Shown: positions 1 to 64,000 of the stretch, one piece after another | How positions within the stretch are numbered: position 1 is the first letter of the stretch | Layout: every line of letters starts with the position of its first letter | Origin: Candidatus Latescibacterota bacterium | Lineage (GTDB): Bacteria > JAAXHH01 | DNA length: 64,000 bases | Assembly (NCBI GenBank): GCA_022822725.1 | Contig: JAJEAN010000007.1 | Coordinates: 562,382 to 626,381 of the forward strand | Reading direction: 5' to 3' | The notes under the pieces: generated by a model | Database searches by the model: none | Seen by the model: only the letters and a program-made list of their open reading frames with translations | What the model was told of the DNA's origin: nothing | Translations under genes and position numbers: made by a program

Positions 1-1
1 A

Positions 2-802
2 CCGGCGGTCCTCATCGCCACGGACCGCGCGGACGCCGTGGAGATGCTGGTGCACAGTGAGTACAACCACCTGGAGTATTACCGGTACCTCAACTGTGGA
101 TATCGCCTGCCGCTGGCGGGCGGGACGGATAAGATGTCCAGCGACGTGCCCGTGGGGATCTACCGGACCTACGCCTACATCCCGCCGGACGAACCATTTA
201 CCTACGACAACTGGTGCAAGGCGCTGCGCGGCGGGAACACCTTCCTGAGCGCCGGGCCCATCATCCGGTTCAAGGTGAACGGCCAGGCCATCGGCGACAC
301 GGTGAATCTGCCCGGGAACGGCGGGACGGTCGAGATAGAGGCGTCGGCGGATTCGACCCTGCCCATTCATACGTTGGAGATCGTGCAGCAGGGCAGGGTG
401 GTCGCTTCCGCGGAAGAACGCAAAGGCACCCGACGGCTGTCGCTCAGGACCACGTTGAAAATTGAAGGCCACACCTGGCTGGCGGCGCGGTGCGCGGGAC
501 CGAACTACACCAGCATTCAGCACCACGACGGCTGGCGCCGGGGCATCATGGCCCATACGTCGCCGGTTTACGTGGCCTGCGGCGGTCCCTACTGGCTGTT
601 CGACCTTGAGAACGCCCAGTACATGCTAAGCCTGATCGAAGGGGGCCTGTCCTACATCAAGCGCCGAAGCTGGCAACACAAGCCGGGCACGACCACCCAC
701 CATCATGGCGGCGACGACCACGAGGCCTTCCTCGAAGCTCCCTATGTGCAGGCCCGGGAAGCCATCCACCGGCGCATGCACGAGCTGAATATACCGCACT
801 GA
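2..802 (+). CDS. hypothetical protein, C-terminal fragment (5' end off-window); possibly C-terminal region of a PHP/CehA-McbA-like metallohydrolase
   Basis: Reading frame of ORF 38..802 stays open to the window start (PAVLIATDRADAVEM...). His-rich C-terminus. No family recognised with confidence. Confidence 0.4.
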   Translation, partial: PAVLIATDRADAVEMLVHSEYNHLEYYRYLNCGYRLPLAGGTDKMSSDVPVGIYRTYAYIPPDEPFTYDNWCKALRGGNTFLSAGPIIRFKVNGQAIGDTVNLPGNGGTVEIEASADSTLPIHTLEIVQQGRVVASAEERKGTRRLSLRTTLKIEGHTWLAARCAGPNYTSIQHHDGWRRGIMAHTSPVYVACGGPYWLFDLENAQYMLSLIEGGLSYIKRRSWQHKPGTTTHHHGGDDHEAFLEAPYVQAREAIHRRMHELNIPH

Positions 803-834
803 GCAATCCGTTCGAAAGAACCGGAGCGCACCCC

Positions 835-2415
835 ATGCAAGGACCCCGCGTCGACCGCGTCATTTTCTGGGTCGCACTGCCGCTGATCGCAGGCGTCTCG
901 GTACCGCTGGTGCTGTTCCCCGTCGAAGGAGAAGCCCTGCTGAGCGCGGCCTTCGGCTGGCTGACCCGGATCCTGGGATGGGCCTACCTCTGGTTCACGA
1001 TCGCCGCCTTCGCGCTACTGGTCTACTACGCCCTCGGCAAATACGGCAACGTGCGTTTCGGCGGGCCCGAAGCCAAGCCCGAGTTCTCCCTGATCAGCTG
1101 GATCGCCATGATCTTCTGCGCCGGGATCGGCGCCAGCGTCCTCTACTGGGGCACCATCGAGTGGGCGTATTACTACATGAATCCGCCGTTCGGACTCGAA
1201 CCCCGGTCCGCCGAGGCCACCGAGTGGGCGGCGACCTACGGACTGTTCCACTGGGGATTCACCGCGTGGGCGATCTACTGCATTCCCACGCTGCCCCTCG
1301 CCTACCTCTTCTGGAACCGGCGGCGGCCGGTGCTGCGCATGTCGGCGGCCTGCGAAGGCGTGATCGGCGCGCAGGCGGTACGGAGGCTTCCGGGCAAGTT
1401 CATCGACATGCTGTTCATGTTCGGCCTGCTTGGCGGGGTCGGGACGTCCATCGGTCTCAGCACGCCCATGATCTCGGCGGGACTGTCGGAGATGCTTGGC
1501 GTCGCCAGGGGTTTCTGGCTGGACGCCTCGGTGGTGATAACGCTTGGGGTGATCTTCGGTGTGAGCGTCTACACCGGGTTGCAGCGCGGTATTCGCGTGC
1601 TGAGCAGGTTCAACCTCTGGCTCACCATCGCGCTGCTCGCATTCGTCTTCCTGATGGGACCGACGCTATTCATCATAGACACGATTACCAACAGTATCGG
1701 CCTGCTGATGCAGAACTTCATCAAGATGAGCCTGTACCTGGATCCGATCGCGAAGTGGGAATCGCTGATTTCGGCAACGGGGGAAGGGAGTCCGGTCCCA
1801 CAGGCTACATTCCCGGAGCAGTGGACCGTGTTCTACTGGGCGTGGTGGATCGCCTTCGCGCCGTTCATGGGGCTGTTCGTCGCCCGCATCTCCCGGGGCC
1901 GTACGATCCGCGAACTGATCGGCGCCGAGATCATCGGCGGCGCGATGGGTTGCTGGATGTTCTTCGCGGTACTCGGCAACACGAGCCTGTTCCTGCAGCT
2001 GGAGGGCTCGCAGGATCTCACCGGCCTGGTCGCGCGCAACATGACGCCGGAGGCGATCATTGCCACGGTGGTCGCCGTGGGAGACCGGGTGATCCCCTTC
2101 GCCATACCGCTTCTGCTGGTGTTCGTGACGCTGGCGATCATCTTCGCCGCCACCACGCTGGACTCCGCGTCCTACATCCTGGCGTCGGTGGCCACCCGGG
2201 AACAGGCCGAAGTGCGGGAGCCTGCGCGTTGGCACCGCTGCTTCTGGGCGGTCGTGCTCAGTTCCGTGGCGCTGTCGCTGATGTTCGTGGGGGGAACGGA
2301 AAGCCTGCGGGCGGTCCAGTCGGCTTCCCTGATCGTCGCGCTTCCGCTCATCGCCGTGCTGGTCCTGATGACCCTGTCCTTCATCCGGTGGCTGAGACAG
2401 GATCACGGCTCCTGA
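835..2415 (+). CDS. BCCT family (betaine/carnitine/choline) transporter
   Basis: 526 aa polytopic membrane protein with typical BCCT N-terminal region (WxLxxxxGxxYLW, GxVRFG, aromatic-rich TM segments). Stop lies inside a 20-bp tandem duplication. Confidence 0.9.
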   Translation: MQGPRVDRVIFWVALPLIAGVSVPLVLFPVEGEALLSAAFGWLTRILGWAYLWFTIAAFALLVYYALGKYGNVRFGGPEAKPEFSLISWIAMIFCAGIGASVLYWGTIEWAYYYMNPPFGLEPRSAEATEWAATYGLFHWGFTAWAIYCIPTLPLAYLFWNRRRPVLRMSAACEGVIGAQAVRRLPGKFIDMLFMFGLLGGVGTSIGLSTPMISAGLSEMLGVARGFWLDASVVITLGVIFGVSVYTGLQRGIRVLSRFNLWLTIALLAFVFLMGPTLFIIDTITNSIGLLMQNFIKMSLYLDPIAKWESLISATGEGSPVPQATFPEQWTVFYWAWWIAFAPFMGLFVARISRGRTIRELIGAEIIGGAMGCWMFFAVLGNTSLFLQLEGSQDLTGLVARNMTPEAIIATVVAVGDRVIPFAIPLLLVFVTLAIIFAATTLDSASYILASVATREQAEVREPARWHRCFWAVVLSSVALSLMFVGGTESLRAVQSASLIVALPLIAVLVLMTLSFIRWLRQDHGS

Positions 2416-2436
2416 GACAGGATCACGGCTCCTGAG
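2392..2436. repeat. 20-bp tandem duplication (ctgagacaggatcacggctc x2.25) spanning the BCCT stop codon
   Basis: Direct reading: identical units at 2392-2411 and 2412-2431 plus partial third. Both ORFs 835..2415 and 978..2435 end with the same peptide RQDHGS because of it. Confidence 0.85.
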
Positions 2437-2463
2437 GCGACCTCTTTCCTACCTGCTGCCCGG

Positions 2464-2562
2464 CTACCCGCCTGCCAAACTGCCTACTGCCCGATTGCTA
2501 AACTGCCTTACTACCCGACTGCTAAACTGCCTTACTACCCGCCTGCCAAACTGCCCGACTAC
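2464..2562. repeat. degenerate ~24-bp tandem repeat array (~4 units, gctaaactgccttactacccgact-like) between convergent BCCT and TonB-receptor genes
   Basis: Read directly: ccgattgctaaactgccttactac / ccgactgctaaactgccttactac / ccgcctgccaaactgcccgactac, etc. Confidence 0.8.
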
Positions 2563-5528
2563 CTGAAACTGTACGACACGCCCAGCTTGATCCGACGGCC
2601 CTTGGGATCATGGGTCAGCGCGTCGAAGGCCAGTTCCTGGTTCACATACGGCGGCGGCGCGTCGGCCAGGTTGAACAGCGACAGCGTTGCGACCACGCCG
2701 GTATCGGGAATCCGCCACTGGAAATTCATGTCGAAGGTCAGGAACGGGTCGATCTGTGTCCAGTCTTCTCCCGAAGGCCCCGTGGCGAACCAGTAGTCAC
2801 CGTTCTCGTACGACGAAATGTAGTGACCCCTGGCGATGGCGCTGTAGTCGCTCCAGTGGTATCCGACGGTCGCGTTCATGCGCAGCGGAGGTAGCGGCGG
2901 CGCCAGGGGGTTCGTCGCGTTGAGGAATCCCACGGCTTCGTTCTCGGCGACGAGTTCCACGCCGTTGTGCATGAGCGCTTCGATGGTATAGTCCAGCGTG
3001 TAGCTGCCGTCCAGGTGGGCGTCTATCGCGCCGTTGCCCCACAACTGCCGCGCTCCGATGTGCCAGTCGATCCCCGAGGTCTTGAGACCGGGCCAGTTGA
3101 TGTGGTTGATCCGGATACGTTCCATGTCGGCCGGGGCGCAGCTCCCATCGTTCCGGTTTCCGGGACAGTAGATGCGGTCCTGCACCGCTGCGCGGGTCGA
3201 CGGGTTCACGTAGGCGGCAGCCAGCGCCGCGTCGGGAAGGACGCCGATGGGATTGTTGAAATCGAAATTCCAGTAGTCGACCGTCATCTCGAAACCGGTG
3301 TCGTTCTCGATGATCACGCCCAGGTTATAGGTAAGCGCTTCCTCCGGCTCGAGATCTTCAACGCCCCTGTTCTCGATGGCCTTCCAGGCATCGGTCGGTC
3401 CCACGTAGGCCGTGTAGATGACGACGTCCGTGTTGAGATCGTCCACCGAAGGCGTCCGGAAGGTGGTCTGAACCGTGCCACGCAGGGCCAGGAAGTCGTT
3501 GACCTGCGCCCTCATCGAGATCTTCGGATCCAGGCTGTTCGCGAAACCGTAGTCCTCGAAATGCAACGCGGCCTGGCTGTCAAGCCAGGCCATGGGTTTG
3601 AGCGCCAGCTCGGCGAACACGGCGTGGGTCGTCTGATTGGCTTCGTAAGGATGGATCCCGGACGTGAAGGTAAAGGATCCGGTCTGGATCGCGCAGCTTT
3701 TGTCTCCCGGTATGCGGCAGGGATTGATGGAGAGGTCCCCGGGCGCGTTGGGCAGGGCGGAGACATCGACGCGGCGCAGTTGGTAACCCGTGGCGTAGCT
3801 GGCGACGCCTTCCCTGATCACGCCGTTCAGAATGGTTTCCATCGACAACAGGCTGGCCTCGCTGGTCGTGACGACCTTTTCGTTGATCCAGTCGATCAAA
3901 TCGGGGCTGTGGGCCAGTTCGGAGCGGTAGTTCGGGTTCGGACTGTCCGTCCAGGGGGCGTCCGGCTGCGCGGAATACTGGATGCCGTTGCTGAAGGGAT
4001 TGAAGTACGAGCAGTACCCCGTTCCCGGCACGACACCGCCAGGGATGGTCCCGAGGGCAAGACCCGAAGGCGCACTCGGGTCCGGTACGACCGGGACGCC
4101 GCAATTCGGACCGCCGTACCCGCGGAACGCCAGAAACTTACGGTAGGCATATTCCGCCGGTTGACGTACCGTGCCCTTCGTATCGGAATAAGAGATGCCC
4201 AGGTCATAACTCAGGCTGGACTCGCCGATCGGACCTGTGAGGGAGCCGGCCAGGCGGCGGGTGCGGGACTCCCTGCCCTGGATGCGCCCGGGACCGGCGT
4301 TGCCGACCAGGCGTCCGAAGAAGTACCAGGGCTCGTCGCCGGTAAGGTCCAGCGTTACGCCGTCTGCGTTCGTGTACGTCGGGTTCTGCTCGACGAAGGC
4401 GACCCGGCCAGGATGGTAGACGGGCACCTGCTGTACACCGTCATAGAAGGCGATCGGGGGAAAAGAAGGGGTGGTCTCCCAGTCAGGTACGCGGGCATCG
4501 TGGTAGAGCGCTTCCAGGTGGTAGTTCGCTTCGCCGAACGAGCCGTTCAACTCCGCGAAACCCCTGGTATGCTGGAGTTCCTCGATGATGCTGTCCCAGG
4601 GCTGGTAACGGAAGCGGCACGTGCTGGCGCCCACCTGGTATCCGCCCAGTCCCGAACACCCCGGATCGACGAATCTCGGCTCGCCCGCGAGGATGCTCTC
4701 ATCGGTCACCAGACTATTTCTCGGTATGATGAATGCGCCCGGATTCCCGTACCAGGACCAGCCCCATCCGTAGTTCGGAAAAGGGCGCAGCGCCCAGTCC
4801 CGCTCCTCGGCACGCAGATTCCGGCGGCGCTTGTGTTCCAGGGATATCACCAGGTTTGAATCGCCGACTTTGCCGCCCCAGATCCCACCCAACTGGGCGT
4901 CTCCGGCGGAGTCGAAATAGTCATAGGACACATCCAGCTCGAAACCTTCAAAATTGCTTCTTGTAATGAAGTTGGCGACGCCCGCGATCGCATCCGATCC
5001 ATACACGGCCCCCGCGCCTTCCTTGAGGATATCCATCCGTTCGATGGATATGGACGGAAAGGCGTTCACGTCGACGAACCGGCCCCCCACGAGCCTGCCG
5101 GGCACGTAGGTCTGCCGCCGGCCGTTGAGCAACACCAGGCTTCGCGAGGCGCCGAGGCCGCGGAGGTTGATGTTCGCCACGGTTTCCGGGATGTCTCCCG
5201 ACTGCGCGTTGTACCAGCTGTTGGCTTCGCCGATGACGCCGCTGCTCGCACTCAGGTTCTTGAACAGGTCGACCATGGACGGCGACCCCTGTTCGGCCAG
5301 CGTGGCACGGTCGATGCGTGCGACGGCATAGGGAAGTTCGATCGGGGATTCCCGGACCGCCGTTCCGGTAACGACAATCGCTTCGGCTTCCAGCACGGGC
5401 AGCAGGGAGAGGGAATCCACCGCCGCGTCTTCCTGTTGGTCGGCAAGCGCGGCGGAGCCTGGCATTCCGGCCATGCTGAGCCAGCCGATCACCATTAAGG
5501 CAAACGAACGCCTGTTCGATGTGTACAT
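2559..5528 (-). CDS. TonB-dependent outer-membrane receptor
   Basis: 989 aa. N-terminal signal peptide, plug-like region (TonB-box-like stretch, RIDRATLAEQGSPSMVDLFKNL), long Gly/Tyr/Asn-rich beta-barrel, C-terminal aromatic residue near the end (YSFR). Confidence 0.85.
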   Translation of the reverse strand: MYTSNRRSFALMVIGWLSMAGMPGSAALADQQEDAAVDSLSLLPVLEAEAIVVTGTAVRESPIELPYAVARIDRATLAEQGSPSMVDLFKNLSASSGVIGEANSWYNAQSGDIPETVANINLRGLGASRSLVLLNGRRQTYVPGRLVGGRFVDVNAFPSISIERMDILKEGAGAVYGSDAIAGVANFITRSNFEGFELDVSYDYFDSAGDAQLGGIWGGKVGDSNLVISLEHKRRRNLRAEERDWALRPFPNYGWGWSWYGNPGAFIIPRNSLVTDESILAGEPRFVDPGCSGLGGYQVGASTCRFRYQPWDSIIEELQHTRGFAELNGSFGEANYHLEALYHDARVPDWETTPSFPPIAFYDGVQQVPVYHPGRVAFVEQNPTYTNADGVTLDLTGDEPWYFFGRLVGNAGPGRIQGRESRTRRLAGSLTGPIGESSLSYDLGISYSDTKGTVRQPAEYAYRKFLAFRGYGGPNCGVPVVPDPSAPSGLALGTIPGGVVPGTGYCSYFNPFSNGIQYSAQPDAPWTDSPNPNYRSELAHSPDLIDWINEKVVTTSEASLLSMETILNGVIREGVASYATGYQLRRVDVSALPNAPGDLSINPCRIPGDKSCAIQTGSFTFTSGIHPYEANQTTHAVFAELALKPMAWLDSQAALHFEDYGFANSLDPKISMRAQVNDFLALRGTVQTTFRTPSVDDLNTDVVIYTAYVGPTDAWKAIENRGVEDLEPEEALTYNLGVIIENDTGFEMTVDYWNFDFNNPIGVLPDAALAAAYVNPSTRAAVQDRIYCPGNRNDGSCAPADMERIRINHINWPGLKTSGIDWHIGARQLWGNGAIDAHLDGSYTLDYTIEALMHNGVELVAENEAVGFLNATNPLAPPLPPLRMNATVGYHWSDYSAIARGHYISSYENGDYWFATGPSGEDWTQIDPFLTFDMNFQWRIPDTGVVATLSLFNLADAPPPYVNQELAFDALTHDPKGRRIKLGVSYSFR

Positions 5529-5596
5529 GAAGGCCGCCTTTGGCTATGAGTTTCTTATGATTTTATTGAATTGCGAAATAAAGGAGTTCGAACAGA

Positions 5597-5624
5597 AATA
5601 TACGTAAAAACCCCATTATGTCAA
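5597..5624 (-). promoter_or_regulatory. predicted sigma70-type promoter for the TonB-dependent receptor (TTGACA-N16-TATATT on minus strand)
   Basis: Minus-strand TTGACA at 5619-5624 and TATATT at 5597-5602 with 16-nt spacer, in a 170-bp AT-rich leader ~70 nt upstream of the ATG at 5528. AAAGG RBS 9 nt before start. Confidence 0.4.
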
Positions 5625-5701
5625 GGGAATTAAGGGTTTATGCTTGCGTAAAGAAATATCACATTACACGGAGTAATTGCGTTAACCGGTACGGGGTTCG
5701 G

Positions 5702-6598
5702 TCAACCTCGCCTTCTCAGATGCAGGCACCAGAACAGGGGCGGCAGGGCGTACACGTCGCCGCGTCCCGCCACGTACCGCTGCTGCTGGTCGGCCGGCGA
5801 ATCGTTGCGGACGACGTCCCATCGGCCAACGGTGTTGAAATCGGTTTCCACCGTGGCCGGGTCGAAAGAGGTGATCATGGGTTCCCCCAGCTTGCCTACA
5901 TAGTTTTTCATGCCCTGGGCCAGGGAACGTTCGTCCTCCGGAATGCTGTTCGTCTCGGCGAGATAGTCGAAGACGATCTCCGAACCGGGGCAGGTTATCC
6001 CGGCCACTTGATCCAGCGTGTCCTGAATCGCCTCCCGGGACAGGTAGTACGTCACGCCCAGCCAGTTGAAGAAGGACCTTTTTTCCGGGTCGAATCCATG
6101 GGCGGTCAGCCGGTCCGCGAGGTCGTCTTTTTCGAAGTCGATGGGAATCAGCCGCAGACTGTCCGGCAACGCCAACCCGGCGGCCCCGGCCCGTTCCCGT
6201 TTCAGGGCGATCGTGGATGCGAGATCGATTTCGAAGATGGTCACGTCGAGACCGGGATGACGCAGGGCGAACGTATCGTAGCCGGAACCGAGTATGACGT
6301 ACTGGCCCACCCCGTCTTCGATCGCCGCCAGCAGGCAGTCTTCGGTGAAGCGGGCGCGGGTCAGCGGCTGGGTGGTGATCGGCATGAGCCTTCGCAGCAC
6401 GATGCCGGAGACGAAGGCGTCGATCAACCTGTAACCGAGGATCCGTTGCCACCGTTTGCTCAGAAACTGGAATGCGTAGGGATCGTGGAAGATATAGGGC
6501 GGGTTGTGCCGGAGGAGGTGCCGGGCGCGACTTACCGCCACGAGTTCGGCGGTCCGGCTTCCGTGGGTCTGGACCTGGCCGGGGTGCTGATCAGCCAT
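5702..6598 (-). CDS. class I SAM-dependent methyltransferase (Ppm1/LCMT/TcmP-like O-methyltransferase family)
   Basis: 298 aa. N-terminal motif HHLLRHNPPYIFHDPYAFQFL, VILGSGYDT SAM-binding motif, similar to mycobacterial putative S-adenosyl-L-methionine-dependent methyltransferases. Confidence 0.75.
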   Translation of the reverse strand: MADQHPGQVQTHGSRTAELVAVSRARHLLRHNPPYIFHDPYAFQFLSKRWQRILGYRLIDAFVSGIVLRRLMPITTQPLTRARFTEDCLLAAIEDGVGQYVILGSGYDTFALRHPGLDVTIFEIDLASTIALKRERAGAAGLALPDSLRLIPIDFEKDDLADRLTAHGFDPEKRSFFNWLGVTYYLSREAIQDTLDQVAGITCPGSEIVFDYLAETNSIPEDERSLAQGMKNYVGKLGEPMITSFDPATVETDFNTVGRWDVVRNDSPADQQQRYVAGRGDVYALPPLFWCLHLRRRG

Positions 6599-6620
6599 GT
6601 TTGATATCAGTCCACCCGTT

Positions 6621-6962
6621 TCAGGTTCCGAAGGCCTCGATGGCGCCTTCCAGCGTATCGTGGACGGCGAAAACAGTCGTCAGCTTGGTCATCTGCAGGA
6701 GGCTGCTGACGCTGCGGGTCACGCGGGCGAGCTTCAGATCACCGCCGACCTTCTGCATGCGGGTATAGGCGCGAATGAGCAGCCCCAGCCCCGAACTGTC
6801 GATCCAGTATACTTTGCTCAGATCGAAGATGATCTTCCTTGAACCCTGGTCGGCCAGCCGGTTGATGCGTTCGCTAAGGGCGTCGGTGTCCCTTCCCTCG
6901 GCCATGCGGCCGCTCAGTTCCAGCACCGTGACGTCCCCGTGTTTGATTTCTCTGACTTTCAC
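6621..6962 (-). CDS. STAS-domain anti-sigma-factor antagonist (SpoIIAA-like)
   Basis: 113 aa. VTVLELSGRM...DLSKVYWIDSSGLGLL is the canonical STAS/anti-anti-sigma signature. Confidence 0.75.
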   Translation of the reverse strand: MKVREIKHGDVTVLELSGRMAEGRDTDALSERINRLADQGSRKIIFDLSKVYWIDSSGLGLLIRAYTRMQKVGGDLKLARVTRSVSSLLQMTKLTTVFAVHDTLEGAIEAFGT

Positions 6963-7171
6963 AAAATCCTGCCTCTCTCAAGCGGAACCATCTACACAAT
7001 GCGCTGGCGCTATCGCATGCGAAACAAACGGCTTCAGGAATGATATACCTGTGTATGGCGGGGTACTGACGCTGATAGGGCGATTCGCAGGCCAGGACCG
7101 GAAAGCCGACCGACCGCGGATGCGCTTCCTTCCGCCGGATGCCATCCCTGGGAATGAATCCGGACTTTGTC

Positions 7172-7200
7172 TTGCTGAAATTCGACTTGAAAAATATACT
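7172..7200 (+). promoter_or_regulatory. predicted sigma70-like promoter (TTGCTG-N17-TATACT) upstream of the RibD-C family gene
   Basis: Direct reading; ~110 bp upstream of ATG 7311, in a divergent intergenic region. Confidence 0.3.
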
Positions 7201-7310
7201 GAGATTGTTTAACTGTCAAGACGATTTTCCTGTTGCTTCCGATTAACCTTACGCCGGTCGGAACACCGATCGAAACACCGACCGAAACGTCGACCGAAGC
7301 GCCGAAAATA

Positions 7311-8003
7311 ATGTCAGTCAGACGACCTTACATCCTGCTGAATTACGCCTTGAGCCTGGATGGTAAGCTATCCACGGAGCAACGCGATCCGGTTCGATTC
7401 ACCAGCAGAATCGATCGCGGGTTGATGGACGAGATCAGGGCGGACGCCGATGCCGTGCTCATCGGCGCCGGTACGCTCCGCGCGGAGGACCCGCCGGTAA
7501 GGATCAAGGCGGTCCGGCGGCGGAATGAACGCATGCGCAAAGACAAATCGCCCCATCCCGTCTCGGTGATCCTGTCACGGTCCATGCGACTTCCGCGCAC
7601 AGGAAGGTTCTGGGAAGACGACCAGGTCGAACGGATCATTGCGACGACGCAGCAGGCGAAGGACGAACAGGTCCGGCCCTTTCGGGATCTGGCCGAAGTG
7701 GTCCGGGCGGGCCAGACCACCGTGGATCTCCACGAATTCTGCCGGATGCTGGCCGACCGCGGCATAGGCCGGTTACTCGTCGAAGGCGGTGGCGAAGTCA
7801 ACATGGCCTTCTGGGAGGCCGGCCTGGTGGACGAGGTGTACATGACGCTCTGTCCAGTCGTGATCGGCGGAAGGAACGCTCCGACGGCGGCGGACGGCAG
7901 GGGCTTCGCCATCGACAGATTCCGCACGCTCAGACTGATAGAGTCCAGGCGGGTCGGTCAGGAGTTGTTCCTGAGATACCGGGCAGTGCGGTCGAAACCT
8001 TAG
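7311..8003 (+). CDS. RibD C-terminal domain / dihydrofolate-reductase-like reductase family protein
   Basis: ORF-track start 7233 is extended through a tandem-repeat-encoded low-complexity stretch. Internal ATG at 7311 gives MSVRRPYILLNYALSLDGKL, the typical N-terminus of this family; also GAGTL and EGGGEV motifs. Confidence 0.7.
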   Translation: MSVRRPYILLNYALSLDGKLSTEQRDPVRFTSRIDRGLMDEIRADADAVLIGAGTLRAEDPPVRIKAVRRRNERMRKDKSPHPVSVILSRSMRLPRTGRFWEDDQVERIIATTQQAKDEQVRPFRDLAEVVRAGQTTVDLHEFCRMLADRGIGRLLVEGGGEVNMAFWEAGLVDEVYMTLCPVVIGGRNAPTAADGRGFAIDRFRTLRLIESRRVGQELFLRYRAVRSKP

Positions 8004-8029
8004 CCCCGCAAGATTTCCGGCCGGTAAAA

Positions 8030-8497
8030 TCACCTGAGGGCGTGGACCTTGATCCGGACGGACCCGTCCTGCACGGTCAAGGTGGACTCGGCCAGGTTCA
8101 GCGGGACGTTGACGGGACTGCCCTCGGCGCTTTCGGGTTCCAGCGTCACGTCCAGCCTCGAAGGTTTGAGTCCTTCCCAGGTCCCCCAGTAAATGTCGAC
8201 GAAGAGGCCGATGCCGAGGGTGAGCAGGATGTCCGCGATGATTACCGACGGCAGCTTGACCTTCTGCAGGACGATCCACTTCGTCTCGTAGCCGGGTTTG
8301 GAGATCTCCACCAGGTGGGATTCGTTCCGGGGAAGTTCGATGGTGAACGGATTCGAGTCCCGGTCGATGCGGTCCGGAATCTTGATCCGGGCGTCCGCGG
8401 GGGTCACGTTGATCTCCACTTTCTGGGTGTCGCCGAGAAACACCCGTCCACAGCCAGCGGTGGAAATGAGCAAAAAACACATCGTCAAGCGCCGCAT
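8030..8497 (-). CDS. lipoprotein, possible PEGA-domain protein
   Basis: Signal peptide with lipobox (LLISTAGC); PGYETKW motif resembles PEGA domain. Confidence 0.5.
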   Translation of the reverse strand: MRRLTMCFLLISTAGCGRVFLGDTQKVEINVTPADARIKIPDRIDRDSNPFTIELPRNESHLVEISKPGYETKWIVLQKVKLPSVIIADILLTLGIGLFVDIYWGTWEGLKPSRLDVTLEPESAEGSPVNVPLNLAESTLTVQDGSVRIKVHALR

Positions 8498-8602
8498 CGA
8501 TTCCTCCGGTTAATCCAGGTCTGTAATGCCTGCCAACGACTCGTGTTGATTTAACGTCCTCTCGGCAACTAAGTTTCAATATCGACTGATTGTCCTCGGC
8601 GA

Positions 8603-10942
8603 TCACCGCGGCGTCAGCGTGAGCCGATGCCCCGCGAGTGCTTCCACGGCCTCCCGGCTGAACGCCAGCGGAAGGTAATCGTCGTTCGCCCAGGTGTCCA
8701 GCAGGCTGCCGTAGTAGGGGCTTCCGGGCTGTCCCGACTGGCCCGGCGTGATGATGAAGACCGACCGGTCCCAGTCTTCCGTGTCCAGGATGTGCCGGAA
8801 GCTTACCGACGTGGCGGCGATGGTGCCGAAGCCGCCCGAACGCTCCACGGCCGGCAGGGAGAAGGCATCGGACAGGAGGTGGGTGAAGGGGCTCATCTGC
8901 AGCCGTCCGTACCGCCACTGCCCCCAGTCGTCGCCCAGTTCCGATTTGAGCCGGTCAACGGTCTTGCGGAGGCCGGCTTCCACGAGCGGCTGCCGTTCGT
9001 CTACCGGCGTCTCCGGGTCGTAGGCGGCGGCTTCGGCCTCGCCCCGCCACCGGTACCAGACCGCCGCCCCGGCGCTGTCCCGGTCCAGCACGCCGTTCCA
9101 GTCTGCTACCAGCGCACGGGCCCGTTCGACTTCCGCGTCCTCCGACGCCCAACCCTGAAATGCCGGGATGTCGGCCTCGGCCCGCAGCGAATAGGCGTCC
9201 AGTTGGATGCGCTGGTGGTCCTCGACGGAGTACTTGCGATTGGATTGCAGCAGTTGCTTCATGCGTTCGATCCGGGAGTATTCGACGCCTCGTGCGGAAT
9301 GGAACATGACCGGCCGGCCCGTATAGTCCGGCGGGTGGGAATCGTTATTGGCCGTCCCTACCCAGCCGCGCTGGGGATTGTACTCCCGGGGCAGGTCTTC
9401 CCGGAAGCCTTGCCACTCGAACCGCCCGTCGCCCGGGACCGGCAGCCGGCCGTTCCAGCCGTCGCGGTCCGGCGTGAGGGCCGAGACCTGGAAGGCGATG
9501 TTGCCCTCCACGTCGCCGAAGACCAGGTTGTGCGTGGGTACTTTCCAGAACATGGCCCGTTCGAAGAAGTCCTCCGCGCTCTCCGCCTGGGCCATGCGGA
9601 AGCATCCCAGGTACGGCGCGGTACCGGGTTCGTGGGTGATCGAACGTACGGCATAGACTACGCCGTTCTCAGGGTCTTCGTAAAACACCGGACCGTGCCG
9701 GCTGTACTTGAGCACGATCTCGCGGGGCTCCTCGCCTTTCACCGGGATCTCCTCCGTGATGACGCGCAGGGATTCCCAGCCGTCCCGCCACCGCACCATG
9801 TCGGGCTGGTCCGGGTGCAGTTCCTCCACGTACACGTCGTTCACGTCGACCCCGGCGAAGGTGAATCCCCAGGCGACGCGGTCGTTGTGTCCGGCGTTCA
9901 CGCCCACGAAGGGCGGCTCGCTGGCGCCGATCACGTTCCAGCCCGGGGCGTTCAGATGGGCGTAGTACCGCAGCGAGGGGTTCTCCAGGCGGCGGTGTGG
10001 GTCGTTGACGACCATGACCTGGCCCGTGATGGACAGGGCGCCGCTCACGGCCCAGTTGTTGCTGCCGATCTCGAGCAGTTGCTCTTCGGTGGGCGCCACG
10101 GCCTGGCGGTCCGCGGGTACCAGACCCGTGTAGGGTTCCACGAGTTCCAGCTGCGGCAACCGTCCGGGCACCAGGGGATCTCCCTCCCCTTTGCGCATGG
10201 CGGCTACAATGTCCTCGTGGACGATGTTCACGTCGAGGCCTTCCGGCACGACGAGGTCATCCCAGGGGAGCGGAGCGGCCCGGCGATTGGCCTCCTCGAC
10301 GCCGTGTTCCGCCACGGACCGGGCCAGCCGGATCTCGTCGCCCGCATCGTTCCCCGCGCTCGGGAAGAAGAGCCCGGTCCAGCGCCTCACTACTGTTTCC
10401 TTCGTCCACCGTCCGGGCTGGATGCCCGTGAGCTTGAATTCCACCGGAAGATTATCGGCGTGCGTGTCGATATAGGCGTTGACGCCGTTCGCGTAGGCCG
10501 TGAAGATGCGTTCGCCCTCGGCGTGGTAGCTGGTCCACTCCCGGTCGTCGAAGGGCCCGCGGTACATCATGAGCCGCGTGCGGGCGTCGTAGTCGAAGGC
10601 CTCGGGACCGAAAACCTCCGCGAGGCGGCCTTCCCGCCACCGGCGCCAAAGCTCCATCTGCCACAGGCGGTCCTGGGCCATCACGTAACCCTGGGCGAAA
10701 AAGAGATCGTCCGTGTTCTGCGCGTAGATATGCGGAATGCCGTGGCGGTCGCGGATCACCTCGACAGGCTCCTGCAGGCCGTCCAGCGTCAGCTCGCCCT
10801 CTATCGGTGAAAGGGATGCGCGGGCGAGGGACATGAGCTGTTCGTCGGGATCCACCGGTTCGATCTCCTCGCTGCAGCCCATGACCATCAAGGGAACAAC
10901 GAAAAGCACCGCGCACAGATAGATGAAGTGAGATACTGTCAT
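8603..10942 (-). CDS. penicillin acylase / acyl-homoserine-lactone acylase family Ntn-hydrolase
   Basis: Hallmark DRHGIPHIYA...DLFFAQGYVMAQDRLWQMEL motif; SNNWAVSG (putative beta-subunit N-terminal nucleophile Ser). Likely start at ATG 10942 (lipoprotein-type signal MTVSHFIYLCAVLFVVPLMVMGC, GAGGAG RBS upstream) rather than the ORF-track start 10978. Confidence 0.85.
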   Translation of the reverse strand: MTVSHFIYLCAVLFVVPLMVMGCSEEIEPVDPDEQLMSLARASLSPIEGELTLDGLQEPVEVIRDRHGIPHIYAQNTDDLFFAQGYVMAQDRLWQMELWRRWREGRLAEVFGPEAFDYDARTRLMMYRGPFDDREWTSYHAEGERIFTAYANGVNAYIDTHADNLPVEFKLTGIQPGRWTKETVVRRWTGLFFPSAGNDAGDEIRLARSVAEHGVEEANRRAAPLPWDDLVVPEGLDVNIVHEDIVAAMRKGEGDPLVPGRLPQLELVEPYTGLVPADRQAVAPTEEQLLEIGSNNWAVSGALSITGQVMVVNDPHRRLENPSLRYYAHLNAPGWNVIGASEPPFVGVNAGHNDRVAWGFTFAGVDVNDVYVEELHPDQPDMVRWRDGWESLRVITEEIPVKGEEPREIVLKYSRHGPVFYEDPENGVVYAVRSITHEPGTAPYLGCFRMAQAESAEDFFERAMFWKVPTHNLVFGDVEGNIAFQVSALTPDRDGWNGRLPVPGDGRFEWQGFREDLPREYNPQRGWVGTANNDSHPPDYTGRPVMFHSARGVEYSRIERMKQLLQSNRKYSVEDHQRIQLDAYSLRAEADIPAFQGWASEDAEVERARALVADWNGVLDRDSAGAAVWYRWRGEAEAAAYDPETPVDERQPLVEAGLRKTVDRLKSELGDDWGQWRYGRLQMSPFTHLLSDAFSLPAVERSGGFGTIAATSVSFRHILDTEDWDRSVFIITPGQSGQPGSPYYGSLLDTWANDDYLPLAFSREAVEALAGHRLTLTPR

Positions 10943-11102
10943 GAATGGCTCCTCTTGCTCTCCACTGCCGGATTGCACGATTAAATAGCACGCGCAGCGC
11001 AGCGTTTCGTCCGTTTTGTACTGTCGGAGAATCGTCCGTTATGGTCGAATATGGTCGAATATCATCCTACCATCCGGATGTGTGGTTGTCAAGCAACCCA
11101 GG

Positions 11103-11218
11103 GCCGGATCAGTCCCGCAACCGCGCAGGCGGCCTGGGGGGCCGGGCGACCTGGGCGGCCTGAACATCCCGATGGATGGCGCAGCGGTCGCAACCTGCCT
11201 GCCGGATCAGTCCCGCAA
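11103..11218. repeat. perfect 18-bp direct repeat pair (gccggatcagtcccgcaa at 11103-11120 and 11201-11218); second copy contains the stop codon of the downstream oxidoreductase gene
   Basis: Direct reading; a 10-bp tandem (atggtcgaat x2) lies at 11041-11060. Confidence 0.8.
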
Positions 11219-12163
11219 TTCCGCCCGGATGCGATCGGCCAGCTTCATCGTCTCGACGGCCTCGTCCAGTCCCGCCGCGGGCAGGTCCACGGGACGGTCT
11301 TCCTTGATGCAGTCGACCAGGAAGCGGGCCTGTTCGGCCGTGCCGGCGGACTCGACCGTGTCGAACGCCTCTTCTTTCCCGTCGCGCTGCACCACGGCGC
11401 TCTTCACGCCTTCGAGGTAGGCCGAACAGTCCCTGCCGTGGATCTCGTATCGTTCCAGGCGGGCGTCCGTCGTGAAATTGGCCGTGAGCTGGGCCACGCA
11501 CCCGTTCTCGAACCGGATGAGCGCCGCGTATACATCGACGAACCGGGAATTCGCCCGTCGCGCGACGGCGTGCAGTTCGGCGATGGGGGAACTGCCGGCC
11601 AGGGAACGGGTCAGGTCGATGGCGTGTATCGGCGTTTCGTAGATGAACCGGTCCAGCAGGTGATCGGGGTAGCCCCGTGCGGCCAGATTCGTCATGCTCT
11701 TGTGGAATTCCGCCACGATCTGTGTGATGGGTCCCCGCTCCTCGATCATGCGGCGCGCCTTGCAGATCAGCGAGTGGAAGCGCCGGTTCCATCCGACCAG
11801 CACCCTGGCGCCCGATGCGTTGGCCGCGTCGCGGAGTGCCTCGGCTTCGGCGCCCGAAAGTCCGGGCGGTTTTTCAATGAGCGTGTGGACACCGGCCTGT
11901 ATGACGGGGAGGGCGCACTTGCCGTTGAGGTGGGCCGGTGTCGCGACTACCGCCAGGTCCAGTTCCTCTTTAGACAGCATTTCATCGATGTCGCCATACT
12001 GGTGTGGGACGGCGTTTTCGGCGGCGACCCGGTCGCGCAATTCCTTCACCGGATCGCAAACGGCTACGAACTTGAGGTCGTCGAAGGTCGACATGGCCTC
12101 GATATGGCCACGACCCCGGCCGCCGCACCCGATCAGGGCGGCTTTCAGATCTGTGTCGGGCAT
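11207..12163 (-). CDS. Gfo/Idh/MocA family oxidoreductase
   Basis: N-terminal Rossmann motif ALIGCGGRGRGH; EKP motif (LIEKPPGLS); 318 aa. Confidence 0.85.
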   Translation of the reverse strand: MPDTDLKAALIGCGGRGRGHIEAMSTFDDLKFVAVCDPVKELRDRVAAENAVPHQYGDIDEMLSKEELDLAVVATPAHLNGKCALPVIQAGVHTLIEKPPGLSGAEAEALRDAANASGARVLVGWNRRFHSLICKARRMIEERGPITQIVAEFHKSMTNLAARGYPDHLLDRFIYETPIHAIDLTRSLAGSSPIAELHAVARRANSRFVDVYAALIRFENGCVAQLTANFTTDARLERYEIHGRDCSAYLEGVKSAVVQRDGKEEAFDTVESAGTAEQARFLVDCIKEDRPVDLPAAGLDEAVETMKLADRIRAELRD

Positions 12164-12262
12164 TTCTGTTGCTCCGGTTTTGGCGGTGATTTGCTTGACG
12201 CATGCAATGTATGGTCATTTCTTCTGCAAGTAAACATGCCATTATCGAACGGTGATTCCTGC

Positions 12263-12766
12263 ATGCTGGATCTCGGTTTTTTCAGGCAGAACGGTTACGT
12301 CAATCTCGGCCAGGTTTTTGATGGCGAGGAACTGAGTCGTTTCGTCGACCTGTACGACCAGGACCGGTCGAAAATGGGCTGTTTCTGGCATCCCATTTCC
12401 AATCACGGGCACCAGACCCTGAATTGTGAACCCCTGATCTCCTCGCCGGAGATCGACGGGCTGATCCGCCATCCCAGCCTGATCGAACCGATCGAGACCA
12501 TCTTCGAAGGCCCCAGTTGTCTCGGGGAAGTCTGCCTGCGCCACATGGCCCCGCGTGACGACAATCCGGAGGAGATCTGGCACCGGGACCGGCCTCATTC
12601 GACGGAACGGCCCTACCGGTGCGGCTACCTGCAGATGATGCTCTACCTGACCGACGTGCACGAAGGTACGCACTGTTTTTCTATTTCTCCCGAGCCCTGC
12701 GAAGGTCCGGTGCTCGATACAAAGGAAACCGGGATAACGTGGTTGACTAAAGCCTTTGTTAACTGA
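12263..12766 (+). CDS. phytanoyl-CoA dioxygenase (PhyH) family protein, short form
   Basis: Only the 3' third of the spurious 571-aa ORF 11051..12766 is convincing: ATG at 12263, WHRD...H iron-binding-like motifs (EIWHRDRPH, HEGTHCF). Translationally close to the downstream dehydrogenase. Confidence 0.5.
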   Translation: MLDLGFFRQNGYVNLGQVFDGEELSRFVDLYDQDRSKMGCFWHPISNHGHQTLNCEPLISSPEIDGLIRHPSLIEPIETIFEGPSCLGEVCLRHMAPRDDNPEEIWHRDRPHSTERPYRCGYLQMMLYLTDVHEGTHCFSISPEPCEGPVLDTKETGITWLTKAFVN

Positions 12767-12783
12767 CACAGATCGGAGAGCGA

Positions 12784-13839
12784 ATGTCGAACAACCGACC
12801 GCAAGTACTCATCGCCTGCAGTGAACGCGTCCGCAATGGCTATCTGCCGCCGAAGGAACTGACCCGCCTCGAGACGTTTGCCGACTGGACGTGGTTCCAC
12901 TCCGAGGGCGGCGGCATTTACGATACCAGCACGGATCCCGAGACCACGGTGCAACTGGCCGGCGAAATGGCCGGGGTGGATGCGCTGGTCGTCTGCCATG
13001 GTGCGCCGAGGATCGACGCCGAGATCCTGGATGCCGCGCCCCGCCTTAAATTTGTCGGCGAACTGGAAGGCGACCGTTTCGCCGCACGGCTGGATCTTGA
13101 AACGATGTGGGCCCGGGGTATCCGCACCGTAGATACGACGAATGGTTCCACTTATCCGGTAGCCGAATGGGCCCTGGCGCTTACGCTGATCTCCATGCGC
13201 AATGCCGGCGCGCTGTTTCGCCGCATCATCGAACGCAATACCCAGGACCGCAGTCTCATCCAGCCCATGGCGGGCATACTGACCGGCAAGCGGGTGGGCT
13301 TGATCGGCGGCGGCCACATGGGGCGGCGGCTGATGAAACTGTTGCGCCCCTTCGAGGTGGAACTATGGGTCCACGATCCTTACCTGCCGCAGGAGCTGCC
13401 CGAGGCGCTGGGCTTCATCCAGACGTCGCTGGAGAACGTGCTGTCGAAGTGCGACGCGATCATCTGCGTGGCGCCGCTCACGCCGAAGACCCGGGGCATG
13501 ATTGGAAAGCGCGAGCTGGATCTCATCCGGTCGGGGTCGGTATTCGTGAATGTGTCGCGTGGAGCCATCGTAGATTCCGCGGCCCTGATCGAACGGCTCA
13601 AGCGCAATGATATCGCCGCGGGGCTGGAAGTTTTCGACCCGGAGCCCATCCCCGAGGACAGCGAAATCATCGATCTGCCCAATGTTTTCCTGACGCCCCA
13701 CTTTTCCGGACGCACGGGCGAGGAGTATCCGCACTTCTTCCGCTTCATGGTCGATGAACTGGAACGGTTCTTCTCCGGCCACGAGACATGGTTCAACCTG
13801 ACGCCGCGATCGAAGGCCAACCGCGAGGGACAACCGTGA
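12784..13839 (+). CDS. D-isomer-specific 2-hydroxyacid dehydrogenase family (NAD-binding)
   Basis: GLIGGGHMGRRL Rossmann motif; catalytic-domain organisation typical of the family; 351 aa. Confidence 0.85.
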   Translation: MSNNRPQVLIACSERVRNGYLPPKELTRLETFADWTWFHSEGGGIYDTSTDPETTVQLAGEMAGVDALVVCHGAPRIDAEILDAAPRLKFVGELEGDRFAARLDLETMWARGIRTVDTTNGSTYPVAEWALALTLISMRNAGALFRRIIERNTQDRSLIQPMAGILTGKRVGLIGGGHMGRRLMKLLRPFEVELWVHDPYLPQELPEALGFIQTSLENVLSKCDAIICVAPLTPKTRGMIGKRELDLIRSGSVFVNVSRGAIVDSAALIERLKRNDIAAGLEVFDPEPIPEDSEIIDLPNVFLTPHFSGRTGEEYPHFFRFMVDELERFFSGHETWFNLTPRSKANREGQP

Positions 13840-15263
13840 CACGCCCCAACCTGCTTTACATTTTCACCGACCAGCAGCGCGCCGATACGCTGAGCTGCTA
13901 CGGCAATCACCAGATCGAGACGCCGGCGCTCAACGGACTCGCCGAGGACAGCTTCGTCTTCGAGAACGCCTACGTGAGCCAGCCCGTATGCAGTCCGGCG
14001 CGGGCCACCATGCTGACCGGTCTCTGGCCGCACACGGCGGGGGTGCCGTCCTGCAACGTACCCCTCGCCGCCGACAAGCCGACCATCGCCGAGATGCTTC
14101 CCAGGGAATACGATACGGCCTTCATGGGGAAATGGCACCTGGGAGACGAGATCTTTCCCCAGCACGGGTTCAAGACCTGGGTGGGCACGGAAGACCAGTA
14201 TCGACGGGGCTACTCGAAATCGGAGCGGCTGGCCGAAGTCAGCGACTATCATCACTTCCTGGTGGATAAGGGACACAACCCGGATACCGAACTGCTGGGT
14301 CAGAAGGTCTTCTCAAGGCACTATGCAGCATCCCTGCCCGAGGAATGCACCAAGGCGTGGTACCTGGGCGAGCGGGCGTCGGAGTATATTCGCGAGCAAG
14401 GCGACGAACCATTTGCCCTCTGCGTCAGCTACCTCGAGCCTCATCCCCCGCACACCGGTCCGTTAAACGACTACTTCGACCCGGACAGCCTGCCCACCGG
14501 ACCGGCTTTCATGCGGCAACCGCCCTTTGACGCACCGCTGCTCATCCGCCTGATGGCCGCATTTTACATGCAGTCGGAGAACTACGGGCTGGACCTGCGT
14601 ACCGAGACGGGCTGGCGGGCGCTGATGGCGCGGTACTGGGGCAACATCACCCTGGTGGATCGCTCGGTGGGGAGGATCCTGAAGGCCCTGGAGGAGAGCG
14701 GAAAGGCCGATGACACCATCGTCGTGTTCACCTCGGACCATGGAGAACTGATGGGCGATCACGGCATCCTGGGCAAGACGCTCATGTACGAGGAATCGAT
14801 AAAAGTGCCGATGTTGCTCCGCGCGCCTATGCTGGATCATCCGTCGCGGAGGATCAGCGGCCGGTTCAGCCACATCGACCTGGTACCGACGTTGATGGAC
14901 TTACTCGGTCTCGAACGGCCCGACCGGTTACAGGGCCGAAGCCGCGTACCTGTGCTGCAAGGGCACGATAACCTGGATAACGACGATGTGTTCGTAGAGT
15001 GGAGCGGAGAGGACGGCCACGCCCGGGCCGGTCTCGGTGAAGCCGAACCGAACCAGAGCATGGTCCATCAGTATCGGACGGTCGTTACGGCGGACGGTTG
15101 GAAACTCAACCTGTATGGGAAGGGGCAGGGAGAGCTATACGATTTGAATGATGATCCGTTTGAGTTGGAGAACCTGTATCATCATGATGGGCAACGGGCG
15201 CGTATCGGGGAGTTGAGGGAAAGAATTCGTGCTTGGCAGGAAGAGACGGGGGATCAGCCATGA
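13836..15263 (+). CDS. sulfatase (formylglycine-dependent arylsulfatase family)
   Basis: LLYIFTDQQRAD and CSPARATMLTG (C-x-P-x-R formylglycine motif) at N-terminus. GTG start overlapping upstream stop (GTGA); ATGA overlap with downstream gene, so the three genes are translationally coupled. Confidence 0.85.
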   Translation: MTRPNLLYIFTDQQRADTLSCYGNHQIETPALNGLAEDSFVFENAYVSQPVCSPARATMLTGLWPHTAGVPSCNVPLAADKPTIAEMLPREYDTAFMGKWHLGDEIFPQHGFKTWVGTEDQYRRGYSKSERLAEVSDYHHFLVDKGHNPDTELLGQKVFSRHYAASLPEECTKAWYLGERASEYIREQGDEPFALCVSYLEPHPPHTGPLNDYFDPDSLPTGPAFMRQPPFDAPLLIRLMAAFYMQSENYGLDLRTETGWRALMARYWGNITLVDRSVGRILKALEESGKADDTIVVFTSDHGELMGDHGILGKTLMYEESIKVPMLLRAPMLDHPSRRISGRFSHIDLVPTLMDLLGLERPDRLQGRSRVPVLQGHDNLDNDDVFVEWSGEDGHARAGLGEAEPNQSMVHQYRTVVTADGWKLNLYGKGQGELYDLNDDPFELENLYHHDGQRARIGELRERIRAWQEETGDQP

Positions 15264-16363
15264 AAACTGGAAAAGTCGCGGTCTTCACTCAGGCGCAATC
15301 CCCGATGGAGATGCGTGAGTATCCCGTACCATCGGTTACGGCGGACGACATGCTCGTCCGGATCCGAATGGCGAACATCTGCGGCTCCGATCTGCACTTC
15401 TGGCGCGGGCACGGCCCCAAGATCACGAGCGGCATCCCCCAGGTGCTTGGACATGAAATGATCGGAACGATTGAAGCCATGGGGCGCAATGTGACGACGG
15501 ACAGTACGGGACAGCCGCTGTCCGAAGGGGATCGCATCGTCTATTCCTACTACAAACCGTGTCAACAATGCTGGATGTGCCTCAACGGCATGCCGGGATG
15601 CCCCGACCGTTATCGAGACTGGCTGGGCGTCTCAAGCGATCAGCCGCCCCACTTTCACGGCGCGTACGGTGAATACTACTACATGAAACGCGGCCACTGG
15701 GTCTTCAAGGTCCCCAATGACCTTTCGGACGCGCTCGTGTCTCCGATCAACTGCGCTTTGTCTGAAGTGATATACGGTCTCAATCAGATCGGCATCACCC
15801 TGGGCGACACGGTGGTCATTCAGGGGGCAGGCGGCCTTGGACTCTATGCGACCGCAGTAGCAAGGGAGATGGGGGCTGGAAGGATCATCGTGCTCGACCG
15901 GCTGCCGGCGCGCCTCGCACTCGCCCGGGAATTCGGCGCCGACGAGACGCTAAACGTCGATGAAATTGACATGAAAGCACGCATTGAGTTCGTACTCGAC
16001 CACACGGGCGGGGTCGGCGCCGACCTGGTCGCCGAATTCGTAGGATCGCCGCGCGTACTCGCCGAAGGCATCGATATGCTCAGGTGGGGCGGCCGTTATC
16101 TCTGGATCGGTAACATCAACCTGGGATTTCCCACCGAGATCGATCCGGGCAACATCGTCCGGTGCAGCAAGGCGATCCGCGGCGTAATCGTCTACGAACC
16201 CTGGGTCATCCCGCGCGCCCTCGAATTCCTGAGTCGTACGCGGGACAGGTATCCGTTCCACAAGATCATCTCCGATACCTTCTCATTCAGTGAAATCAAC
16301 GAGGCATTCGTATACGCGGACAAAGGTTCTGCTATCCGGGTTGGACTGGAATTCGACACTTAG
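15260..16363 (+). CDS. zinc-binding alcohol dehydrogenase (MDR) family oxidoreductase
   Basis: GHEMIGTIEAMG zinc-ligand region, structural-Zn Cys cluster (CQQCWMCLNGMPGC), GAGGLG NAD motif. Confidence 0.85.
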   Translation: MKTGKVAVFTQAQSPMEMREYPVPSVTADDMLVRIRMANICGSDLHFWRGHGPKITSGIPQVLGHEMIGTIEAMGRNVTTDSTGQPLSEGDRIVYSYYKPCQQCWMCLNGMPGCPDRYRDWLGVSSDQPPHFHGAYGEYYYMKRGHWVFKVPNDLSDALVSPINCALSEVIYGLNQIGITLGDTVVIQGAGGLGLYATAVAREMGAGRIIVLDRLPARLALAREFGADETLNVDEIDMKARIEFVLDHTGGVGADLVAEFVGSPRVLAEGIDMLRWGGRYLWIGNINLGFPTEIDPGNIVRCSKAIRGVIVYEPWVIPRALEFLSRTRDRYPFHKIISDTFSFSEINEAFVYADKGSAIRVGLEFDT

Positions 16364-16679
16364 ACTCAGTAGACTTAGCTCTTAACGAGAATCCGCGCAA
16401 GGAATCTCCTTTTTGACGACGAAGGTAACCGGGTATTCCAAGATCACGGTGTTCTTGTTGCGATTTTTGACTCGCACGCAATCTAGTGTAAGAATGATAA
16501 ACTTGTCTGACTTCATATTACCTTTGGCAGGCGGATGCGGTAGACGTGAAAGTTTTGCATGAGCAACAAGAGATTTGTGTTTATAAGGATTGGTCGATTG
16601 AGTACATATATGGCGATTAAATCGTAGCAAATCATGCCGACACAAATGTTGAACATTCATAGCAGAAGGCGTTGAATCG

Positions 16680-16886
16680 ATGCGACAAGTTGTTCTTTAT
16701 CCTGGAGAGGACGGCTTTTGGATTGCAGAATGTCCAAGTCTGGCAGGTTGCATAAGTCAGGGCGAATCTCGGCAAGCGGCGATTGAAAGAATCAAGGAGG
16801 CTATCGAAGCATACGTCGAGGCTTTGGAAGACGATGACCTTCCAGTTCCTGAGGACAAATTCGAGGCCTTGGTCGTAGCCGTATGA
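16680..16886 (+). CDS. hicB: type II toxin-antitoxin system HicB family antitoxin (UPF0150)
   Basis: 68 aa. MRQVVLYPGEDGFWIAECPSLAGCISQGESRQAAIERIKEAIEAYVEAL matches the HicB consensus closely. Confidence 0.85.
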   Translation: MRQVVLYPGEDGFWIAECPSLAGCISQGESRQAAIERIKEAIEAYVEALEDDDLPVPEDKFEALVVAV

Positions 16887-16945
16887 ATGTTCTGCCCGCA
16901 ATTTCAGGGCGCGAATGTGTCAAAGCACTTGCCAAAGTAAAGTAA
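16883..16945 (+). pseudogene. truncated HicA-family toxin remnant (20 codons: MNVLPAISGRECVKALAKVK then stop)
   Basis: ATGA-overlapping ORF after hicB whose N-terminus matches the HicA N-terminal consensus (LP-x-SGRE-VK-L) but terminates after 20 aa. No continuation recognisable in other frames; the PhyH gene begins 34 bp later. Confidence 0.5.
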
Positions 16946-16978
16946 CGGGAATCAGTCACTGTAAAGGACCCACCCCCC

Positions 16979-17785
16979 ATGGCCATGACCGAAGAAGAAC
17001 GCTTCCGATTCGACCTTTCCGGTTTTCTCGTCCGTCCAGCGATACTCACCGCGGAAGAAGTCAAAGAAATCCGCGAGCAGATATACCTGATCAAGCACGA
17101 TCCTGAATCGCTCCCACCGGAACACCGGGACGTGCCCGGGGGACCGTCGAGCGTCCTGATCGATCATCCGGCCGTCGTGGACGTCATCGAGGAGATCATA
17201 AGCCCGGATTTCCGGCTGGAGAACTGTTCCTGCGTGTGGCGCAAGAAGGGGGAAGAGCACGGGGAACTGCACGGCGGCGGTCCCAGGCAGATCGATCCGA
17301 TCTTCGGGTACCGGGTACAGCGCGAACAGATCTACGCCGGCATGGTGCGGGTGATCTTCGAGTTTACGGATATCAGGATGGAAGACCAGAGCACGCACTT
17401 CGTGGTGGGGAGCCACAAGGCAAATTTCCCTATGCATCCCGACCACATGTCCCTGGAGGAGGGCAAGCGTAGCGAATTCCTCGTGACCTACGCCTGTCCT
17501 GCGGGCAGCGCAGTCTTCTTCACCGAGAACACATGCCACGCGGGTCCCAAGTGGAACCGGGACGAGCCTCGCGTGACCGTGCTCAACGCCTATTCACACC
17601 TGGCCACCCACTGGCACCGATTGAAAACGCCCCCCGCAGTCATAGCCGGCCTTCCCCGCGAGAAGCAGGTTTACTTCCGCGAACCTTGGATCGCCGATTT
17701 CCGAACGAGTCCGGCTACCAGGAACACGGCGGAGCGGTTCATGGGCAATGACGAACCGCCGGTCAATGCCGACACGAAGCCCTGA
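16979..17785 (+). CDS. phytanoyl-CoA dioxygenase (PhyH) family Fe(II)/2-oxoglutarate-dependent oxygenase
   Basis: 268 aa; PhyH-like length and His/Asp-containing core (HFVVGSH...H). Confidence 0.75.
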   Translation: MAMTEEERFRFDLSGFLVRPAILTAEEVKEIREQIYLIKHDPESLPPEHRDVPGGPSSVLIDHPAVVDVIEEIISPDFRLENCSCVWRKKGEEHGELHGGGPRQIDPIFGYRVQREQIYAGMVRVIFEFTDIRMEDQSTHFVVGSHKANFPMHPDHMSLEEGKRSEFLVTYACPAGSAVFFTENTCHAGPKWNRDEPRVTVLNAYSHLATHWHRLKTPPAVIAGLPREKQVYFREPWIADFRTSPATRNTAERFMGNDEPPVNADTKP

Positions 17786-17885
17786 TTACATTTCGTGCGA
17801 TCAGGTAAGGATCCGGCCTGGTAGGGGAAAGGTTGGGTTGGGTGCCGAGGCCGAACACGGCCAACTGAAGTCAAGGTCCCACAGG

Positions 17886-17929
17886 CGCGGTCGCACGGTC
17901 ACGGCCGCACGGTCACGGCCGCACGATGG
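17886..17929. repeat. 14-bp tandem repeat (cgcacggtcacggc x2.7) spanning the stop codon of the enolase-superfamily gene
   Basis: Direct reading. Confidence 0.8.
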
Positions 17930-19130
17930 AGCCATCCGCCCTGCGATCTTCAGCGGCGTACAATGGCCTGGCTGCTGCGTCAGCGTCGATGAGTTTTGCG
18001 GCCGCATCTTCGTCGATATCCAGCCCTAATCCAGGATTGTCGTTGGCGTAGAGGTGCCCGTCCTGCAGCACGCAGGCGCCGGGGAACGCCGCGTATTCCG
18101 CCTCGCTGAAGGTATTCTCCTCCTGGATCCCGAAACTCCAGCTCGACATATCCAGATGGACCGCTGCGGCCTGGTTGACCGGGTCGTTGTCGCCCCCTTC
18201 CTGCCAGGCGGTGTTGATGCCGAAGGACTCGCACAGGTTCGCGATCTTCCGGCACGGCGTGATGCCGCCCGCCTTGGATACGCGCACGCGGACGTAGTCG
18301 ATGAGCCGCTCGGTGATGAGAGGCGTCCATTCGTGGGGATTGACGAAGAGTTCGCCCATGGCCTGGGGCGTCGTGCACTGTTCCCTGATCAGGCGGTACC
18401 ACTGCACCTGCTCTGGGGGCAGTACGTCCTCCAGGAAGAAAAGCCGGTAGGGTTCGAGGCGCTTGGACAGGGTCACGGCGGACTGGGGCCGCAGGTGTTC
18501 GTGGACGTCGTGGGTCAGCTTGGGGCCGAATCCGAGTTTCGAACGCAGATACTCGAACATGTTTGGGATGGCCTCGATGTAGGCCTCGTCGTCGAAGACC
18601 TGGTCGGCGGGCCATGCGTTAGCCGGTCGGGGCGCATCCTCCGAAGGAATGAATCCCCCGCCGCCGTAACCGCCCAGCTGGCAGCGCACCACGGGGAAAC
18701 CTTCCTCAAGGTAGGCCTGTACCGCTTCCAGCAGGGCCTCCGGCGTGCTGCCGCCCGCGTGGGCGTAGCAAGGGACGGCGCTTCGGCATGCACCGCCCAG
18801 GAGCTGGTAGACGGGCATCCCGGCTTCCTTGCCCTTAATGTCCCACAGGGCCATGTCGATCCCGGAAAGGGCCGTGTTGGTGATGGCGCCGTTGCGCCAG
18901 TATCCGCTCGTGTAGAAGGTCTGCCAGATGTCCTCAATACGGCTGACGTCCCGCCCGATCAGCCTGGGGGCCAGCAAAGACTCGACGGCTTCGATGACGG
19001 CGCGCTGGTGGTAGTGGTCGCTCGCCGAACCGATGCCGTACAGCCCGGGTTGATTCGTTTCGATCTTGACGATGCCCCAGGTGCCGTTCGATCGCGTCCG
19101 GATGCACTTCACGCCGGTGATGGTCGTCAC
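17913..19130 (-). CDS. enolase-superfamily dehydratase, mandelate racemase/muconate lactonizing enzyme family (D-mannonate dehydratase ManD / RspA-like)
   Basis: 405 aa. N-terminal VKIETNQPGLYGIGSAS... and DMALWDIKGK motif typical of ManD/RspA subgroup. Confidence 0.85.
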   Translation of the reverse strand: MTTITGVKCIRTRSNGTWGIVKIETNQPGLYGIGSASDHYHQRAVIEAVESLLAPRLIGRDVSRIEDIWQTFYTSGYWRNGAITNTALSGIDMALWDIKGKEAGMPVYQLLGGACRSAVPCYAHAGGSTPEALLEAVQAYLEEGFPVVRCQLGGYGGGGFIPSEDAPRPANAWPADQVFDDEAYIEAIPNMFEYLRSKLGFGPKLTHDVHEHLRPQSAVTLSKRLEPYRLFFLEDVLPPEQVQWYRLIREQCTTPQAMGELFVNPHEWTPLITERLIDYVRVRVSKAGGITPCRKIANLCESFGINTAWQEGGDNDPVNQAAAVHLDMSSWSFGIQEENTFSEAEYAAFPGACVLQDGHLYANDNPGLGLDIDEDAAAKLIDADAAARPLYAAEDRRADGSIVRP

Positions 19131-19141
19131 GGTCCGCTCCT

Positions 19142-19936
19142 TTATTCGGTCGTAATTCGCTCACCGTCTTCGATAAAAGGTTCGGCGTTGCTCCAGATCC
19201 GCGAACCGTCCTCGGTGTAGATCGGTTCGGCGGAGTACTGGGTCAGGTAGACGCGGCGCCAGCCGTCGGAGGTGTTCGGGCTGCTGCGGTGGAAGGACAC
19301 GCTGGAGAATACGGCGATGCTCCCGGCCGGCGCGACCACGGGCACGCCGGGATCGTCCCCGAAGTATCCGATCTTGTCGTTCGAACCTGCTTCGACGGTG
19401 TGTTCCAACCGGTGCCGGGTCCCCGCCCGTGAAAAGGGCAGGATATAGACCGTGCCGTTCTCATCGGAGACGTCGTCGAGGGCGGCCCAGCAACTCAGGT
19501 AGGGCCGGTGGTCGAAGCCCACGTAGCCGGAGTCCTGGTGCCAGCCGAACTTCATGCCGACTTCGGGGCCCTTGACCACGAACTGCTCGTGGAAGAGAAA
19601 GGCCGTGTCGCCGAGGGTCGCGCGGCAGATTTCGGCCATGAGCTCGCTGAATATGAATGGACGCAGGCCTGGATTGTCCCGGTGGCGGTTCGAAATAAAC
19701 AACCGCCGGCCCTTGTGGGTTATGCCCTTGGCCGCGACCTCGGCCTGATCCATCTTCGCTTCTTCCTCGGCCGTCAACCGGTCGCACTCGCCGCGTATGT
19801 GCGCCAGCTGCGCGTCATCCAGGGCGGCCTCGAGGATGAAGTATCCCTCTTCCCGGTACTGCTCCTTTTGCGCGTCGCTGATCTTTAATGGGCTCTCGCC
19901 GGTTTCCTGTCCACTGCTGTTTGCTGTAAAGCTCAT
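19142..19936 (-). CDS. phytanoyl-CoA dioxygenase (PhyH) family Fe(II)/2-oxoglutarate-dependent oxygenase
   Basis: 264 aa. WHQDSGY iron-binding motif plus distal His (SFHRSSPN) characteristic of PhyH family. Confidence 0.8.
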   Translation of the reverse strand: MSFTANSSGQETGESPLKISDAQKEQYREEGYFILEAALDDAQLAHIRGECDRLTAEEEAKMDQAEVAAKGITHKGRRLFISNRHRDNPGLRPFIFSELMAEICRATLGDTAFLFHEQFVVKGPEVGMKFGWHQDSGYVGFDHRPYLSCWAALDDVSDENGTVYILPFSRAGTRHRLEHTVEAGSNDKIGYFGDDPGVPVVAPAGSIAVFSSVSFHRSSPNTSDGWRRVYLTQYSAEPIYTEDGSRIWSNAEPFIEDGERITTE

Positions 19937-19938
19937 TG

Positions 19939-20697
19939 TTATCCTCGTCCTATGTAGGGCATGGTGGTCGCCATGACCGTGATGAACTGTACGTTTGCGT
20001 CAAGGGGCAGTCCCGCCATGAAGACGACGGCGTCGGCCACGTTCTTCACGTGCATCCTCGCCTCGGCCAACAGGTCGCCCGTGGGCTGCAGGACGCCCTC
20101 CTGCATCCGCTCCGTCATCTCCGTGGCCGCATTGCCGATGTCGATCTGGCCGCAGGCGATGTTATACTTCCGGCCATCCAGGGAAGTCGAACGCGTCAAA
20201 CCGGTTACGGCATGTTTCGTAGCCGTGTACGGCGCCGAGTTCGGCCGGGGCACATGGGCGGAGACCGAACCGTTGTTGATGATCCGGCCGCCCTGCGGAT
20301 CCTGGTCCTTCATGATCCCGAAGGCCTCCTTCGTGCAGAGGAAGGAACCCGTCAGGTTGACGTCCACCACGGTCTGCCACTGTTCGGCCGTCAGCTCCTC
20401 GAGAAGCACCGCGGGGGCGCCGGTTCCGGCGTTGTTGAAGAGCAGGTCCAGCCGTCCGTGAACCGCCTTTGTTTCGGCGAAGAGGTGCTCGACCTGTGAT
20501 GCGACCCCCACGTCCGTGGGGACGATAAGCAGTCGGTCCGCGGCGTCGCCGGCCTCGGCCACGGTCGACTCCAGGGCTTCTTTCCGTCGGCCGGCCAGGA
20601 CCACGCGGTAGCCGTCTTCCAGCAACGCCAGGGAACAGGCCTTGCCGATGCCCGAACCCGCTCCGGTAACGACGGCGACCTTGGTGGAGTCACTCAT
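19939..20697 (-). CDS. SDR family oxidoreductase (short-chain dehydrogenase/reductase)
   Basis: [14 protein letters not shown] cofactor motif, NNAG, YxxxK (YTATKHAV). Confidence 0.9.
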
Positions 20698-20973
20698 TTT
20701 ACGCTCCTTAATCCTGATTCAGTTGTAGATACATTGTATACACGCAAGCCGCTGGTCAGGACCATCACGGGGCTGTCTACCGATCTGACCGAAACGCCGA
20801 TTGCCGATCCCGTTTACTGATCCCGTTTACAGATCCCGGTATCCATACGCCCTGCAACTAACAAATCCATTCAGCTCTCTGCAATCCTTTTTCGCGAGTA
20901 CAGCGTCGCGGCGCCATGAGGGGCGTCGTCCATCCCAAATTCAGATCCGCAGCGCCATGCGGGGCACCATTCA

Positions 20974-22047
20974 TCACGAATACGGGTCTGCGGCGTCGCG
21001 CAACGCGTCTCCGAGGAAGTTGAAGGCGATGACGACGACCAGCACCGGCGCGGCGGGGAATAGAAGCCAGGGATGGTTGAGCAGCACCGTGACGCGCTGC
21101 GCTTCCTCGAGCAGCACGCCCCAGCTGGTCATGGGGGGCCGGATGCCCAGTCCCAGGAAGCTCAGGGCCGTTTCTCCCAGGATCATGCCCGGGATGGCCA
21201 GCGTGGCCACGACGATGATGTGGCTGTAGCAGCCGGGCAGCAGGTGGCGCGAGATGATGTACCAGTGCCCCGCGCCGGCGGAACGTGCCGCCGTCGTGTA
21301 GTCCTGCTCGCGGAAGACGAGGACCTTGCCCCGGACTTCGCGGGCCAGGCCGCCCCAGCTGATGATGGACAGGATGATCGTGATGCCCAGGTAGGTCTCG
21401 ATACTTGTCCATGCGGCGGGCAGCGCCGCCCCGAGCGCCATCCACAGCGGTATCGGCGGAAAGGAGGCCAGGATCTCGACGACACGCTGAAGGGCGTGGT
21501 CGATCCAGCCGCCGAAGTAGCCGGAGAGCGTGCCGAGGACGGATCCGAGGATCAGGCTGAGGAAGACGCCGATGATCCCCACGGTAAGCGAAACGCGGGC
21601 GCCGTGGAAGATGCGCGAGAGCAGGTCGCGGCCCATGCGGTCCGTCCCGAGCAGGTACATGGGACCTTCCGAATGGACCAGCCGGAAGTCGCCGCTTGCG
21701 TCCCTCGACAGGAACCGGACCGGGTAACGCCGGCTCTGGTCCGTCTCGTACGCCAGTTCGAGGGTGACCGGGTTCTGCGTGGAGGTAAGGCCGTAGACGT
21801 AGAACCCCTCTGACCAGTCGAAATGCAGGTCCTGGGGCGGAAGGTACCGGACCTGGATCCGGATTTCGTTATGGTCGTAGGGGGAGAAATACCCGGCGAA
21901 GATCGCCACGAGGTAAAACAGTCCCAGGACGACTCCCGCCGCGATGCCCATCCGGTTCTTCCGGAACCGCCGCCAGATCAGCGCACGGTAGCTGAGATAG
22001 CCCGCATCCTGGACCGTTTCCATCGGGTCGACCGTGGTCGTGGTCAT
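20974..22047 (-). CDS. peptide/nickel ABC transporter permease (DppC/OppC-like)
   Basis: 6-TM permease with EAA-loop region; last gene of minus-strand operon ATPase-ATPase-SBP-permease-permease. Confidence 0.85.
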   Translation of the reverse strand: MTTTTVDPMETVQDAGYLSYRALIWRRFRKNRMGIAAGVVLGLFYLVAIFAGYFSPYDHNEIRIQVRYLPPQDLHFDWSEGFYVYGLTSTQNPVTLELAYETDQSRRYPVRFLSRDASGDFRLVHSEGPMYLLGTDRMGRDLLSRIFHGARVSLTVGIIGVFLSLILGSVLGTLSGYFGGWIDHALQRVVEILASFPPIPLWMALGAALPAAWTSIETYLGITIILSIISWGGLAREVRGKVLVFREQDYTTAARSAGAGHWYIISRHLLPGCYSHIIVVATLAIPGMILGETALSFLGLGIRPPMTSWGVLLEEAQRVTVLLNHPWLLFPAAPVLVVVIAFNFLGDALRDAADPYS

Positions 22048-22101
22048 GGGTTTGCTCCGCGTTCTACTCGAACGCCTCCATCTGCTTTCGAGGCCGCAAG
22101 G

Positions 22102-23088
22102 CTACTCATACCGTATCCTCGGGTCCGCCCAGGCCAGCGCGATGTCGGCCAGGATGTTGCCGATGATCAGGAGCAGGCTGAACATCATCAGCAGGGTACC
22201 GGCCAGGTAGATGTCCTCTGCGACCAGGGCCCGCAGCAGCAACGGCCCCACGGTGGGCAGGCCCAGGACGATCGCCACGATCGTGGCCCCGGAGAGGATG
22301 TTCGGCAGGCTCATGCCCAGGATCGTGATCAGCGGGTTGATGGCGATACGCGCCGCGTGCTTGATGACGACGACGGACTCCTTGAGGCCCTTGGCCCGGG
22401 CCGTCTGTACGAAGGGCTGGCCGAGAACGTCCAGGAGATTGCCGCGCATGATGCGCATCAGGCCGGCCGTCCCGTTGATGCCCACCACGATGACCGGTAT
22501 CCAGAGGTGCTTCAGGAAGTCGACGAGCTTGTCCCACGTCCAGGGCGCGCCTTCGTACTCGCTTGAGAAGAGGCCGAACAGGGGAATCCTGTAGATCTCG
22601 AACACGAAGACCAGGAGGGCCAGGGCCAGGAGGAATCCCGGCATGGACATGCCGATGAAGCTGATGAAAGACAGCACGTTGTCGGACAGGCGGTACTGGT
22701 GGGTAGCCGAATAGATGCCGATGGGGATCGCCACGGCGTAGGTGAAAAGCAGGGCGCCCAGGGCGATGAGCACGGTGAAAGCGAGCCGGTCCCAGATCAG
22801 CGAGTTGACTTCCTGCTCGTATTCGAAGGATTCGCCGAAATCACCCACGACGAACCCCGAGATCCAGTTCACGTACTGCCTCCACATGGGCTGGTCCAGG
22901 CCGTATCGTTCCCGCAGCTCGTCGATGCGGGCGATGGAGCTGCTGTCGCCGTACATCTCCTCCAGTTCCTGGATCTTGCGGTCCAGGAAGTCGCCCTCGG
23001 GCAACTGGATGATGACGAAGCCGATCATGGAAATGGCAAGGAGGGTCGGGATGGCGAGAAGGCAGCGCTGTATGACGTAGGTGATCAT
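22102..23088 (-). CDS. peptide/nickel ABC transporter permease (DppB/OppB-like)
   Basis: MITYVIQRCLLAIPTLLAISMIGFVIIQLPEGDF N-terminus typical of DppB/OppB. Confidence 0.85.
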   Translation of the reverse strand: MITYVIQRCLLAIPTLLAISMIGFVIIQLPEGDFLDRKIQELEEMYGDSSSIARIDELRERYGLDQPMWRQYVNWISGFVVGDFGESFEYEQEVNSLIWDRLAFTVLIALGALLFTYAVAIPIGIYSATHQYRLSDNVLSFISFIGMSMPGFLLALALLVFVFEIYRIPLFGLFSSEYEGAPWTWDKLVDFLKHLWIPVIVVGINGTAGLMRIMRGNLLDVLGQPFVQTARAKGLKESVVVIKHAARIAINPLITILGMSLPNILSGATIVAIVLGLPTVGPLLLRALVAEDIYLAGTLLMMFSLLLIIGNILADIALAWADPRIRYE

Positions 23089-23153
23089 GGTTTAGACAAA
23101 GGCTACACCGCGGTCCGTGAACTGCCCGGTATGCGGTTTAAGTGATCATCCCT

Positions 23154-25232
23154 TCAGTCGATGTAGAACTGCTCGGGGAAACTCGTCGCCGGGCCGGCGA
23201 TGGCCCAGGGGCCGAGAATGCCCGAGTCGGGTACGTTATGGAAGTTGTTCTTCACTATGACGGGCCTGGGCGTGCGGGCCGCGGTGCCCAGGTGGAAGGG
23301 CCCGTGCTCGATATGGATCCGCACGGCGTCCTGTACCAGGCGGTGCCGGGCTTCCAGGTCCTGCTCGTGTTTGATCCGGTCGTAGATGTCGAGCAGCTCG
23401 ATCATGACGCCCGTAGGCGCTTCGCCCCTTTCGCCGCCTGATTCGTACCATTTGCCCACCTGGGGGTGCCAGTACTTTCCGGAAGTCGGAAACACCCAGT
23501 CCGGATAGGTGAACAGGTCCATTTCCGCCTCGCCGTGGAGATGGGCGGTGAACTCGCCGAGGTCGCGGCGCAGCTTGAGTTCGGCTCCGGGCGGCGTGTA
23601 TACGATGACCTCCATCCCCAGTACCCGCCAACCCTCGGCCACGATCAGGGCGACGTCGTTTTCATGGGCGATGTGCGCCGCCGCCGGCGCGTCCAGCACG
23701 AGGGTAAGCCGCTGGCCGTCGGGACGAAGCCGGTATCCCTCGTCGTCGCGGCGGGTGAGCCCCATCTCGTCCAGCAACCGGTTCGCCTGCCGCAGGTCGA
23801 AGTCCGCGTCGGTGGCTTTCCACAGGTCGAATAGTCGTGCACCTTCCGGATCCAGGAAATGCCAGCCCTCCTCGCTCACGGTGGCGGCCTGGGGTTTCGC
23901 AAGGCCCTTGAAGGCGACGGCGTTGCACTTCTCGCGGTCGATGGCCGCGGCGAGCGCCTTGCGGAACCGCTGGTCGCGGATCAGGCCGCGGAGGACCGGG
24001 TCGTTGTCCGACCAGTTCAGGTTGATCGCCGGATCCGATCCGGAAGCGCTCTCCCATAACTTGACGCGGTAATCTCCCTTTTCCCGGCTTTCCATGAACA
24101 GGGAAAAGTCCCGGAGTTCAAGATCGCGGAACTGGCAGTCCACCTCGCCGGCCAGCACCCTGAGGACCCGGATCTGGGCTTCGGGAACCAGCGTGGTGAC
24201 CACCTGGTCGATGTAGGGCAGCTGCCGGCCGTGGTCGTCCACGACGTAGTAATAGGGGTTCCGCTCCAGGATCACCCGGAAGCCGCCCTTTTCGATGCGG
24301 GTGATCGTCCACGGCCACAGGGAGGGCTGTTCGGGATTGCGCTGGGGCAGCCTGTGCTTCTCGTACAGGACGAAATCGTCCACGTCGTCGTTGTGGTCCG
24401 GGTGGAACTGCTTCATATAGTGCTCCGGCACGTTGTACTCTTCGCTCCACCAGAACCCGGTCGCCAGCCACAAGGGCACCAGCCAGTTGGGTCCGGCGAA
24501 CTTCATGACGATGGTGTAGTCGTCCGGGGTCTCGACCTCCATGGGCTTGCCGTCCACGAGGCACCACACGGGCGGCGGGTACCGGTGGCGGTCGTCGAGG
24601 CACAGGTCGTACCAGGCGCGGAAGGATGCCGAGGTATAGGGATGGCCGTCGGACCACCGTACGCCCTCGCGCAGCTTGAGCGTCAGTTCCGTTCCGTCCT
24701 CGTTGAACGTCCACGATTCCGCCAGGCCCGGTTCGAGCCCCGTGGTCCTCCGGTTCCATCGGATCAGCGGGGCGTAGCCGGCGATCATCTTCCAGGTGCC
24801 GAGATCGGTGTTGTTGTGAAACTGGCGCCAGGTCCCGCCGTAGATCCCGGGCCCATCGTATCCCTCGTAGTCGTGTCTGGCCACAAGCGGGTTGGCCGGG
24901 ATCCGCTCCTGCAGGGGCGGCAGGGCGCCCGCCGCCACCCGGGCGGCCAGTTGGGGCGCCTCCTTGCGGGAAAGATCCAGCGAACGGATCGCCGGAGATT
25001 CCGTTGCGGATTCGCCGCCGGCGCAGGCCAGCACACCGACGCAGGCCAGCATACCGACGCAGGCCAGCATACCGCTGCGAGCCAGCATCCCGAAGCGAGC
25101 CAACATCCCGGCGCAGGCCAGCATACCGCCGCGAGCCAGCATATCGCCGCTAGCCAGCATACCGCTGCGAGTCGTGCCGAAGCAAGCCGCAAGGGATACG
25201 CGTGCCGGGGTTTTGGGAAGGTGTCTGTTCAT
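23154..25232 (-). CDS. ABC transporter substrate-binding protein, family 5 (peptide/nickel)
   Basis: The 995-aa ORF 23154..26141 runs into the upstream ATPase in another frame. Plausible start is ATG 25232 (MNRHLPKTPARVSLAA...). Family-5 SBP core follows. N-terminal region contains an 18-bp tandem repeat. Confidence 0.8.
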   Translation of the reverse strand: MNRHLPKTPARVSLAACFGTTRSGMLASGDMLARGGMLACAGMLARFGMLARSGMLACVGMLACVGVLACAGGESATESPAIRSLDLSRKEAPQLAARVAAGALPPLQERIPANPLVARHDYEGYDGPGIYGGTWRQFHNNTDLGTWKMIAGYAPLIRWNRRTTGLEPGLAESWTFNEDGTELTLKLREGVRWSDGHPYTSASFRAWYDLCLDDRHRYPPPVWCLVDGKPMEVETPDDYTIVMKFAGPNWLVPLWLATGFWWSEEYNVPEHYMKQFHPDHNDDVDDFVLYEKHRLPQRNPEQPSLWPWTITRIEKGGFRVILERNPYYYVVDDHGRQLPYIDQVVTTLVPEAQIRVLRVLAGEVDCQFRDLELRDFSLFMESREKGDYRVKLWESASGSDPAINLNWSDNDPVLRGLIRDQRFRKALAAAIDREKCNAVAFKGLAKPQAATVSEEGWHFLDPEGARLFDLWKATDADFDLRQANRLLDEMGLTRRDDEGYRLRPDGQRLTLVLDAPAAAHIAHENDVALIVAEGWRVLGMEVIVYTPPGAELKLRRDLGEFTAHLHGEAEMDLFTYPDWVFPTSGKYWHPQVGKWYESGGERGEAPTGVMIELLDIYDRIKHEQDLEARHRLVQDAVRIHIEHGPFHLGTAARTPRPVIVKNNFHNVPDSGILGPWAIAGPATSFPEQFYID
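25027..25170. repeat. 18-bp tandem repeat, 8 copies (gccagcataccgacgcag-like), in frame inside the signal-peptide region of the SBP gene
   Basis: Direct reading; encodes (G-M-L-A-C/R-A/S)n on the minus strand. Confidence 0.9.
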
Positions 25233-25252
25233 CAGTGCTGTGTCATTCTGGC

Positions 25253-26260
25253 TCAAATGCCCTGGAGAGACAGCGTGTCGCCGTAATGGCACGCCGCCTT
25301 GACGCCTCCGGGATAGGTCTTTAGTTCCGGTTCGGATTCCCGGCACAGGTCCGTGGCGTGCCGGCACCTCGGATGAAAGTGACATCCTTTCGGCGGCGAC
25401 GCGGGATCGGGAACGTCGCCGGTCAGGGCGACGCGCGCCCGTTTCTTCTGTACCGCGGGATCGGCCACCGGGACGGCGGAGATCAAGGCCTCCGTGTAAG
25501 GGTGCAGCGGATGGTGGTAGACCTGTTCGGCAGGACCCGTTTCCACGATCCGGCCGAGGTACATGATCGCTACCCGGTCGCTGATGTGCTGCAGCACGCT
25601 CAGGTCGTGGGTGATGAAGATGTAGGAAAGGCCCATGCGGTCCTTGAGCGAGGCCAGGAGGTTCAGTATCTGGGACTGCACGGATACGTCCAGGGCCGAT
25701 ACGGGCTCGTCCGCGATGATCAATTCGGGCTGGAGGGACAGGGCCCGGGCGATGCCGATGCGCTGGCGCTGGCCTCCGCTGAAGGCGTGGGGATAGCGGC
25801 GCATGTCCCCGGCGTTCAGCCCCACATCGGCCAGTAGGCCGGCCACGCGGTCCTCCAGTTCGGACCCACGGGCCAGTCCGTTCACACGGAGCGGTTCCCC
25901 CACGATGTCGCTCACCGTCATACGGGGGTTGAGGGACGAGTTCGGGTCCTGGAACACCATTTGCATCCGGTGCCGGTAGGGACGCATTTCGCGTCGGTCC
26001 AGGGGACTGAGATTCACTCGCTCCGCGCCGAAGTAGATATCGCCGTCCGTCGGCGGGATCGTCTTCAGCACACACCGTCCCAGCGTCGTCTTGCCGCACC
26101 CGCTTTCGCCCGCCAGGCCGAGGGTCTCCCCGGTGCCGCACTGAAAATCAACGCCGTCCACCGCCCGGACGTCGCCCCGCTTGCGCCGCCAGAGTCCTTT
26201 TCGAATCGGAAAGTACTTCTTCAGATTCCGGACGTCGAGGATGGTTTCCATATCAGGCAT
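25253..26260 (-). CDS. peptide ABC transporter ATP-binding protein (DppF/OppF-like)
   Basis: Walker [10 protein letters not shown], signature LSGGQRQR, Walker B ADEP, C-terminal oligopeptide-ATPase extension. Confidence 0.9.
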
Positions 26261-27257
26261 CCTGCGCGACCTTGTCCGCGTGCCAGCAGCGAACCCGGTG
26301 TCCCGGTTCGGTTTCCTCCACGGGGGGCATCGAGGCGCACTGCTCCGTGGCGTAACGGCATCGAGGCGCGAAAGCGCAGCCTTCCGGCAGGTTGAGCGGA
26401 GACGGTACCGTGCCCGGGATCGTGGACAGCTGCGATGGTTTCTCCCTGCCGATCCGAGGCGCCGATTCGAGCAGTCCCCGGGTATACGGATGGGCCGGCT
26501 GGTAGAAAATCCGTTCAGGCGATCCGGTTTCGACGATCTGCCCCGCGTACATGATCATGATTTCGTCGGCCATGTCGGCGATGACGCCCAGGTCGTGGGT
26601 TATCATCACTATGGCCATGTTCAGGTCTTCTTTCAGCTCCTTGAGCAGATCGAGGATCTGCGCCTGGATGGTCACGTCCAGCGCCGTGGTGGGCTCGTCG
26701 GCGATCAGGAGTTCGGGACCGCAAGACAGGGCCATGGCGATCATGGCGCGTTGCCGCATGCCGCCGGAAAGCTCGTGGGGATACTCGTCCACCCTCTGCA
26801 ACGGGCCGGGGATGCCGACTTCGGACAAGGCCTCCACCGCCCGGTTGCGTGCGGACTTCCGGTCCATGCCATGGTGAAGGCGCAGCGCCTCGCCGATCTG
26901 ACTGCCCACGGTGTATACGGGGTTGAGGGCGGTCATGGGCTCCTGGAAGATCATGGAGATCCTTCGGCCCCGGATTCGGCGCATGGCGTCGCCCCCCGGC
27001 TCGAGGTCGTGTATGTCGACGGTTGCTCCGTCTTCCCTTTCATGGTAGGTGATCTTTCCTTCGATGTACCCCGGTTTCGGGACCAGCCGCATGAGGGAGA
27101 GCCCCATCATGCTCTTGCCGCACCCGCTTTCACCCACCACGCCAAGGGTTCTGCCCCGCCTGATCCGGAAGGAGACGTCCCGCACGGCCCGGACGGGACC
27201 GTCGTCTGTGGGGATCACGGCTGAGAGGTGTGAGACATCAAGGAGAAGGTCTTGCAT
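26253..27257 (-). CDS. peptide ABC transporter ATP-binding protein (DppD/OppD-like)
   Basis: Walker A GESGCGKS, signature LSGGMRQR, Walker B ADEP; 8-bp overlap with downstream ATPase. Confidence 0.9.
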
Positions 27258-27388
27258 ACAGGGTCATTTTAACGCTCCTTTCGAAGGTCTGTCAAGGTGA
27301 TACCGCCTCCTGCCGCAACGGGAATATTGAAGAAACGTGACCGGAAGTTTGTAGGAAGTAGGACTATAAACACTCACCACGTAATCGT

Positions 27389-27418
27389 ATCTACAGTGCT
27401 GAGGATCTACAGTGCTGA
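27389..27418. promoter_or_regulatory. direct repeat atctacagtgctga x2 (period 16) ~30 bp upstream of the aminotransferase start; candidate regulator-binding site in a divergent promoter region
   Basis: Direct reading; GAAGGAG RBS at 27436-27442 precedes ATG 27449. Confidence 0.3.
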
Positions 27419-27448
27419 ATTTACCCAGGTTACCTGAAGGAGTCGAAT

Positions 27449-28699
27449 ATGCATGTGTCAGAGACGGCCTTGAAAGCATGGTCTCGCCGGGGTTTCATGA
27501 AAGGCGCCCTGGCGGCCGGTACAGCCGGCATCGCCCTGTCCATGTCGGACCGAATGGCCATGGCCACGCAGTTGATCACGGGCGGGAAGCCCACCATCGA
27601 AGCTATCAGAGGCGTAGGCGTGCAGCCGGGTCTCGTACGCATGAGCCTGAATGAGAACCCGTTGGGACCGTCGCCCCGGGCCATCGAGGCCATGGCGAAT
27701 CGGATGTTCGGCGTAAACCGCTATGGCACGGACCTGAACGATCTGATGCAGGCCCTGTCGACCTTCGACGGGGTGGAACTGCCCGAGCCGGACGATTCCA
27801 TGCGGCGCTCGTTTTTCAGGCCGCCTCCCAGTCCCTTCATGTTGACTCCGGGATCCAGTCTCATCCTGGACCTGCTCTGCCTGGCCTATCTGAGCCGCAA
27901 CGGTGGCGAAGTCATCGAAGCGGAGTTTGGCTACGGGTCCGTTTCCCGTTCCGCCAGCGACTACAACGACCTTTTCGGCGTCGACGTCAACGTCGTCCGG
28001 GCGCCGATGACGCCCGAATACAAGCACGATCTCGACGGGATGGCCGCCCTGGCGTCCGACAGGACGTCGCTGGTCGTCATCACCAATCCGAACAACCCCA
28101 CGGGAACGCTGTTGCAGCCCGAGGAGATCGAAGCGTTCATCAACAAGCTTCCGGCTACCGCCATCGTGGTCATCGACGAGGCCTACCTGCACTTCGTGGA
28201 GCAGGATCCGATACCCTCGGCGGTCCCGCTGGCGGTCAAGTACGACAACGTGGCCGTGGTAAGGACCTTCTCGAAAGCCTATGCGCTGGCTGCCGTGAGA
28301 CTGGGATACTGCGTCTCCTCGCAGAAAATCCAGGATGAATTGCGGAAATACTACCAGGAATCGCCGAACGCCCTGGCTACCGTGGCCGGCGCCGCCGCGG
28401 TCCGCGACCTGGAGCACCTGCAGAAGTCCCGCGAGGCGGTCTGGGATTTCAAGAAGCGGTGTTACGCCACTTTCGACGAGATGGGGATCGAATACCTGCC
28501 GTCCCAGGGCACCTTCGTAATGGCCGATCTGAAGCGCCCGGCCATGCAGGTGGTCCGGGAAATGCGCGCGAGAAACGTCTGGATCAGTTCCCGGCGGCAG
28601 CGGGAGTTTCAGAACTGGATCAGGGTGTCCGCCGGTACGGAGGCGGAAACCGAAGTCTTTCTCCAGACCCTCAAAGACGTGCTGGCCAGGTCCAGCTGA
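27449..28699 (+). CDS. PLP-dependent aminotransferase, class I/II (histidinol-phosphate aminotransferase-like) with predicted twin-arginine (Tat) signal peptide
   Basis: SRRGFMKGALAAGTAGIALS Tat-type N-terminus; aminotransferase fold motifs (SLNENPLGPSP, NPNNPTG, TFSKAY with Lys). Confidence 0.75.
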   Translation: MHVSETALKAWSRRGFMKGALAAGTAGIALSMSDRMAMATQLITGGKPTIEAIRGVGVQPGLVRMSLNENPLGPSPRAIEAMANRMFGVNRYGTDLNDLMQALSTFDGVELPEPDDSMRRSFFRPPPSPFMLTPGSSLILDLLCLAYLSRNGGEVIEAEFGYGSVSRSASDYNDLFGVDVNVVRAPMTPEYKHDLDGMAALASDRTSLVVITNPNNPTGTLLQPEEIEAFINKLPATAIVVIDEAYLHFVEQDPIPSAVPLAVKYDNVAVVRTFSKAYALAAVRLGYCVSSQKIQDELRKYYQESPNALATVAGAAAVRDLEHLQKSREAVWDFKKRCYATFDEMGIEYLPSQGTFVMADLKRPAMQVVREMRARNVWISSRRQREFQNWIRVSAGTEAETEVFLQTLKDVLARSS

Positions 28700-28725
28700 G
28701 TCCTGAGTGATAGCGACGTAACATA

Positions 28726-28761
28726 AAAAGTCCAGCGGTGCGTTTTCGCCGCTGGACTTTT
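28726..28761. terminator. bidirectional rho-independent terminator (13-bp perfect stem aaaagtccagcgg / ccgctggactttt, 10-nt loop, U-runs on both strands) between convergent genes
   Basis: Direct reading of the inverted repeat. Confidence 0.6.
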
Positions 28762-28791
28762 GTGTTAATGGGTTTCAGGCTTGTTGGGCTT

Positions 28792-29556
28792 TCAAATCAG
28801 GTTTCTGTACATTTCTTTCAACCAATCCCTCTCTCGTTTTATGACTTCCAGGTCTCCTCTTCTGTAGAACACACTCCAGGGTTCGACGCCGTTACTCCCC
28901 CAATTTGATATTCTTGCAATCTCCGATTCCTGAAGGTCGACGAGGGCATCCATCACGTTTTTGGGGCTATAATCACCGTAAGCCTCGCATAATACAAAAA
29001 GCCGGTCCCGCAATTCGGGAGGTTCTTCGAACCCACAGTCCCGCCAGAAATCACTTCCACGCAGCGGTACGTGATACCAGGCGATCTGCGCAACATCCAT
29101 GATGGTTTCGCCTGGTTCGGCGAAATCCCAGTCTATGACGCCCGCCAGCATACCATTATGCCAGATGGTGTTCCAGGGACCAAGGTCACCGTGGCGTACT
29201 ATCCATCCGGATCGCCATTTCGAATCCGGGACACACCATACCGTATTCTCGGGAGGCATGTAGCTTTTAACTGCGAGATGGTAGGATTTCAGAAATCCAG
29301 CCAATTGTTCCAGGCCACTGTCGGTCCTGAGTACTACAGGCCATGGTCTCAAGCCCGCTGTGCCTTCGATGTAAGTCAGAATTTCGTGCCCGGCTTCAAC
29401 CCCATGTACCCTTGGGACGCCCTGGAAACCGGTATTTTCAAGAAACCTGAGCAGGTCGTGTACAGCGTGTGTCCACCGATTGACGGGACGGTGGACGACA
29501 TCCCCGATGCGTTTAACGGTGTGCAAAGCACCGCACTGGCGGTCCTTATTTGCCAT
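28792..29556 (-). CDS. aminoglycoside phosphotransferase (APH)/phosphotransferase-enzyme family kinase
   Basis: HGDLGPWN (Brenner HGDxxxxN) and IDWDF (DFG-equivalent) motifs. Confidence 0.8.
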   Translation of the reverse strand: MANKDRQCGALHTVKRIGDVVHRPVNRWTHAVHDLLRFLENTGFQGVPRVHGVEAGHEILTYIEGTAGLRPWPVVLRTDSGLEQLAGFLKSYHLAVKSYMPPENTVWCVPDSKWRSGWIVRHGDLGPWNTIWHNGMLAGVIDWDFAEPGETIMDVAQIAWYHVPLRGSDFWRDCGFEEPPELRDRLFVLCEAYGDYSPKNVMDALVDLQESEIARISNWGSNGVEPWSVFYRRGDLEVIKRERDWLKEMYRNLI

Positions 29557-29663
29557 TATGAGATCCCCAATACAAAAACGGGAGCGTGTGATCCCTCACG
29601 CGCCCCCGTTCAGCCGTCTTCCGCCAGCCATGTAACGCCCGTCTCAACGCCCTTTCGGCATTC

Positions 29664-32003
29664 CTAGGATTTTGTCGACCGCACCGGAGCGGCGGGCTCC
29701 GTTTCCGGTTCCGGTGTTTCCACCTTGTCCTGCGCATGGTCGTCCGCCGTCGCCTGGTCCCTACCGTCCACGGTTTCCTGCGCCTGTTCGTTTGGAGTTA
29801 CCGCCCCGTTTCCGTCCACGGGCTTCGTTTCCGATACGGCCGTTTCAGCGGCCGCTTCTCCGGCCGCTTCCTTCGCTCCGGTTTCGCCATCCTCGGCCGT
29901 TTCCTGTGACTCGGCGGTCTCATGTGGCTCGGTGGTCTCCTGCGACCCGGCCGCTTCCTGCGACCCGGTGGTCTCCTGCGACTCGGTGGTCTCCTGCGCC
30001 CCGGCCGCTTCCTGCGACTCGGAGGACACCGTCGACTCAGCGGTCTTCTTCGACCCGCCGGTATCACGCGCTTCGGGAGGTAGCGGGGGCAGGGTCTTGC
30101 CTTCGATGAGCATGGCCACCTCGTCCCGCGAGAGCGAATCCCGTTCCAGGAGGGCCTTGGCCACGACGTGAAGCTGGGGTTCGTAATCCTTGAGCAGTTT
30201 CTCCACGCGTTCTCCTGCCTCGGTCACGAAACGCTGGATCTCCTGGTCGATGCGATGGGCGGTGGTCTCGCTGTAGTTTGGTTGGTGGGCAATGTCACGG
30301 CCGAGGAAGACCTCGTGCTCCTTCTCGCCTAGCGCCGTGGCCCCGAGCTCCTCGCTCATCCCCCAGTCGCATACCATGTGGCGGCTGATGCGGGTGACCT
30401 GTTCGATGTCGCTTTGCGCGCCGGAGGTCACTTCGCCGAAGACGATCTGCTCGGCCGCACGGCCGCCCAGGGCCGCGGCCATCGTACCCAGACAGTACGA
30501 GCGGGACTGGAGGTAGCGTTCCTCCGGCAGGGGTATGGTCACGCCAAGGCCCCTGCCCTGGGGCAGGATCGTCACCTTGTGCAGGGGGTCGATTTCGGGG
30601 ATGAGTTCGAAGGCGAGGGCGTGACCGGCCTCGTGATAGGCCACGATCTCCCGCTCCTTGTCGCTGATCACGAGCTGGCGCTTCGATCCCATCATGATCT
30701 TTTCTTTTGCTTCCTCGAAGTCATCGTTGGTTACGGAAGCGCGATCGTAACGCGCCGCGATGAGCGCCGCCTCGTTCACCATGTTGGCCAGGTCCGCGCC
30801 TACCATGCCGGGCACGCCCTTGGCGAGCACATCCAGCTTGACCGAGTCGTCGAGGGGGATTTTGCGACTCTTTACGTGGATCTCCAGGATCTTCTCCCGT
30901 CCCACCACGTCCGGACGGTCGACGACGATGTGCCGGTCGAAGCGGCCGGGTCGGAGCAGTGCGGGATCGAGCACGTCCGGACGGTTCGTCGCGCCGATCA
31001 CGATGATAGAGTCCGTTTTCTCGAAACCGTCCAGCCCCACAAGCAACTGGTTCAGGGTCTGTTCCCGCTCGTCGTGCCCGCCACCGAGTCCGGCGCCCCG
31101 GTGTCGTCCGATGGCGTCGATCTCATCGATGAAGATGATACACGGTGCGTTCTGGCGGGCCTGGTCGAAGAGGTCCCGCACGCGGGAAGCGCCCACGCCG
31201 ACGAACATCTCCACGAAGTCCGATCCGCTCATGCTGAAGAAGGGCACGCCCGCCTCGCCGGCCACGGCCTTGGCGAGCAGCGTCTTGCCCGTGCCCGGCG
31301 GGCCCAGCAGCAGGGCGCCTTTCGGTATCCGGCCACCCAGGGCGTGGAACTTGTCCGGGTTCTTCAGGAACTCCACGATCTCCTGCAGGTCGCGCTTGGC
31401 CTCGAGCACCCCAGCCACGTCGGCGAAGGTGATGGAAGGCCGGTCTTCCACGATCATCTTGGCACGGCTCTTGCCGAAGGAGAACATGCCGCGCTGGCCC
31501 GACTGCATCTGGCGCAGGATGAAGATCCAGAACCCGATCAACAGCAGCCAGGGCAGGGCGGCGATGAGGTAGCCTACCCAGTTGGTGGCCTCCGGTTCGG
31601 CCGTAACCATGACGTTTTTCGCCATGAGATCGGCCACCAGCTCCGGGTCGTCGAAGGGGATGTATACCTTGAATTCGCGCAGGCTCTGGTTCGCGCCTTC
31701 GACCACGGTCGACGAGTCCTGGCGCAGTGTGCCCGTGATCAGCTTCTCGGTGATGGTGACCTGCTCGATGTTGTCGGCTTCGAGAAACTGCTGGAACTGC
31801 GTATACGACACGGTTACCGCGTTATCGCCCCGCCTGGGCAGGAACTGCGCGGCCATCAGGAAGAACAGGAAGAGTACGAGCCAGATCAGGATCGAGCGGT
31901 TCTTCCTCGACTTGTCGGGCGGTGGCTGCCGGTCGTTCCTGGGATGGGGCTGTCGCTGGTCTGGGGGCGGCTGCGGATTCCGGTCCTGCGGTGGTTGGGA
32001 CAT
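29664..32003 (-). CDS. ftsH: ATP-dependent zinc metalloprotease FtsH with Pro/Gln-rich N-terminal extension and ~150-aa acidic low-complexity C-terminal tail
   Basis: AAA Walker [12 protein letters not shown] region, HEAGHAL zinc site. ORF-track start 32063 overlaps the sigma gene; internal ATG 32003 (MSQPPQD) avoids overlap. C-terminal tail rich in SQETT/ESQE repeats. Confidence 0.9.
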
Positions 32004-32047
32004 GTCTTGTTGAAGACCTCGGTTCGTTCGGGGGTGGGTCGGCGTCT

Positions 32048-32671
32048 TTAGAAACCGGTGCAAATCGGCGCGGCGACGATCAGGTGGCGGAGATCAAGGC
32101 CGCCTTCGGTCCGGTACGGCGACCAGTCCCTGAACATGCTCCGCAACTTGCTTCGCGCTTCCGAAAGCCTGCGTTTCACGGTACCCACGGGAACGTTCAT
32201 CCTCGTGCTGACCTCATCACAGGAGTAACCGGAGAAATAGTACATGGCGACGGTCCGGCCGAGTGCGTGCGACAGCGTCGCTACGGCATTCCGCACGCTG
32301 CGGCGCTTTGCCCGGTCCAGGTGCACATCGCCCGGCCAGGCGCTTCCGTCGTCTTCCTCCTGCCGGACCTCCGACCAGGCCGTCTCCCGGTGTCTGCGGT
32401 CACCCACGTGGGCGAGGCACCGGTTACGCGCGATGGCGCGCAGCCACTGCGGAAACCTTTCCAGGTCGCGCAGGGACGACAGCCGCTGGTACACGGAAAG
32501 CCAGATATCCTGTACGATATCCTGCTTGTCCTGGCGGTTCCTGACCATGGATCCGACGATACGCCTGATCTCGCGGTCATGCCGCTGCACCAGCTTTTCG
32601 AAATCGTCCGGACAGCCGTTCAACACGCTTTCGATGATGAGTCCGTCCGCCGTGTGCGCCATTTCGTACAT
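32048..32671 (-). CDS. RNA polymerase sigma-70 factor, ECF subfamily
   Basis: Region 2 (DIVQDIWLSVYQRL) and region 4 HTH (YSCDEVSTRMNVPVGTVKRRL). Confidence 0.85.
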   Translation of the reverse strand: MYEMAHTADGLIIESVLNGCPDDFEKLVQRHDREIRRIVGSMVRNRQDKQDIVQDIWLSVYQRLSSLRDLERFPQWLRAIARNRCLAHVGDRRHRETAWSEVRQEEDDGSAWPGDVHLDRAKRRSVRNAVATLSHALGRTVAMYYFSGYSCDEVSTRMNVPVGTVKRRLSEARSKLRSMFRDWSPYRTEGGLDLRHLIVAAPICTGF

Positions 32672-32831
32672 CCTGCGTCAGGGGTGTTCGGCTACGCGTG
32701 AAGTGCGGAAGGCACCGTCTACTGCGGGAGGCACCGTCTACATATACTAAGAGGCCCGAAAACGAAAATCGGTTCGTTTTTTTTCGTATCGTTCCGACCC
32801 ACCGTTAATATACCGGATCAACGCGTCCTCG

Positions 32832-34175
32832 TCAAGCGGCCCCGGCGGCCTGTTCGCTGCCGGACACCACGCGGATTTCGCGGGTCAGACCGATCAATCC
32901 GACGAGGTTGGGAAACATCATGCAGGCGACCATGATATCTCCGAGATCCCAGATCATCCGGGCTTCGTATACGGCCCCGAAGAAGGCGGCCGCGCACCAG
33001 GTGATCCGGATACCGAGCACCACGCCCCGGGAGTCCGTCACGAACCGCAGGCCCTGCTCGGCATAGTAGGACCAGGTGACCATGGTCGTGAACCCGAACA
33101 TCAGGGAGCAGAGCGCGACGATGGCTCCGCCGAAAGGGATGGTGGTATTGAGCGCGGAAGCCACGAGGGCGGTGCTGATCTCGCCGTTGTGCCAGACGCC
33201 GGCGATGACCACGGTTACCGCGGTCATGGAACAGACGACGATCGTGTCGATGAAGACACCGATCATGGAGATATACCCCTGCCGCACCGGGTTGTTCGTC
33301 TGCGCCGCGCTGTGGGCGATCCCCGCGCTTCCGAGGCCGGCCTCGCTGGAGATGACGCCGCGCCGGATACCGTACTGGATCGTCCGGGCTACCGTGACGC
33401 CGGCGAAACCGCCGATGGCCGCGACCGGCGTGAAGGCGCTTTCCACGATGATCCAGAGCGTTGCCGGCAGCGCGCTGAAGTGGGTGAATACGACGTAGAC
33501 CACGCTGGCGGCGTAGACGAGCACCATCGTGGGCACGAGCCTTTCCGCGACCAGGCCGATGCGCTTGATCCCGCCGATGATGACGACGGCCAGGATGCCG
33601 GTCAGCAGGGCGCCGGTAATCCACTTGGCCACGTGAAACTGGGAGTCCATGACCAGGGCGATGGAGTTCGCCTGGCTGATGTTCCCGCCGCCGAGGCCGC
33701 CCAGCGTGGCACAGAGGGCGAAGATCGCGCCGATGGTGGGCAGGTTCAGCCCGTCCTTCAGATAGGACATGGGGCCGCCGAGCATGAGGCCGTCCCGCGT
33801 CTTTCCGCGGTACCGCAGGGCCAGCACGGTTTCCGCGTACTTCGTCGCCATGCCCAGGGGCGCCATGGCCGCCATCCAGAAGGCCGCGCCCGGACCGCCC
33901 ACCGCGATGGCCGTCGCCACGCCCGCTATGTTGCCGTTGCCGATGGTGGCCGCCATGGCCGTGGTCAGCGCCTGGAAGGGCGAGATGTCGCCCGATTCCC
34001 GATCGCCCTTGTCCCTGCGCAGGGCGCCCCGCATGACCAGGCCGACGGCCGTACCGAACTTCCGGAACTGTACCCCCCTGCTGGCCACGGTGAGCATGAA
34101 ACCCAGGACGGCGAGCACGCCGATCGTCCAGGGTCCCCACATGAAATCGGATATCGCGCGCAGGACGGCATCCAT
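32832..34175 (-). CDS. alanine/glycine:cation symporter (AGCS) family sodium:alanine symporter
   Basis: 447 aa polytopic protein with AGCS-typical N-terminal region (GPWTIGVLAVLGFMLT...FQALTTAMAATIGNGNIAGVATAI). Confidence 0.9.
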   Translation of the reverse strand: MDAVLRAISDFMWGPWTIGVLAVLGFMLTVASRGVQFRKFGTAVGLVMRGALRRDKGDRESGDISPFQALTTAMAATIGNGNIAGVATAIAVGGPGAAFWMAAMAPLGMATKYAETVLALRYRGKTRDGLMLGGPMSYLKDGLNLPTIGAIFALCATLGGLGGGNISQANSIALVMDSQFHVAKWITGALLTGILAVVIIGGIKRIGLVAERLVPTMVLVYAASVVYVVFTHFSALPATLWIIVESAFTPVAAIGGFAGVTVARTIQYGIRRGVISSEAGLGSAGIAHSAAQTNNPVRQGYISMIGVFIDTIVVCSMTAVTVVIAGVWHNGEISTALVASALNTTIPFGGAIVALCSLMFGFTTMVTWSYYAEQGLRFVTDSRGVVLGIRITWCAAAFFGAVYEARMIWDLGDIMVACMMFPNLVGLIGLTREIRVVSGSEQAAGAA

Positions 34176-34272
34176 GGCGTACCTCTTTCGCTGATGTCGG
34201 GATGTGAATGTGATGTTAAAGGCACTGAAATGAGATATGATTAATCTACTGCGCTTCGTGCGTTAAACAAGA

Positions 34273-34385
34273 CCAAAGGCCACCCGGAGACCACCCAAAG
34301 GCCACCCGGTGACCACCCCAAGACCACCGGCCGCGATGTTCGAATCCGGCCGCGATGTTCGAATCCGGCCCGGCTGTTCGAAACC
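34273..34385. repeat. two adjacent tandem repeats in the intergenic region (22-bp ccaaaggccacccggagaccac x2.5; 19-bp ggccgcgatgttcgaatcc x3)
   Basis: Direct reading. Confidence 0.8.
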
Positions 34386-34460
34386 CAGTTTTGGTTGTCA
34401 CTCGCGATGGCCCGGTTTATCTTGGATGCTCGCATTCACCAGGGTTGAAATGGAGTTCTC

Positions 34461-35603
34461 ATGACCGACCGCGTCTACGGCGTGCTGCTGGTCAGTTTCA
34501 GCAGGCACAGCCACCAGCGCAGTTTCGTCCCCGCTTTCGTGGACCATCCCCGGATCCGCATCGTGGGCGTGGCGGACGACGCGGACATCGACCCCTATCT
34601 CGAGCCGTTGAACCGGACCTGGGCCGATCGTCTGGGCGTTCCGTATCTGGAAGGGATCGAGGCCGCCGTGCAGCAGGATGACGTGGATGTCGTAAGCATC
34701 GGCCACGAGATCGAGCGGAGGGCGGATATCGCCAGACTGGCGGCGCGCGCGGGCAAGCACCTGTGGATCGACAAGTACATCGGCGCCAACATGCGGGAAT
34801 GCCGCGACGTGGTCGACACCGTCGAAGGATCAGGCGTCACATCTATCCTTCCCAGTTACGTTTACAACGATTTCGTCAATCAGAGCAAAAGGATGATCGA
34901 CACGGGATTGCTGGGCGAATTGACGGCGATGCACGTCGACATCCTCTTCGGCAAGGGGATCCCCCGGCCCATTTCGAATGCACAGCGAAAACCCGGTTTC
35001 CTGCCGGCGGGCAGGTGGAAGTTCCCGGACATCAAACGCGAGTTGCTGACGGTGGGCGCCTATGGCGTTGCACTGGTTCAGCAGTGTTTCGATCCTGTCG
35101 TCGAGGTATACGGCCAGGCCGGCGCCTACTTCTTCCCGGAACATGCCGCCCATGGCGCGGACGACTTCGGGACGCTGACCCTCGTGGACCGGTCCGGACG
35201 GGTGGCCACCCTGTCCGCCGGGCGCAACGGCATCGCCTCCCATGGCGCCGGAGGACCGAACCTGGCCTACCTGTTCGGCACGAAGGGCACGGGACGGATC
35301 GACGGAAAACGCCCCGGGTTCGATACCCACCTGAGAAACCGTATCGTGGACGGTGACTACAGCGTCGACGATGACGATCCCATGCAGTGGCACAGCGGCC
35401 CGCCCACCTTGCTGACCTCCACGGGAACCGAGTTCACCCGTGCCGCACTGGATGACCTCGTTCACGCGCTGGACTCCGGCGCGCAACCGCGCTTCACCGT
35501 GCGGGACGCCCGGGACCACATGGAAGTGATGCTCGCGGGCTATGAATCCGTCGTGCGGAACCGGCCGGTGCGTCTTCCCTTGAGCAGCGGGGAGGCGGCG
35601 TGA
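34461..35603 (+). CDS. Gfo/Idh/MocA-like oxidoreductase (atypical, lacks canonical GxGxxG)
   Basis: Overall Gfo/Idh/MocA-like N-terminal organisation (IRIVGVADD..., EKY-like region) but N-terminal motif degenerate. Confidence 0.5.
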   Translation: MTDRVYGVLLVSFSRHSHQRSFVPAFVDHPRIRIVGVADDADIDPYLEPLNRTWADRLGVPYLEGIEAAVQQDDVDVVSIGHEIERRADIARLAARAGKHLWIDKYIGANMRECRDVVDTVEGSGVTSILPSYVYNDFVNQSKRMIDTGLLGELTAMHVDILFGKGIPRPISNAQRKPGFLPAGRWKFPDIKRELLTVGAYGVALVQQCFDPVVEVYGQAGAYFFPEHAAHGADDFGTLTLVDRSGRVATLSAGRNGIASHGAGGPNLAYLFGTKGTGRIDGKRPGFDTHLRNRIVDGDYSVDDDDPMQWHSGPPTLLTSTGTEFTRAALDDLVHALDSGAQPRFTVRDARDHMEVMLAGYESVVRNRPVRLPLSSGEAA

Positions 35604-36493
35604 AAGGTATAGACGGACTGGTCATTGGTAGTCCGCGGGATTTTGAATTCTTCCGGGAGGACCTGGAGGCGCGGGACGGCGTGGTGTTCGCCCGGTCGAC
35701 CGGCGGTTCCAGCGACGCCGCACAAGACGGACAAAAGGGCACGGATCAAGGCTTCGTGACGCTGCGAAACGCCCTCGACGCGTACCTGCCCCGGCGGGCC
35801 CTGTTTCTTTCACCCTACCGGGGCATGGCCGCGGACGCGGCACACCTGGTTGAAAATGGTGCCGACGTGCGCACGGCCGGTCCCATGCCCGTCCGGACCC
35901 GCAATCTGCGTATACCCATAGCGGATTTGCACCGGTCCGATTCCGGATTCCGGGCGATGCTTGAAGCGAGCCGCCATGCCGATTTCGGGGACCCGGTGTA
36001 CCTTCGGCTGATCTCATCGCCGCATGGCGGGAAGTGGCAGAAGCGGTGGTGCGTCTTCCAGTCGTGCCGCAAGGCCGCGGCGCTGCTGGATTCTCCCCTG
36101 CGCCGAGTGTACGTAGCCGCGACGAGGGCCGCACGTAGTCTGCACGTGAGCATTACGTTGAAGACGCAACGCAATGCCACCGGTCATTTGCTGGTGGCGC
36201 CGAGGGGGTCCCGGCTGCAGGACGACCTGTTCCTGGTGGGAACGGGCGGTACGCTGGCGGACGATCCCCTGCTGAATCAACCGGGTGTGTATGGGAAGTC
36301 GGATAATAGCATGTTGACGCGTTACAGCATGTTGACGCGGCCTGCCGGGCGGAGACTGGCCTGCCTGTGGGGGAATGAGGCCCGGGTCACCCTGTCCGCC
36401 GCCGAACGGCGTTTCTACGATGACCTGTTCCAGGCGATCGACGACTCGTCGCGGTCGCGGAGCGGTATCTGCCTGGATTTCCCCACGGCCTGA
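35600..36493 (+). CDS. hypothetical protein, translationally coupled (GTGA overlap) to the upstream oxidoreductase-like gene
   Basis: 297-aa ORF, GTG start, no recognisable family; contains an internal 16-bp direct repeat (gcatgttgacgcg x2). Confidence 0.35.
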   Translation: MKGIDGLVIGSPRDFEFFREDLEARDGVVFARSTGGSSDAAQDGQKGTDQGFVTLRNALDAYLPRRALFLSPYRGMAADAAHLVENGADVRTAGPMPVRTRNLRIPIADLHRSDSGFRAMLEASRHADFGDPVYLRLISSPHGGKWQKRWCVFQSCRKAAALLDSPLRRVYVAATRAARSLHVSITLKTQRNATGHLLVAPRGSRLQDDLFLVGTGGTLADDPLLNQPGVYGKSDNSMLTRYSMLTRPAGRRLACLWGNEARVTLSAAERRFYDDLFQAIDDSSRSRSGICLDFPTA

Positions 36494-36505
36494 CTCGTGC
36501 GGACC

Positions 36506-36592
36506 AGTAATGAACCGGGCCTGAAGTGAACCGGCCCGTAATGTACCGGCCCGTAATGAACCGGCCCAGAAACGAACCGGGCCTGCAGTTGA
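36506..36592. repeat. degenerate ~15-bp tandem repeat array (gaaccggccc-core, ~5 units) in intergenic region
   Basis: Direct reading. Confidence 0.75.
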
Positions 36593-36626
36593 GCGGACAG
36601 GCGCGTTTCAAGGATCAAATGCCACC

Positions 36627-37610
36627 ATGACCGTCATCTCCCCATCGGCCGCCGTCGTGGCGCCGGAAGAAGCCGGCCCGGTTTCTCTGCCCTTCCTGCG
36701 GCGCATGCTGAAGCACCGCATGGTCTGCGCCGGCGGCGGCCTGGTCCTGTTCCTGGCGTCCCTGGCCCTGGCCGCCCCGGTCCTGACCGGCCTGGGTTAT
36801 CTGCAGGACCCCATGCTGCAGCTGGCCGACGGCCTGGACGCCGACGGTCTGCCTATCCCGCCCGGCGAACGGTTTCTCCTCGGCACGGACCATCTCGGAC
36901 GGGATATGCTGGCCCGTCTGGTGCACGGCACCCGCATCTCCCTGCTCGTTGGCGTCGTGGCCATGCTCATCGCTGTTTGCGTCGGGGTGACCGTGGGCAT
37001 GCTCGCGGGATACCACGGCGGATGGGTGAACGCCCTCCTCATGCGCGGAACCGACGTCATGCTGGCCATACCCGGGCTGTTGCTGGCCATCGCCTTTGCC
37101 GGACTGATGGACGGACGCGTGATCCAGATCCGCTTCGAGCCCCTGGACTGGCACGTACTGAACATCACGCTGAAACGCGGACTGGTCAGCGTGTTCCTCG
37201 TCATCGGGCTCGTAAGCTGGACCTGGATCGCACGGACCATTCGAAGCCAGGTACTGATCCTGAAGACCCGGGAGTTCGTCACGTCATCCCGGGCCATCGG
37301 CTGTTCGGATTTCCGCATCATGGTCCGGCATCTGCTACCCAACGTCCTGCCCCTGATCATCGTGCTCGGGTCCCTCGCCACGGCGAACACGGTGCTGCTC
37401 GACGCCGGCCTGAGTTACCTCGGGGTCGGCGTACCGCCCCCTGCGCCGTCGTGGGGTACCATGATCGCCGAGGGACAGCCGTACTTCATCGTCGCTCCGC
37501 ACCTCACCGTGGCTCCGGGCCTGTTCATTACCGCGGCCGTCGTGGGATTCAACCTGCTCGGCCAGGGTCTCCAGGAGGTACTGGATCCCTACGTGAAGGA
37601 GGGGAAGTGA
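36627..37610 (+). CDS. peptide/nickel ABC transporter permease (DppC/OppC-like)
   Basis: Typical DppC N-terminal and EAA-loop regions. Confidence 0.85.
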   Translation: MTVISPSAAVVAPEEAGPVSLPFLRRMLKHRMVCAGGGLVLFLASLALAAPVLTGLGYLQDPMLQLADGLDADGLPIPPGERFLLGTDHLGRDMLARLVHGTRISLLVGVVAMLIAVCVGVTVGMLAGYHGGWVNALLMRGTDVMLAIPGLLLAIAFAGLMDGRVIQIRFEPLDWHVLNITLKRGLVSVFLVIGLVSWTWIARTIRSQVLILKTREFVTSSRAIGCSDFRIMVRHLLPNVLPLIIVLGSLATANTVLLDAGLSYLGVGVPPPAPSWGTMIAEGQPYFIVAPHLTVAPGLFITAAVVGFNLLGQGLQEVLDPYVKEGK

Positions 37611-37612
37611 CG

Positions 37613-39265
37613 ATGAACGGCACACCCGCGCGGAAATCTGTGGTTGAGGCCGCCCCTGCGCTGCTGTCGCTGGCAGCGGGGTGCCTTACGGTGCTGATCT
37701 TCGCGGTTTCCTGTTCCGGCGACGCCCTTCCCGGGCGGCTGCACCCCGAGGAGAACGTCCTGCGTATCGCCGTGCCTTCGGACCCGCGATCCCTCGATCC
37801 GGCCATCGCCTACGACGTGGTGACCTGGCCGCTGGTGCGCGCCCTGTTCCACGGCCTGATCGATTATGACGACGACCTGAACCTGGTCCCCTGGCACGCG
37901 CGCTCGTGGACCGTCTCCGGAGATGGCCGGACCATTACCTTCAAGTTGCGACGGGACATCCGGTTCTCGAACGGGCGGCCGATCACATCGGAAGATTTCG
38001 CCTGGTCCCTCGAACGGATACTGGATCCGGCCACCAGGTCCCCGGGGCAGGGATTCTATCGGAACATCGCCGGTGCCCGTGCGTTCCAGGACGGTTCGGC
38101 GGACCGGGTCGCGGGCCTGCGCACACCCGACCCCGAGACCCTGGTGATCGAGCTGGCCCATCCCGATCTGCCCTTCCTGTACTGCATGGCCATGCCCTTC
38201 GCGTACGCCGTTCCACGGGAGGAGGTCGAGCGGCGCGGGGAGACCTTCGGGCGGCATCCCGTCGGCGCGGGGCCCTTTGTGCTGGCGGACTGGCAGCGCG
38301 GAACGCGCATGCGGCTCGCGAAGAATCCGTCCTACTACCGGGCGGACGAGATCCGGCTGGAAGCCATCGAACTGATGGTCGGCGGGGACGAGACCCTGCA
38401 CATGATGATGTTCGAACGGGGCGAGCTGGACATTGCGAGCGTCACTTCGACGGGGATTCCGGACGCGGACTTCATCAGGGTAATGAAAGACCCCGTCCTC
38501 CGCGCTCGCGTCGCCCATCAACCGCTGAACGCCATTCAGTACCTTTCCATGAACACCGAGATGCCGCCTTTCGACCATGTGGACGTGCGCAGGGCGGTCA
38601 ACCACGCCATCGACCGGAAGCGGATCGTGAGCCTGATCAGCGACCGGGGCATCCTGGCCCGGGGCGTGCTGCCGCCCGGCATGCCGGGATTCAACGAGGA
38701 TCTCGAAGGGTACGACCACGACCCGGAAAAGGCCCGCCGGCTGCTTGCGGAGGCCGGGTACCCCGAGGGGTTCACCACCGAACTCATGATCACGGCCCAG
38801 AGCGGAATCGATACCAAGATCGGGCAGGCGGTGCAGCAGGACCTCGCGGCGGTCGGCATCACCGTGGAAATCAGGCCGGTCACCGGTTCGACGCGGATCG
38901 AAGCGACGGGCCGGCGCGGCGCGGTACCCTTCTCCACCTTCGGGTGGTACCAGGACTATCCGGATCCGAGCAATTTCCTCGACGTACTGTTGAACGGCAA
39001 CCGGATTACCGAGGTGAACAGCACCAACGTGGCCTTCTATGACAATGAATCGGTGAACGCGCTGCTGAACGAAGCGTCCACCAGCACGGACCAGGCCCAC
39101 CGCCTGGCCCTGTACCAGGAAGCGGAGCGGTTGATCGTGGAGGACGCGCCCTGGGTGTTCCTGTACTATCCGCAAATGTACCTGCTCCGGCAACCGTGGC
39201 TCAAGGGGCTCAGGCTCAATCCGGTCTGGCCCATTCGCTACGAGTTGATGTGGATCGAACCATGA
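37613..39265 (+). CDS. ABC transporter substrate-binding lipoprotein, family 5
   Basis: ATG at 37613 right after the permease stop; lipobox LSLAAGC; family-5 SBP core. The 762-aa ORF 36977..39265 is an artefactual frame merge. Confidence 0.85.
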   Translation: MNGTPARKSVVEAAPALLSLAAGCLTVLIFAVSCSGDALPGRLHPEENVLRIAVPSDPRSLDPAIAYDVVTWPLVRALFHGLIDYDDDLNLVPWHARSWTVSGDGRTITFKLRRDIRFSNGRPITSEDFAWSLERILDPATRSPGQGFYRNIAGARAFQDGSADRVAGLRTPDPETLVIELAHPDLPFLYCMAMPFAYAVPREEVERRGETFGRHPVGAGPFVLADWQRGTRMRLAKNPSYYRADEIRLEAIELMVGGDETLHMMMFERGELDIASVTSTGIPDADFIRVMKDPVLRARVAHQPLNAIQYLSMNTEMPPFDHVDVRRAVNHAIDRKRIVSLISDRGILARGVLPPGMPGFNEDLEGYDHDPEKARRLLAEAGYPEGFTTELMITAQSGIDTKIGQAVQQDLAAVGITVEIRPVTGSTRIEATGRRGAVPFSTFGWYQDYPDPSNFLDVLLNGNRITEVNSTNVAFYDNESVNALLNEASTSTDQAHRLALYQEAERLIVEDAPWVFLYYPQMYLLRQPWLKGLRLNPVWPIRYELMWIEP

Positions 39266-39296
39266 ATCGCGACCGAGACCATAAAAGGACCTCGCC

Positions 39297-40217
39297 ATGT
39301 TGAGCAGGATCCTGCGCCGCCTGGGATGGGCGGCCGTGATACTGTGGGGGACCACGGTAATCACGTTTCTCATCGTGCACGCGGTTCCGGCCGATCCGGT
39401 CCGGGTATACGCGGGGGCGAACGCGGATGCGGAGACGATCGAGCGGATCCGCGCGGAAATGGGCTTCGATGATCCACTCATCGTGCAGTACGGCCGCTAC
39501 ATCGGCAACCTGCTGCGCGGCGACCTCGGCACGTCCCTTGTGACGGGAGAACGGGTGCTCGACGCCCTCCTGGCGCGGTTCCCGGTAACTCTCTCCCTGG
39601 CACTGACGGCCGTATGCCTGTGGATGCTGATGAGCGTGCCGCTGGGTGTCCTCACGGCGAAGTACCGCGGCCGGGCCATCGACCGGGCGGTGCTCATCGT
39701 ATCCCTGGTCGCCATTTCCCTTCCGGTCTTCTGGCTGGCCCGCATGCTGCAGTACTACCTGGCCTACCGGACCGGCCTGTTTCCGGTGGCCGGATGGACG
39801 GGCTGGACCCACATCATCCTGCCGGCGGCGACGCTGGCCCTGGTGATTACGGGGTACTACGCCCGGCTCGTCCACACGAACATGGTGGAGGTGCTGAACG
39901 CCGATTACGTGCGCGTGGCCCGCGCCAAGGGGATCCCCGAATACGTCGTCCTGTTCAAGCACGGGCTGCGGAACGCCGTCATTCCCGTCATTACCGTCCT
40001 CGGCCTCGACATGGCCGCGCTCATGGGCGGCGTGGTGTTTACCGAGAACGTCTTCGCCCTGCCCGGCCTGGGCGTCCTGGCCCTGCAGTCGGTCTTCAAC
40101 CTTGACGTGCCCATGATCATGGGTGTCGTGCTCTTCTCGGCCGCGATGGTGGTCTGTGCCAACATCGTGGTGGATTTCGTGTATATGTGGATCGATCCCA
40201 GGGTCGAGGGGATGTAG
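39297..40217 (+). CDS. peptide/nickel ABC transporter permease (DppB/OppB-like)
   Basis: MLSRILRRLGWAAVILWGTTVITFLIVHAVPADP N-terminus typical. Confidence 0.85.
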   Translation: MLSRILRRLGWAAVILWGTTVITFLIVHAVPADPVRVYAGANADAETIERIRAEMGFDDPLIVQYGRYIGNLLRGDLGTSLVTGERVLDALLARFPVTLSLALTAVCLWMLMSVPLGVLTAKYRGRAIDRAVLIVSLVAISLPVFWLARMLQYYLAYRTGLFPVAGWTGWTHIILPAATLALVITGYYARLVHTNMVEVLNADYVRVARAKGIPEYVVLFKHGLRNAVIPVITVLGLDMAALMGGVVFTENVFALPGLGVLALQSVFNLDVPMIMGVVLFSAAMVVCANIVVDFVYMWIDPRVEGM

Positions 40218-40238
40218 CGATCGCCGCCCGGAGCGCAT

Positions 40239-40850
40239 TCAGGAAAGCAGGGCCGAAGTCAGCAGGTCCACCACCATTTCTTCTTCTTCGTACCCGTATG
40301 CCAGCCACAACTGGTTGTCGTCGTGTTCCAGGATCAGGGTGGGGAACTTGTCGGCATGGAAGGACCGCCGAAGCGCGAAGTCCTCGTGGAGCAACTCGTC
40401 GGCATGGGCCGAAACGAGGTCATCGGAAAAACGCCGGGTATCCAGGTTCAACTCCCCGGCGAGCTGCACGAGGGTTTCCGCGTCCGACGGGTTCCGTGCT
40501 TCGAGGTAGTAGGCCCGCTGGATGGCGTGAAACATCGCCTCGGTCCCGTCCGGCCGCTGCATGCCGGCGGCGATGACCGCACGGCAGGCCGGATAGGTCG
40601 ATCTCCTGGGCTCGCAGTCCTTCCAGAAATCCCAGTTGAATTCAGCGCCCGTCCGTTCGGCGACCAGCCGCCACTGGGACTGCACGTAGGATCGGGTTTC
40701 CTCCGGCATGGGATCCGCTGAATCGCGCGCAAGGCCCCCCATGACGTAACGGATGGGGATTTCTTCCGGGAGCACGCTGGAAACCCCCTCCAGCACGGGA
40801 CTGAATCCCCAGCACCAGGAACACATGGGATCGGCGATGTAGTAGAGCAC
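40239..40850 (-). CDS. DsbA-like thioredoxin-fold protein (FrnE/2-hydroxychromene-2-carboxylate-isomerase-like)
   Basis: N-terminal CSWC (CxxC) in MLYYIADPMCSWCWGF. Confidence 0.75.
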   Translation of the reverse strand: MLYYIADPMCSWCWGFSPVLEGVSSVLPEEIPIRYVMGGLARDSADPMPEETRSYVQSQWRLVAERTGAEFNWDFWKDCEPRRSTYPACRAVIAAGMQRPDGTEAMFHAIQRAYYLEARNPSDAETLVQLAGELNLDTRRFSDDLVSAHADELLHEDFALRRSFHADKFPTLILEHDDNQLWLAYGYEEEEMVVDLLTSALLS

Positions 40851-40987
40851 GTCGCGTTGCAGATTACACCGTCGCTTTCGTCGTTTGCGGACCCCCTAAA
40901 AAGACCTGTGCGAGCGCTATGACGGAACGTATTATAGTGAAGCCGAGACCCATTTAACAAGAGTATATATCGGGAGGAGATGCGCAT

Positions 40988-42076
40988 ATGTTCAACGGAC
41001 TGGGTATGGACATGGGTAACCTGTCTCGCCTGTCGCGCGCCAAAACGCGGTCGATCTCGCCGGAAAACACGGACGGCGGCAAGGGCCGGGGCGGCATGGC
41101 CACGGAGGGCACCGGCGCCCACAACGCGCGGCACCTGGGGCAAGGTTGGAAGATCTCCCCTTCCTTCGACATCGAAGCGGGGGAAACGCTCACCATGGCC
41201 GATATCGTAGGGTCCGGGGCCATACAGCATATCTGGCTGACGCCCACCGGCCACTGGCGCTTCGCCATCCTGCGTATTTACTGGGATGACGAGGAGTATC
41301 CCTCGGTGGAGTGTCCCATGGGCGATTTCTTCGCCTGCGGGTGGAGTGAATACGCCCACGTCTCCTCGCTGGCCGTGTGCGTGAATCCGGCCAGCGCGTT
41401 CAACTGCTACTGGGAGATGCCCTTTCGCAAGCGTTGCCGCATCACGCTGGAGAACATCGCCGACGAGAAGATGCGCGTATACTACCAGATCGACTACACG
41501 CTGACCGAGGTTCCCGACGACATCGGTTATTTCCATGCGAGTTTCCGGCGCACAAACCCCGTTCCGTACAAAGAGGTGTTCACCATCCTGGACGGCGTTC
41601 AGGGGCACGGCCATTACGTCGGCACCTACATGGCGTGGGGATCCAACAGCAACGGATGGTGGGGTGAGGGAGAGATCAAGTTCTACATCGACGGAGACGA
41701 CGAGTTCCCGACGATCTGCGGGACGGGCGTCGAGGACTACTTCTGCGGTTCGTACAACTTCGATATCGATGGCCGGTACGTGGAATATACCACCCCGTAC
41801 GCGGGCATGCCCCAGGTCATCCGTCCCGATGGCATGTACAAGTCCCAGCAGCGGTTCGGCTTGTACCGGTGGCACGTGACCGATCCGGTGCGGTTCGAGG
41901 AGGACCTCAGGGTAACGATCCAGGCGCTGGGGTGGCGGCAGTTGCTCGGGTTCGCGGAAGGCGGACCGTACCAGGCGCTCCAGGACGATGTCGCGTCGGT
42001 GGCCTTCTGGTACCAGACCCTGCCGAGCGCACCCTTTCCCGCGCTGCCGGATCGGGATCAACTGGAAGTCATCTGA
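40988..42076 (+). CDS. DUF2961 domain protein (glycoside hydrolase family 172-like)
   Basis: GEGEIKFYIDGD...CGTGVEDYF motif characteristic of DUF2961. Confidence 0.6.
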   Translation: MFNGLGMDMGNLSRLSRAKTRSISPENTDGGKGRGGMATEGTGAHNARHLGQGWKISPSFDIEAGETLTMADIVGSGAIQHIWLTPTGHWRFAILRIYWDDEEYPSVECPMGDFFACGWSEYAHVSSLAVCVNPASAFNCYWEMPFRKRCRITLENIADEKMRVYYQIDYTLTEVPDDIGYFHASFRRTNPVPYKEVFTILDGVQGHGHYVGTYMAWGSNSNGWWGEGEIKFYIDGDDEFPTICGTGVEDYFCGSYNFDIDGRYVEYTTPYAGMPQVIRPDGMYKSQQRFGLYRWHVTDPVRFEEDLRVTIQALGWRQLLGFAEGGPYQALQDDVASVAFWYQTLPSAPFPALPDRDQLEVI

Positions 42077-42169
42077 AAAATCCTGCGCGGCCGGTCGTAG
42101 CGAATACGGGGCCGCGGCGGGAGTGTGACACGCGGCTGAACGGCTTGCGTACCGGGCCGCGGGAGCATA

Positions 42170-43423
42170 ATGGAACCGGAACAGCTTCAGTCGGTCCGTA
42201 GTCGGATCACCCACACCCTCTTCGTCACCCAGGCCCTCTTCGGCGCCACCCAGGTCGCGGCCTTCACGGTGGTGCCCATCCTGGCGGCGCAGTTGTCCGA
42301 CAGCGAGCGCATGACGGGCGTGCCCATGACCATCGCCTTTCTCGCGCGCTCGATCAGCGCCTTCCCCTTCGGCTGGATCATGGACCGCCTGGGTCGCCGC
42401 GCCGGGCTTACGGCCGGATACCTGTCGTCCCTGATCGCCGCCGCGGCCAGTTTCCTCAGCGTGGCCGTCCACTCCTTCGCGGGATTCTGCGTCGCGTCCT
42501 TTTTCGCCGGTATGGCGCGCAGCTCCAGCGAGCAGGCGCGGTTCATCGGCGCTGAAATCTATCCCGAGTCGGAACGGGCGCGCATCATCGGACGCATCGT
42601 GTCCGCCGGCACCATAAGCGCTATCGGCGGCGCCATGATGGTGGCGCCCGCCGGGATCTGGATCGCGCAGTACGGGTATCCGCCCATGTCGGGACCCTTC
42701 TTCGTCGGCGTGGGCCTGAGCCTGGCGGCCGTCCTGCTTACCCTCTTCCTGGTCCGCCCCGACCCGCTCGACCTCGCCCGGCGCATCAAACCTTCCAACG
42801 AATCGGAAATCGACGCGTCGACCATGCGCCCCGTGCGGGAGATCCTCCGCAACGTGCACGTCCGGTACGGGATTGCGGCCATGGTGATCGGCCAGTTCGT
42901 CATGACGCTGCTCATGGTGATTACGCCCCTGCACATGAGCCATCACGACCATGGCACGTGGCTGATCTCGTGGGTCATCATGGCGCACGCCATCGGCATG
43001 TTCGGCGTTTCCGGCATCACCGGGCGGCTGATCATACGGTGGGGGCAGCACGCTATCGTGAAGTGGGGGGTGCTCATCCTGGTCGTGTCCTGCGTGATTA
43101 CCCCGGTTTCGCCCCGGTTCATCCCCCTGACGATCGCCCTCTTCCTCCTCGGCCTGGGGTGGAACTTCTGTTTCATCGCCGGCTCTTCCCTGCTTTCCAA
43201 CGCGCTCGCGCCCCTGGAACGCGGCCGCGTGCAGGGCGTCAACGAGATGTTCATCGCGCTGTCGGCGAGTTCGGCCAGCCTGGTGACGGGGTTTCTCTTC
43301 GAATCGGGCGGCATGCTGCTGTTGGCGGTGATCGGAGCGGTATGCTCCGTCTGCCTGGGGTTCTGCAGCCTGGTTTATGCAAGGAGAACCGGGCAGCGGA
43401 CGCTGGCGGAGGCGGCCGGTTGA
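42170..43423 (+). CDS. MFS transporter
   Basis: 12-TM organisation, MFS loop motif (GWIMDRLGRRAGL). Confidence 0.8.
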   Translation: MEPEQLQSVRSRITHTLFVTQALFGATQVAAFTVVPILAAQLSDSERMTGVPMTIAFLARSISAFPFGWIMDRLGRRAGLTAGYLSSLIAAAASFLSVAVHSFAGFCVASFFAGMARSSSEQARFIGAEIYPESERARIIGRIVSAGTISAIGGAMMVAPAGIWIAQYGYPPMSGPFFVGVGLSLAAVLLTLFLVRPDPLDLARRIKPSNESEIDASTMRPVREILRNVHVRYGIAAMVIGQFVMTLLMVITPLHMSHHDHGTWLISWVIMAHAIGMFGVSGITGRLIIRWGQHAIVKWGVLILVVSCVITPVSPRFIPLTIALFLLGLGWNFCFIAGSSLLSNALAPLERGRVQGVNEMFIALSASSASLVTGFLFESGGMLLLAVIGAVCSVCLGFCSLVYARRTGQRTLAEAAG

Positions 43424-43455
43424 CTGGGGTTAGTTGAGCGGAGGCGGCCGGCCTG

Positions 43456-44622
43456 CTATGTGGACTCCGGGCGGACCGGAGCGGGGATCTCGTCTACCGA
43501 GGCGCATCCCAGGTTGGTCATGTTCACTTCGAGGTCGGCCTTCAGGATCTCGTAGGCATGATCGCCGCCCGCCTTGCCGAAGGCGCCTACGCCGTACATG
43601 AAAGCCCTTCCCAGCATCACGAAATCAGCGCCCAGCGCGAGCGCCCGGATGATGTCCAGCCCGGTGCGCACCCCGCTGTCGAAGAGGATGCGGGCCCGTC
43701 CGTTGACCTGACGGACGATGGGCGGCAGCGCGTCGATGGCGGCAAGCGTGCCGTCAAACTGCCGTGCGCCGTGGTTCGAGACCTGGATGCCGTCCACGCC
43801 CGCCTCTATCGCCCGCTCTGCGTCGTCGGGGTGAAGGATGCCCTTGACGATCACCGGTCCGTCCCACAGATCACGGACTTCACGGACATAGTCCCAGTCG
43901 AGGGTGCCGCCCAGTTCCTGGCCGACGTAACTCGCCACCTCGCCCATCTGCTTCGAATCGGCGTACTTCTCGATGGCCCTGAGCCGGGGAAGACCGGCGA
44001 GCAGGGTCTGGATCGTCCACGTGGGATGAGTCAGCGCTTCGTACACGAATCCGGCGGTGATCCGCGGCGGTGTCTCCAGGCCCGCGCGGCTGGTCCGTTC
44101 CCTGCGGCTGCCCATGGGCACGTCGGCCGTCACCACGAGCGTATGGAATCCGGCCCCCATCGCGCGCTTCAGCAAATCGTCGCGTATTTCCCGGCGCCGG
44201 GGCGGATAGAGCTGGAACCAGCCCATGTCGCCCGCGATGGGACCGACCGTTTCGGGCGCCTGCGTGGCCACCGTACTCAGGCAGTAGGGCAAGCGGTACT
44301 TCGCGGCCGAGGCCGCCAGGATGAACTCCGCCCGGGGCCACATGAGCCCGGTGAGTCCCACCGGCGCCATGCCGAAGGGCACGCTGTAGGTCCTGCCGAA
44401 CAGGGTCGTGGTCAGATCGGGTTTCAGGTCGCCCTTCATGAAAACCGGTGCGAGCGTGACCTCCGCCATGCGTTCCAGGTTCCTCGCCACGGCTCTTTCG
44501 TCGCCCGTGCCGCAGTCGAGATACTCCCAGGCAATGTGTGGCAACCGCTTGTGCGTCAGCCTGCGCAGGTCGCTCACAGCAGGGTAACGTTGCAACCGCC
44601 GTTTGAATCGCTTTTCAGTCAT
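43456..44622 (-). CDS. FMN-dependent alpha-hydroxy-acid dehydrogenase/oxidase (L-lactate dehydrogenase LldD / glycolate oxidase family)
   Basis: Family motifs SNHGARQ and GADFVMLGR. Confidence 0.85.
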   Translation of the reverse strand: MTEKRFKRRLQRYPAVSDLRRLTHKRLPHIAWEYLDCGTGDERAVARNLERMAEVTLAPVFMKGDLKPDLTTTLFGRTYSVPFGMAPVGLTGLMWPRAEFILAASAAKYRLPYCLSTVATQAPETVGPIAGDMGWFQLYPPRRREIRDDLLKRAMGAGFHTLVVTADVPMGSRRERTSRAGLETPPRITAGFVYEALTHPTWTIQTLLAGLPRLRAIEKYADSKQMGEVASYVGQELGGTLDWDYVREVRDLWDGPVIVKGILHPDDAERAIEAGVDGIQVSNHGARQFDGTLAAIDALPPIVRQVNGRARILFDSGVRTGLDIIRALALGADFVMLGRAFMYGVGAFGKAGGDHAYEILKADLEVNMTNLGCASVDEIPAPVRPEST

Positions 44623-44765
44623 GCGTTTCGTACCGATTCGACTGGAAATGATCGGTTGATTTCGACCGTGGTACTTCGTAATTTGCTACGGTTCCCGCGC
44701 CTCAGGTTCAGGCGTGGATCGTACCCCAAGATAAACGTACGCATCAAAAAGGCAAGGCGATCAGA

Positions 44766-46940
<2,175 letters not shown>

Positions 46941-46965
46941 TGATCCCAACCGTCGGATATGCGCC

Positions 46966-48051
46966 ATGAAGGAAACTGTTCGCATCGGCATGATCGGCGC
47001 AGGGCACATCGCCCATTCGCATGCGGAGGCGTGGCAGAAAGAAGCTTCGCTGACCGCGGTGGCCAGCCGCCGTGTCGAAAGCGCCAGGTCCCTGGCGGAA
47101 CGGCACGGCATACCCCACGTGTGCCGGGACGCGAGTGAGCTGTTGCACCGCAACGACATCGACGCCGTCGGCATCGCCACGCCCCATCACCTGCACCATC
47201 CCATCGCCCTCGCAGCCCTGGCGGCCGGCAAATCCGTGTTTTGCGAGAAGCCCCTTGCACTCGATGGTTCGCAGGCCCGGGAAATGTGGTCCGAAGCCCG
47301 CCGCCGGGCGGCAAAAACAGGCGTGCAATCGGGCATCCGCCTTTTTCCGGCGCTCCGTCTCCTTTCCCGCCTGTTGCGGGAGGGTCGGGCCGGCAATATC
47401 CATACTTTCGACGCCCACTGGTCCTTCGACTGGGCCAGGGATCCCGGCTTTCCGCTGACCTGGCGGTTCAGGCGGGCCGAGGCCGGAACCGGGGCCCTGG
47501 GCGACCTCGGCGTATACATGATCGATGCGGTCCGCTGGCTGGTCGGCGAGATCGCGCAGGTCAACGCGGAACTGGCAGTATACATTCCGCGGCGTCCTGT
47601 ACTGACTTCGCCCGGACACTTCGGCGAACTGCGCCGGCTGCATCGAGCGGAGCAACTGGAGGTATCACGGGAGACCGGACCGGTGGAAAACGATGACGTC
47701 TGCCAGGTGCTGCTGCGGTTTGAAAACGGCGCCCGTGGGTCGATCCGGGCCAGCCGGCTTCACCAGGAACATTCCATCCGGATAGATTGCGAGCGGACAT
47801 CCTACCGCTGGCAGATGACGGGAGACCGGCGCCTCATGGAGCGGTCCAAGGGAGCGGAATACACGCCCGTCGAAATGCCGGAACCACCAGGTGGCGGCAC
47901 CATCGTGACGACGTTTCTCCAGAACATCCGGAGAGATGAGGACAAGGCGCCCACGTTCCGTGACGGCCTGGCGGCCCAGCTCGTCATAGACGCGGCGGTC
48001 AGGTCCCACGAAACGGGCGGGTGGGTAGATGTGCCGAACGCCGAAGGGTAG
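46966..48051 (+). CDS. Gfo/Idh/MocA family oxidoreductase
   Basis: RIGMIGAGHIAHSH Rossmann motif, EKP motif (FCEKPLA). Confidence 0.85.
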   Translation: MKETVRIGMIGAGHIAHSHAEAWQKEASLTAVASRRVESARSLAERHGIPHVCRDASELLHRNDIDAVGIATPHHLHHPIALAALAAGKSVFCEKPLALDGSQAREMWSEARRRAAKTGVQSGIRLFPALRLLSRLLREGRAGNIHTFDAHWSFDWARDPGFPLTWRFRRAEAGTGALGDLGVYMIDAVRWLVGEIAQVNAELAVYIPRRPVLTSPGHFGELRRLHRAEQLEVSRETGPVENDDVCQVLLRFENGARGSIRASRLHQEHSIRIDCERTSYRWQMTGDRRLMERSKGAEYTPVEMPEPPGGGTIVTTFLQNIRRDEDKAPTFRDGLAAQLVIDAAVRSHETGGWVDVPNAEG

Positions 48052-48095
48052 CGCGAGCAAATAGGTAATGCGAACTGATGGGAAGAGCGTAAGTT

Positions 48096-48890
48096 ATGAA
48101 TCTCACGTGGGAAAGAGCGCATATGCCCTCCGGGACGGAAGAAATCCTGAACAAGCGTACGCTTTCTTCCTCGCACCGAAGGCTTAACGAACTGCTCCAA
48201 CCCGGGATGCGCGTATTGGATATTGGCTGCGGAACCGGGGCGATCACGAAAGGAATATTTGAAGCAACCCATCCCGGTATTGCCGTAGGTCTCGACATCG
48301 ACGTCGGTCTGATCCGTCAGGCACATGATTCGTACGCGCACGGCCCATGTTATGTCGTGGCCGACCTTTATCGTGTCCCATTTACAAGGAAGTTTGACCT
48401 GACAAGTGCGGCCAGGGTGTTACAGTGGCTTTCCGATCCCGGCAGGGCGATCGAATGCTGCATAAGCGCAACTAAGCCGGGCGGCCGGTTTCTGGCACTG
48501 GACTACAATCATGAGAAGATCGCATGGGAACCCTGTCCACCCTCGAGTATGATGTTATTTTACAAAGCGTTTCTGGCCTGGCGGTCCGATGCCGGCATGG
48601 ACAACGCGATTGCCGACCGTCTCGCTTCTGAATTCGGACGGCTGGGCCTTATTGATATACGTGTTACCGAACAACACGAACGTTCCGACAGTTTGCACGC
48701 CAATGACAAGTCCCGTCTCGCTATCTGGTCGTCAGTCGCCGCCACCCGGGGACATCAAATGGTGAAAGATGGGTACCTTACCGAGTTGCAGCGGATAACC
48801 GCGGAGCAGGACTTTCGTGATTGGACAGATTCCACGGCCGTTACCCAGACCATATACCTGTTGGCCGTTGAGGGACGGGTACCGGGGTAA
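48096..48890 (+). CDS. class I SAM-dependent methyltransferase
   Basis: VLDIGCGTG motif I, DLYRVPF motif, typical spacing. Confidence 0.8.
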   Translation: MNLTWERAHMPSGTEEILNKRTLSSSHRRLNELLQPGMRVLDIGCGTGAITKGIFEATHPGIAVGLDIDVGLIRQAHDSYAHGPCYVVADLYRVPFTRKFDLTSAARVLQWLSDPGRAIECCISATKPGGRFLALDYNHEKIAWEPCPPSSMMLFYKAFLAWRSDAGMDNAIADRLASEFGRLGLIDIRVTEQHERSDSLHANDKSRLAIWSSVAATRGHQMVKDGYLTELQRITAEQDFRDWTDSTAVTQTIYLLAVEGRVPG

Positions 48891-48893
48891 ACT

Positions 48894-49787
48894 ATGAAAC
48901 TGGACTATCTGCTCATATCCGCGACGGAACTGGAACAGGAACCGGTCCGGGCGCGGATGGAAATCTCCGGGACGGACCATCCCCTTGCCCGGCCCTGGCA
49001 CCTGGGTGCATTGTGCGGGAAGCCGGTACTCCTGATCGAGGGCGGCGTGGGACTGGTCAACACGGCCGCGGCCCTGACCCTTGCGCTGACTCGCCATGAT
49101 CCCGACATGATCCTGCAATTCGGGGTAGGCGGCGCATACGTGCGGCCCGGTCTCAATGTGGGTGACCTTGCCATTGCTACGGAGGAATGCTATGGCGACA
49201 CGGGGGTTCTGGCACCGGAAGGCTGGATCGACCTGGAAGGGATGGGTTTTCCCACGGTTCCCACCCGGACCGACGCCTATGGGCTAACCGACGCCTATGG
49301 ACAAACCGACCCCCACGGGCAAATCGAGCATTCCGGGCAGACCGGGCATTCCGGGCAGACCGGGCACTCTGGGCAGACCGGGCATTCCGGGCAGACCGGA
49401 CCGGCAGGACGGCCGCCCAGGGAACCGCTGTACAACCGGATACCGCTCGATGACGCGCGCGCGGAGCACATCCGGCAATGCCTGGAATCCGGACTGGAGG
49501 GAACCGCGGCGCACAAAATCATGGCTGGTCCCTTTGTCACCGTGCAGCAATGCAGCGGCGTACAGTCGGTCGGAGATACCATGGCTGCCCGCTACGATGG
49601 GATATGCGAGAACATGGAAGGCGCGGCGGCGGCCCACGTTGCCGTCGCCAACGGGGTCCCCTTCGTGGAGATACGCGGCATCAGCAACCGGGTGGTCGAC
49701 CGGGACCTGTCCGGGTGGAACCTGCCCCTGGCGATCAGGCGCTGTCATCAAGCGATCGAACTGATCGTAAAACAAGGGACCCGCTGA
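48894..49787 (+). CDS. mqnB: futalosine hydrolase (MqnB; PNP/UDP phosphorylase family) with in-frame repeat insertion
   Basis: PNP_UDP_1-type N-terminus, adjacent mqnD. The 297-aa length is inflated by a tandem-repeat-encoded insert (TDAYG x2, HSGQTG x4). Confidence 0.65.
   Translation: MKLDYLLISATELEQEPVRARMEISGTDHPLARPWHLGALCGKPVLLIEGGVGLVNTAAALTLALTRHDPDMILQFGVGGAYVRPGLNVGDLAIATEECYGDTGVLAPEGWIDLEGMGFPTVPTRTDAYGLTDAYGQTDPHGQIEHSGQTGHSGQTGHSGQTGHSGQTGPAGRPPREPLYNRIPLDDARAEHIRQCLESGLEGTAAHKIMAGPFVTVQQCSGVQSVGDTMAARYDGICENMEGAAAAHVAVANGVPFVEIRGISNRVVDRDLSGWNLPLAIRRCHQAIELIVKQGTR
49329..49400. repeat. 18-bp tandem repeat x4 (cattccgggcagaccggg) in frame inside mqnB, preceded by a 15-bp tandem (accgacgcctatggg x2) at 49269-49300
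   Basis: Direct reading. Confidence 0.9.
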
Positions 49788-49878
49788 TGAACCATATGGT
49801 CCTGGTGCATCCTTTTCCAGGTAGTGCAAGCAATGCTGGTCCTGTGCGCGGACGGACGTAACGCAGACGGATGGTACC

Positions 49879-50706
49879 ATGACTGCCCTTTCTCTGGGCT
49901 ACTCGCCCTGTCCCAACGACACCTTCATCTTCTGCGCCATGACCCAGGGGCTGATTCCCGATGCGCCGACGTGCCGTGAGGTGTTGGAGGATATCGAGAC
50001 CCTGAATTCCCTGGCCCTGGAGCGCAGGCTGGACCTGACGAAGATCTCCTTTCACGCCCTGGGCCACCTCAGGGACCACTACGTCCTGCTCCGGTCTGGC
50101 GGGGCCCTGGGCAGGGGATGCGGTCCCCTGGTGGTTTCGAGGGAACCGTGTTCGCCGGATCGGTTGAAGGGCAGGAAAATCGCCCTGCCCGGTCAGCTGA
50201 CCACCGCGGCGCTGCTGCTTCGACTCTTCGATCCCTGCCTGGATCAACTGGTCTACCTGCCTTTCGACGAGATCATGCCGGCCTGCGGACGCGGCGACGT
50301 AGACGCCGGCGTGATCATCCACGAAAGCCGGTTTACATTCGCCGGATACGGCCTGTCCCAGGTGATCGATCTCGGCGCCTGGTGGGAGGCAGAAACGGGT
50401 CACCCGATTCCCCTGGGCGGGATCCTCGCGCGAAGGGACCTCGGCGGCGCGATGCACGAACGGCTTGACCGGTCGATACGGTTGAGTATCGAATACGCCT
50501 ACGCCCATCCTGATGAAGTGATGCCCTATATCCGGCGTCATGCCCAGGAGATGGACGAAAAGGTCATGCAGCAGCATATCGACCTCTACGTGAACCCGTT
50601 TTCACTGCAATACGGAGACGACGGGGAAGCGGCAATTCACGACCTGTTCGAACGGGCTGAGCAGGCAGGGATCGTCCCGTCGTCGGAGCAATCCCTGTTC
50701 GCGTAA
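49879..50706 (+). CDS. mqnD: 1,4-dihydroxy-6-naphthoate synthase (MqnD), futalosine menaquinone pathway
   Basis: LSLGYSPCPNDTFIF N-terminus is the MqnD hallmark; 275 aa. Confidence 0.75.
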   Translation: MTALSLGYSPCPNDTFIFCAMTQGLIPDAPTCREVLEDIETLNSLALERRLDLTKISFHALGHLRDHYVLLRSGGALGRGCGPLVVSREPCSPDRLKGRKIALPGQLTTAALLLRLFDPCLDQLVYLPFDEIMPACGRGDVDAGVIIHESRFTFAGYGLSQVIDLGAWWEAETGHPIPLGGILARRDLGGAMHERLDRSIRLSIEYAYAHPDEVMPYIRRHAQEMDEKVMQQHIDLYVNPFSLQYGDDGEAAIHDLFERAEQAGIVPSSEQSLFA

Positions 50707-50824
50707 TGCAGATTGCCGAATGACGGCCCGGTCGAAACACGGCCCGGTCGAGAAGCGGCCATCTCCGAACCACATCCCGGAAGGACCGGAAAGCCGATAA
50801 CCCCTAGCACGGAGAGGAAACACC

Positions 50825-51637
50825 ATGCGCATATTGATCATGACGGACATGGAAGGCGTCAGCGGCATCGTGGCCTGGGACCAGGTCACGGGCGGCAAGC
50901 CCATGTACGAGGAAGGCCGCCGGCTGTATACCGAGGAGATCAACGCCGCCGTCCGGGGCGCCCGGGCCGCGGGCGCGGAGGAAATCGTGGTGGTGGACTG
51001 CCACGGTGCGGGCGGAGACTGGACCTTCAACTCGCTGGTGCCCGAGCTGCTCGATACCGGATGTGAATGGGTGGCCAAGCATCCCTGGTCGCGTTATACG
51101 GAAATGTTCGAAACGGGATGCGACGCCGCGTTATTCGTCGGCATGCACGCCCGGGCGAACACGCCGGACGGCGTGATGTGCCATACGATCTCGACGACGG
51201 GCTGGCGCAGCCTGCGGTTCAACGACGACGAGGTGGGCGAAGTCGGCATCAATGCCGCCCTCTGCGGGCATTACGGCTGTCCCGTGCTGCTGGTCACCGG
51301 CGACGAGGCCGTGTGCCGCGAGTCCCGGGAATTGCTGGGAGTGAACCTGCCGGTCGTGGCCGTGAAACGGGGCCTGTCGAGATACTCGGCCCGGCAGATT
51401 CCCCCGGTCCGTGCGCGGCAGATGATCGAGGACGGTACGCGAGAGGCGCTGCAGGATATGCCGGAAATCAGACCCTACGTACCGGCGGCCCCCACGCGGA
51501 TCACCATCGAACTGGACACCGTGGACAACGCGGCCCATTACAAGGGCAGGCCGGGGGTATCGTTCCCCGACGACCTGACCGTCTGCAGTGACGGCCGGGA
51601 CTGGATGGAGGCCTGGAACCAGATCTGGCACTGGTAG
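50825..51637 (+). CDS. M55 family metallopeptidase (D-aminopeptidase DppA-like)
   Basis: MRILIMTDMEGVSGI N-terminus and overall length typical of peptidase M55; GGAGG RBS-like GGAGAGG upstream. Confidence 0.8.
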   Translation: MRILIMTDMEGVSGIVAWDQVTGGKPMYEEGRRLYTEEINAAVRGARAAGAEEIVVVDCHGAGGDWTFNSLVPELLDTGCEWVAKHPWSRYTEMFETGCDAALFVGMHARANTPDGVMCHTISTTGWRSLRFNDDEVGEVGINAALCGHYGCPVLLVTGDEAVCRESRELLGVNLPVVAVKRGLSRYSARQIPPVRARQMIEDGTREALQDMPEIRPYVPAAPTRITIELDTVDNAAHYKGRPGVSFPDDLTVCSDGRDWMEAWNQIWHW

Positions 51638-51655
51638 TCTTTACCGGCGGCATGC

Positions 51656-52474
51656 CTATAGCTCTTCCATCAGGTCCCGGATGAAGCGTAAGTCCGACCG
51701 GGCGAGATCACAGACCGTGTCCACGGGAACGCCGCCGTATTCGCTGTGCATGGTGACCGGCCCGTCGAACCCCTGGGACTTCAGCGTGGAAAGCGCCGTG
51801 TTCCAGTCCCCGAAGCCCGTGCCCAGCCGCACCACGTCGACTTCCCACCGCCTTTGTCCATCCCGTACGTGCAGCACTCGCGTCAGGTCCTTGAAGGAAA
51901 TGACGGACAGGTACGCCCTGACGATGTTGAGGGCCATGTCGATCGGTTCCCCGCAGATGGACAGGTGTCCCACGTCCGAGAACACCCCGACGTGTTCGGG
52001 ATCGAATCCCTGGACGACCTGCATGACGGCGGACGAATTCAGGCCCATGGAGTGGCCCGAGTGGTTGTGGACGACCGTTTTCACGCCCGTTTTCTCGGAC
52101 AGGCGCTGAAACCCATCCAGTTCCTTCCGCGCACGGTCCAGTTCCGCCCAGTAATCCGACACCGGAGACCAGTGCCAGTACCCCAGCTTGATGTGCTTTA
52201 CCCCGTTGTCACCGCAGGCCTGGTAGTATCTCTCCGCGTAGTCGAGCGTGGCCGAAGTGAAATCCCCCGGTGCCGTAACGAGCGGGATGGAAAGTCCCTC
52301 GTCCGCCAGTATGCGCGCGGCTTCCGGCAGGGCCCGGTCGATGTTACCGGGGTTCACGGGATATCCTTCGCGCACGCACAGATCGGCGCCTGTTACCCCC
52401 ACGCTCTTCAGTTTTTCCGCGACTTCCGGTATGGACAGTCCCTCGAGGTGCTTGGTGAACATGATGAACTGCAT
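51656..52474 (-). CDS. sugar phosphate isomerase/epimerase (xylose isomerase-like TIM barrel)
   Basis: The 726-aa ORF 51656..53836 is a frame merge; the convincing protein starts at ATG 52474 (MQFIMFTKHLEGL, 272 aa) with TIM-barrel metal-ligand pattern. Confidence 0.8.
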   Translation of the reverse strand: MQFIMFTKHLEGLSIPEVAEKLKSVGVTGADLCVREGYPVNPGNIDRALPEAARILADEGLSIPLVTAPGDFTSATLDYAERYYQACGDNGVKHIKLGYWHWSPVSDYWAELDRARKELDGFQRLSEKTGVKTVVHNHSGHSMGLNSSAVMQVVQGFDPEHVGVFSDVGHLSICGEPIDMALNIVRAYLSVISFKDLTRVLHVRDGQRRWEVDVVRLGTGFGDWNTALSTLKSQGFDGPVTMHSEYGGVPVDTVCDLARSDLRFIRDLMEEL

Positions 52475-52491
52475 GCGTCGATACCCCTTTC

Positions 52492-54630
52492 TCAATAAGA
52501 CTCCCAGCGATGCGGCCGGTCCGGGAACCAGGCCAGGTCTACTCCCATGGCGGCCAGCTGCCAGAAGAGATAGGCGAGCAATATGCCAATAAACATCCTT
52601 CGGACCAGATGGTAAAGCGTCGGACCGCCGATGCGGAACACGATGGCCTGAACCAGCCAGGCCAGGAAGATCGTCAGGAAGGCGTTCCGAACCGGGGCGG
52701 ACATGACTACCACCATGCCGATGGGGTGGAGCGGCCACCAGGGAAGGAGAAACCGCCCGGCCAGGAGCACGATCATCATGACGACGCCGCTCCCGAAAAA
52801 CAGGATTTCGAGGTCGCTGATCCGCGTCGCGTTGTTGACCCAGGTCACGATCAGATCGTAGAACCGGATACCCCGGTCCGTGCCCAGGTCGGTCCGCAGG
52901 TTCTGCGCGCCAGAGGTGTTTCCGGCGTAAATCACGTAGCCGATGGAGGCCGCGGCACTCAGGCAGAAGGCGGCGGCCACTCCGGCGAAGAGGTGCCTGG
53001 AAGAGATCCCGCTCCCGGGACCCCGCAAATCCGGTAACCTGCCGGTCCGGGCTTGCCGGTGCTGGCGCCAGCGGGATTTCAGCCAGGCCACGTGGGACGT
53101 GCCGATCATGGTAAAGGTGCGCCAGTTGCGCGCGAACCCGTTGGCCATGCCCAGGGCCGTGAGGTCGCCGTGCCCGATCCGGGCGGACCCCACGATGGCG
53201 ATGGAGAACTGGTGGCTGTTGATGGGCAGGTCGAGTGTCACCACGCCCGTTTCCGCGACGACGCGGGCCAGGGCGATGTAGAAGATAAAGAGCAAGGCGA
53301 TGAACAGCGCCATGATCGGCAGAGACATCCCGGCGGCGTACAGCCAGCAAATGATGAAGAGTAGACCGAGCAGGAAGCCGAAGACGGCCGTTCGGTAAGA
53401 GAACAGCTCTTCCGCATCGTCCAGTTCGTCTTGCCGGCCCAGGGCATGTCGCCATACGGCCACGAGGTGCCGACGGGCCATCCACAGGCCGAAAAGGACG
53501 AAGGTAACCAGGCCGGCTATGGATTGAATGCCGGCAAGACCGCCATGGATAATGGTGCCGGAGGTGGATCCTACACCGAGCAGGTTGAGCGATCCCTCCT
53601 GAAGCACGTAGAAGACGAGAAACAGCCACATGCTGAGCAGCACGTCCCGGTTGACGTAGATCAGCAGGCAAAAGACGAACACGTTCATGCGGAAGATTAG
53701 CCCGGGAAAGGCGGGATCGAGGGTAAGCACCCGGGAGTGTTCGGCCATGATCGGGACCGGAGGCCAAACGCCCCAGAAAGATATGATGTTCCAGATCATG
53801 ACCAGGGACATGGCCGCCGCGCCGGTCAGGATCCATCGATTGCCGTTTTTCCCATTTCCGCCTTTCCCATTGTCGCCACCCACCCCAGCGCTGCCACCCT
53901 CCCCGACGCCGCCTTCCTTTCTGCCGTCTTCCCCAGTGCCGCCTTCCTTTCCGCCGCCGCCCAGCGAAATCAGGTGCAGGCCCACTTCACCCAGCGGGAA
54001 CTGAAGCCGCTCGTGTTCGACCCACTGTTTCCGGAGCATGACGACGATGCACGCGCCGACGAAGAGCAGGACCAGGATGAAGGCACCCCACCAGAACAGG
54101 GGGGACAGCCATGCACCCCAGGGAATCGACTGGCCGGACTGGAGTCCCTCGTAGAATACCCGCGCCGCCGCCCGGTCGCTCAGGACCAGCCATTCGGGCA
54201 GATAGGGAAAGAAGATGGTTTCCCAGCTGTTCTCCGGCGAAGAGAAGTAGAACGGCGCGGTGATCACAACGAGCAGGTATTTGGTCATGGCCTGGTCGGG
54301 CACCGTGGAAGCGATCCACCCCATGGCGAAAACCATGATCAGTTCATAGAACGTGAGCGCCGACGCGGGACGAATCCGCGCGACCAGGACATTGGGCAGC
54401 AGCACGCAAAAGAGAAAGGGAACGAGGAACACCGGGGGAAGGTGGGTCGCCGCCGGTTCGTAGCCGATATGATTGGCGCTGTATTCCCCTGTGAAACCGA
54501 TGAAAACCGAAAGCGCGGCCCCGATGAGGAAGGCCCGGAAGGTCCGGAAGGCCCGAAAGGTCCGGAAGCGCTGGAGGAAGGCCGGTGCGATCAATGTCAT
54601 CTCACGGTAGGAGGGGCGTGACCGGTCCAC
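52492..54630 (-). CDS. large polytopic membrane protein of unknown function with Gly/Lys-rich extramembrane loop
   Basis: ~14 predicted TM segments; N-terminal RFRTFRAF repeat from 9/18-bp tandem duplication; loop GGGGKEGGTGEDGRKEGGVGEGGSAGVGGDNGKGGNGKNGN; no family recognised. Alternative start at 54600 (MTLIAPAF). Confidence 0.6.
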   Translation of the reverse strand: MDRSRPSYREMTLIAPAFLQRFRTFRAFRTFRAFLIGAALSVFIGFTGEYSANHIGYEPAATHLPPVFLVPFLFCVLLPNVLVARIRPASALTFYELIMVFAMGWIASTVPDQAMTKYLLVVITAPFYFSSPENSWETIFFPYLPEWLVLSDRAAARVFYEGLQSGQSIPWGAWLSPLFWWGAFILVLLFVGACIVVMLRKQWVEHERLQFPLGEVGLHLISLGGGGKEGGTGEDGRKEGGVGEGGSAGVGGDNGKGGNGKNGNRWILTGAAAMSLVMIWNIISFWGVWPPVPIMAEHSRVLTLDPAFPGLIFRMNVFVFCLLIYVNRDVLLSMWLFLVFYVLQEGSLNLLGVGSTSGTIIHGGLAGIQSIAGLVTFVLFGLWMARRHLVAVWRHALGRQDELDDAEELFSYRTAVFGFLLGLLFIICWLYAAGMSLPIMALFIALLFIFYIALARVVAETGVVTLDLPINSHQFSIAIVGSARIGHGDLTALGMANGFARNWRTFTMIGTSHVAWLKSRWRQHRQARTGRLPDLRGPGSGISSRHLFAGVAAAFCLSAAASIGYVIYAGNTSGAQNLRTDLGTDRGIRFYDLIVTWVNNATRISDLEILFFGSGVVMMIVLLAGRFLLPWWPLHPIGMVVVMSAPVRNAFLTIFLAWLVQAIVFRIGGPTLYHLVRRMFIGILLAYLFWQLAAMGVDLAWFPDRPHRWESY

Positions 54631-54652
54631 AAAGCCAAACGCGACCGGTCAG

Positions 54653-54745
54653 GTGCCGGCCACCACGTGCCGGCCACCAAGTGCCGGCCACCACGTGCCC
54701 ACCACGTGCCGGCCGGTACGTGCCGGCCACCAAGTGCCCACCGTC
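54653..54745. repeat. 14-bp tandem repeat array (gtgccggccaccac-like, ~6-7 units) in the region upstream of the membrane-protein gene
   Basis: Direct reading. Confidence 0.85.
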
Positions 54746-54771
54746 CGGCACGGGCCGTCAGGTACCGGCCG

Positions 54772-56178
54772 TCAGGACCACACGGTCAGTCCCATGACGA
54801 GATATACGACTCCGGTCAGCACGGCGGCAACCATCGCATAGGGGATCTGGGTCCTGACGTGATCGATGTGATCCGATGCCGCGCCGGTCGAAGCGAGAAT
54901 CGAGGTATCGGAAAGTGGAGAGCAGTGGTCGCCGAAGACCCCGCCGCCGGCTACGGCCGCAATAGTCGCGTATACGATGTCGGTCAACGCGTCCCCTGAA
55001 TAAACCAGGGCCACGGGTACCGCGATGGGCAGCATGATGGCGAAAGTGCCCCAGGACGTGCCGGTGGAAAAGGCCATCACGGCCGCCAGCAGGTAGGTAG
55101 CCAGGGGGAGCATGGACGGCGTGAGGAAATCCCTTGAAACCGATACCATGTAGTCGGCCGTGCCCATGTCTCTGCTCAACTGGTTGATCGTGTAGGCGAA
55201 AACCAGGATCATGATGGCCGGCATGATCCCTTTGATGCCCGTCATCGCCGTGTCCATGATGTCGTTCAGCCGGATGCCCTGGATGCGGATCGATATGCCG
55301 AGGAATATGACGACGGCGAGATAGGCTTCCAGCGTCTTCGCGGACCCCGTGAGCACAAAGGAACCCAGGACGATGACGATGATCAGGATCACGGGCAGGA
55401 TGAAGTTCAGGAACAGGCGGGGTTTGATATCCGGGAACATGGGGGTCTCGGTCAGCTCCCGTCCGATGAGCGGGACCGCGCCGTCTCTCAGCACCTTGCC
55501 TTCGTCCATGGCCCGGCGTTCCGCTTTCTTCATGGGGCCGAACTCCGGGACCAGTCCGGCGGCGATAAGTCCGACCAGGATGACCGCCGTTATGGCGTAG
55601 ATATTGTAGGGAATGGAGTGAATGAACGCGTTCAGCGCATCGCCGGCATCGGCTATGGGTCCCATGCCGATGGTGAGTCCGGAGATATAGATCGCCCAGC
55701 CCGTGAAGGGCAGGAGGACGATGACCGGGGCGGAGGTGGAGTCGGCGATATAGGCCAGTTTCTCCCTGGATATCCGCGCCTTGTCGGCCAGGCTCCGCAT
55801 CGTGGTCCCGACGAAGAGCGGGCTGAAATAGTCGCTGAAGAATACGAACATGCCCAGCATCCACGTCCAGAGCTGTACTCCCCTGCGCGACAACTTCCGG
55901 TAGGCCACGAACCGGGTGAAAGCCTCAATGGCGCCGGTACGCATGAAGAAGGCGATCATGATCCCGATGCAGATCTCGAGCAGGAACACCCAGGAGAAAC
56001 TGGTATTCCCGATCGCGTCGATCATCAACTGCGAAAACCCCAGTGGCCCCTGTCCCGCGATCAGGACGCCCACCAGGCAGGCCACAGCAAGGGAATACAC
56101 GGCGTTCCTGGTCAGGAAGGCCAGTACGATGGCAAGGGCCGGCGGCACGATGGAGAGGATGCCGAGGTCGGTTTCCAT
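54772..56178 (-). CDS. Na+/H+ antiporter NhaC family protein
   Basis: 468 aa, NhaC-typical N-terminal helices and overall topology. Confidence 0.8.
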   Translation of the reverse strand: METDLGILSIVPPALAIVLAFLTRNAVYSLAVACLVGVLIAGQGPLGFSQLMIDAIGNTSFSWVFLLEICIGIMIAFFMRTGAIEAFTRFVAYRKLSRRGVQLWTWMLGMFVFFSDYFSPLFVGTTMRSLADKARISREKLAYIADSTSAPVIVLLPFTGWAIYISGLTIGMGPIADAGDALNAFIHSIPYNIYAITAVILVGLIAAGLVPEFGPMKKAERRAMDEGKVLRDGAVPLIGRELTETPMFPDIKPRLFLNFILPVILIIVIVLGSFVLTGSAKTLEAYLAVVIFLGISIRIQGIRLNDIMDTAMTGIKGIMPAIMILVFAYTINQLSRDMGTADYMVSVSRDFLTPSMLPLATYLLAAVMAFSTGTSWGTFAIMLPIAVPVALVYSGDALTDIVYATIAAVAGGGVFGDHCSPLSDTSILASTGAASDHIDHVRTQIPYAMVAAVLTGVVYLVMGLTVWS

Positions 56179-56264
56179 AAGGGATCCCCGGATTTGAAAT
56201 GGGTTTGGATCTCAAACAAGAAACATCTATCGGGCGCTTCAGGCAACCACCTATATTGTGATGC

Positions 56265-57092
56265 ATGAATCATCTCGGTTTCATGCTGATCGATCCGCCG
56301 TCCCGATGGGGCGGGAGTATCGACGACACCTTCCGTTTCATTCGGTCCATCGGATATGACGGCGTGGAATTGAACCTCACCACGGAACTGGCGGGCCGTC
56401 TAAACCTTGTGGAGGACGCCGTCCAGGCAAATGATCTGCCGGTCGTTTCGCTGCTCACCGGCGCGGCGTACCAGGAGGGGCTTTGTCTCAGCGCGCCGGA
56501 CGCGTCCATCCGCGATCGAACGGTCGAGCGCCTGGTGGAGAACATGGGAACCGCGAAACGGTTCGGGGCCATCCTGGTGGTCGGCCTGTTGCAGGGGCTG
56601 CGCTCCGACGAACCGGACCCTGAAACCGCCAATGCGCGGATCGTTTCCTGTCTGCAACGGGTGGGGCGGGAAGCCGAGGCCAGGGGCGTCGACATCGTGA
56701 TCGAACCGGTAAACCACCTCCAGGTGGGATTCAACAACAGCGTCGGGGAAGTCCTGCGTCTGATCCGCGACATCGGATCCAGCGCCTTCCATCCCATGGT
56801 CGACACCATCCACATGAATATCGAGGAAACCTCCCTCGTACAGCCCATCCAGGACTGCGGCGCCCGTCTCAGGCACGTTCATCTCTGCGAAAGCCACGGG
56901 GGATTGCCGGGTTCCGGACGCATCGACTTTTCGGCCGTCCTCGATGCCCTGGAAAGCGTGGGGTATTCCCATTTCGCTTCCGTGAAGGTCTACAGGAAGG
57001 CTGGGTTGCGCGAAGCGGCGGAGCAGAGCATGGCCTTCTTCAAGGAACTGAAACCGGGCCGGGTGCGCCGCGTCGGCCGGCCGGACAGGTGA
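56265..57092 (+). CDS. sugar phosphate isomerase/epimerase (xylose isomerase-like TIM barrel)
   Basis: IRSIGYDGVELN..., EPVNH..., HVHLCES metal-ligand pattern. Confidence 0.8.
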   Translation: MNHLGFMLIDPPSRWGGSIDDTFRFIRSIGYDGVELNLTTELAGRLNLVEDAVQANDLPVVSLLTGAAYQEGLCLSAPDASIRDRTVERLVENMGTAKRFGAILVVGLLQGLRSDEPDPETANARIVSCLQRVGREAEARGVDIVIEPVNHLQVGFNNSVGEVLRLIRDIGSSAFHPMVDTIHMNIEETSLVQPIQDCGARLRHVHLCESHGGLPGSGRIDFSAVLDALESVGYSHFASVKVYRKAGLREAAEQSMAFFKELKPGRVRRVGRPDR

Positions 57093-57143
57093 TTCAGGGG
57101 ATCGGCACGCTTGAAGTACCGGAAAGCCAGGCCGTAGCAGCGA

Positions 57144-58160
57144 TTACGGCCATGCCGGCTTCTGCGGCAAACCGGTGCGGACGGACTCCAATCCCGCCTC
57201 GCAAACGGCTACGACACGGGCGCCCATGCGGGCGGGAATCGGGTTTTCGATGCGGCCGTCGAGCGTGTCCAGGAAATCGATGACGGAACGGCCCCAGCCG
57301 TGTCCGCCCACGGCGGCCTCGTCGGAGACGTTGGGCAGCGTCACGGGTTCCTCCCCCCTGCGATACAACTTTCCGTTCCAGAGGGTCCCTTCGGTGCCGT
57401 ACACGGCCAGCATGCCGCCTCCCATGCCGTGTCCGGAGCAGCCGCTCGAGACGAAGACCTTGCCAAGCACCCCGTTCTCGAACTTCAGCATGACGATATA
57501 GCAGTCGTCCGCGGGAAACTCGGGCACGCTCATCTTGCTGCTGTAGGCAAAAACCTCCACGACGGGAGCGTCTACCGTGGAAAGGATGCTGTCGATGGGG
57601 TGGCAGCCGCCGCCAAAGAGTATGTTCTGCGGATGCTGCCGGTCGATCCGCCACGGCGTGTGCCTGTGTTCGCCGGGCTGGTAGATGGACCACATGTCGT
57701 GGATGTAGTCGCCCTGCACGAAGAAGATGTCGCCGATTTCTCCCGAACGGGCGGCACGGGACATTTCCCGCCAGGGATACATGTACCGGACGGTGTGATC
57801 CGTCATCACGGTCAATCCAGCCCGGTCGGCGGCATCGATGATGCGCTGCGCGTCGGCCATGGTCGTGGCCAGCGGCTTCTCCACCAGGGCATGAGCGCCG
57901 TATTCCAGGGCCAGGACGGTCTGGTCGGCGTGCAGATGGTCCGGGCCGGCCACCGCGACGACGTCCGGACTGGTTTCGACCATCAGTGATACGAGGTCGT
58001 GGCCGGTAACCGCACCGGGGTAGATCGACCTGGCCGCCGCGAGCTTCTCACCGTCCGGGTCGAACAGGGCGGTCACCCGGGCGCGGCCGCTTTTTTCCGC
58101 CACCTGGGCCACGTACTTTCCCGCGCTGCCACAACCGCTCAGGAGTATGGAATAGGGCAT
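57144..58160 (-). CDS. Gfo/Idh/MocA family oxidoreductase
   Basis: ILLSGCGSAGKYVAQ Rossmann motif, EKP motif (LVEKPLA). Confidence 0.85.
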   Translation of the reverse strand: MPYSILLSGCGSAGKYVAQVAEKSGRARVTALFDPDGEKLAAARSIYPGAVTGHDLVSLMVETSPDVVAVAGPDHLHADQTVLALEYGAHALVEKPLATTMADAQRIIDAADRAGLTVMTDHTVRYMYPWREMSRAARSGEIGDIFFVQGDYIHDMWSIYQPGEHRHTPWRIDRQHPQNILFGGGCHPIDSILSTVDAPVVEVFAYSSKMSVPEFPADDCYIVMLKFENGVLGKVFVSSGCSGHGMGGGMLAVYGTEGTLWNGKLYRRGEEPVTLPNVSDEAAVGGHGWGRSVIDFLDTLDGRIENPIPARMGARVVAVCEAGLESVRTGLPQKPAWP

Positions 58161-58187
58161 GTAGAATGGTCTGATTCAGCCCGGATC

Positions 58188-59591
58188 TCACTTCACCTGA
58201 TCCAGCCGGGTCCGGTACTTGTCATACAGGTCAGTGTGCTTGCTGCTGATATCGACCGGCCGGCCCTGGATGAAGGCCCGTTCCACCTGCGTCATGATCT
58301 CGAGCGGGTCTCCATTAGTCACGATCAGCGTGGCGTCCTTGCCCGTCTCCAGGGAACCGAGCCTGTCCTCCACTCCGAGAATACGGGCGGGGTATAGCGT
58401 TACGGACTTGAGCGCCTCATCCTTCGGCAGGCCGTAGGCCGCCGCGGTGGCCGCGTGGTACGGGAGGTTCCGCACGTTTGAGGCGCCTCCGCCCTCGCCG
58501 ATACAGAAGGCCAGGCCGGCCTCATGCAGTTTCAGGGCATTGGTGTAAGGCGCGTCGTAGGCCTCCCAACGACGGACGGGCAGGTAATGCACGGCGCCGA
58601 TGATCACGGGGATATCGTTCTCCTTCAAACGGTCCGCCACACGCCAGACGTCGGCACCGCCGACCAGGACGATCCTGAGATCCTCGGCAAGCGCCCAGTC
58701 GAGGGCGGCGTGGATCTGCTTCTCTTCAGACGCGTGAATGAAGACGGGCAGCTCTTTTTTGAGGACCGGGATCATGGACTCCCAGCCGAGGTCGGAGGGA
58801 TGAAAAGGCCCGCCGTCGCGTTCCGCCTCTTTTGCGATCATGTACGCCCTGGCTTCCCGGAAGGCGTCGCGAAACCTGGCAAGGGAAGCTCTGCGTGCCT
58901 TGATCTGCTCCTCCGGACCGCCCAGGCCGGGAATGTCGCGAACACGGTAGGATGGCCATCGTACGTGAAGCCCCACTGTCGCGACAAGGGTCATTTCCTC
59001 GGTGGTCCATCCATCCATCGCGATCAGCCCGGATAGACCGGAGATCAGTCCCCCGCCCGGCATGGTCAGGGCGGTCAGGATCCCGTTGGCCCGGGCGACC
59101 GGGAAGTACTCACTGTCGGGATTCACGGCGGTCACCGCGCGGACGCTGGGGGTCACGTTCCCGGTTTCGATATTGTCATGGGTCGCCCAAACCGAGCCGA
59201 TCTCGGTGAGGCCGAGGGTCGTCGGCGCGGCGATCAAGCCGGGATACACATGTTTTCCCGTAATGTCGATCACCCGGGTGTTTTGGGGCAGGGCCAGGTC
59301 GATCCCGATACCGGTAATCACACCTGCTTCAAAGAGCACTGTGGCGCCCTCGATGACGCCGCCGCTTACCGTATGGACCGTTCCGCCGGCCAACGCGATG
59401 GGCTGTACCTGCGGGCCGGAGGGCTTCTGCTTGGAAGCCGTCGCTTCGTGGACCAGGGGACCGAAGACGACCCCCGATATCAGCAAGAGAAACATCAACG
59501 GAACCGCAGACCGCCTTTGCCACGTGCCTGCAGCGGTTTTCGCCGACGGGTTCGTCCCCGGTAATGTGCGGGGTAATAACGCCATTTCCAA
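58188..59591 (-). CDS. amidohydrolase family protein, secreted
   Basis: Signal peptide likely starts at internal ATG 59495 (MFLLLISGVVFG); amidohydrolase metal-binding pattern (HxH-like N-terminus, C-terminal Asp region). Confidence 0.75.
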   Translation of the reverse strand: MEMALLPRTLPGTNPSAKTAAGTWQRRSAVPLMFLLLISGVVFGPLVHEATASKQKPSGPQVQPIALAGGTVHTVSGGVIEGATVLFEAGVITGIGIDLALPQNTRVIDITGKHVYPGLIAAPTTLGLTEIGSVWATHDNIETGNVTPSVRAVTAVNPDSEYFPVARANGILTALTMPGGGLISGLSGLIAMDGWTTEEMTLVATVGLHVRWPSYRVRDIPGLGGPEEQIKARRASLARFRDAFREARAYMIAKEAERDGGPFHPSDLGWESMIPVLKKELPVFIHASEEKQIHAALDWALAEDLRIVLVGGADVWRVADRLKENDIPVIIGAVHYLPVRRWEAYDAPYTNALKLHEAGLAFCIGEGGGASNVRNLPYHAATAAAYGLPKDEALKSVTLYPARILGVEDRLGSLETGKDATLIVTNGDPLEIMTQVERAFIQGRPVDISSKHTDLYDKYRTRLDQVK

Positions 59592-59624
59592 CCTCCATTC
59601 GCCGGGATCCCGGCTAGTACGGGC

Positions 59625-62615
59625 CTACACCTCCGGCGCATGTTCTTCGGTCTCGGACGATTCTTCGTCTGCTTCTGGTGATCTGAGCAGTTTCTGAATC
59701 AGCCGGGTCCGTTCTTTCTCGACTTCGGTCCGCATCTGCCGGTCCTCGTCGATATCGAAGTACTTCCTTCCGTCGATCCACGTCTGTTCGCACTTCGTGT
59801 AGGTGGACAGGGGATGGCCGTTCCAGATCACGAAATCGGCGTCCTTGCCCGCCTCGAGCGATCCAACCCAGGGATCGACGGCCAGTTGTATCGCCGCGTT
59901 CAATGTGACGAACTTCAGGGCTTCCACCTCGTCCACCCCGCCGTACTTCACCGCCTTGGCGGCTTCCGTGTTCAAACGCCGGGCGAGTTCGTCACTGTCG
60001 GAGTTGAAGGTGACCAGTACGTCTGCGTCGTGCATCAACGCTCCGTTATAGGGAATGGCGTCGTAGGCTTCTACCTTGAAGGCCCACCAGTCGCTGAAAG
60101 CGGATGCGCCCGCGCCGTGGGCGGCCAGCTCCGGCGCGACCTTGTAGCCCTCCAGGACGTGCTGAAAGGTTCCGATCGTGAACCCGAAGTCTTCGGCCAC
60201 CCGGAGGAGCATCAGGATCTCGTCCTGGCGATAGGAGTGGCAGTGGACAAGGCGTTCACCGGTGAGGACTTCCTGCAGCGTTTCCAGTTCGAGGTCCCGG
60301 CGGGGCGGCACGACGTCGGACTTGTCCTCCAGCGCCTCGTATCTGTCCCACGCCTGCTGGTATTCCCGGGCCGCCTGGAACCGGTCTCGGATGATCTGCT
60401 CAATCCCCATGCGGCTCTGCGGATAGCGAGTGCTGAGAATGCGCCAGTTGCTGCGCTTGACGTTCTCGCCCAGGGCGAACTTGATCCCCGCCTTTGCCTC
60501 GGAGAATTTGAGTTCCTCGGGGCCGGCGCCCCACCTCAGCTTGATGATCTGGTTCTTCCCTCCGATGGGGTTGGCCGAACCGTGCAGCACGTTGGCCACC
60601 GTGAGTCCTCCGGCCAGTTCCCGGTACATGGCGATATCGTAGCTGTCGATGACGTCGCCGATACCCACCTCCGCGGTCACAGCCTGCGTACCTTCGTTAA
60701 TGCCCTCCAGGATAGCCGTGTGCGAATGGGCGTCGATGATGCCGGGGGTGATGTGCTTGCCGGTACCGTCGATCTCCACGGCGTTTTCCGGCGCCGTGAT
60801 GCCCGTGCCGACTACCGCGATCTGTCCTTTGCGGATCAAAATATCCGCGTGCTCCAGCTTGCCCCGCCCGTCCAGCGTCCACACCGTGGCGTTCCTGACG
60901 ACGAGATGTTCCGGTTGTGCCGGTGCGCTCGCCCTGCCGAAGGCGCCCGGAGGGTACAGCGCTGAAGGTTCAGGCACATCGGCCGGCGCGGGTATGTCCT
61001 TCGTTTCCGCTTCACGCGGTGCGGTGCGTTCGGCCGACCAGGCCACGCTTTCGCCGCCGGGCCGGATCCCCCGGCCGGTGATCCGGTCTCCCTGGATCGA
61101 ACCCGAGAAACGCCATACGCCGGCTTCTCCCAGCGCCTCATCCTCCACGCTGAACGCGATGCGCGCGTCTTCCAACATCATGCGGACGGCCTTCATGGCG
61201 TTCCCGTCCTTGTCGAGGGTAGCTTTCGGCGCTCCAGGTGCGCCTTCAATGGACAGCGACAGGCTGTCGCCCTGCAGGACGGCCATCCATGCGCCCCTTG
61301 GATCGGTGACGGGCCGGGGGGTGACCACGTGGCGGTTACCCGCGACCCAGACGTCCTGAACCTCCACGTTTTCTGCGAAAAGAGGGCCGTCGGTGATGGT
61401 CAGGTTGGCCAGCTTGCCGGGATCCAGGGTACCGAGCCGGCTGCTCAGTCCGAGCATGGACGCCGGGGTCGTGGTCAACGCGGCAAGCGCCGCTTCATAG
61501 GCCAGCCCGTGCTCAATCGCCTCACGCACCCTTTCGTGAAAACCGGCGCCATTGTCCAGTCTCGTACTGCTCAGTGCGATGGGGATTCCGGCACGATGCA
61601 GTCTCCCGGGATTCCCAGGCGCCAGTTCCCAGTGACGCAGCGTTGCCAGGGTGACGTCCAGGGCGTCTTCCGGCGTGGAAACGGAAAAATCGTTCGACCG
61701 GGGAAAATCGAGGGGCAGGATGACAGGCGCACCCACTTCGCGGACCGCCTCCAGCATGCGGTACTCATGGCCGCTGCCCCGCAGGAGGATTCGCAATCCG
61801 AATTCTTCGGCCAAACGGGCGGCGCGCAGAAAGGCATGGTCGTCGTCGACACTCATGAGCACGGCCTGGCTGCCGGCAGCCACCCTGTCCAGCGCCGCCA
61901 GTGCGTCATTGTCCTCCGGTCGGTCCTGTCGGGGATTCGCGGCGTAGGCCGTGTGGGCGTTCCGGTACCACTGCGCGTCGAGGATCGTCTGACGCATGAG
62001 GGCCACGACACCCATCATGGAGGCCGGATAGGTGCGGCTCCGGTTTCGTTTCATGCGCAGGTGCTGGAAGACGTCGCGCTTAAGAATGTTCTGGTTGGGG
62101 GATCCGGAACCCAGGTTGACTACCGCGCTGCTGCCCGCGAATATACCTCGATCGGCCACGACCATGGCCGCCGCGAATCCCGTCTTCCGCAATCGTTCGA
62201 TCTCGGTCTCCGTGACGCGATACGCTTCGGCGGCGGAACGCTCCGGGCGGACGGCGGGGTTCCAGTAGGTGGACCCCGAGGTTTGGCGCCCTTCCTCTTC
62301 CGGCAGTCCGGCCTGCGTGAACATCTCGATCAACCCGGGGTAAATCGTCCGGCCGGAGTAGTCCCACCGCTGGGCATCCGGCGGGATGTCGACCGAAGCC
62401 CCCGCCCCGACGATCAGCCCGTCCCGGATGACCACGATCCCTTTCTCGATCACGAGATCGGGACGGACGTATATCCGGGCGTTTTCCAGGGCGTGTACCC
62501 GCGAAGGGTTTTCCCGCAAACCCGCCTGCGGTACCGTCTGCTGGGCCTCCGCGGCGAGGTTGACGGCCCCGGCCAGCAGCGCGGCAGGGACCAGACTCCA
62601 ACAGTTCTTCAACAT
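59625..62615 (-). CDS. large amidohydrolase family protein (996 aa, probably two amidohydrolase-like modules), secreted
   Basis: Signal peptide MLKNCWSLVPAALLAGAVNLAA; GIIDAHSH metal site in second half; paired with the 467-aa amidohydrolase downstream. Confidence 0.75.
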   Translation of the reverse strand: MLKNCWSLVPAALLAGAVNLAAEAQQTVPQAGLRENPSRVHALENARIYVRPDLVIEKGIVVIRDGLIVGAGASVDIPPDAQRWDYSGRTIYPGLIEMFTQAGLPEEEGRQTSGSTYWNPAVRPERSAAEAYRVTETEIERLRKTGFAAAMVVADRGIFAGSSAVVNLGSGSPNQNILKRDVFQHLRMKRNRSRTYPASMMGVVALMRQTILDAQWYRNAHTAYAANPRQDRPEDNDALAALDRVAAGSQAVLMSVDDDHAFLRAARLAEEFGLRILLRGSGHEYRMLEAVREVGAPVILPLDFPRSNDFSVSTPEDALDVTLATLRHWELAPGNPGRLHRAGIPIALSSTRLDNGAGFHERVREAIEHGLAYEAALAALTTTPASMLGLSSRLGTLDPGKLANLTITDGPLFAENVEVQDVWVAGNRHVVTPRPVTDPRGAWMAVLQGDSLSLSIEGAPGAPKATLDKDGNAMKAVRMMLEDARIAFSVEDEALGEAGVWRFSGSIQGDRITGRGIRPGGESVAWSAERTAPREAETKDIPAPADVPEPSALYPPGAFGRASAPAQPEHLVVRNATVWTLDGRGKLEHADILIRKGQIAVVGTGITAPENAVEIDGTGKHITPGIIDAHSHTAILEGINEGTQAVTAEVGIGDVIDSYDIAMYRELAGGLTVANVLHGSANPIGGKNQIIKLRWGAGPEELKFSEAKAGIKFALGENVKRSNWRILSTRYPQSRMGIEQIIRDRFQAAREYQQAWDRYEALEDKSDVVPPRRDLELETLQEVLTGERLVHCHSYRQDEILMLLRVAEDFGFTIGTFQHVLEGYKVAPELAAHGAGASAFSDWWAFKVEAYDAIPYNGALMHDADVLVTFNSDSDELARRLNTEAAKAVKYGGVDEVEALKFVTLNAAIQLAVDPWVGSLEAGKDADFVIWNGHPLSTYTKCEQTWIDGRKYFDIDEDRQMRTEVEKERTRLIQKLLRSPEADEESSETEEHAPEV

Positions 62616-62687
62616 GGTCCACCTCCTGAACCCACGAAACGTATCATACTCGAAACCTGCTGTTACACTGGCACTTACATATTTCTT

Positions 62688-63212
62688 CTACATCAACAGT
62701 TCAACGACTTTGTCCACGGCCTGCCCGATCCGTCCGGAGAGTCCGCCATCGTCGAGCCGGCCGATGGGATGATCGACTTCGATGATCGGAAAGTCACCGC
62801 GGCCGAGTTGCTCCGCCATCACCCGCGCGGTGTGCGTGAAGCTGGTCGTGCACAACAGCACGGACGGTAGTTCCAGGTGCTCGAGGATGAGGGCATCGTG
62901 CATGCTGCACGCGCTGCAGGAGCCTCAGTCGCCGACGCCCACGAGCGCGAAATTGCAGCGCCGCACAATGAGATCGGTCATCTCGCCGGACAGCACGCGG
63001 CTGGCGCTTTCCTTGGTGAATTCGTGCGACTGCACGGGATGGTCCAGTCGTTTGCGCAACTGCTCGAAGACACCACGCAGTATGACATCGGCATTGGGCT
63101 TTCCGTTGCCCACCAGCGCGGCTACGGAGTGCCCGGGACCGAGCGGTCGGGGGGCCGGCCGAAGATCCGCGGCGGAGGCGGTGGCGGTGGGGTCGACGAG
63201 GGTGATGGGCAT
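62688..63212 (-). CDS. UGSC-family selenoprotein, single gene containing in-frame UGA (selenocysteine) at 62925-62927
   Basis: ORFs 62925..63386 and 62688..62903 are in the same frame separated only by TGA, reading VGVGD-U-GSCSACSMHDALI (U-G-S-C redox motif). Hairpin CUGCA-GCGCG-UGCAG begins 5 nt after the UGA (SECIS position). Start assigned to ATG 63212 (GGAG..AAGGA RBS) downstream of the neighbouring gene's stop. Confidence 0.55.
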
Positions 63213-63268
63213 ATTCCTTGCTCCGGTAGCCGTGGGGTGCCGTCGGAACGGCAGTGCATTCAGGGTCG

Positions 63269-64000
63269 CTATTTTCGGGAGACCAGGCGCGTCACAGGTC
63301 GAGACCCGACCCCTCTGCCCGCACCCAGCCAGGACGGGATGATGGCGGAGTGTCCGCCCGCGGAACCTCCCGCGAAGATGATCCACAGGCCTTCCCGGTC
63401 CGGCGTCAGGGTGATGCGTTCATCGGGTTCCAGATCGTCGTGCCGGCCTGTGTCGTGGATTTCGCGTCCGGCCGCCGCCGTACGTTCGAACAGCGCACCC
63501 CGGATCGTATCGCGCGTCCACACGGCCCTGCCGAAGACCGATCGGTGTTCCGGGCAGATGACGAAAACGATGGCGGCGCCGGCGTAGTTGGTCGTGCGGG
63601 CAACGCGCGCGAACGAATCGATCAGGCCTTCGGGCTCGTCGTTCACGTGGTCGGCCACGGAATGGGGGGCTTCCGCGGCGAATACCGTTACGGCACTCTG
63701 GTCCGGGGGAACACCCAGCTCTTCTCCCTGGGTCGGCCAGCCGGCGCAATGCGCCTCCGGCAGGCAGTACGCGATACGCCCGGCATGGGCTACCGTCGCC
63801 CGGTCCAGGTCGCCGGGCACGCTGCCGATACCGTTTCGGATCACCAGGTTCAGGGCCCTGCCCAGTGTCAGATTGGAACGGTTGCCCGCGCCGAGTACCG
63901 CTGTTTCCGCATTGAAACCCAGCGCTGCGACGACGGGTCCGTGCACGATGACCAGCGGCGCCGCGCCTCCGGTGCTGGCCGACGGTCCGACGATGTTGAA
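63269..64000 (-). CDS. hypothetical protein, C-terminal part (5' end beyond window)
   Basis: Frame open to the window end; no stop between 63946 and 64000. No family confidently recognised. Confidence 0.5.
   Translation of the reverse strand, partial: FNIVGPSASTGGAAPLVIVHGPVVAALGFNAETAVLGAGNRSNLTLGRALNLVIRNGIGSVPGDLDRATVAHAGRIAYCLPEAHCAGWPTQGEELGVPPDQSAVTVFAAEAPHSVADHVNDEPEGLIDSFARVARTTNYAGAAIVFVICPEHRSVFGRAVWTRDTIRGALFERTAAAGREIHDTGRHDDLEPDERITLTPDREGLWIIFAGGSAGGHSAIIPSWLGAGRGVGSRPVTRLVSRK

Follow-up and report, generated by a model that had tools for sequence, protein, structure and literature searches.

The 64,000-nucleotide stretch of DNA analysed here (the window) belongs to the genome of an uncultured Gemmatimonadota lineage. 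Its short tandem arrays are best explained, with a probability of about 80%, as independent and young duplications of the minisatellite (VNTR) type, which turn over unit by unit and are filtered by selection. Short tandem duplications as such are an ordinary phenomenon, and it is their density in the window that is moderately unusual.

Fourteen of the 15 arrays listed in the initial annotation coincide with TRF matches, being off by a few bases at most. The remaining one (27389-27418) lies under the TRF score threshold and was read by eye as ATCTACAGTGCTGA(GG) x1.9. At a score of at least 50, 21 merged arrays totalling 1475 bp were obtained from the 64-kb window, whereas 100 dinucleotide-preserving shuffles gave 0.49 ± 0.70 such arrays and three at most, which bears out the earlier claim that short head-to-tail duplications exceed expectation. 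The arrays of this score are contiguous and head to tail, with periods of 9-54 and copy numbers of 1.9-10.6. The longest k-mer common to the array units has 9 letters, where the null mean is 9.1; the units are thus mutually unrelated, and the view that no single dispersed repeat family is involved stands. REP, MITE and CRISPR elements were ruled out as identities, as the unrelated units are neither dispersed nor interrupted by unique spacers, the copies are contiguous and Rfam gave no matches. A search for flanking inverted repeats at the arrays found none.

Several arrays occupy spacers and leaders (copy numbers from TRF unless read by eye). At 2392-2436, a 20-mer x2.2 (100% identical) runs across the stop codon of a BCCT transporter gene and leaves the C-terminus of the protein as before. 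The convergent spacer between this gene and that of a TonB-dependent receptor is filled by a 24-mer x4.2 with an 8-mer sub-period (2464-2563), a site where a relative of 88% identity (L094) has unrelated sequence without repeats. A 12-mer x3 (7254-7298) lies in the divergent RibD_C/STAS spacer, with a conserved TTGACA-N17-TATATT block about 40 nt downstream of it, and a 10-mer x2.3 (11040-11062), ahead of a penicillin-amidase gene, closely follows a conserved TTGACA-N17-TAGGAT block. At the stop of a GFO_IDH gene, a strain-specific 98-bp insertion between exact direct repeats of 18 bp (11103-11218) contains a 9/17-mer array (11128-11162); the insertion is no simple tandem copy of the adjoining sequence. 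A 14-mer x2.7 (17888-17925) in a convergent spacer overlaps the 3' end of the MR_MLE gene, and a 13-mer x2.5 (20806-20838) occupies the OppC/adh_short spacer, in which relatives also carry arrays, but different ones. The 16-mer x1.9 read by eye extends over 27390-27420 in a divergent spacer upstream of an aminotransferase gene, and the leader of the ECF-sigma/FtsH genes contains a 19-mer x2.0 (32704-32741). Between divergent promoter blocks lies a 22-mer x2.5 with an 11-mer sub-period (34273-34328), followed by a 19-mer x2.9 (34327-34382). The spacer that carries a 15/30-mer x4.8 (36500-36589) is 133 bp long in the window, against about 50 bp in relatives. A 16-mer x2.4 (50723-50760) is found in the VitK2_biosynth/Peptidase_M55 spacer, and a 14-mer x6.4 followed by another 14-mer x2.6 (54645-54776), both with quasi-palindromic units (CACGTG, GCCGGC), separates the end of the Na_H_antiporter gene from the start of a membrane-protein gene.

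Coding arrays are located in tails, loops, termini and one signal peptide. An 18-mer x8.2 (25018-25164, minus strand), encoding GMLAC[AV] eight times, is an in-frame amplification of the lipobox in the signal peptide of an SBP_bac_5 lipoprotein. Further arrays had been reported in the FtsH tail and at a membrane-protein N-terminus, and both are real: an 18-mer x9.5 with a 54-mer higher order yields peptide repeats in the acidic tail at the C-terminus of FtsH (29892-30062, minus strand), and a 9/18-mer x2.3-4.6 encodes RTFRAF repeats in the membrane protein (54528-54568, minus strand). In the Peptidase_M3 protein, a 9-mer x7.8 (46821-46893, plus strand) encodes a (PGG)n tail following the end of the domain (residue 685 of 724). 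Two adjoining 18-mer arrays, x3.3 and x4.7, encode TDAYGQ and TGHSGQ repeats (49269-49399, plus strand) that interrupt the PNP_UDP_1 match of a PNP_UDP_1-family protein at residues ~120-173. Similarly, a DUF6785 domain match is split by a Gly-rich loop encoded by 15/30-mer arrays (53839-53958, minus strand). An 18-mer x2.0 in an MFS_1 transporter gene (42207-42242, plus strand) and a 21-mer x2.1 in the gene of a DUF6785/DUF6784 membrane protein (52947-52990, minus strand) are likewise in frame. Among arrays with a score of at least 50, the period is divisible by three in 10/10 coding arrays versus 3/13 intergenic ones (Fisher p ~2.5e-4, computed by hand).

Five arrays trace back to single-copy sequence in relatives. 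The 10-mer (11040) and 12-mer (7254) arrays occur only in the window and in a strain of 98% identity, their sites being single-copy at 95% and 88% identity, while the 19-mer (32704) and the 15-mer (36500) are single-copy and the 22-mer (34273) is partial in the relative L087. Duplications have also recurred independently at the same tolerant places in other relatives, namely a 14-mer in the ECF-sigma leader of L089, at the site homologous to 32704, and another at the end of the GFO_IDH gene in L097. The SBP N-terminus carries the 18-mer x8 in the window and 27- and 39-mers in L089. Within a cluster of FtsH proteins grouped at 90% identity, the repeats of the tails differ and the proteins range from 709 to 779 aa.

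The arrays lengthen and shorten in steps of one unit or of a block of units. Over an overlap of ~61 kb, one SNP and a single 22-bp indel set the window apart from an ENA scaffold, which is a separate assembly of the same population. The indel is exactly one unit long for the array at 34273-34328, of which the ENA scaffold has 3.5 copies, although this difference might be an assembler choice rather than a population variant. In 13.4 kb aligned with the 98% strain (L084), the 12 gap openings, all in the divergent spacer 34176-34460 or in the 36500 array, come down to three events, of which two are in arrays: a net loss of 19 bp, equal to one unit of the 19-mer at 34327-34382, and a small rearrangement in the 15-mer at 36500. 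An intergenic 1-bp indel is the third. For the ~98% identical strain, three of five indel events are within arrays or flanked by direct repeats. The 19-mer at 34327-34382 numbers three copies in the window, ~2 in the 98% strain and ~5.5 in L087. These 22-bp and 19-bp unit indels, along with the single-copy ancestors in relatives, agree with the local head-to-tail duplication that the initial annotation had put forward.

Based on these patterns, a short stretch of local, pre-existing sequence would be duplicated head to tail, most likely by replication slippage or microhomology-mediated misalignment, and arrays then change in length by gain or loss of units or unit blocks. For tandem repeats in general, a slipped-strand or recombination origin has been described (PMC3899988). 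The nested periods seen by TRF (8/24, 9/18/27, 11/22, 15/30, 18/54) are typical of stepwise growth, and the partial extra copies of 3-10 bp in 6/9 near-perfect arrays of about two copies fit a microhomology origin. Unequal recombination could give like changes by one unit, and slippage is the step that we infer. Selection acts as a filter, visible as a pattern: any period persists between genes, and within genes only periods divisible by three do so, and only at tolerant places, namely the acidic tail of FtsH, the C-terminal tail of the peptidase, a protein N-terminus, the lipoprotein signal peptide and insertions within an enzyme domain and a membrane protein.

The array density of the window (3.28 per 10 kb) was compared with that of 80 loci from diverse bacteria (1.39 Mb; 0.91 per 10 kb). 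Density is above that of typical high-GC genomes, in line with the initial annotation, as the 52 control loci with GC of at least 0.58 carry 1.14 arrays per 10 kb. With periods restricted to 9-30 bp, the count is 18 arrays in the window against 6.1 per 64 kb in controls, which places the window second of 52 (itself and 51 control loci of at least 15 kb, whose median is 0.46 per 10 kb). With one crude gene caller applied alike to all sequences, the window has 11.4 noncoding arrays per 10 kb, compared with 4.08 for seven relatives and 1.32 for controls. The excess over controls is ~9-fold in noncoding and ~2-fold in coding DNA, and ~3-fold overall. On the real gene map, arrays take up 13.9% of intergenic and 1.65% of coding bases, and 10 or 11 of 23 spacers of at least 90 bp bear one.

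Such density would stem from a raised duplication rate or from weak purging. That neutral or slightly deleterious expansions of spacers last longer in a host-associated population, owing to drift or weak purifying selection and with no rise in the duplication rate, is a possible but doubtful addition to the main explanation. The concentration of the excess in noncoding DNA, the filling of likely neutral spacers (e.g., the convergent spacer 2416-2558) and the sample names of relatives, which point to sponge microbiome studies and from which the host link is drawn, are consistent with it. However, the genome is compact (7.7% of the window is intergenic), the arrays are young, with turnover within 2-5% divergence that is unlike long persistence, and L094, at 88% identity, has a normal density. 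A rate of 10-25-bp tandem duplication that is heritably raised in this subclade of Gemmatimonadota, perhaps sponge-associated, is unlikely. The genome-wide propensity proposed in the initial annotation was assessed over ~80 kb of the 2.5-Mb contig, where density is patchy: the 7.4 kb preceding the window contain three more arrays, and no array of score at least 50 was found from ~55 kb to 8.6 kb past the window end (~18 kb). Among close relatives, samples of ~20 kb each gave densities of 0.45-4.5 per 10 kb, a ten-fold range. Given both the patchiness and this spread, a stable lineage-wide raised rate is hypothetical. Should the outlier density of the subclade hold genome-wide, a search for the responsible repair or replication gene would be justified, a possible cause being that a single-strand exonuclease, or a replisome component that normally suppresses misalignment, has been lost or altered. 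Under a raised rate, the arrays would contribute strongly to novelty in regulation and in protein tails, an example being the lipoprotein signal peptide, which is made up of its own lipobox in eight copies.

The idea of a mutator background, by loss of mutS/mutL or an error-prone polymerase, did not survive comparison with controls and is very improbable. It draws on the raised array density itself and nothing else, whereas the window has a single homopolymer of at least 7 nt (controls, 6.5 per 64 kb), fewer homopolymers and fewer di- and trinucleotide runs than either controls or shuffles, and no TRF array with a period under 6. Moreover, comparisons of close strains showed only two 1-bp indels beside ~400 substitutions. 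As mismatch repair acts poorly on loops of more than ~3 nt (PMC4060949), its loss would not target 9-24-bp units. An assembly origin, through chimeric joins or collapsed or expanded repeats, has next to no likelihood. Two arrays do contain Logan contig ends (34280 and 46860 for L085, 46868 for L084), such arrays being bound to break k-mer assemblies, and one 22-bp unit differs between two assemblies. Nevertheless, at least two other assemblies, the ENA scaffold and the Logan contigs, reproduce every other array at 100% identity, every array is shorter than a 150-bp read or read pair, the reading frame is kept open through coding arrays, and similar arrays occur in relatives' multi-megabase contigs, whose names suggest long-read assemblers.

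It is also quite improbable that the intergenic arrays are functional, either as direct-repeat operators of transcription factors or as contingency (phase-variation) loci tuning promoters. Several do lie near conserved promoter-like blocks, copy number varies within what appears to be one population, and the 19-mer at 34327-34382, which contains TTCGAA, stays at one site in the window, the 98% strain and L087. This 19-mer is, however, absent from L088 and L089, and it is the only one shared, and only within the closest subclade, among seven intergenic array sites compared with relatives. In convergent spacers no promoter is expected, yet 2/3 bear arrays, versus 3/8 divergent ones. In each of the four spacers that were aligned, the arrays fall outside the interval between -35 and -10, and relatives keep the promoter blocks while the arrays are missing or replaced. 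Furthermore, the units lack a common motif and coding arrays never shift frame. Transcription-factor direct repeats, suggested earlier, thus fail as a general reading. Contingency loci were rejected, given the coding periods (10/10 divisible by three) and the position of arrays outside conserved -35/-10 blocks in the four aligned spacers. Those of Neisseria and Haemophilus resemble the arrays in being hypermutable tracts near or within genes with copy-number heterogeneity in a population, but their 1-7-bp units shift frame or -35/-10 spacing. In the window, the coding periods are all divisible by three, and the arrays of the four aligned spacers are outside the core promoter.

Among known systems, the arrays come closest to bacterial VNTR or minisatellite loci (as in MLVA typing of Xanthomonas, Mycobacterium and Burkholderia), which share head-to-tail units of ~9-24 bp, whole-unit differences between close strains, locus-specific units (PMC3899988) and placement between genes or in frame within tolerant protein regions. 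Compared with these, the density in the window is high for a bacterium, at ~3x high-GC controls and 14% of intergenic DNA. An extreme intergenic excess of 6-11-bp tandem repeats was reported for Methanococcus voltae, M. aeolicus and Natrialba magadii (PMC4060949). The genomes of Huang & Mrazek 2014 likewise combine a longer-unit intergenic excess with spared genes and suppressed 1-3-bp repeats (PMC4060949), but they belong to other phyla, the units of the window are mostly 10-24 bp and the likeness is qualitative. A literature search for such arrays in the Gemmatimonadota lineage found nothing relevant. The window illustrates how mutation and selection jointly set where tandem duplications survive. 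As the main indel hotspots between near-identical strains, the arrays are usable strain markers. The arrays also inflate or disrupt gene calls, as seen in the start-site differences of RibD_C and DSBA and in the lack of precomputed Pfam matches for repeat-bearing proteins.

The short tandem arrays of the window are a real and well-documented case of a known phenomenon, at a moderately unusual density and in a lineage that is undescribed. Fourteen of the fifteen arrays listed in the initial annotation were recovered by Tandem Repeats Finder (TRF) at essentially the same coordinates. The fifteenth (27389-27418), a 16-bp unit in about 1.9 copies, is seen in the sequence and falls under the TRF score cut-off, and the further arrays reported for the FtsH tail and the N-terminus of a membrane protein are genuine. 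At a TRF score of at least 50 the window contains 21 merged arrays with a total length of 1475 bp, compared with 0.49 ± 0.70 (maximum 3) in 100 dinucleotide-preserving shuffles at the same score.

Species-representative genomes scanned with FtsH as the seed yielded no close relatives (best 52-60% identity), so that the loci obtained were used as a control set only (80 loci, 1.39 Mb, diverse bacteria). The window carries 3.28 arrays per 10 kb versus 0.91 for all 80 loci and 1.14 for the 52 loci with a GC fraction of at least 0.58; the claim that such duplications recur more often than expected thus held against high-GC genomes. Arrays with a period of 9-30 bp number 18 per 64 kb versus 6.1 in the controls. 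When the window is ranked for this class together with the 51 control loci that reach 15 kb (control median 0.46 per 10 kb), it comes second of the 52. With one crude gene caller applied throughout, noncoding arrays reach 11.4 per 10 kb in the window and 1.32 in the controls, with seven relatives from the clade in between at 4.08. On the real gene map, arrays make up 13.9% of intergenic and 1.65% of coding bases; among the 23 spacers that reach 90 bp, 10 or 11 have an array. An exact-match regular expression for 8-30-bp duplications gave no separation (8 in the window versus 6.3 per 64 kb in the controls); it should be noted that this count also takes in short-unit runs, and the TRF period classes were therefore relied on. 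The distribution is patchy, with three more arrays in the 7.4 kb that precede the window and, from about 55 kb to 8.6 kb past the window end, none with a TRF score of at least 50. In samples of about 20 kb, the density in close relatives varies between 0.45 and 4.5 arrays per 10 kb, L090 and L094 coming from low-density genomes, and the seven relatives pooled give 1.8.

Exact-protein matches link the window to a 950-kb ENA metagenome scaffold (KELL22-1_SAMN22237345 scaffold_2), an independent assembly of the same population, to contigs of more than 1 Mb and to Logan contigs, which are further k-mer assemblies, from SRR16351688. The arrays are identical in the ENA scaffold and the Logan contigs, which makes chimeric assembly very unlikely as their source; two arrays contain Logan contig ends, as k-mer assemblers would give. 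The named members of the 90%-identity cluster of FtsH are Gemmatimonadota MAGs. Gene content (sulfatases, a BCCT transporter, many GFO_IDH oxidoreductases, PhyH dioxygenases, GH172 and peptide ABC transporters) and the sample names KELL22, ROBB21 and PANK22 suggest what we take to be a sponge-associated Gemmatimonadota symbiont, the sponge origin being presumed from the names. A search for literature on tandem repeats in sponge Gemmatimonadota, or on the sample accessions, found nothing usable. Among the relatives, two multi-megabase contigs carry split ORF pairs, in a Na/Ala symporter (L087, 7851-9193) and an APH kinase (L088, 12439-13106), which are either pseudogenes or long-read assembly frameshift errors.

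Comparison of closely related sequences points to the arrays as sites of turnover. Over an overlap of about 61 kb, the window differs from the ENA scaffold by one SNP and one 22-bp indel and nothing else, the latter being a single whole unit of the 34273-34328 array. Relative to a strain about 98% identical (SRR22586460; stretches L084 and L096), there are about 400 substitutions and five indel events. One is a net loss of 19 bp, the length of one 19-mer unit, in the array at 34327-34382; one is a minor rearrangement within the 15-mer array at 36500; one is a segment of 98 bp (11103-11218) bounded by exact 18-bp direct repeats; and two are intergenic single-base indels. At the orthologous site, the 34327 19-mer is present in about 3 copies in the window, about 2 in L084 and about 5.5 in the relative L087, and is missing from the relatives L088 and L089. 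The 10-mer (11040) and 12-mer (7254) arrays are limited to the window and the 98% strain, with one copy in relatives of 95% and 88% identity, while in L087 both the 19-mer of 32704 and the 15-mer of 36500 are single-copy. The convergent spacer at 2416-2558 consists almost entirely of repeats in the window, and in L094 (88% identical) its sequence is unrelated and free of repeats.

Tolerant sites are struck independently in different genomes. The ECF-sigma/FtsH leader has a homologous spot (GTAGAnGGTGC...) at which duplications arose separately in two lineages, as a 19-mer in two copies in the window (32704-32741) and as a 14-mer and a 43-mer, each in two copies, in L089 (9184-9300); it may be a hot spot of mutation. 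In L097, another relative, about 45 bp at the 3' end of the GFO_IDH gene (L097 ~4712-4790) were independently duplicated in tandem. At the 98-bp strain-specific insertion (11103-11218), the 18-bp direct repeats include the GFO_IDH stop codon and the 80-bp core is unlike the neighbouring sequence. At 9292-9299, within the penicillin-amidase gene, the window differs from both the 98% and the 95% strain by a cluster of substituted nucleotides that leaves the length unchanged; BLAST renders it as four compensating 1-bp gaps.

Within genes the arrays keep the reading frame: the period is divisible by three in 10 of 10 coding and 3 of 13 intergenic arrays with a score of at least 50 (Fisher p ~2.5e-4, computed by hand). 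Coding arrays occupy tolerant places of five kinds: the FtsH tail, a (PGG)n tail past the end of the Peptidase_M3 domain, an insertion inside the PNP_UDP_1 match of one enzyme, a DUF6785 membrane protein (both at its N-terminus and in a Gly-rich loop), and a lipoprotein signal peptide with eight copies of the lipobox motif GMLAC[AV]. Protein length variation was compiled for FtsH only, whose acidic tails within one 90%-identity cluster have different repeats and give lengths of 709-779 residues. The N-terminus of the SBP_bac_5 lipoprotein has an 18-mer in eight copies in the window and 27- and 39-mers in L089. Its signal peptide (25018-25164, minus strand) consists of its own lipobox eight times over, some units having Arg in place of Cys, and relatives have a normal signal peptide (MKK...GLLAC|GG). 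Units 1-7 each hold an in-frame ATG and unit 8 a GTG, leaving the true start ambiguous.

The arrays are best read as products of ordinary local head-to-tail duplication that gain and lose whole units and are filtered by selection; of this, the changes in copy number, the descent from single-copy sequence and the filter on reading frame were observed. That the molecular step is replication slippage and not unequal recombination is inferred from established knowledge (PMC3899988). Nested periods (8/24, 9/18/27, 11/22, 15/30 and 18/54) fit stepwise growth, and the partial extra copies of 3-10 bp that TRF reports fit a microhomology origin. The high density in the window possibly reflects a raised duplication rate, or possibly weak purging in a host-associated population. 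A mutator background, also proposed initially, or a mismatch-repair defect finds no support: long homopolymers (7 nt or more) and runs of di- and trinucleotides are fewer than in controls and shuffles, no TRF array in the window has a period below 6, and one-base indels are rare in the strain comparisons. Mismatch repair acts poorly on loops over ~3 nt, and a few archaeal genomes have a similar excess of intergenic longer-unit repeats with short-unit repeats suppressed (PMC4060949).

The proposal that the arrays act as transcription-factor direct repeats finds no support as a general explanation: convergent spacers also bear arrays (2 of 3, with 3 of 8 divergent and 6 of 12 tandem spacers), and the arrays are not conserved. 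In four aligned spacers, promoter-like blocks, assigned by consensus match and conservation alone, are conserved; the arrays there are located outside these blocks, and relatives either lack them or have different ones. The statement that the arrays are not one dispersed family stands: the units are mutually unrelated, share no more sequence than shuffled units, and have no common motif beyond chance. MITE-like flanking inverted repeats were sought and none was found, and strand and GC-skew asymmetry showed nothing consistent. On the defining features that were tested, the arrays agree with bacterial VNTR/minisatellite loci and differ from contingency loci, iteron or operator repeats, dispersed repeat families, CRISPR and the mismatch-repair mutator signature. 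The array at 54645-54776 is quasi-palindromic internally. A nearly identical 9-mer, GCGGACCAA, is arrayed at unrelated positions in two related genomes, the peptidase M3 tail of the window (46822-46891) and a spacer between two permease genes in L088 (19853-19930).

The whole window has no Rfam family at gathering or permissive thresholds and no tRNA gene. Its largest intergenic region (16364-16978, 615 bp) is without tandem array, Rfam match or called gene. Upstream of a STAS gene (6621-6962), a leader of about 240 nt (6963-7230, minus strand) follows a TTGACA-N17-TATATT block. The leader has no Rfam match, and its predicted fold has almost no covariation, with one compensatory pair; a structured leader and a small ORF are both candidate readings. 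It is near-invariant in nine relatives of 88-98% overall identity, and in the related stretch L100 it has an internal deletion of about 84 nt.

Follow-up and report, generated by a model that had tools for sequence, protein, structure and literature searches.

A composite two-module gene cluster in a Candidatus Latescibacterota genome, possibly for the catabolism of an imported acidic carbohydrate

Do the oxygenase, sulfatase and sugar-acid dehydratase genes that lie side by side in the genome of this uncultured marine Candidatus Latescibacterota bacterium form a single pathway, and what kind of compound would they degrade? The stretch of DNA analysed here (64,000 nucleotides, hereafter the window) contains 47 called ORFs. 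The first-pass annotation had placed most of the genes of interest within 9.5 kb. ORF calls and domain searches of the window recovered all of the named genes at or near the positions assigned to them, and the public gene calls of the source scaffold give the same map. The features are as follows.

11207-12163, minus strand: Gfo/Idh/MocA NAD(P) oxidoreductase, 318 aa (Pfam GFO_IDH_MocA and C-terminal domains)
12263-12766, plus strand: PhyH-A remnant, 167 aa (Pfam PhyH 17.3 bits, below cut-off)
12784-13839, plus strand: D-isomer-specific 2-hydroxyacid dehydrogenase, 351 aa (Pfam 2-Hacid_dh_C 148 bits)
13836-15263, plus strand: type I (formylglycine) sulfatase, 475 aa (Pfam Sulfatase 182.7 bits, and SGSH_C)
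15260-16363, plus strand: Zn-dependent medium-chain dehydrogenase (Zn-ADH), 367 aa (Pfam ADH_N and ADH_zinc_N)
16680-16945, plus strand: HicB-like antitoxin ORF, 68 aa, and a 20-aa ORF (direct reading; Pfam HicB_lk_antitox)
16979-17785, plus strand: PhyH268, Fe(II)/2OG oxygenase (Pfam PhyH 30.5 bits)
17913-19130, minus strand: putative ManD-subgroup acid-sugar dehydratase of the enolase superfamily, 405 aa (MR_MLE_N and MR_MLE_C)
19142-19936, minus strand: PhyH264, Fe(II)/2OG oxygenase (Pfam PhyH 94.6 bits)
19939-20697, minus strand: SDR, putative member of the Ltn3D family (L-threonate/aldonate 3-dehydrogenase; matches to 9X6I and 4DYV)
20974-27257, minus strand: complete Dpp/Opp-type ABC importer (Pfam ABC_tran and oligo_HPY, SBP_bac_5, BPD_transp_1 and OppC_N)
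26253-27257 and 25253-26251, minus strand: two ABC ATPases
23154-25160, minus strand: substrate-binding protein (SBP), 668 aa, with the Cys motif VLACAGG
22102-23088 and 20974-22047, minus strand: two ABC permeases
27449-28699, plus strand: HisC/PtaA-like class I/II aminotransferase (Pfam Aminotran_1_2)

The cluster is real but composite, and is divided into two separable modules. Module A comprises the PhyH remnant, the 2-hydroxyacid dehydrogenase, a cytoplasmic sulfatase with a CSPAR motif and the Zn-ADH; module B comprises the Dpp-type ABC importer, the SDR, PhyH264, the ManD-type dehydratase and the convergent PhyH268. The Gfo/Idh/MocA gene is transcribed divergently from module A. The overlaps reported earlier for module A, GTGA between the 2-hydroxyacid dehydrogenase and the sulfatase and ATGA between the sulfatase and the Zn-ADH, are both real in the sequence. 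The Zn-ADH and PhyH268 are separated by a 616-bp AT-rich spacer with a HicB-like ORF (Pfam HicB_lk_antitox 31.4 bits, cut-off 27), so the 9.5-kb region is interrupted rather than a single unit; the GC content falls to 0.559 in positions 16001-18000. A 20-aa ORF without any family match overlaps the stop of the HicB-like ORF, and we take it to be a possible HicA remnant. The pair is an insertion at the A/B junction and lies outside the pathway. The BCCT transporter and TonB receptor noted upstream are present, but five unrelated genes (methyltransferase, STAS, RibD_C, a hypothetical gene and penicillin amidase) separate them from the cluster.

Three PhyH dioxygenases had been counted initially. 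Two of them, PhyH264 and PhyH268, are intact, whereas the short one is a deletion remnant. Its Pfam score is below the cut-off of 22 and covers positions 1-147 of the 213 in the profile; the protein keeps H107-R-D but stops before it reaches the distal His and the Arg that binds 2OG. In relatives PhyH-A is an intact 245-aa ORF, with the motifs VLHAAT and RKTVQ, that passes the Pfam cut-off at 35.3 bits, and about 487 bp of the relative L008 are reduced to about 40 bp in the window (blastn). The short gene thus appears to be a third PhyH paralogue, truncated by deletion and inactivated in the source genome.

Among solved structures, the 2-hydroxyacid dehydrogenase best matches formate dehydrogenase, PGDH, 2-ketogluconate reductase and glyoxylate reductase, each at about E 1e-33. 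The sulfatase carries the active-site motif C52-S-P-A-R and is cytoplasmic, with no signal peptide. Its best solved relatives (GlcNAc-6-sulfatase, the arylsulfatase/PMH group and mucin sulfatase) reach only E 1e-43, and no characterised sulfatase is more than about 30% identical to it. The combination of Sulfatase and SGSH_C domains with C-x-P-x-R is that of the S1 formylglycine sulfatases of marine and gut polysaccharide-utilisation systems (GlcNAc-6-sulfatase BT4656, PDB 5G2V; carrageenan and mucin sulfatases), and its best solved matches are carbohydrate sulfatases. In contrast to them, the window enzyme is cytoplasmic and translationally coupled to two dehydrogenases, and there are no SusC/D genes at the window locus.

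The SDR of module B matches PlLtn3D (9X6I) from end to end (E 3.3e-80, 272 bits) and 4DYV (E 4e-95). All 12 functional residues of PlLtn3D (cofactor, catalytic and carboxylate-/hydroxyl-binding) are conserved, aligning with R37, R38, N114, S144, S146, R151, Y157, K161, N189, M194, E212 and M246 of the SDR. Among them are the two arginines of the NADP site, the N-S-Y-K tetrad and, on the substrate side, Ser138, Arg143, Asn181, Met186, Glu204 and Met238 of PlLtn3D. The SDR is accordingly predicted to be an Ltn3D-type aldonate 3-dehydrogenase. The closest system is the Ltn3D sugar-acid 'metabolic funnel' cluster of Paracoccus litorisediminis (Watanabe et al., J Biol Chem 2026, PMC12994016), in which PlLtn3D oxidises L-threonate, D-gluconate, D-xylonate, D-galactonate and L-arabinonate; both enzymes are found amid other sugar-acid enzymes in marine bacteria. 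Unlike PlLtn3D, the window SDR shares its operon with genes for a PhyH oxygenase and a ManD dehydratase, and these follow a Dpp-type importer. The enzymes that act after Ltn3D, 3-oxo-tetronate kinase and decarboxylase (3OtnK/3OtnC), did not turn up among the domain matches of the 47 window ORFs, which were obtained without specific searches for DUF1537 and class II aldolase domains.

The dehydratase has the full catalytic set R149, Y155, D208, H210, E234 and E260, and scores 372 bits for ManD against 82 for hydroxyproline dehydratase/epimerase, which would place it squarely in the ManD subgroup; conserved residues are the basis of this assignment as of the Ltn3D one. Its closest structures, 4IHC, 3T6C and 3TW9 (E about 1e-122), are presumably low-efficiency D-gluconate/D-mannonate dehydratases, an assignment of ManD-subgroup members that reportedly goes back to Wichelecki et al. 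2014. These solved members have the same length, Mg ligands, Tyr-Arg base and His acid, and the window gene, like many low-efficiency members, lies outside the classical UxaC/UxuB glucuronate operon. It differs from the subgroup in falling below both NCBIfam cut-offs (ManD equivalog, 371.7 bits against 550; PRK15072). We know of no characterised ManD flanked by two Fe/2OG oxygenases. The subfamily is found at 70-75% identity across MAGs labelled Latescibacteria, Zixibacteria, Chloroflexi, Poribacteria and Rhodospirillaceae, for example in the order PIG-L-ManD with a sulfatase, Gfo and RraA nearby (L127), or GntR-SBP-GH99-like-ManD with a 2-hydroxyacid dehydrogenase and Gfo (L128). The Gfo/Idh/MocA protein itself matches NCBIfam models of sugar and inositol dehydrogenases weakly, with every score far under its cut-off.

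The two intact oxygenases are of different types. PhyH268 has the rare HygX-type iron site (H-x-G … E-x3-H; PMC13374393) as H98-G-G100 … E183-x3-H187, with the basic R124 at the position of HygX K137; 31 homologues all keep H98, G100, R124, E183 and H187. HygX, the hygromycin B orthoester-forming oxygenase (PDB 4XC9, 4XCA, 4XCB, 4ZPI), is its sole solved sequence relative (E 1.6e-8) and accounts for fold matches 1-14 of the AF2 model (pLDDT 81). A GSHKANFP stretch is common to both proteins, but they are only 22-24% identical, and the context of PhyH268 is catabolic and transport-related, whereas that of HygX is an aminoglycoside biosynthetic cluster. The PhyH268 family occurs very widely in metagenomes and MAGs from marine and other environments, is highly conserved (68–82% identity in MAGs labelled as several different phyla) and includes tandem paralogue arrays. 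Homologues elsewhere adjoin heparinase-like lyases, lactonases and sugar transporters: one lies between two heparinase II/III-like lyases, together with a deacetylase, Amidohydro_2, Zn-ADH, Gfo and AKR (L126), and another follows in the order lactonase-NHL-Gfo-PhyH268, with DHDPS and a sugar ABC system nearby (L007).

PhyH264 has the canonical residues H133-Q-D135, H216 and R227/R228 (invariant in alignment A1). Its AF2 model (pLDDT 91.4) has as fold neighbours hydroxylases that tailor small molecules and sugars, with identities of about 20%. Homologues at 60% identity or less occur in mostly unrelated contexts, the commonest neighbour being a divergent AraC regulator; in L043 and L056 a homologue adjoins an IlvD/Edd sugar-acid dehydratase. 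The first-pass annotation had considered that the PhyH paralogues might each cluster with unrelated, already characterised subfamilies; sequence and fold matches give no such placement.

The importer had been described as a complete peptide transporter. It is complete and of Dpp/Opp architecture, but its SBP is closest to oligosaccharide binders. Full-length alignments (220-272 bits) were obtained with Thermotoga maritima 'OppA' (5IPW, E 7e-80) and with the pectin-oligosaccharide binder SPH1118 of Sphingomonas sp. A1 (PDB 7VEQ and others; E 3e-64; PMC9314435), and the alpha-galactoside binder AgpA is also among the closest proteins. By these matches the SBP is probably nearer to oligosaccharide-binding proteins than to peptide binders. 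SPH1118 and 5IPW are long family-5 SBPs (about 610-630 aa) annotated as peptide binders; experiments on SPH1118 established an acidic oligosaccharide as its ligand, the crystal complex containing unsaturated trigalacturonate, and thermal shifts with yeast extract and tryptone led the authors to conclude that pectin is recognised rather than oligopeptides (PMC9314435). SPH1118 also mediates chemotaxis. The window SBP differs from both in its odd, repetitive N-terminus, and in a possible lipobox, VLACAGG. In L041 the importer is contiguous with the SDR (45-bp gap). The aminotransferase, divergent from the ABC operon and kept with it in L041, L044, L046 and L047, carries an N-terminal Tat-type signal, SRRGFMKG (direct reading), and has only sub-cut-off NCBIfam matches (PRK09105, hisC, PtaA).

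The two modules have different distributions. Marine-metagenome relatives as distant as about 65% identity keep module B; its gene order is unchanged in L041 and L044-L047, and L048 has it with different flanks and without the SDR. Module A is absent from L041 and L044-L048. In relatives without it Gfo directly adjoins PhyH268, and a 62-64% Gfo orthologue adjoins module B in L041, L046 and L047. L044 carries some additions: its ABC operon includes a GH84 N-acetylglucosaminidase, PhyH and ManD are separated by a xylose-isomerase-like epimerase, and an RraA-like aldolase and one extra PhyH are also present. Module A is restricted to one clade of close relatives, in which the Zn-ADH is often absent; the isolate codes of several members point to sponges or corals as hosts. 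The 13 fetched relatives that have both Gfo and PhyH268 carry the sulfatase block between these two genes. The sulfatase is about 9.5 kb from PhyH268 in L012, and in L011, L015, L016 and L024 roughly 9 kb after the Zn-ADH match no window gene. In L011 and L015 this stretch opens with a gene of 842-856 aa, with HsdR (type I restriction) domains in L015, so that the A/B junction has received restriction-enzyme genes in relatives and a HicB-like cassette in the window. Since synteny among close relatives extends to the unrelated penicillin amidase, STAS and RibD_C flanks, much of the conservation could reflect shared ancestry. Of the proposed PhyH-sulfatase-ManD neighbourhood, ABC-SDR-PhyH-ManD-PhyH is kept and the sulfatase block is missing in the marine-metagenome relatives; the set is not a conserved unit.

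The cluster most likely imports and degrades an acidic, sometimes sulfated, sugar compound. We tentatively regard it as a composite locus that catabolises an acidic carbohydrate after import, and not as one indivisible pathway, a reading that we put a little below even. In its favour are the conservation of module B and the carbohydrate genes within or adjoining the orthologous loci of L007, L022, L043, L044, L056, L126, L127 and L128. The gene content, the conserved active-site residues and the pattern in which the modules are kept or lost are shown by the sequences; the class of substrate, the sequence of steps, the chemistry of the oxygenases and a functional connection of the two modules are inferred from them. 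An alternative of lower probability, although the strongest, is that two or three unrelated units are neighbours: the sulfatase, 2-hydroxyacid dehydrogenase and Zn-ADH would act on a small sulfated substrate, ABC-SDR-PhyH-ManD on another, and PhyH268 and Gfo would stand alone. It would account for the relatives that keep module B without module A, for the 9-9.5 kb of unmatched DNA and the cassette at the junction, for a 75% sulfatase orthologue flanked by GH2-like and GH109 genes (L022) and for PhyH268 homologues that are solitary in many contexts. It is less easily reconciled with the constant position of the sulfatase block between Gfo and PhyH268, with the recurrence of the ManD subfamily near sulfatases, Gfo and 2-hydroxyacid dehydrogenases in other phyla, or with a sulfatase 2.5 kb from a PhyH268 homologue in Chloroflexi TSY. 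Adjacency is what would link modules A and B functionally.

Catabolism of a peptide, amino acid or osmolyte is improbable. Here the importer would take up a nitrogenous solute that is hydroxylated by PhyH (cf. ectoine, proline and leucine hydroxylases) and passed to the transaminase and dehydrogenases. The Dpp/Opp architecture with oligo_HPY ATPases, the conserved transaminase beside the operon, a conserved penicillin-amidase-type acylase nearby and PhyH264 fold neighbours such as proline hydroxylase H11, GriE, EctD and MysH agree with it, and a Tat-exported transaminase with a Dpp-type importer would fit an amino compound too. However, the organic osmolyte and ectoine-hydroxylase analogy suggested earlier finds no support in the EctD model (35.5 bits, cut-off 336.5) or in the BCCT gene, which is unlinked. 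The sugar-acid-like substrate suggested alongside it is supported: an acidic sugar or sugar acid is preferred because of the carboxylate- and C2-OH-binding residues of the SDR, the ManD catalytic set and the pectin-oligosaccharide-binding relative of the SBP. Two further schemes are very improbable. In phosphonate or phosphonate-ester catabolism the 'sulfatase' would be a PehA/PMH-like hydrolase (PehA 197.7 bits; solved PMHs E 1e-35 to 1e-37), PhyH264 a PhnY-like hydroxylase (PhnY* 48.5 bits) and the Zn-ADH 'HpnZ' (TIGR03366, its top NCBIfam match, 229 bits), but the respective cut-offs are 900, 500 and 328, six relatives (L012, L013, L021, L023, L025, L026) dispense with the Zn-ADH, and the window has no PhnZ/HD-domain, PhnX, PhnA, PhnW or C-P lyase gene. 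Sugar tailoring in an orthosomycin- or aminoglycoside-like biosynthesis, equally doubtful, is suggested by HygX, EvdO2 and SnoK/SnoN as top sequence or fold matches of both PhyH proteins. Against it, the tailoring enzymes are no more than about 20-24% identical, the genes lie behind an importer, PhyH268 homologues occur in lyase, lactonase and sugar-ABC loci, and the window is without glycosyltransferases, sugar-nucleotide enzymes, PKS/NRPS, resistance genes or exporters.

For an acidic carbohydrate, the importer with its SPH1118/T. maritima 'OppA'-type SBP would bring in an anionic sugar compound, and cytoplasmic sugar-acid steps would be carried out by the SDR, the ManD-subgroup dehydratase and the neighbouring Gfo/Idh/MocA oxidoreductase. 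The SDR would catalyse the NADP+-dependent oxidation at C3 of a 2-hydroxy aldonic acid, and the dehydratase a 2,3-dehydration to a 2-keto-3-deoxy acid. Domain searches found no glycoside hydrolase, lyase, KDG kinase, KDG aldolase or regulator in the window cluster for the entry and exit steps. Module A may be an add-on for a sulfated form of the substrate, such as fragments of sulfated host or algal glycans. PhyH264 and PhyH268, which are mutually unrelated, may provide oxidative tailoring, either removing a blocking substituent or oxidising a sugar C-H; to our knowledge, tailoring by Fe(II)/2OG oxygenases is part of no characterised sugar-acid pathway. The cluster is unusual in containing an Fe/2OG oxygenase of the HygX type, so far known only from antibiotic biosynthesis.

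The gene map of the cluster given below is supported alike by an ORF listing, by gene calling on GC3 and by the publicly available calls for the source scaffold.

Genes of the cluster and its surroundings (window coordinates; + and - denote the strand)
835-2415, BCCT transporter
2559-5528, TonB-dependent receptor
11207-12163, -, Gfo/Idh/MocA oxidoreductase
12263-12766, +, 167-aa PhyH-like ORF
12784-13839, +, 2-hydroxyacid dehydrogenase (2-HADH)
13836-15263, +, sulfatase
15260-16363, +, Zn-ADH
16979-17785, +, PhyH268
17913-19130, -, ManD-type enolase
19142-19936, -, PhyH264
19939-20697, -, SDR
20974-27257, -, five-gene Dpp/Opp-type ABC system
27449-28699, +, divergent aminotransferase

Every protein family named in the first-pass annotation was recovered with Pfam and NCBIfam, and the GTGA and ATGA start/stop overlaps that it described in the 2-HADH, sulfatase and Zn-ADH trio are present in the sequence. 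The BCCT transporter and TonB receptor reported upstream also exist, but their linkage to the cluster does not hold, as five genes (a methyltransferase, a STAS protein, RibD_C, a hypothetical protein and a penicillin amidase) lie in between. A search of Rfam over 10500-29000 (E up to 0.1) gave no match, and hence no riboswitch or leader; a scan for promoters and terminators gave no signal above shuffled controls. Orphan sugar-oxidoreductase genes abound in the genome. Three further Gfo/Idh/MocA paralogues, a DUF2961 protein, an MFS transporter and a xylose-isomerase-like TIM barrel are found at 34461-48051 and 56265-58160, and a second family-5 binding protein with a permease lies at 36977-40217.

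The loci of relatives and homologues fetched for comparison are designated by L-numbers. Within the sulfatase-carrying clade (tblastn with all window proteins), synteny extends over unrelated flanks too, so conservation inside this clade says little on its own. In the more distant relatives L041 and L044-L048, from Tara Oceans and other metagenomes, PhyH264 is 64-71%, the ManD-type dehydratase 74-81% and PhyH268 72-79% identical to the window proteins. L041, L044, L046 and L047 share the aminotransferase, the divergent ABC-SDR-PhyH264-ManD genes and the convergent PhyH268; L045, a short contig, displays only a part of this arrangement, and L048, whose MAG carries the label Zixibacteria, shares the core but has other flanks and no SDR. 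Gfo directly follows PhyH268 in L041, L046 and L047. The gap between permease and SDR is 45 bp in L041, so that importer and enzymes constitute one operon there. The block of PhyH-A (the 167-aa PhyH-like ORF), 2-HADH, sulfatase and Zn-ADH is absent from all of L041 and L044-L048. These differences divide the region into a conserved module B (importer, SDR, PhyH264, ManD-type dehydratase and PhyH268) and a clade-specific, internally variable module A (the PhyH-A to Zn-ADH block). The fixed PhyH-sulfatase-ManD set proposed initially is thus not maintained, since module B is kept where the sulfatase block is missing. The penicillin-amidase (Ntn-acylase) gene (window 8603-10978, -) adjoins Gfo in the sulfatase-carrying relatives and in L041 and L047; in the latter two it is followed by an aldo-keto reductase gene, which the window lacks.

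At the junction of the two modules, Zn-ADH and PhyH268 are separated by an AT-rich spacer of 616 bp (16364-16978). It contains an inserted 68-aa ORF (16680-16886) coding for a HicB-like antitoxin (Pfam, 31.4 bits; cut-off 27). A 20-aa ORF (16883-16945) overlaps the HicB-like stop; it has no family match and may be a truncated HicA toxin or a remnant. The sulfatase and PhyH268 are about 9.5 kb apart in L012, and in L011, L015, L016 and L024 about 9 kb following Zn-ADH have no match to any window gene. In L011 and L015 this stretch opens with a gene of 842-856 aa, with type I restriction (HsdR) domains in L015.

The sulfatase of module A (PF00884, 182.7 bits) carries the C/S-x-P-x-R signature as C52-S-P-A-R-A-T-M-L-T-G and starts straight at the catalytic domain, without a signal peptide. 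No maturase (FGE or radical-SAM domain) is found among the 47 window ORFs. Its best solved matches, of several specificities, are carbohydrate sulfatases and promiscuous arylsulfatase/PMH enzymes (E 1e-43 to 1e-35), and it falls below the cut-offs of the arylsulfatase, choline-sulfatase and PehA models; the enzyme is without a close characterised relative. In a genome scan, copies 75-94% identical were found only in uncultured MAGs labelled Gemmatimonadota or Candidatus Latescibacterota. The isolate codes of several of these MAGs, read from the names alone, look sponge- or coral-derived; in the literature on PhyH and sulfatases in sponge symbionts we found no paper describing this cluster. Zn-ADH is missing from L012, L013, L021, L023, L025 and L026. 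The last two match the sulfatase only in part or with far more divergence than the neighbouring genes; the sulfatase may be decaying in some relatives. Query coverage is 69% in L025:10447-11424 and 81% in L026:10293-11417, and the L026 sulfatase is 64% identical, against 83-91% for the flanking genes. The sulfatases near ManD or PhyH268 homologues in other phyla are not orthologous to the window sulfatase (that of L127 is 34% identical, that of L003 below threshold).

The importer of module B is complete: it comprises a family-5 binding protein (SBP), a pair of permeases, of which one has OppC_N, and a pair of ATPases whose C-terminal region is oligo_HPY. The SBP is far below the cut-offs of the DppA, Opp4A and NikA models. 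Its best full-length matches are 5IPW of T. maritima, the pectin-oligosaccharide binder SPH1118 and the alpha-galactoside binder AgpA, and matches to peptide and nickel binders are fragmentary. SPH1118, the nearest characterised relative, was crystallized in complex with unsaturated trigalacturonate, and from thermal shifts with yeast extract and tryptone its authors concluded that pectin rather than oligopeptides is recognised (PMC9314435). The 5' end of the SBP gene (23154-25160, -) is an 18-bp tandem repeat of 8.2 copies (25018-25164) encoding a reiterated GMLA(R/C)xG N-terminus, just upstream of the cysteine motif VLACAGG, which may be a lipobox. The HisC/PtaA-like aminotransferase, divergent from the ABC operon in all relatives examined, has the twin-arginine motif SRRGFMKG, and the L044 orthologue has such a motif as well; this suggests a periplasmic PLP enzyme.

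The SDR matches 9X6I with E 3e-80. 9X6I is the NADP-preferring L-threonate 3-dehydrogenase of Paracoccus litorisediminis (PlLtn3D), which oxidises L-threonate, D-gluconate, D-xylonate, D-galactonate and L-arabinonate at the 3-OH; an Arg-Arg NADP site, an N-S-Y-K tetrad and Ser138, Arg143, Asn181, Met186, Glu204 and Met238 are its key residues (PMC12994016). A residue-by-residue alignment places the tetrad of the SDR at N114, S144, Y157 and K161, the NADP site at R37 and R38, and the substrate residues S146, R151, N189, M194, E212 and M246 in register, so that all residues identified in that study (PMC12994016) are conserved. Among the domain matches of the 47 window ORFs, none suggests a 3-oxo-tetronate kinase or decarboxylase (3OtnK/3OtnC), in a search not specifically targeted at DUF1537 or class II aldolase.

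The dehydratase has the MR_MLE N-terminal capping domain (PF02746, 76.6 bits) and the C-terminal barrel (PF13378, 131.9 bits). Its closest structures are those of the ManD-subgroup proteins 4IHC (E 3e-123), 3T6C and 3TW9 (E around 1e-122), which we take to be low-efficiency D-gluconate/D-mannonate dehydratases. By motif position, the Mg2+ ligands D208, E234 and E260, the base dyad Y155 and R149 and the acid H210 have the expected spacing; the equivalents in NaManD are reportedly D210, E236, E262, Y159, R147 and H212 (numbering of Rakus et al. 2007). The scores are below the curated ManD cut-offs (NF043051, 371.7 versus 550; NF011654, 361.4 versus 430). Homology thus places the putative enzyme in the ManD subgroup, yet it is no curated ManD equivalog. 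Its subfamily is 70-75% identical across MAGs labelled as different phyla.

The three PhyH paralogues, with mutual identities below 25%, had been annotated as three dioxygenases, of which two are intact. PhyH264 (PF05721, 94.6 bits) is a canonical PhyH Fe(II)/2OG oxygenase: the facial triad and 2OG-binding Arg (H133-Q-D135, H216 and R227/R228) are invariant among 31 homologues. The model of its DSBH is confident (pLDDT 91), and in fold it is closest to generic small-molecule and sugar-tailoring hydroxylases, with which it shares about 20% identity. The short PhyH-A matches only positions 1-147 of the 213 in the profile (17.3 bits; Pfam cut-off 22), keeps H107-R-D and ends before the distal His and the 2OG-binding Arg. 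The same gene in L008, L017 and L021 codes for about 245 aa, contains VLHAAT and RKTVQIYY, and has a passing Pfam match along the entire profile. Compared with L008 (blastn), about 487 bp are replaced by about 40 bp at window 12728-12767, a change seen in the window contig alone, as L002 does not extend to this gene. PhyH-A is a predicted deletion remnant with an incomplete catalytic domain, so the genome has two intact PhyH oxygenases and not three.

In PhyH268 the canonical H-x-D/E...H triad is absent, H98-G-G100 being without a carboxylate at +2. The metal site is instead H98-G-G100...E183-x3-H187, in which H98, G100, E183 and H187 are invariant. This is the variant site H-x-G...E-x3-H, with Lys137, defined for HygX (PMC13374393), and R124 of PhyH268 aligns with K137 of HygX as the basic residue filling the gap. 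HygX is also the only solved sequence relative, and all of the top 14 fold hits are to it. The H-x-G site was considered as that of a halogenase too, a reading dropped because the relocated Glu183-x3-His187 matches HygX, an oxygenase. The gene context of PhyH268 does not match an orthoester-forming cyclisation in a cluster for orthosomycin or aminoglycoside biosynthesis, as performed by HygX: biosynthetic genes occur neither in the window nor in the loci of PhyH268 homologues. Across MAGs labelled Chloroflexi, Latescibacteria, Poribacteria and Zixibacteria, members of the family are 68-82% identical. Locus L124 (4293-9530) has three consecutive 268-aa genes of this family, 72-76% identical to the window protein, and two further PhyH paralogues (296 and 245 aa); in this genome of 6.6 Mb the HygX-type oxygenase is tandemly amplified.

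Elsewhere, homologues of the cluster genes repeatedly have carbohydrate genes around them.

Gene contexts of homologues
L003: sugar ABC system and sulfatase
L007: lactonase-NHL-Gfo-PhyH268 homologue, with DHDPS and a sugar ABC system nearby
L022: sulfatase orthologue (75%) between GH2-like and GH109 genes
L043, L056: AraC, then PhyH264 homologue, then IlvD/Edd dehydratase
L044: GH84 N-acetylglucosaminidase within the ABC operon; RraA-like aldolase; one more PhyH
L126:928-13679: PhyH268 homologue and 289-aa PhyH between two large heparinase II/III-like lyase genes; same locus, polysaccharide deacetylase, Amidohydro_2, Zn-ADH, Gfo/Idh/MocA and aldo-keto reductase
L127: PIG-L-ManD, with sulfatase, Gfo, RraA and MFS nearby
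L128: GntR-SBP-GH99-like-ManD, with 2-HADH, ThuA and Gfo

In L044, from a free-living relative, the GH84 beta-N-acetylglucosaminidase gene (2794-3876) is signal-less and lies between the two ABC ATPase genes, and a xylose-isomerase-like TIM barrel of sugar epimerase type (11186-11980) lies between PhyH264 and ManD. Two findings point the opposite way: the sulfatases of L127 and L003 are no orthologues of that in the window, and PhyH264 homologues of 60% identity or less have mostly unrelated neighbours, an AraC regulator being the commonest. A general PhyH264-ManD link was discarded: among 75 loci of PhyH264 homologues outside the lineage, a dehydratase adjoins PhyH only in the Chthonomonas-like L056.

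In our favoured reading, the cluster serves a form of sugar-acid catabolism that has not been characterised before; what sets it apart is a pair of Fe/2OG oxygenases, one with a HygX-type site. Three independent homology results (SDR, dehydratase and SBP) point to a sugar acid or acidic sugar as the substrate class, in line with the sugar-acid-like compound suggested at first. An anionic sugar or oligosaccharide would be imported by the ABC system; in the cytoplasm, the Ltn3D-type SDR would oxidise sugar-acid intermediates at C3, the ManD-type enzyme would dehydrate them, and Gfo/Idh/MocA probably supplies or interconverts them. PhyH264 and PhyH268 would provide an oxidative tailoring step. 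In the clade with module A, the cytoplasmic sulfatase and the coupled dehydrogenases would widen the range to a sulfated substrate. The sequence in which these steps occur, and a connection of module A to module B, are our inference. The entry (glycoside cleavage) and exit (kinase, aldolase) steps are not encoded in the window.

The modules might also be independent units merely lying side by side. That they are separable agrees with this view, and the constant position of module A speaks against it; we regard it as possible, if rather unlikely. Catabolism of a peptide, amino compound or osmolyte would suit the architecture of the transporter and the HisC/PtaA-like transaminase with its predicted Tat export; it is contradicted by the SBP, ManD and SDR evidence and appears improbable. 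The osmolyte, ectoine-hydroxylase-like version offered in the first-pass annotation is rejected because of the model scores (TIGR02408 (EctD), 35.5 versus 336.5 bits, N-terminal part only) and the unlinked BCCT transporter. The annotation was thus largely right as an observation, and its interpretation stands for the sugar acid and fails for the osmolyte and the fixed gene set.

Phosphonate catabolism was prompted by matches to HpnZ, PhnY* and PehA, all of which are below cut-off (229 versus 328, 48.5 versus 500 and 197.7 versus 900 bits, respectively), and the window yielded no PhnZ, PhnX, PhnA or C-P lyase. With scores so far below cut-off and no C-P enzymes, we rejected this scarcely credible reading. 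Tailoring of a secondary metabolite is just as implausible, the biosynthetic genes being lacking.

Within the sugar-acid reading, a more specific role of the oxygenases can be imagined, to which we give a low probability. HygX attacks the anomeric C-H of a sugar. PhyH268 and PhyH264 might catalyse an O2-dependent, hydrolase-independent step of intracellular glycan catabolism, in which hydroxylation at the anomeric or a substituent-bearing carbon of the imported glycoside would free an aglycone, sulfate, methyl or amino group. The aldonolactone or keto-sugar acid left would pass to lactonases, the Ltn3D-type dehydrogenase and the ManD dehydratase. Such a step would account for an oligosaccharide-type importer with aldonate enzymes and no glycoside hydrolase in the window cluster, for homologues beside lactonases and sugar-acid dehydratases of two unrelated folds, and for two features of the PhyH268 family, its identity of about 70% between MAGs with different phylum labels and its tandem amplification.

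To our knowledge, a physiological substrate is lacking for nearly all environmental PhyH-family proteins and for many ManD-subgroup dehydratases. In this cluster, a ManD-type enzyme, the newly defined type of aldonate 3-dehydrogenase and two oxygenases are gathered in a compact operon behind a single importer, so the SBP ligand could reveal the functions of four orphan families together. Should the HygX-type oxygenase indeed be catabolic, bacterial carbohydrate degradation would gain an oxygen-dependent reaction. The sulfatase add-on is confined to one clade of close relatives and, if the host association holds, would be a testable case of a host-associated lineage adapting a free-living pathway to sulfated host glycans.

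Follow-up and report, generated by a model that had tools for sequence, protein, structure and literature searches.

The low-GC islet between the genes for a Zn-dependent alcohol dehydrogenase (ADH) and a PhyH-family dioxygenase in a 64-kb stretch of DNA from an uncultured bacterium labelled Candidatus Latescibacterota (hereafter the window, i.e., the whole 64,000 nucleotides analysed) is very probably what erosion has left of a compact type II toxin-antitoxin cassette, one of the kind in which hicB precedes hicA (Class 2). The cassette occupies the ADH-PhyH spacer and would originally have consisted of a 68-aa HicB without a DNA-binding domain and a HicA RNase of ~73 aa to which it was translationally coupled. 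In the window lineage, a single deletion of ~238 bp took away hicA codons 19–73 along with most of the downstream spacer; the 18 N-terminal codons that are left end at a TAA that happens to follow. The module would no longer work as an addiction or abortive-infection device, and hicB is probably still expressed from its conserved proximal upstream region. The toxin is expected to go first, with the orphan hicB persisting for a time and eventually being lost too, because loss of the toxin should be harmless and loss of the antitoxin lethal as long as the toxin is active. While it persists, the orphan HicB could bind and neutralise a closely related HicA, encoded elsewhere or arriving on mobile elements.

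This reading agrees with the first-pass annotation of the window, made from the sequence alone, which took the islet for a decayed toxin-antitoxin module with an inactivated toxin and a retained antitoxin: relatives with the same gene order hold a full hicA, and the window is ~238 bp shorter at this point.

Layout and base composition of the islet

The block had been described as much poorer in GC than its surroundings, and base composition bears this out. Positions 16414–16941 (GC 0.456) form the lowest-GC 528-bp stretch of the window, more than 4 sd under the mean (0.628, sd 0.035), and are its sole region below 0.50 GC. Within ~16300–16800 the GC content drops to 0.40–0.47, against ~0.6 in the flanks; it is 0.421 in 16364–16679 and 0.502 in hicB itself. 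In the list of open reading frames, hicB and the 20-codon ORF behind it are joined via an ATGA overlap, and 33 nt separate the end of this ORF from PhyH (Table 1).

Table 1. Features of the islet and its flanks (positions in the window)
Feature	Position	Strand	Basis or remark
Zn-dependent alcohol dehydrogenase gene (left flank)	15260..16363	+	Pfam ADH_N and ADH_zinc_N
Left copy of the imperfect ~30-bp direct repeat, TAACGAGAATCCGCGCAAGGAATCTCC	16383..16409	+	Alignment of empty sites with both junctions
Non-coding, AT-rich part of the islet	16410..16650		blastn of segments against relatives
Proximal upstream region of hicB	16630..16679	+	..ATCATGCCGACAC..TTGAACATTCATAGCAGAAGGNGTTGAATCG; upstream alignment
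hicB, intact, 68 aa	16680..16886	+	PF15919, fold model, dN/dS
hicA stub, 20-aa ORF MNVLPAISGRECVKALAKVK	16883..16945	+	18 hicA codons (16883–16936), two junction codons, TAA
Deletion junction AAAGT/AAAGTAA	16936..16945		Alignments with intact relatives
Imperfect direct repeat, right copy, TAACGGGAATCAGTCACTGTAAAGGACCCACCC	16943..16975	+	Carries the PhyH ribosome-binding region; same alignment
PhyH-family dioxygenase gene (right flank)	16979..17785	+	Pfam PhyH; anchor for orthologous loci

The region upstream of hicB is composite. Positions 16364–16409 correspond to the original ADH-PhyH spacer. According to blastn, 16410–16488 are common to two groups of related loci (L001–L007 and L093–L095), and 16489–16650 are common to L001–L007 only, the L093 group having an unrelated ~570 bp instead. 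Homology to distant relatives starts ~50 bp upstream of hicB, and these last ~50 bp, including the Shine-Dalgarno sequence, are kept in nearly all loci that carry hicB.

In agreement with the earlier remark that 16364–16680 contain no convincing ORF, these ~300 bp are non-coding. A 92-aa ORF on the minus strand was rejected as a gene: a search of 1.84 billion representative proteins returned nothing but this locus in a relative, the ORF matches no Pfam or NCBIfam family, and its frame is broken in L001. An Rfam scan of 16200–17100 at E-values up to 1 returned nothing, and a sigma-70 promoter scan gave one match (16467–16495), no more than in shuffled sequence, and no terminator. The intact relative gave the same picture, with promoter matches at the level of shuffled sequence and no terminator, and the hicA-PhyH spacer that the window has lost shows no more tendency to fold than shuffled versions of it (z = -0.38). 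An 11-nt perfect inverted repeat around hicB (16651–61 and 16882–92) was also discarded, being only 8/11 complementary in L001 by eye. The further suggestion that the upstream region holds the operator of the module is weakened: a HicB-bound operator is unlikely because the 68-aa HicB has no DNA-binding domain, judging from its structural model and from the description of its class (PMC10865869).

The retained gene encodes a predicted antitoxin of minimal architecture

The 68-aa product matches PF15919 (HicB_lk_antitox) with 31.4 bits over residues 9–58, above the gathering score of 27, which upholds the original call of an intact HicB; a profile search against NCBIfam gave no match. A total of 642 HicB homologues were found. 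Among the 120 matches listed, nearly all are exactly 68 aa long, the closest are 90–97% identical to the window protein, and homologues from Ignavibacteria and Bacteroidota are 75% identical. The exact window sequence is absent from the protein collection searched.

An AlphaFold2 model of the protein (pLDDT 81.4) has the order strand-strand-strand-helix-strand (strands 4–8, 14–17, and 25–28; helix 31–51; strand 65–67). When compared with the PDB using Foldseek, its top 9 matches are HicB or putative antitoxin structures, led by 6g1c (TM 0.74, probability 1.0) and followed by 4p78, 6hpb, 6u0i, and 6g1n (probability ~1.0), with E-values of just 4e-3 to 0.1, which is usual when the query has only 68 residues. 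All the best matches are to N-terminal domains of HicB, and in structures of full-length HicB the model accounts for the N-terminal half alone (TM normalised to the target, 0.33–0.39). By this model, the window HicB is the partial RNase H-like, HicA-binding domain alone, without a DNA-binding domain. A weak HicB-like tblastn match elsewhere in the window (47903–47971) lies antisense inside a 361-aa ORF of the other strand and was dismissed as spurious.

The hicA stub and the deletion

In the syntenic relatives, the intact hicA encodes 73 aa (MNVLPAISGRECVKALARAGFYVRRQRGSHIVLRRDDPLTQVVVPDHRTLDRGTLRAIIRQCGLGVEEFSGLL) and overlaps the hicB stop codon through ATGA. Its product matches PF07927 (HicA_toxin) with 70.9 bits (E = 9e-20, residues 9–64), and its best match by sequence among solved structures is 1whz, deposited as a ‘Hypothetical protein’. 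The first-pass annotation had taken the 20-codon ORF of the window for the N-terminus of such a protein, and comparison with the relatives confirms the assignment: the stub is identical at 18/18 residues to the intact 73-aa HicA encoded at the same position in L003–L006, and at 17/18 to that of L001. Only 3 nucleotides differ between the stub and hicA of L003, all at synonymous sites. The 20-aa product, being too short for any HMM, has no match in Pfam or NCBIfam, including PF07927; by position, frame, and identity, however, its 18 leading codons are identified as the start of a genuine hicA.

What is left of the toxin is small. The stub keeps 10/56 residues of the HicA domain (9–18), and the other 46/56 (19–64) are gone, among them the RGSH segment (residues 27–30 in HicA of the relatives) with everything downstream; the complete dsRNA-binding-like fold with its Gly-Ser-His segment is therefore lacking. 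The histidine of this segment is catalytic in the characterised HicA of Burkholderia pseudomallei and Escherichia coli, and with that region gone the stub presumably cannot act as a toxin. As had been claimed, the rest of hicA is missing: tblastn of HicA over the 64-kb window detects no further HicA segment, nor any hicA paralogue.

The hicB stop and the start of PhyH lie 92 nt apart in the window vs. 330 nt in L001 and L003. Compared with these two loci, the window lacks hicA codons 19–73 (~166 nt) and ~75 nt of the hicA-PhyH spacer, net ~238 bp, and the TAA that terminates the stub is supplied by the retained spacer, i.e., the right repeat. The earlier proposal had allowed for truncation through either an insertion or a deletion next to PhyH; alignment with the relatives shows that the lesion is a single deletion of about 238 bp in the window lineage and no insertion. 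This deletion looks fairly recent because the stub differs from L003 at synonymous sites only.

The deletion is represented by one assembly. The exact junction of the window (AAAGTAAAGTAA) is found in no other assembly, and patterns for the junction and the hicB/hicA boundary had no match in JGI metagenome contigs. An artefact of assembly or binning, with an intact hicBA in the real genome, would fit the absence of both this junction and the exact HicB sequence from other public assemblies, but we consider it highly improbable: the flanks are collinear without any sign of a break, deletions of this sort are common at the locus, and a near-identical truncation is present in three independent assemblies of another lineage (L093–L095). 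In this L093 group, hicA breaks within ~3 nt of the window breakpoint, and the junctions are alike (GCCAAAAAAAGGT vs. GCCAAAGTAAAGT). The stubs are of different allele types, V6/R14 as in L092 in the L093 group and the L003 type in the window, so that the two deletions represent either recurrence at the same place or one old deletion followed by gene conversion. hicA codons 17–18 contain short GCC(A/G)AAAG-like repeats, as does the 3' spacer in some relatives; no simple product of recombination at such microhomology reproduces the window junction.

The L093 group also bears on the idea that the 20-codon ORF is a functional micro-protein or a regulatory leader that, for example, couples translation of hicB to that of PhyH. 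Such a role would account for the preserved ATGA overlap with hicB and for the end of the ORF 33 nt before PhyH, and the equivalent stub ORF of L093–L095 even overlaps the PhyH start codon. Nevertheless, we see hardly any chance for it. The conserved short peptide that it calls for was not encountered among the relatives, most of which have a full hicA or none; the only other stub, that of L093–L095, has 32 aa instead of the 20 aa of the window stub, differs from it in the tail, and carries extra substitutions, with E11G in L093 where each of the five intact alleles compared (L001, L003, L091, L092, and L097) has E. Judging from these comparisons, the stub is not conserved as a peptide.

The same site in relatives: a decay series

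PhyH, for which genome contigs contain 79 distinct related loci, was the anchor for collecting orthologous loci, one per species; ~30 related loci from a clade of uncultured genomes labelled Gemmatimonadota or Latescibacterota underlie the series described here. Chromosomes of the relatives measure 3.7–3.97 Mb. The next tier of matches to the PhyH anchor comes from Poribacteria, which are sponge symbionts. The syntenic order in the relatives is sulfatase, ADH, the same AT-rich spacer, hicB, hicA, a spacer of ~110 bp, and PhyH.

A comparison of the relatives, as the first-pass annotation envisaged, reveals full hicBA pairs at the same ADH/PhyH junction in some species and empty sites in others, with a range of intermediate states. 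Intact hicBA is found in L001–L006, L091, and L092, so that the adjacent, presumably functional HicA partner which the window hicB lacks is present in these syntenic relatives. In several further loci, hicB is intact and hicA is damaged, in different ways. A 1-bp deletion in a GGGG run disrupts hicA in L023; the same change is seen in L007 but is not counted as a firm lesion there, given that PhyH of this contig is also frameshifted and a sequencing error is possible. In the window and in L093–L095, hicA is cut at codon 18/19. In L008–L010, it is replaced after codon 3–5 by unrelated sequence with a gene for a 348–383-aa protein, which contains a SEC-C motif in L008 and L009. In L011 and L014, hicA is frameshifted and truncated near codon 31 and followed by a second HicB-like gene, an arrangement of which L091 has the intact version. 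Thereafter hicB itself decays: it is C-terminally truncated in L020, where hicA is absent; the same truncation is combined with a stop codon at W14 in L021; and an 81-bp remnant is all that is left in L013. Finally, the site is empty in L015, L018, and L026, with 50–84 bp between ADH and PhyH (in L015 and L018, the ADH stop lies ~50 bp from the PhyH start).

Altogether, hicA has been lost via at least four or five different lesions at this site, and in none of the ~30 related loci does an intact hicA stand beside a broken hicB, so the toxin appears to erode before the antitoxin here. This asymmetry is what toxin-antitoxin biology predicts. The orthologous loci form an unusually complete natural erosion series at a single chromosomal site, from the intact module through loss of the toxin, truncation of the antitoxin, and a remnant to the empty site; it comes from an uncultured lineage and an experimentally unstudied class of HicBA, and supports the model of toxin-first erosion. 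For annotation, the consequence is that hicB of the window should be described as an orphan antitoxin and the 20-codon ORF as a hicA pseudogene fragment.

Selection on hicB and the fate of the orphan antitoxin

In every pair of orthologues, hicB has a dN/dS ratio of 0.06–0.31, and the intact hicA alleles have ratios of 0.05–0.23. The most informative pair is L009 and L010: the same hicA-replacement junction is present in both, hence their hicB genes diverged as orphans, with dN 0.045, dS 0.365, and a ratio of 0.12. At least in the L009/L010 lineage, then, purifying selection has maintained the orphan hicB over a considerable period. The locus series also offers a concrete test of whether or not orphan antitoxins are kept by selection.

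One explanation for such persistence is that the orphan hicB is selectively kept as a stand-alone immunity gene, anti-addictive or cross-neutralising, directed against paralogous or incoming HicA. Apart from the low dN/dS of L009 vs. L010, this is suggested by the presence of orphan hicB in at least 4 lineages and by the L010 chromosome, which carries, besides the orphan at the PhyH site, a second, intact hicBA pair ~15 kb off that adjoins a transposase gene. The HicA of this pair resembles the lost one (~82% identical by eye), and it is this proximity of a paralogous pair with a similar HicA that makes cross-neutralisation plausible in L010. Furthermore, hicB is more conserved between the window and its relatives (90–97% nucleotide identity) than the flanking genes (84–94% overall; ADH ~87%, sulfatase ~84%, MR_MLE gene ~88%). 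There is also precedent for anti-addiction by an antitoxin in ccdEch, as cited in PMC2654758, and a corresponding proposal for orphan antitoxins (PMC7192599). Nevertheless, we regard this role as rather doubtful for the window: no hicA paralogue is encoded within the 64 kb, the ribosome-binding site of hicB is weakened, hicB decays after the loss of hicA in L020, L021, and L013 and is absent from several species, and the low dS of hicB could stem from recent recombinational exchange instead of constraint.

We give even odds to the opposite view, that the whole islet is now neutral debris and hicB is intact merely because the deletion happened too short a time ago. The purely synonymous differences between the stub and L003 imply that most of this divergence predates the deletion and accumulated under selection, which makes the deletion fairly recent. 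The Shine-Dalgarno sequence of the window is AAGGCG vs. AAGGAG in most relatives, a substitution that is present in none of the 11 other loci compared and could mean that selection on hicB is already relaxed. Later decay stages are known in the relatives, and in Photorhabdus modules generally erode and are not retained in the long term (PMC13617665). Against neutrality count the purifying selection between the orphan copies of L009 and L010 and the conservation of the window HicB, which, at a dS of 0.09 from L001, shows just 2 amino-acid changes, including a unique one (S37R). In the window, hicB may thus have been retained by selection or may simply have had no time to decay.

Origin of the cassette and the hotspot context

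The sequence of the empty sites (...TAACGAGAATCCGTNCAAGGAGTCACC-CATG) is imperfectly present on both sides of the islet, at 16383–16409 and 16943–16975, which indicates that the cassette inserted into the spacer with a duplication of ~30 bp. The left copy represents the original ADH-PhyH spacer and includes an AAGGA that resembles the PhyH ribosome-binding site. Empty sites could arise anew if these copies recombined with each other. The claim of horizontal acquisition finds only partial support. The empty sites in L015, L018, and L026, the ~30-bp duplication, and the GC deficit support a foreign origin of the cassette; recent acquisition by a single lineage is contradicted by the occupancy of the site by hicB in all three main branches of the PhyH tree (a single-gene neighbour-joining tree without support values and hence merely indicative). 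Given this distribution, the cassette was apparently either acquired long ago or repeatedly exchanged, and it does not look like a recent arrival.

In roughly one pair out of two, the dS of hicB is 2–3 times lower than that of PhyH, the remaining pairs having similar values, and this low divergence points to either between-species exchange or constraint on synonymous sites. In other species, the same site is occupied by different genes: a C5 DNA methyltransferase (best PADLOC match DrmMII, 450 bits) with a GHKL ATPase of weak resemblance to type II restriction enzymes, HD-CE/HATPase_c_3 proteins, a SEC-C-motif protein, and proteins with RVT_1 (reverse-transcriptase) matches, which pass the Pfam cut-off in L028 and fall short of it in L019. 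Judging from this gene content, the site is a hotspot for variable genes, of which at least the methyltransferase/ATPase pair is of the defence type.

Taken together with the persistence of orphan hicB, this context invites a bolder hypothesis, namely that the short HicB of this clade, devoid of a DNA-binding domain, is a selectively maintained stand-alone anti-HicA immunity gene that lies at the edge of a recombination hotspot for defence genes and outlives its toxin, the cassette being exchanged again and again between species through recombination in the conserved flanks. We consider this unlikely; if true, exchange through the conserved flanks would explain why hicB is more conserved than its housekeeping neighbours.

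Comparison with known systems

Class 2 hicBA modules have the order hicB-hicA with a stop/start overlap, a HicB of 60–90 aa, and a HicA of 60–85 aa (Gerdes, 2024, mBio; PMC10865869). HicB of this common class has the partial RNase H fold alone and no DNA-binding domain, for want of which its regulation is unknown (PMC10865869). The cassette of the relatives fits this description throughout (68 and 73 aa, ATGA overlap), and the window HicB has the expected length, has no DNA-binding domain at its C-terminus, and lies upstream of and overlaps hicA; the window differs in that its hicA is cut to 18 codons and the module is incomplete. No Class 2 member has been experimentally tested (PMC10865869), and the toxicity of HicA and its neutralisation by HicB are hence attributed here on the basis of family membership.

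The canonical HicAB systems of E. coli, B. pseudomallei, and Yersinia pestis (HicB3) (6hpb, 6g26, and 4p78) share with the window the N-terminal fold of HicB (Foldseek probability 1.0, TM 0.60–0.74) and with the relatives a HicA of PF07927. They differ in the hicA-then-hicB order and in a HicB of ~135–145 aa, the C-terminal RHH or HTH domain of which autoregulates the operon and is absent from the window HicB.

Erosion of toxin-antitoxin modules with deletion of the toxin is an ordinary, already documented route of decay. In Photorhabdus, pseudogenisation of the toxin only affects 185 copies vs. 8 for the antitoxin only (PMC13617665), and decay of ccdO157 in E. coli is reported by Mine et al. 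(2009), as cited in PMC2654758. As in these cases, the islet lies between core genes, intact, toxin-inactivated, and empty states coexist at one site, inactivation of the toxin only far exceeds that of the antitoxin only, and gene turnover at the site is high. The differences are the hicBA family, the uncultured host labelled Gemmatimonadota or Latescibacterota, and the neighbourhood: toxin-antitoxin systems of Photorhabdus rarely cluster with defence systems (PMC13617665), whereas the variable genes at the present site include some of the defence type. What the locus adds is the full decay series, its setting in a hotspot, and the evidence that an orphan HicB with no DNA-binding domain is under selection.

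An anti-addiction role of orphan antitoxins has been proposed from a survey of Klebsiella (PMC7192599), with ccdEch as the precedent (Saavedra De Bast, 2008, as cited in PMC2654758). The window resembles these cases in that an intact antitoxin, still in the genetic setting of the original pair, has lost its working cognate toxin and, by analogy, could plausibly neutralise homologous toxins encoded elsewhere.

The gene cluster around the islet and the conservation of hicB

The islet is enclosed, in the window and in its relatives, by a conserved cluster that encodes a sulfatase, a Zn-dependent alcohol dehydrogenase (Zn-ADH), several PhyH-family dioxygenases, an enolase-superfamily (MR_MLE) enzyme, a short-chain dehydrogenase and a 2-hydroxyacid dehydrogenase. 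The genomes of Poribacteria and Latescibacterota are rich in PhyH orthologs with 73–79% identity, which are sometimes encoded in tandem triplets (L033).

The nucleotide sequence of hicB (90–97% conserved) is more conserved than those of the flanking ADH (87%), sulfatase (84%) and MR_MLE (88%) genes, and in about half of the pairs, the dS of hicB is 2–3 times lower than that of PhyH. These observations suggest that the cassette has been exchanged between species or, alternatively, that synonymous sites are constrained.

Coordinates of features at the islet and at related loci
Locus	Position	Feature
Window	13788-19900	conserved gene cluster
Window	13788-19130	flanks compared with hicB
Window	16364-16978	equivalent of the variable region 5' of the PhyH ortholog
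Window	16680-16886	hicB
L093 (also L094, L095)	2430-2985	unrelated stretch of ~570 bp
L011	5352-5549	second HicB-like gene
L091	3716-3913	second HicB-like gene
L012	7826-8000	unrelated insert of ~175 bp
L017	100-275	unrelated insert of ~175 bp
L007	~4355	1-bp deletion in hicA
L023	~533	1-bp deletion in hicA
L097 (OZ252103.1)	3001-4928	second hicBA pair

Additional copies and lesions of the cassette

A second, intact hicBA pair (L097) is located ~15 kb upstream of the orphan hicB of the same genome. It adjoins a Transposase_mut gene and lies on the left margin of the same PhyH/2-Hacid_dh/sulfatase cluster. Its HicB (ORF called as 85 aa) is 84% identical to the HicB of the window, and its HicA consists of 73 aa; the window contains no counterpart of this pair.

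In two distant lineages (L007 and L023), the same 1-bp deletion is found in a GGGG run of hicA (codon ~52). Either this slip has inactivated the gene recurrently, or the deletion reflects a sequencing error, at least in L007, given that the PhyH gene of the L007 contig is frameshifted as well.

Some relatives encode a second, divergent HicB-like protein (65 aa; PF15919 at 33 bits) between hicA and PhyH, without a toxin gene of its own. In the L093 group (three assemblies with a hicA stub), the 'mid' part of the AT-rich spacer 5' of hicB is replaced by an unrelated stretch in which an ORF with a hydrophobic stretch was identified by eye, and 76 bp of which recur elsewhere in L021. A different insert, with no similarity to hicB, is present in the ADH-PhyH spacer of two species (L012, L017).

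The ADH/PhyH junction as a hotspot for variable genes

Related species carry variable genes at the ADH/PhyH junction, which marks this site as a hotspot (L008-L010, L016, L019, L021, L028, L091, L092). The ADH gene is missing in several relatives (L013, L014/L011, L027), where the sulfatase gene is directly followed by hicB or PhyH; therefore, deletions at the hotspot take the neighboring conserved gene too.

The cargo varies by species and includes HD-CE/HATPase_c_3 proteins of 780–915 aa, a SEC-C-motif protein, and a 1310-aa protein without a match in a Pfam search. Some of the hotspot proteins have matches to the RVT_1 reverse transcriptase, although the match in L019 is sub-threshold. The cargo also includes a C5 DNA methyltransferase, for which the best PADLOC match is DrmMII, paired with a GHKL ATPase whose resemblance to type II restriction enzymes is weak.

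Follow-up and report, generated by a model that had tools for sequence, protein, structure and literature searches.

An eight-unit in-frame tandem repeat in the export signal of a family-5 substrate-binding lipoprotein: a probable tolerated coding minisatellite in a repeat-prone lineage

In the window (the whole stretch of 64,000 nucleotides that was analysed), the gene for a family-5 (Opp/Dpp/Nik-type) substrate-binding protein (SBP) contains eight in-frame 18-bp units in the region that encodes its N-terminal export signal. The best explanation, to which we give a probability of roughly 0.68, is a tolerated in-frame coding minisatellite that stems from a lineage-wide tendency to form tandem arrays, and not a dedicated switch. 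Like other in-frame coding minisatellites, the array has a period divisible by 3 and an open frame, and its copy state differs among orthologues.

The host gene belongs to an operon with the order oppD-oppF-SBP-oppB-oppC, all on the minus strand, and the gene order is likewise found in related contigs:

26253–27257, minus strand: oppD-like ATPase gene (ABC_tran + oligo_HPY), upstream of the SBP gene
25253–26260, minus strand: oppF-like ATPase gene (ABC_tran + oligo_HPY), upstream of the SBP gene
23154–25232, minus strand: family-5 (Opp/Dpp/Nik-type) substrate-binding lipoprotein gene, 692 aa from ATG 25232
22102–23088, minus strand: oppB-like permease gene (BPD_transp_1-type domains), downstream of the SBP gene
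20974–22047, minus strand: oppC-like permease gene (BPD_transp_1-type domains), downstream of the SBP gene

Together, the two permease genes encode BPD_transp_1, BPD_transp_1_N and OppC_N domains. As read from its sequence, the operon is an Opp/Dpp-type peptide importer. The SBP product matches PF00496 (SBP_bac_5) over residues 166–566 (E 1.9e-48, 165.9 bits, gathering cut-off 32.4), which, within an Opp/Dpp-type ABC operon, upholds the family-5 identity first proposed for it. There are 795 SBP homologues, the best of which is 92% identical. The closest proteins (79–92% identical) are from MAGs named Gemmatimonadota or Gemmatimonadetes, with some labelled Latescibacterota or "bacterium"; many of these MAGs are closed chromosomes of ~3.7–3.9 Mb, and their record names (IRC1_bin, APA_bin, SB0665_bin, Plut_ and KELL22-1) suggest that the relatives come from sponge and coral holobionts. 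A plus-strand ORF that runs across the array was rejected as a shadow ORF; both the homology to SBPs and the GC3 pattern speak for the minus strand. No credible Rfam family was found over the array, where the predicted fold is no stabler than that of shuffled sequence (z = +1.79), and no promoter-like or terminator-like site overlaps it.

Tandem Repeats Finder (TRF) reports an 18-bp array at 25018–25164 with 8.2 copies, 82% matches and a score of 154; a 54-bp period also fits, with 2.6 copies and a higher score of 178. A separate repeat search found the copies in register at 18-bp spacing. Self-match at lag 18 is 0.83 in the array vs a window-wide mean of 0.30 (sd 0.057), and values of 0.6 or more are confined to three sites across the 64 kb. 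On the minus strand, the units follow the codon pattern GGT ATG CTG GCY NGC NNC and are arranged as follows:

25020–25163, minus strand: eight 18-bp in-frame units in the G-M-L-A-C-A register, SBP residues 24–71
25164–25181, minus strand: possible decayed ninth unit, TTC GGC ACG ACT CGC AGC (FGTTRS); weak
25146–25163, minus strand: U1, GMLASG, subtype B
25128–25145, minus strand: U2, DMLARG, subtype B
25110–25127, minus strand: U3, GMLACA, subtype A
25092–25109, minus strand: U4, GMLARF, subtype B
25074–25091, minus strand: U5, GMLARS, subtype B
25056–25073, minus strand: U6, GMLACV, subtype A
25038–25055, minus strand: U7, GMLACV, subtype A
25020–25037, minus strand: U8, GVLACA, subtype A, followed by GGESATES

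Pairwise identity among the units ranges from 61 to 100% (11–18 of 18 positions), and exact repeats within the array reach 22 nt at most. The candidate ninth unit is a weak one: in register it shares only 9 of 18 positions with U5, and it would fit better with one codon deleted. The initial annotation had described an eight-copy 18-bp tandem array at 25027–25170. TRF, the repeat search and the lag-18 self-match agree that such an array is real, and the earlier coordinates are ~7 nt off, which is immaterial. The 50-residue peptide given there is matched exactly by the minus-strand translation, and a change in repeat number does keep the frame (18 bp = 6 codons). Its description as a hydrophobic repeat needs correction, however, as the peptide is not uniformly hydrophobic and includes four Arg and one Asp.

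Comparison with orthologues points to a single lipobox unit as the source of the array. The orthologue signal in P0003/L015 reads MRQKILNILVFIPLATLLGMLAC↓AGGESTT, and those in L024 and L016 end in …LFGMLAC↓AGGDS and …LLGMIAC↓TGSEQ, respectively. In a DNA alignment, the single orthologue unit of L015, L024 and L016 (GGAATGCTGGCGTGCGCG then GGCGGTGAATC) pairs with U8 and its 3' flank. The repeat was thus correctly placed in the N-terminal export signal from the outset: the single GMLAC↓AGGES lipobox of the orthologues aligns with the last unit. A scan of genome contigs found the array in none of 24 related species representatives. Because orthologues carry one unit (…LLGMLAC↓AGGES) and none has the array, the latter is, on this alignment, a lineage-specific amplification of the segment encoding the h-region end and the lipobox. 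Copy states therefore stand at eight here, one in L015, L024 and L016, and an independent two (27-bp) in L013 and L014.

The units fall into two subtypes, A (GCC TGC) and B (GCT CGC/AGC), in the order BBA-BBA-AA. The subtypes also differ synonymously (GCC vs GCT). This synonymous difference, the BBA BBA A A order and the higher TRF score of the 54-bp period indicate that the array probably grew stepwise, with point mutations between rounds. A plausible order of events would be (i) duplication, (ii) one or two Cys-to-Arg point mutations, (iii) duplication of a three-unit block and (iv) a recent single-unit duplication. U6 and U7 are identical in sequence, so at least one duplication is recent. 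On this evidence, the Cys-to-Arg change spread through duplication of a superunit, so that Arg was mostly copied in and not selected unit by unit.

We then considered which units could act as a lipoprotein signal, using PROSITE PS51257. This has the pattern {DERK}(6)-[LIVMFWSTAG](2)-[LIVMFYSTAGCQ]-[AGS]-C, with the extra rules that the Cys lies at precursor position 15–35 and that Lys or Arg occurs in the first seven residues. The 692-aa product has Cys at positions 17, 40, 58, 64 and 70, and the pattern fits C64 and C70 only; C17, C40 and C58 fail it, having Arg or Lys in the ten preceding residues. The proposal in the initial annotation that each Cys in the repeat could serve as a lipobox Cys therefore stands for C64 and C70, and fails for the other three with their nearby Arg or Lys. 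Arg, Ser or Asp is present in the upstream units. Residues 53–73 (SGMLACVGMLACVGVLACAGG), preceded by R52, form the only uncharged run of h-region length (mean Kyte-Doolittle 1.89), and a functional-looking signal, with R52, a 17-residue uncharged core and LAC, survives in the last three units only. The predicted element is:

25023–25076, minus strand: putative working signal, residues 53–70 (SGMLACVGMLACVGVLAC), after R52, comprising h-region and lipobox C70 (alternatively C64)

In nearly all full-length homologues inspected (the N-termini of homologues P0001–P0060 and of the compared loci), a Cys ends the N-terminal hydrophobic stretch and a Ser/Gly-rich linker follows. This conservation identifies a lipoprotein family. 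We infer that the protein would be exported and cleaved at C70 or C64, and cleavage at C70 would yield an orthologue-like mature N-terminus (C↓AGGES…). A Tat signal was also considered and is unlikely; direct reading of the N-terminus reveals no twin arginine.

The added units bring their own ATG, so the array also multiplies candidate start codons. The relevant features are:

25182–25232, minus strand: ancestral start and n-region/early h-region (MNRHLPKTPARVSLAAC), aligned with orthologue 5' ends
25104–25106, minus strand: internal in-frame ATG in U4, giving a canonical 22–28-residue lipoprotein signal
25086–25088, minus strand: internal in-frame ATG in U5, giving a canonical 22–28-residue lipoprotein signal

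ATG 25232 lies 20 nt past the oppF stop, the same distance as in the orthologues, and its MNRH resembles their MNRY/MSRH. This positional homology, an A-rich context and a frame that is open throughout lead us to favour 25232 as the probable start. The resulting signal would be atypically long (69 residues), with its Cys at 64 or 70 and so outside the positional rule of PS51257. Translation could instead begin at 25106 or 25088, which would leave the upstream units and the old start as 5' leader RNA; we regard this as unlikely, while giving it appreciable weight. Starts at these two sites satisfy the position and charge rules of PS51257 fully, unlike 25232, the window has AGAA where orthologues have an SD-like AGGA before their start codons (our own reading of the alignment), and another annotation pipeline, given identical DNA, already chose an internal start, the U1 ATG at 25160, for a product of 668 aa. 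Against this, the internal ATGs are no better provided with ribosome-binding sequence: an SD-like motif occurs in 22 of 35 window genes (~60%), and none was found upstream of any internal ATG or of ATG 25232, which keeps the advantages of homologous position, context and open frame.

The array is one of several in a lineage prone to short tandem arrays at sites where proteins can accommodate them. Among close orthologues, 12 of 30 have a tandem duplication in their first 75 residues, vs none of 97 distant homologues, so the N-terminus is a permissive zone prone to repeats; inspection distinguishes at least five types of N-terminal duplication: RRVMRDILKYLPL twice, AALLGMLAC/AVLLGTLAC, GSAPDPTVA twice, ARTSLEAPxL twice and VADAAART twice. 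A sister lineage has the 27-bp lipobox duplication (AALLGMLAC AVLLGTLAC): two different species representatives carry it, as do 8 of 11 members listed for a single protein cluster, and this spread indicates that duplicated lipoboxes persist. Tandem-array density (score ≥80) per 100 kb is 15.6 in the window, 10.5 at the relatives' loci and 4.9 at unrelated loci, in a small sample. Four other in-frame arrays lie in the window:

in window, in-frame, 18 bp × 9.5: FtsH C-terminal tail array
in window, in-frame, 9 bp × 7.8: M3 peptidase tail array
in window, in-frame, 18 bp: internal insert array of a PNP_UDP_1 protein
in window, in-frame, 9 bp: DUF6785 N-terminus array

The FtsH tail array is orthologous in relatives, where both unit and copy number differ.

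These observations are consistent with the following course of events. An 18-bp segment that specifies the final part of the hydrophobic core plus the lipobox (G-M-L-A-C-A) would have been duplicated, probably by slipped-strand or microhomology-mediated events, and the initial duplication would then have been re-amplified in steps. The array would be tolerated because (i) the signal peptide is cut off, which leaves the mature binding protein (C↓AGGES…) unchanged, and (ii) the 3'-most units still give a full signal, from R52 through the uncharged core to LAC. With a start at 25232, the five upstream units would make up a positively charged n-region of unusual length; with a start at a unit-internal ATG, they would be left untranslated. 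We assume that the array is nearly neutral.

Two features of the data bear on whether the array is a switch and whether it is real at all: its diverged units and its recurrence in other assemblies. The array is present base for base in an ENA scaffold (950 kb), a Logan contig (2 runs) and two contigs >1 Mb. The retrieved array-bearing contigs are 100% identical to the window over 5.6–11 kb, and they therefore represent the same population as the window. Only the neighbouring oppB, oppC and oppD genes and the 668-aa gene call led to them; neither the 692-aa product nor oppF had a match when looked up as an exact protein. Tandem repeats are classic sites of mis-assembly, and all copies apparently come from one sample set, yet an expanded or collapsed repeat is so unlikely as to be scarcely credible. 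The same array recurs in all of these assemblies, the ORF is intact and the ordered subtypes are unlike a collapse or expansion error. Moreover, no exact internal repeat exceeds 22 nt, so k-mers >22 should in principle resolve the array uniquely. The suggestion in the initial annotation of a contingency or adaptive length-variable locus, in which frequent copy change tunes export efficiency, anchor length or the lipidated Cys, draws on the in-frame tandem structure, on the identity of U6 and U7, on orthologue copy states of 1, 2 or 8, and on the FtsH tail array of the same genome, which varies in copy number between species. In classical contingency loci, the tract consists of short, perfect repeats. 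Here, by contrast, the 18-bp period inside an ORF is a multiple of 3 and permits no frameshift or on/off switch, the units are diverged (82% match), and a short-read k-mer contig crosses the array unbroken, with all assemblies, from one population only, identical. The locus has neither a frame-shifting or promoter-spacing unit nor a near-perfect tract. We consider the contingency reading very unlikely.

Two further alternatives have been weighed. The repeat might stay on the protein and act as a membrane anchor at the N-terminus or as a multiply acylated tether, or the gene might be turning into a pseudogene with a crippled signal. The several Cys and the long N-terminal extension would suit retention, and the Arg residues that break the hydrophobic stretch could suit either retention or a crippled signal. 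However, the last units keep a canonical h-region and lipobox aligned with those of the orthologues, and the rest of the protein (92% identical to orthologues) and the operon are intact, which makes these alternatives highly improbable. A broader idea is that amplification of signal peptides and tethers is a recurrent, possibly selected route to export signals in sponge- and coral-associated Gemmatimonadota. It is motivated by the several types of N-terminal duplication, by multi-lipobox and multi-ATG arrays, which would offer a choice of start codons and of lipidation sites, and by a seemingly convergent (GVLAC/RA)n array in FlgA. We hold it to be doubtful. The FlgA parallel could hint at a sequence-specific or selected process, and to that extent it counts against plain tolerance; a small probability is kept on such a process because of the form of that array, its position and its Cys/Arg alternation. 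The tolerated minisatellite remains our preferred reading.

Searches for the repeat elsewhere returned few candidates. Queried with the repeat peptide, a word-index protein search yielded 13 candidates but no match with a score. A phmmer search with the N-terminal 71 residues against 1.84 billion cluster representatives gave only seven weak matches, which were treated as spurious; all six that were retrieved carry RCC1-like GQLGLGD…RG repeats. A metagenome scan with a two-unit DNA pattern revealed no other allele of the SBP gene and returned four contigs, of which two are chance matches in membrane proteins and two contain an identical, unrelated FlgA array. In the latter (contig L050, from a soil-type metagenome, and L053, which has the identical sequence), the signal peptide of a FlgA homologue includes five 18-bp units, GGT GTG CTG GCC TGC/CGC GCC, with Cys/Arg alternation and the Cys-type units last. 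The FlgA unit sequence is largely imposed by the search pattern, whereas the array form, its N-terminal position and the Cys/Arg alternation are not.

The array resembles several known systems in part. In-frame coding minisatellites (VNTRs) of bacterial proteins usually lie in tails, linkers and surface proteins. The present case shares with them head-to-tail units, a period that is a multiple of 3, a permissive segment, a lineage-variable copy state and a presumed origin by slippage or unequal recombination; it differs in that the amplified part is the lipobox end of a signal peptide, the product of which is probably discarded at maturation. Some autotransporter signal peptides have an N-terminal extension with a conserved motif. 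The array likewise gives a long charged N-terminal extension before a normal n-h-c signal, but this extension is a recent tandem amplification. In Neisseria opa genes, CTCTT pentamers in the leader-peptide coding region cause on/off phase variation by frame-shifting at ~1e-3 per generation (PMC3960869). There too, the hydrophobic stretch of a signal (leader) peptide is specified by a tandem repeat; unlike the perfect 5-nt repeats of opa, the units here are 18 nt long, diverged and incapable of a frame switch. In human APOB, a signal-peptide indel polymorphism (27 vs 24 residues, Leu-Ala-Leu) has been proposed to affect processing efficiency (PMC4201729). In both cases, a short Leu/Ala-rich repeat within a signal peptide's hydrophobic core has been gained or lost without breaking the frame, and the change is tolerated; APOB is eukaryotic and shows a single 9-bp step as a population polymorphism, whereas the present array has eight 18-bp units that include the lipidated Cys.

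For annotation, the array carries a warning: its units contain ATGs, and pipelines differ on identical DNA (692 aa vs 668 aa). The preferred reading invokes no new mechanism, but an ordinary process in an unusual place. If the eight-unit form is exported normally, it would constitute a natural experiment on signal peptides and would mean that Sec/Lgt/Lsp tolerates a ~50-residue charged extension and several decoy Cys motifs before the real lipobox. Were signal amplification instead recurrent and selected, the number of units would adjust how the binding protein of the transporter is exported or anchored. On the reading that we favour, the locus would be a conspicuous example from a genome prone to repeats, where tandem duplications are accommodated in signal peptides, lipoprotein tethers and disordered tails.

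Several types of tandem duplication are present in orthologues of the SBP_bac_5 lipoprotein (SBP) gene from related Gemmatimonadota, located either in the signal peptide or in the tether that follows the lipobox Cys. They were found in the homologues P0001, P0004/P0135-P0144, P0122, P0123, P0126 and P0133 and in the related-species loci L013 and L014, and one type, a 27-bp duplication of the lipobox, is common to two species. Such N-terminal tandem duplications occur in 0 of the 97 more distant SBP homologues.

Comparison of window positions 25233-25252 with the upstream regions of four related-species loci (L013-L016) shows, on our reading of the alignment, that the SD-like AGGA ahead of the orthologues' SBP start corresponds to AGAA in the window, so that the ancestral SBP start lacks an SD-like motif here. 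Gene callers place the SBP start differently on identical DNA (692 aa vs 668 aa).

At the level of the whole window, array density is about 16 per 100 kb (TRF score 80 or more), approximately three times that of the unrelated loci compared. The arrays in other genes and those that are apparently intergenic are as follows.

Arrays elsewhere in the window
29892-30062, minus strand: FtsH (gene 29664-32063), C-terminal tail, 18-bp, in-frame, 9.5 copies
46822-46891, plus strand: M3 oligopeptidase (gene 44766-46940), C-terminal tail, 9-bp, in-frame, GPG GPG …
49269-49399, plus strand: PNP_UDP_1, nucleoside phosphorylase superfamily (gene 48894-49787), internal, 18-bp, in-frame
54528-54568, minus strand: DUF6785/DUF6784 membrane protein (gene 52492-54630), N-terminal, 9-bp, in-frame, RTF RAF RTF RAF
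2464-2563: apparently intergenic, period 24 bp
34273-34382: apparently intergenic, period 22/19 bp
36500-36589: apparently intergenic, period 30/15 bp
54653-54776: apparently intergenic, period 14/39 bp

The array of the PNP_UDP_1 protein (TDAYGL TDAYGQ … TGHSGQ x4 …) breaks its catalytic domain match. The FtsH tail encodes (SQE[AT][AT][GE])n, and the orthologous tails of related species (L013:272-353, L015:31-111 and L016:164-229) carry similar arrays with other units and lower copy numbers (about 3.7-4.6); the FtsH array therefore varies between species.

A unit near-identical to that of the SBP array was also found in a FlgA homologue (ChapFlgA/SAF), which is unrelated to the SBP gene and lies immediately after flgG, on two metagenome contigs (L050:2049-2133, with identical sequence in L053; JGI contigs Ga0210394_10063630 and Ga0210383_10066391). 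Five 18-bp units in its N-terminal signal peptide encode MLACAG VLARAG VLARVG VLACAG VLACA. The FlgA and SBP arrays have in common the TGC/CGC (Cys/Arg) alternation, and in both the Cys-type units stand at the end of the array.
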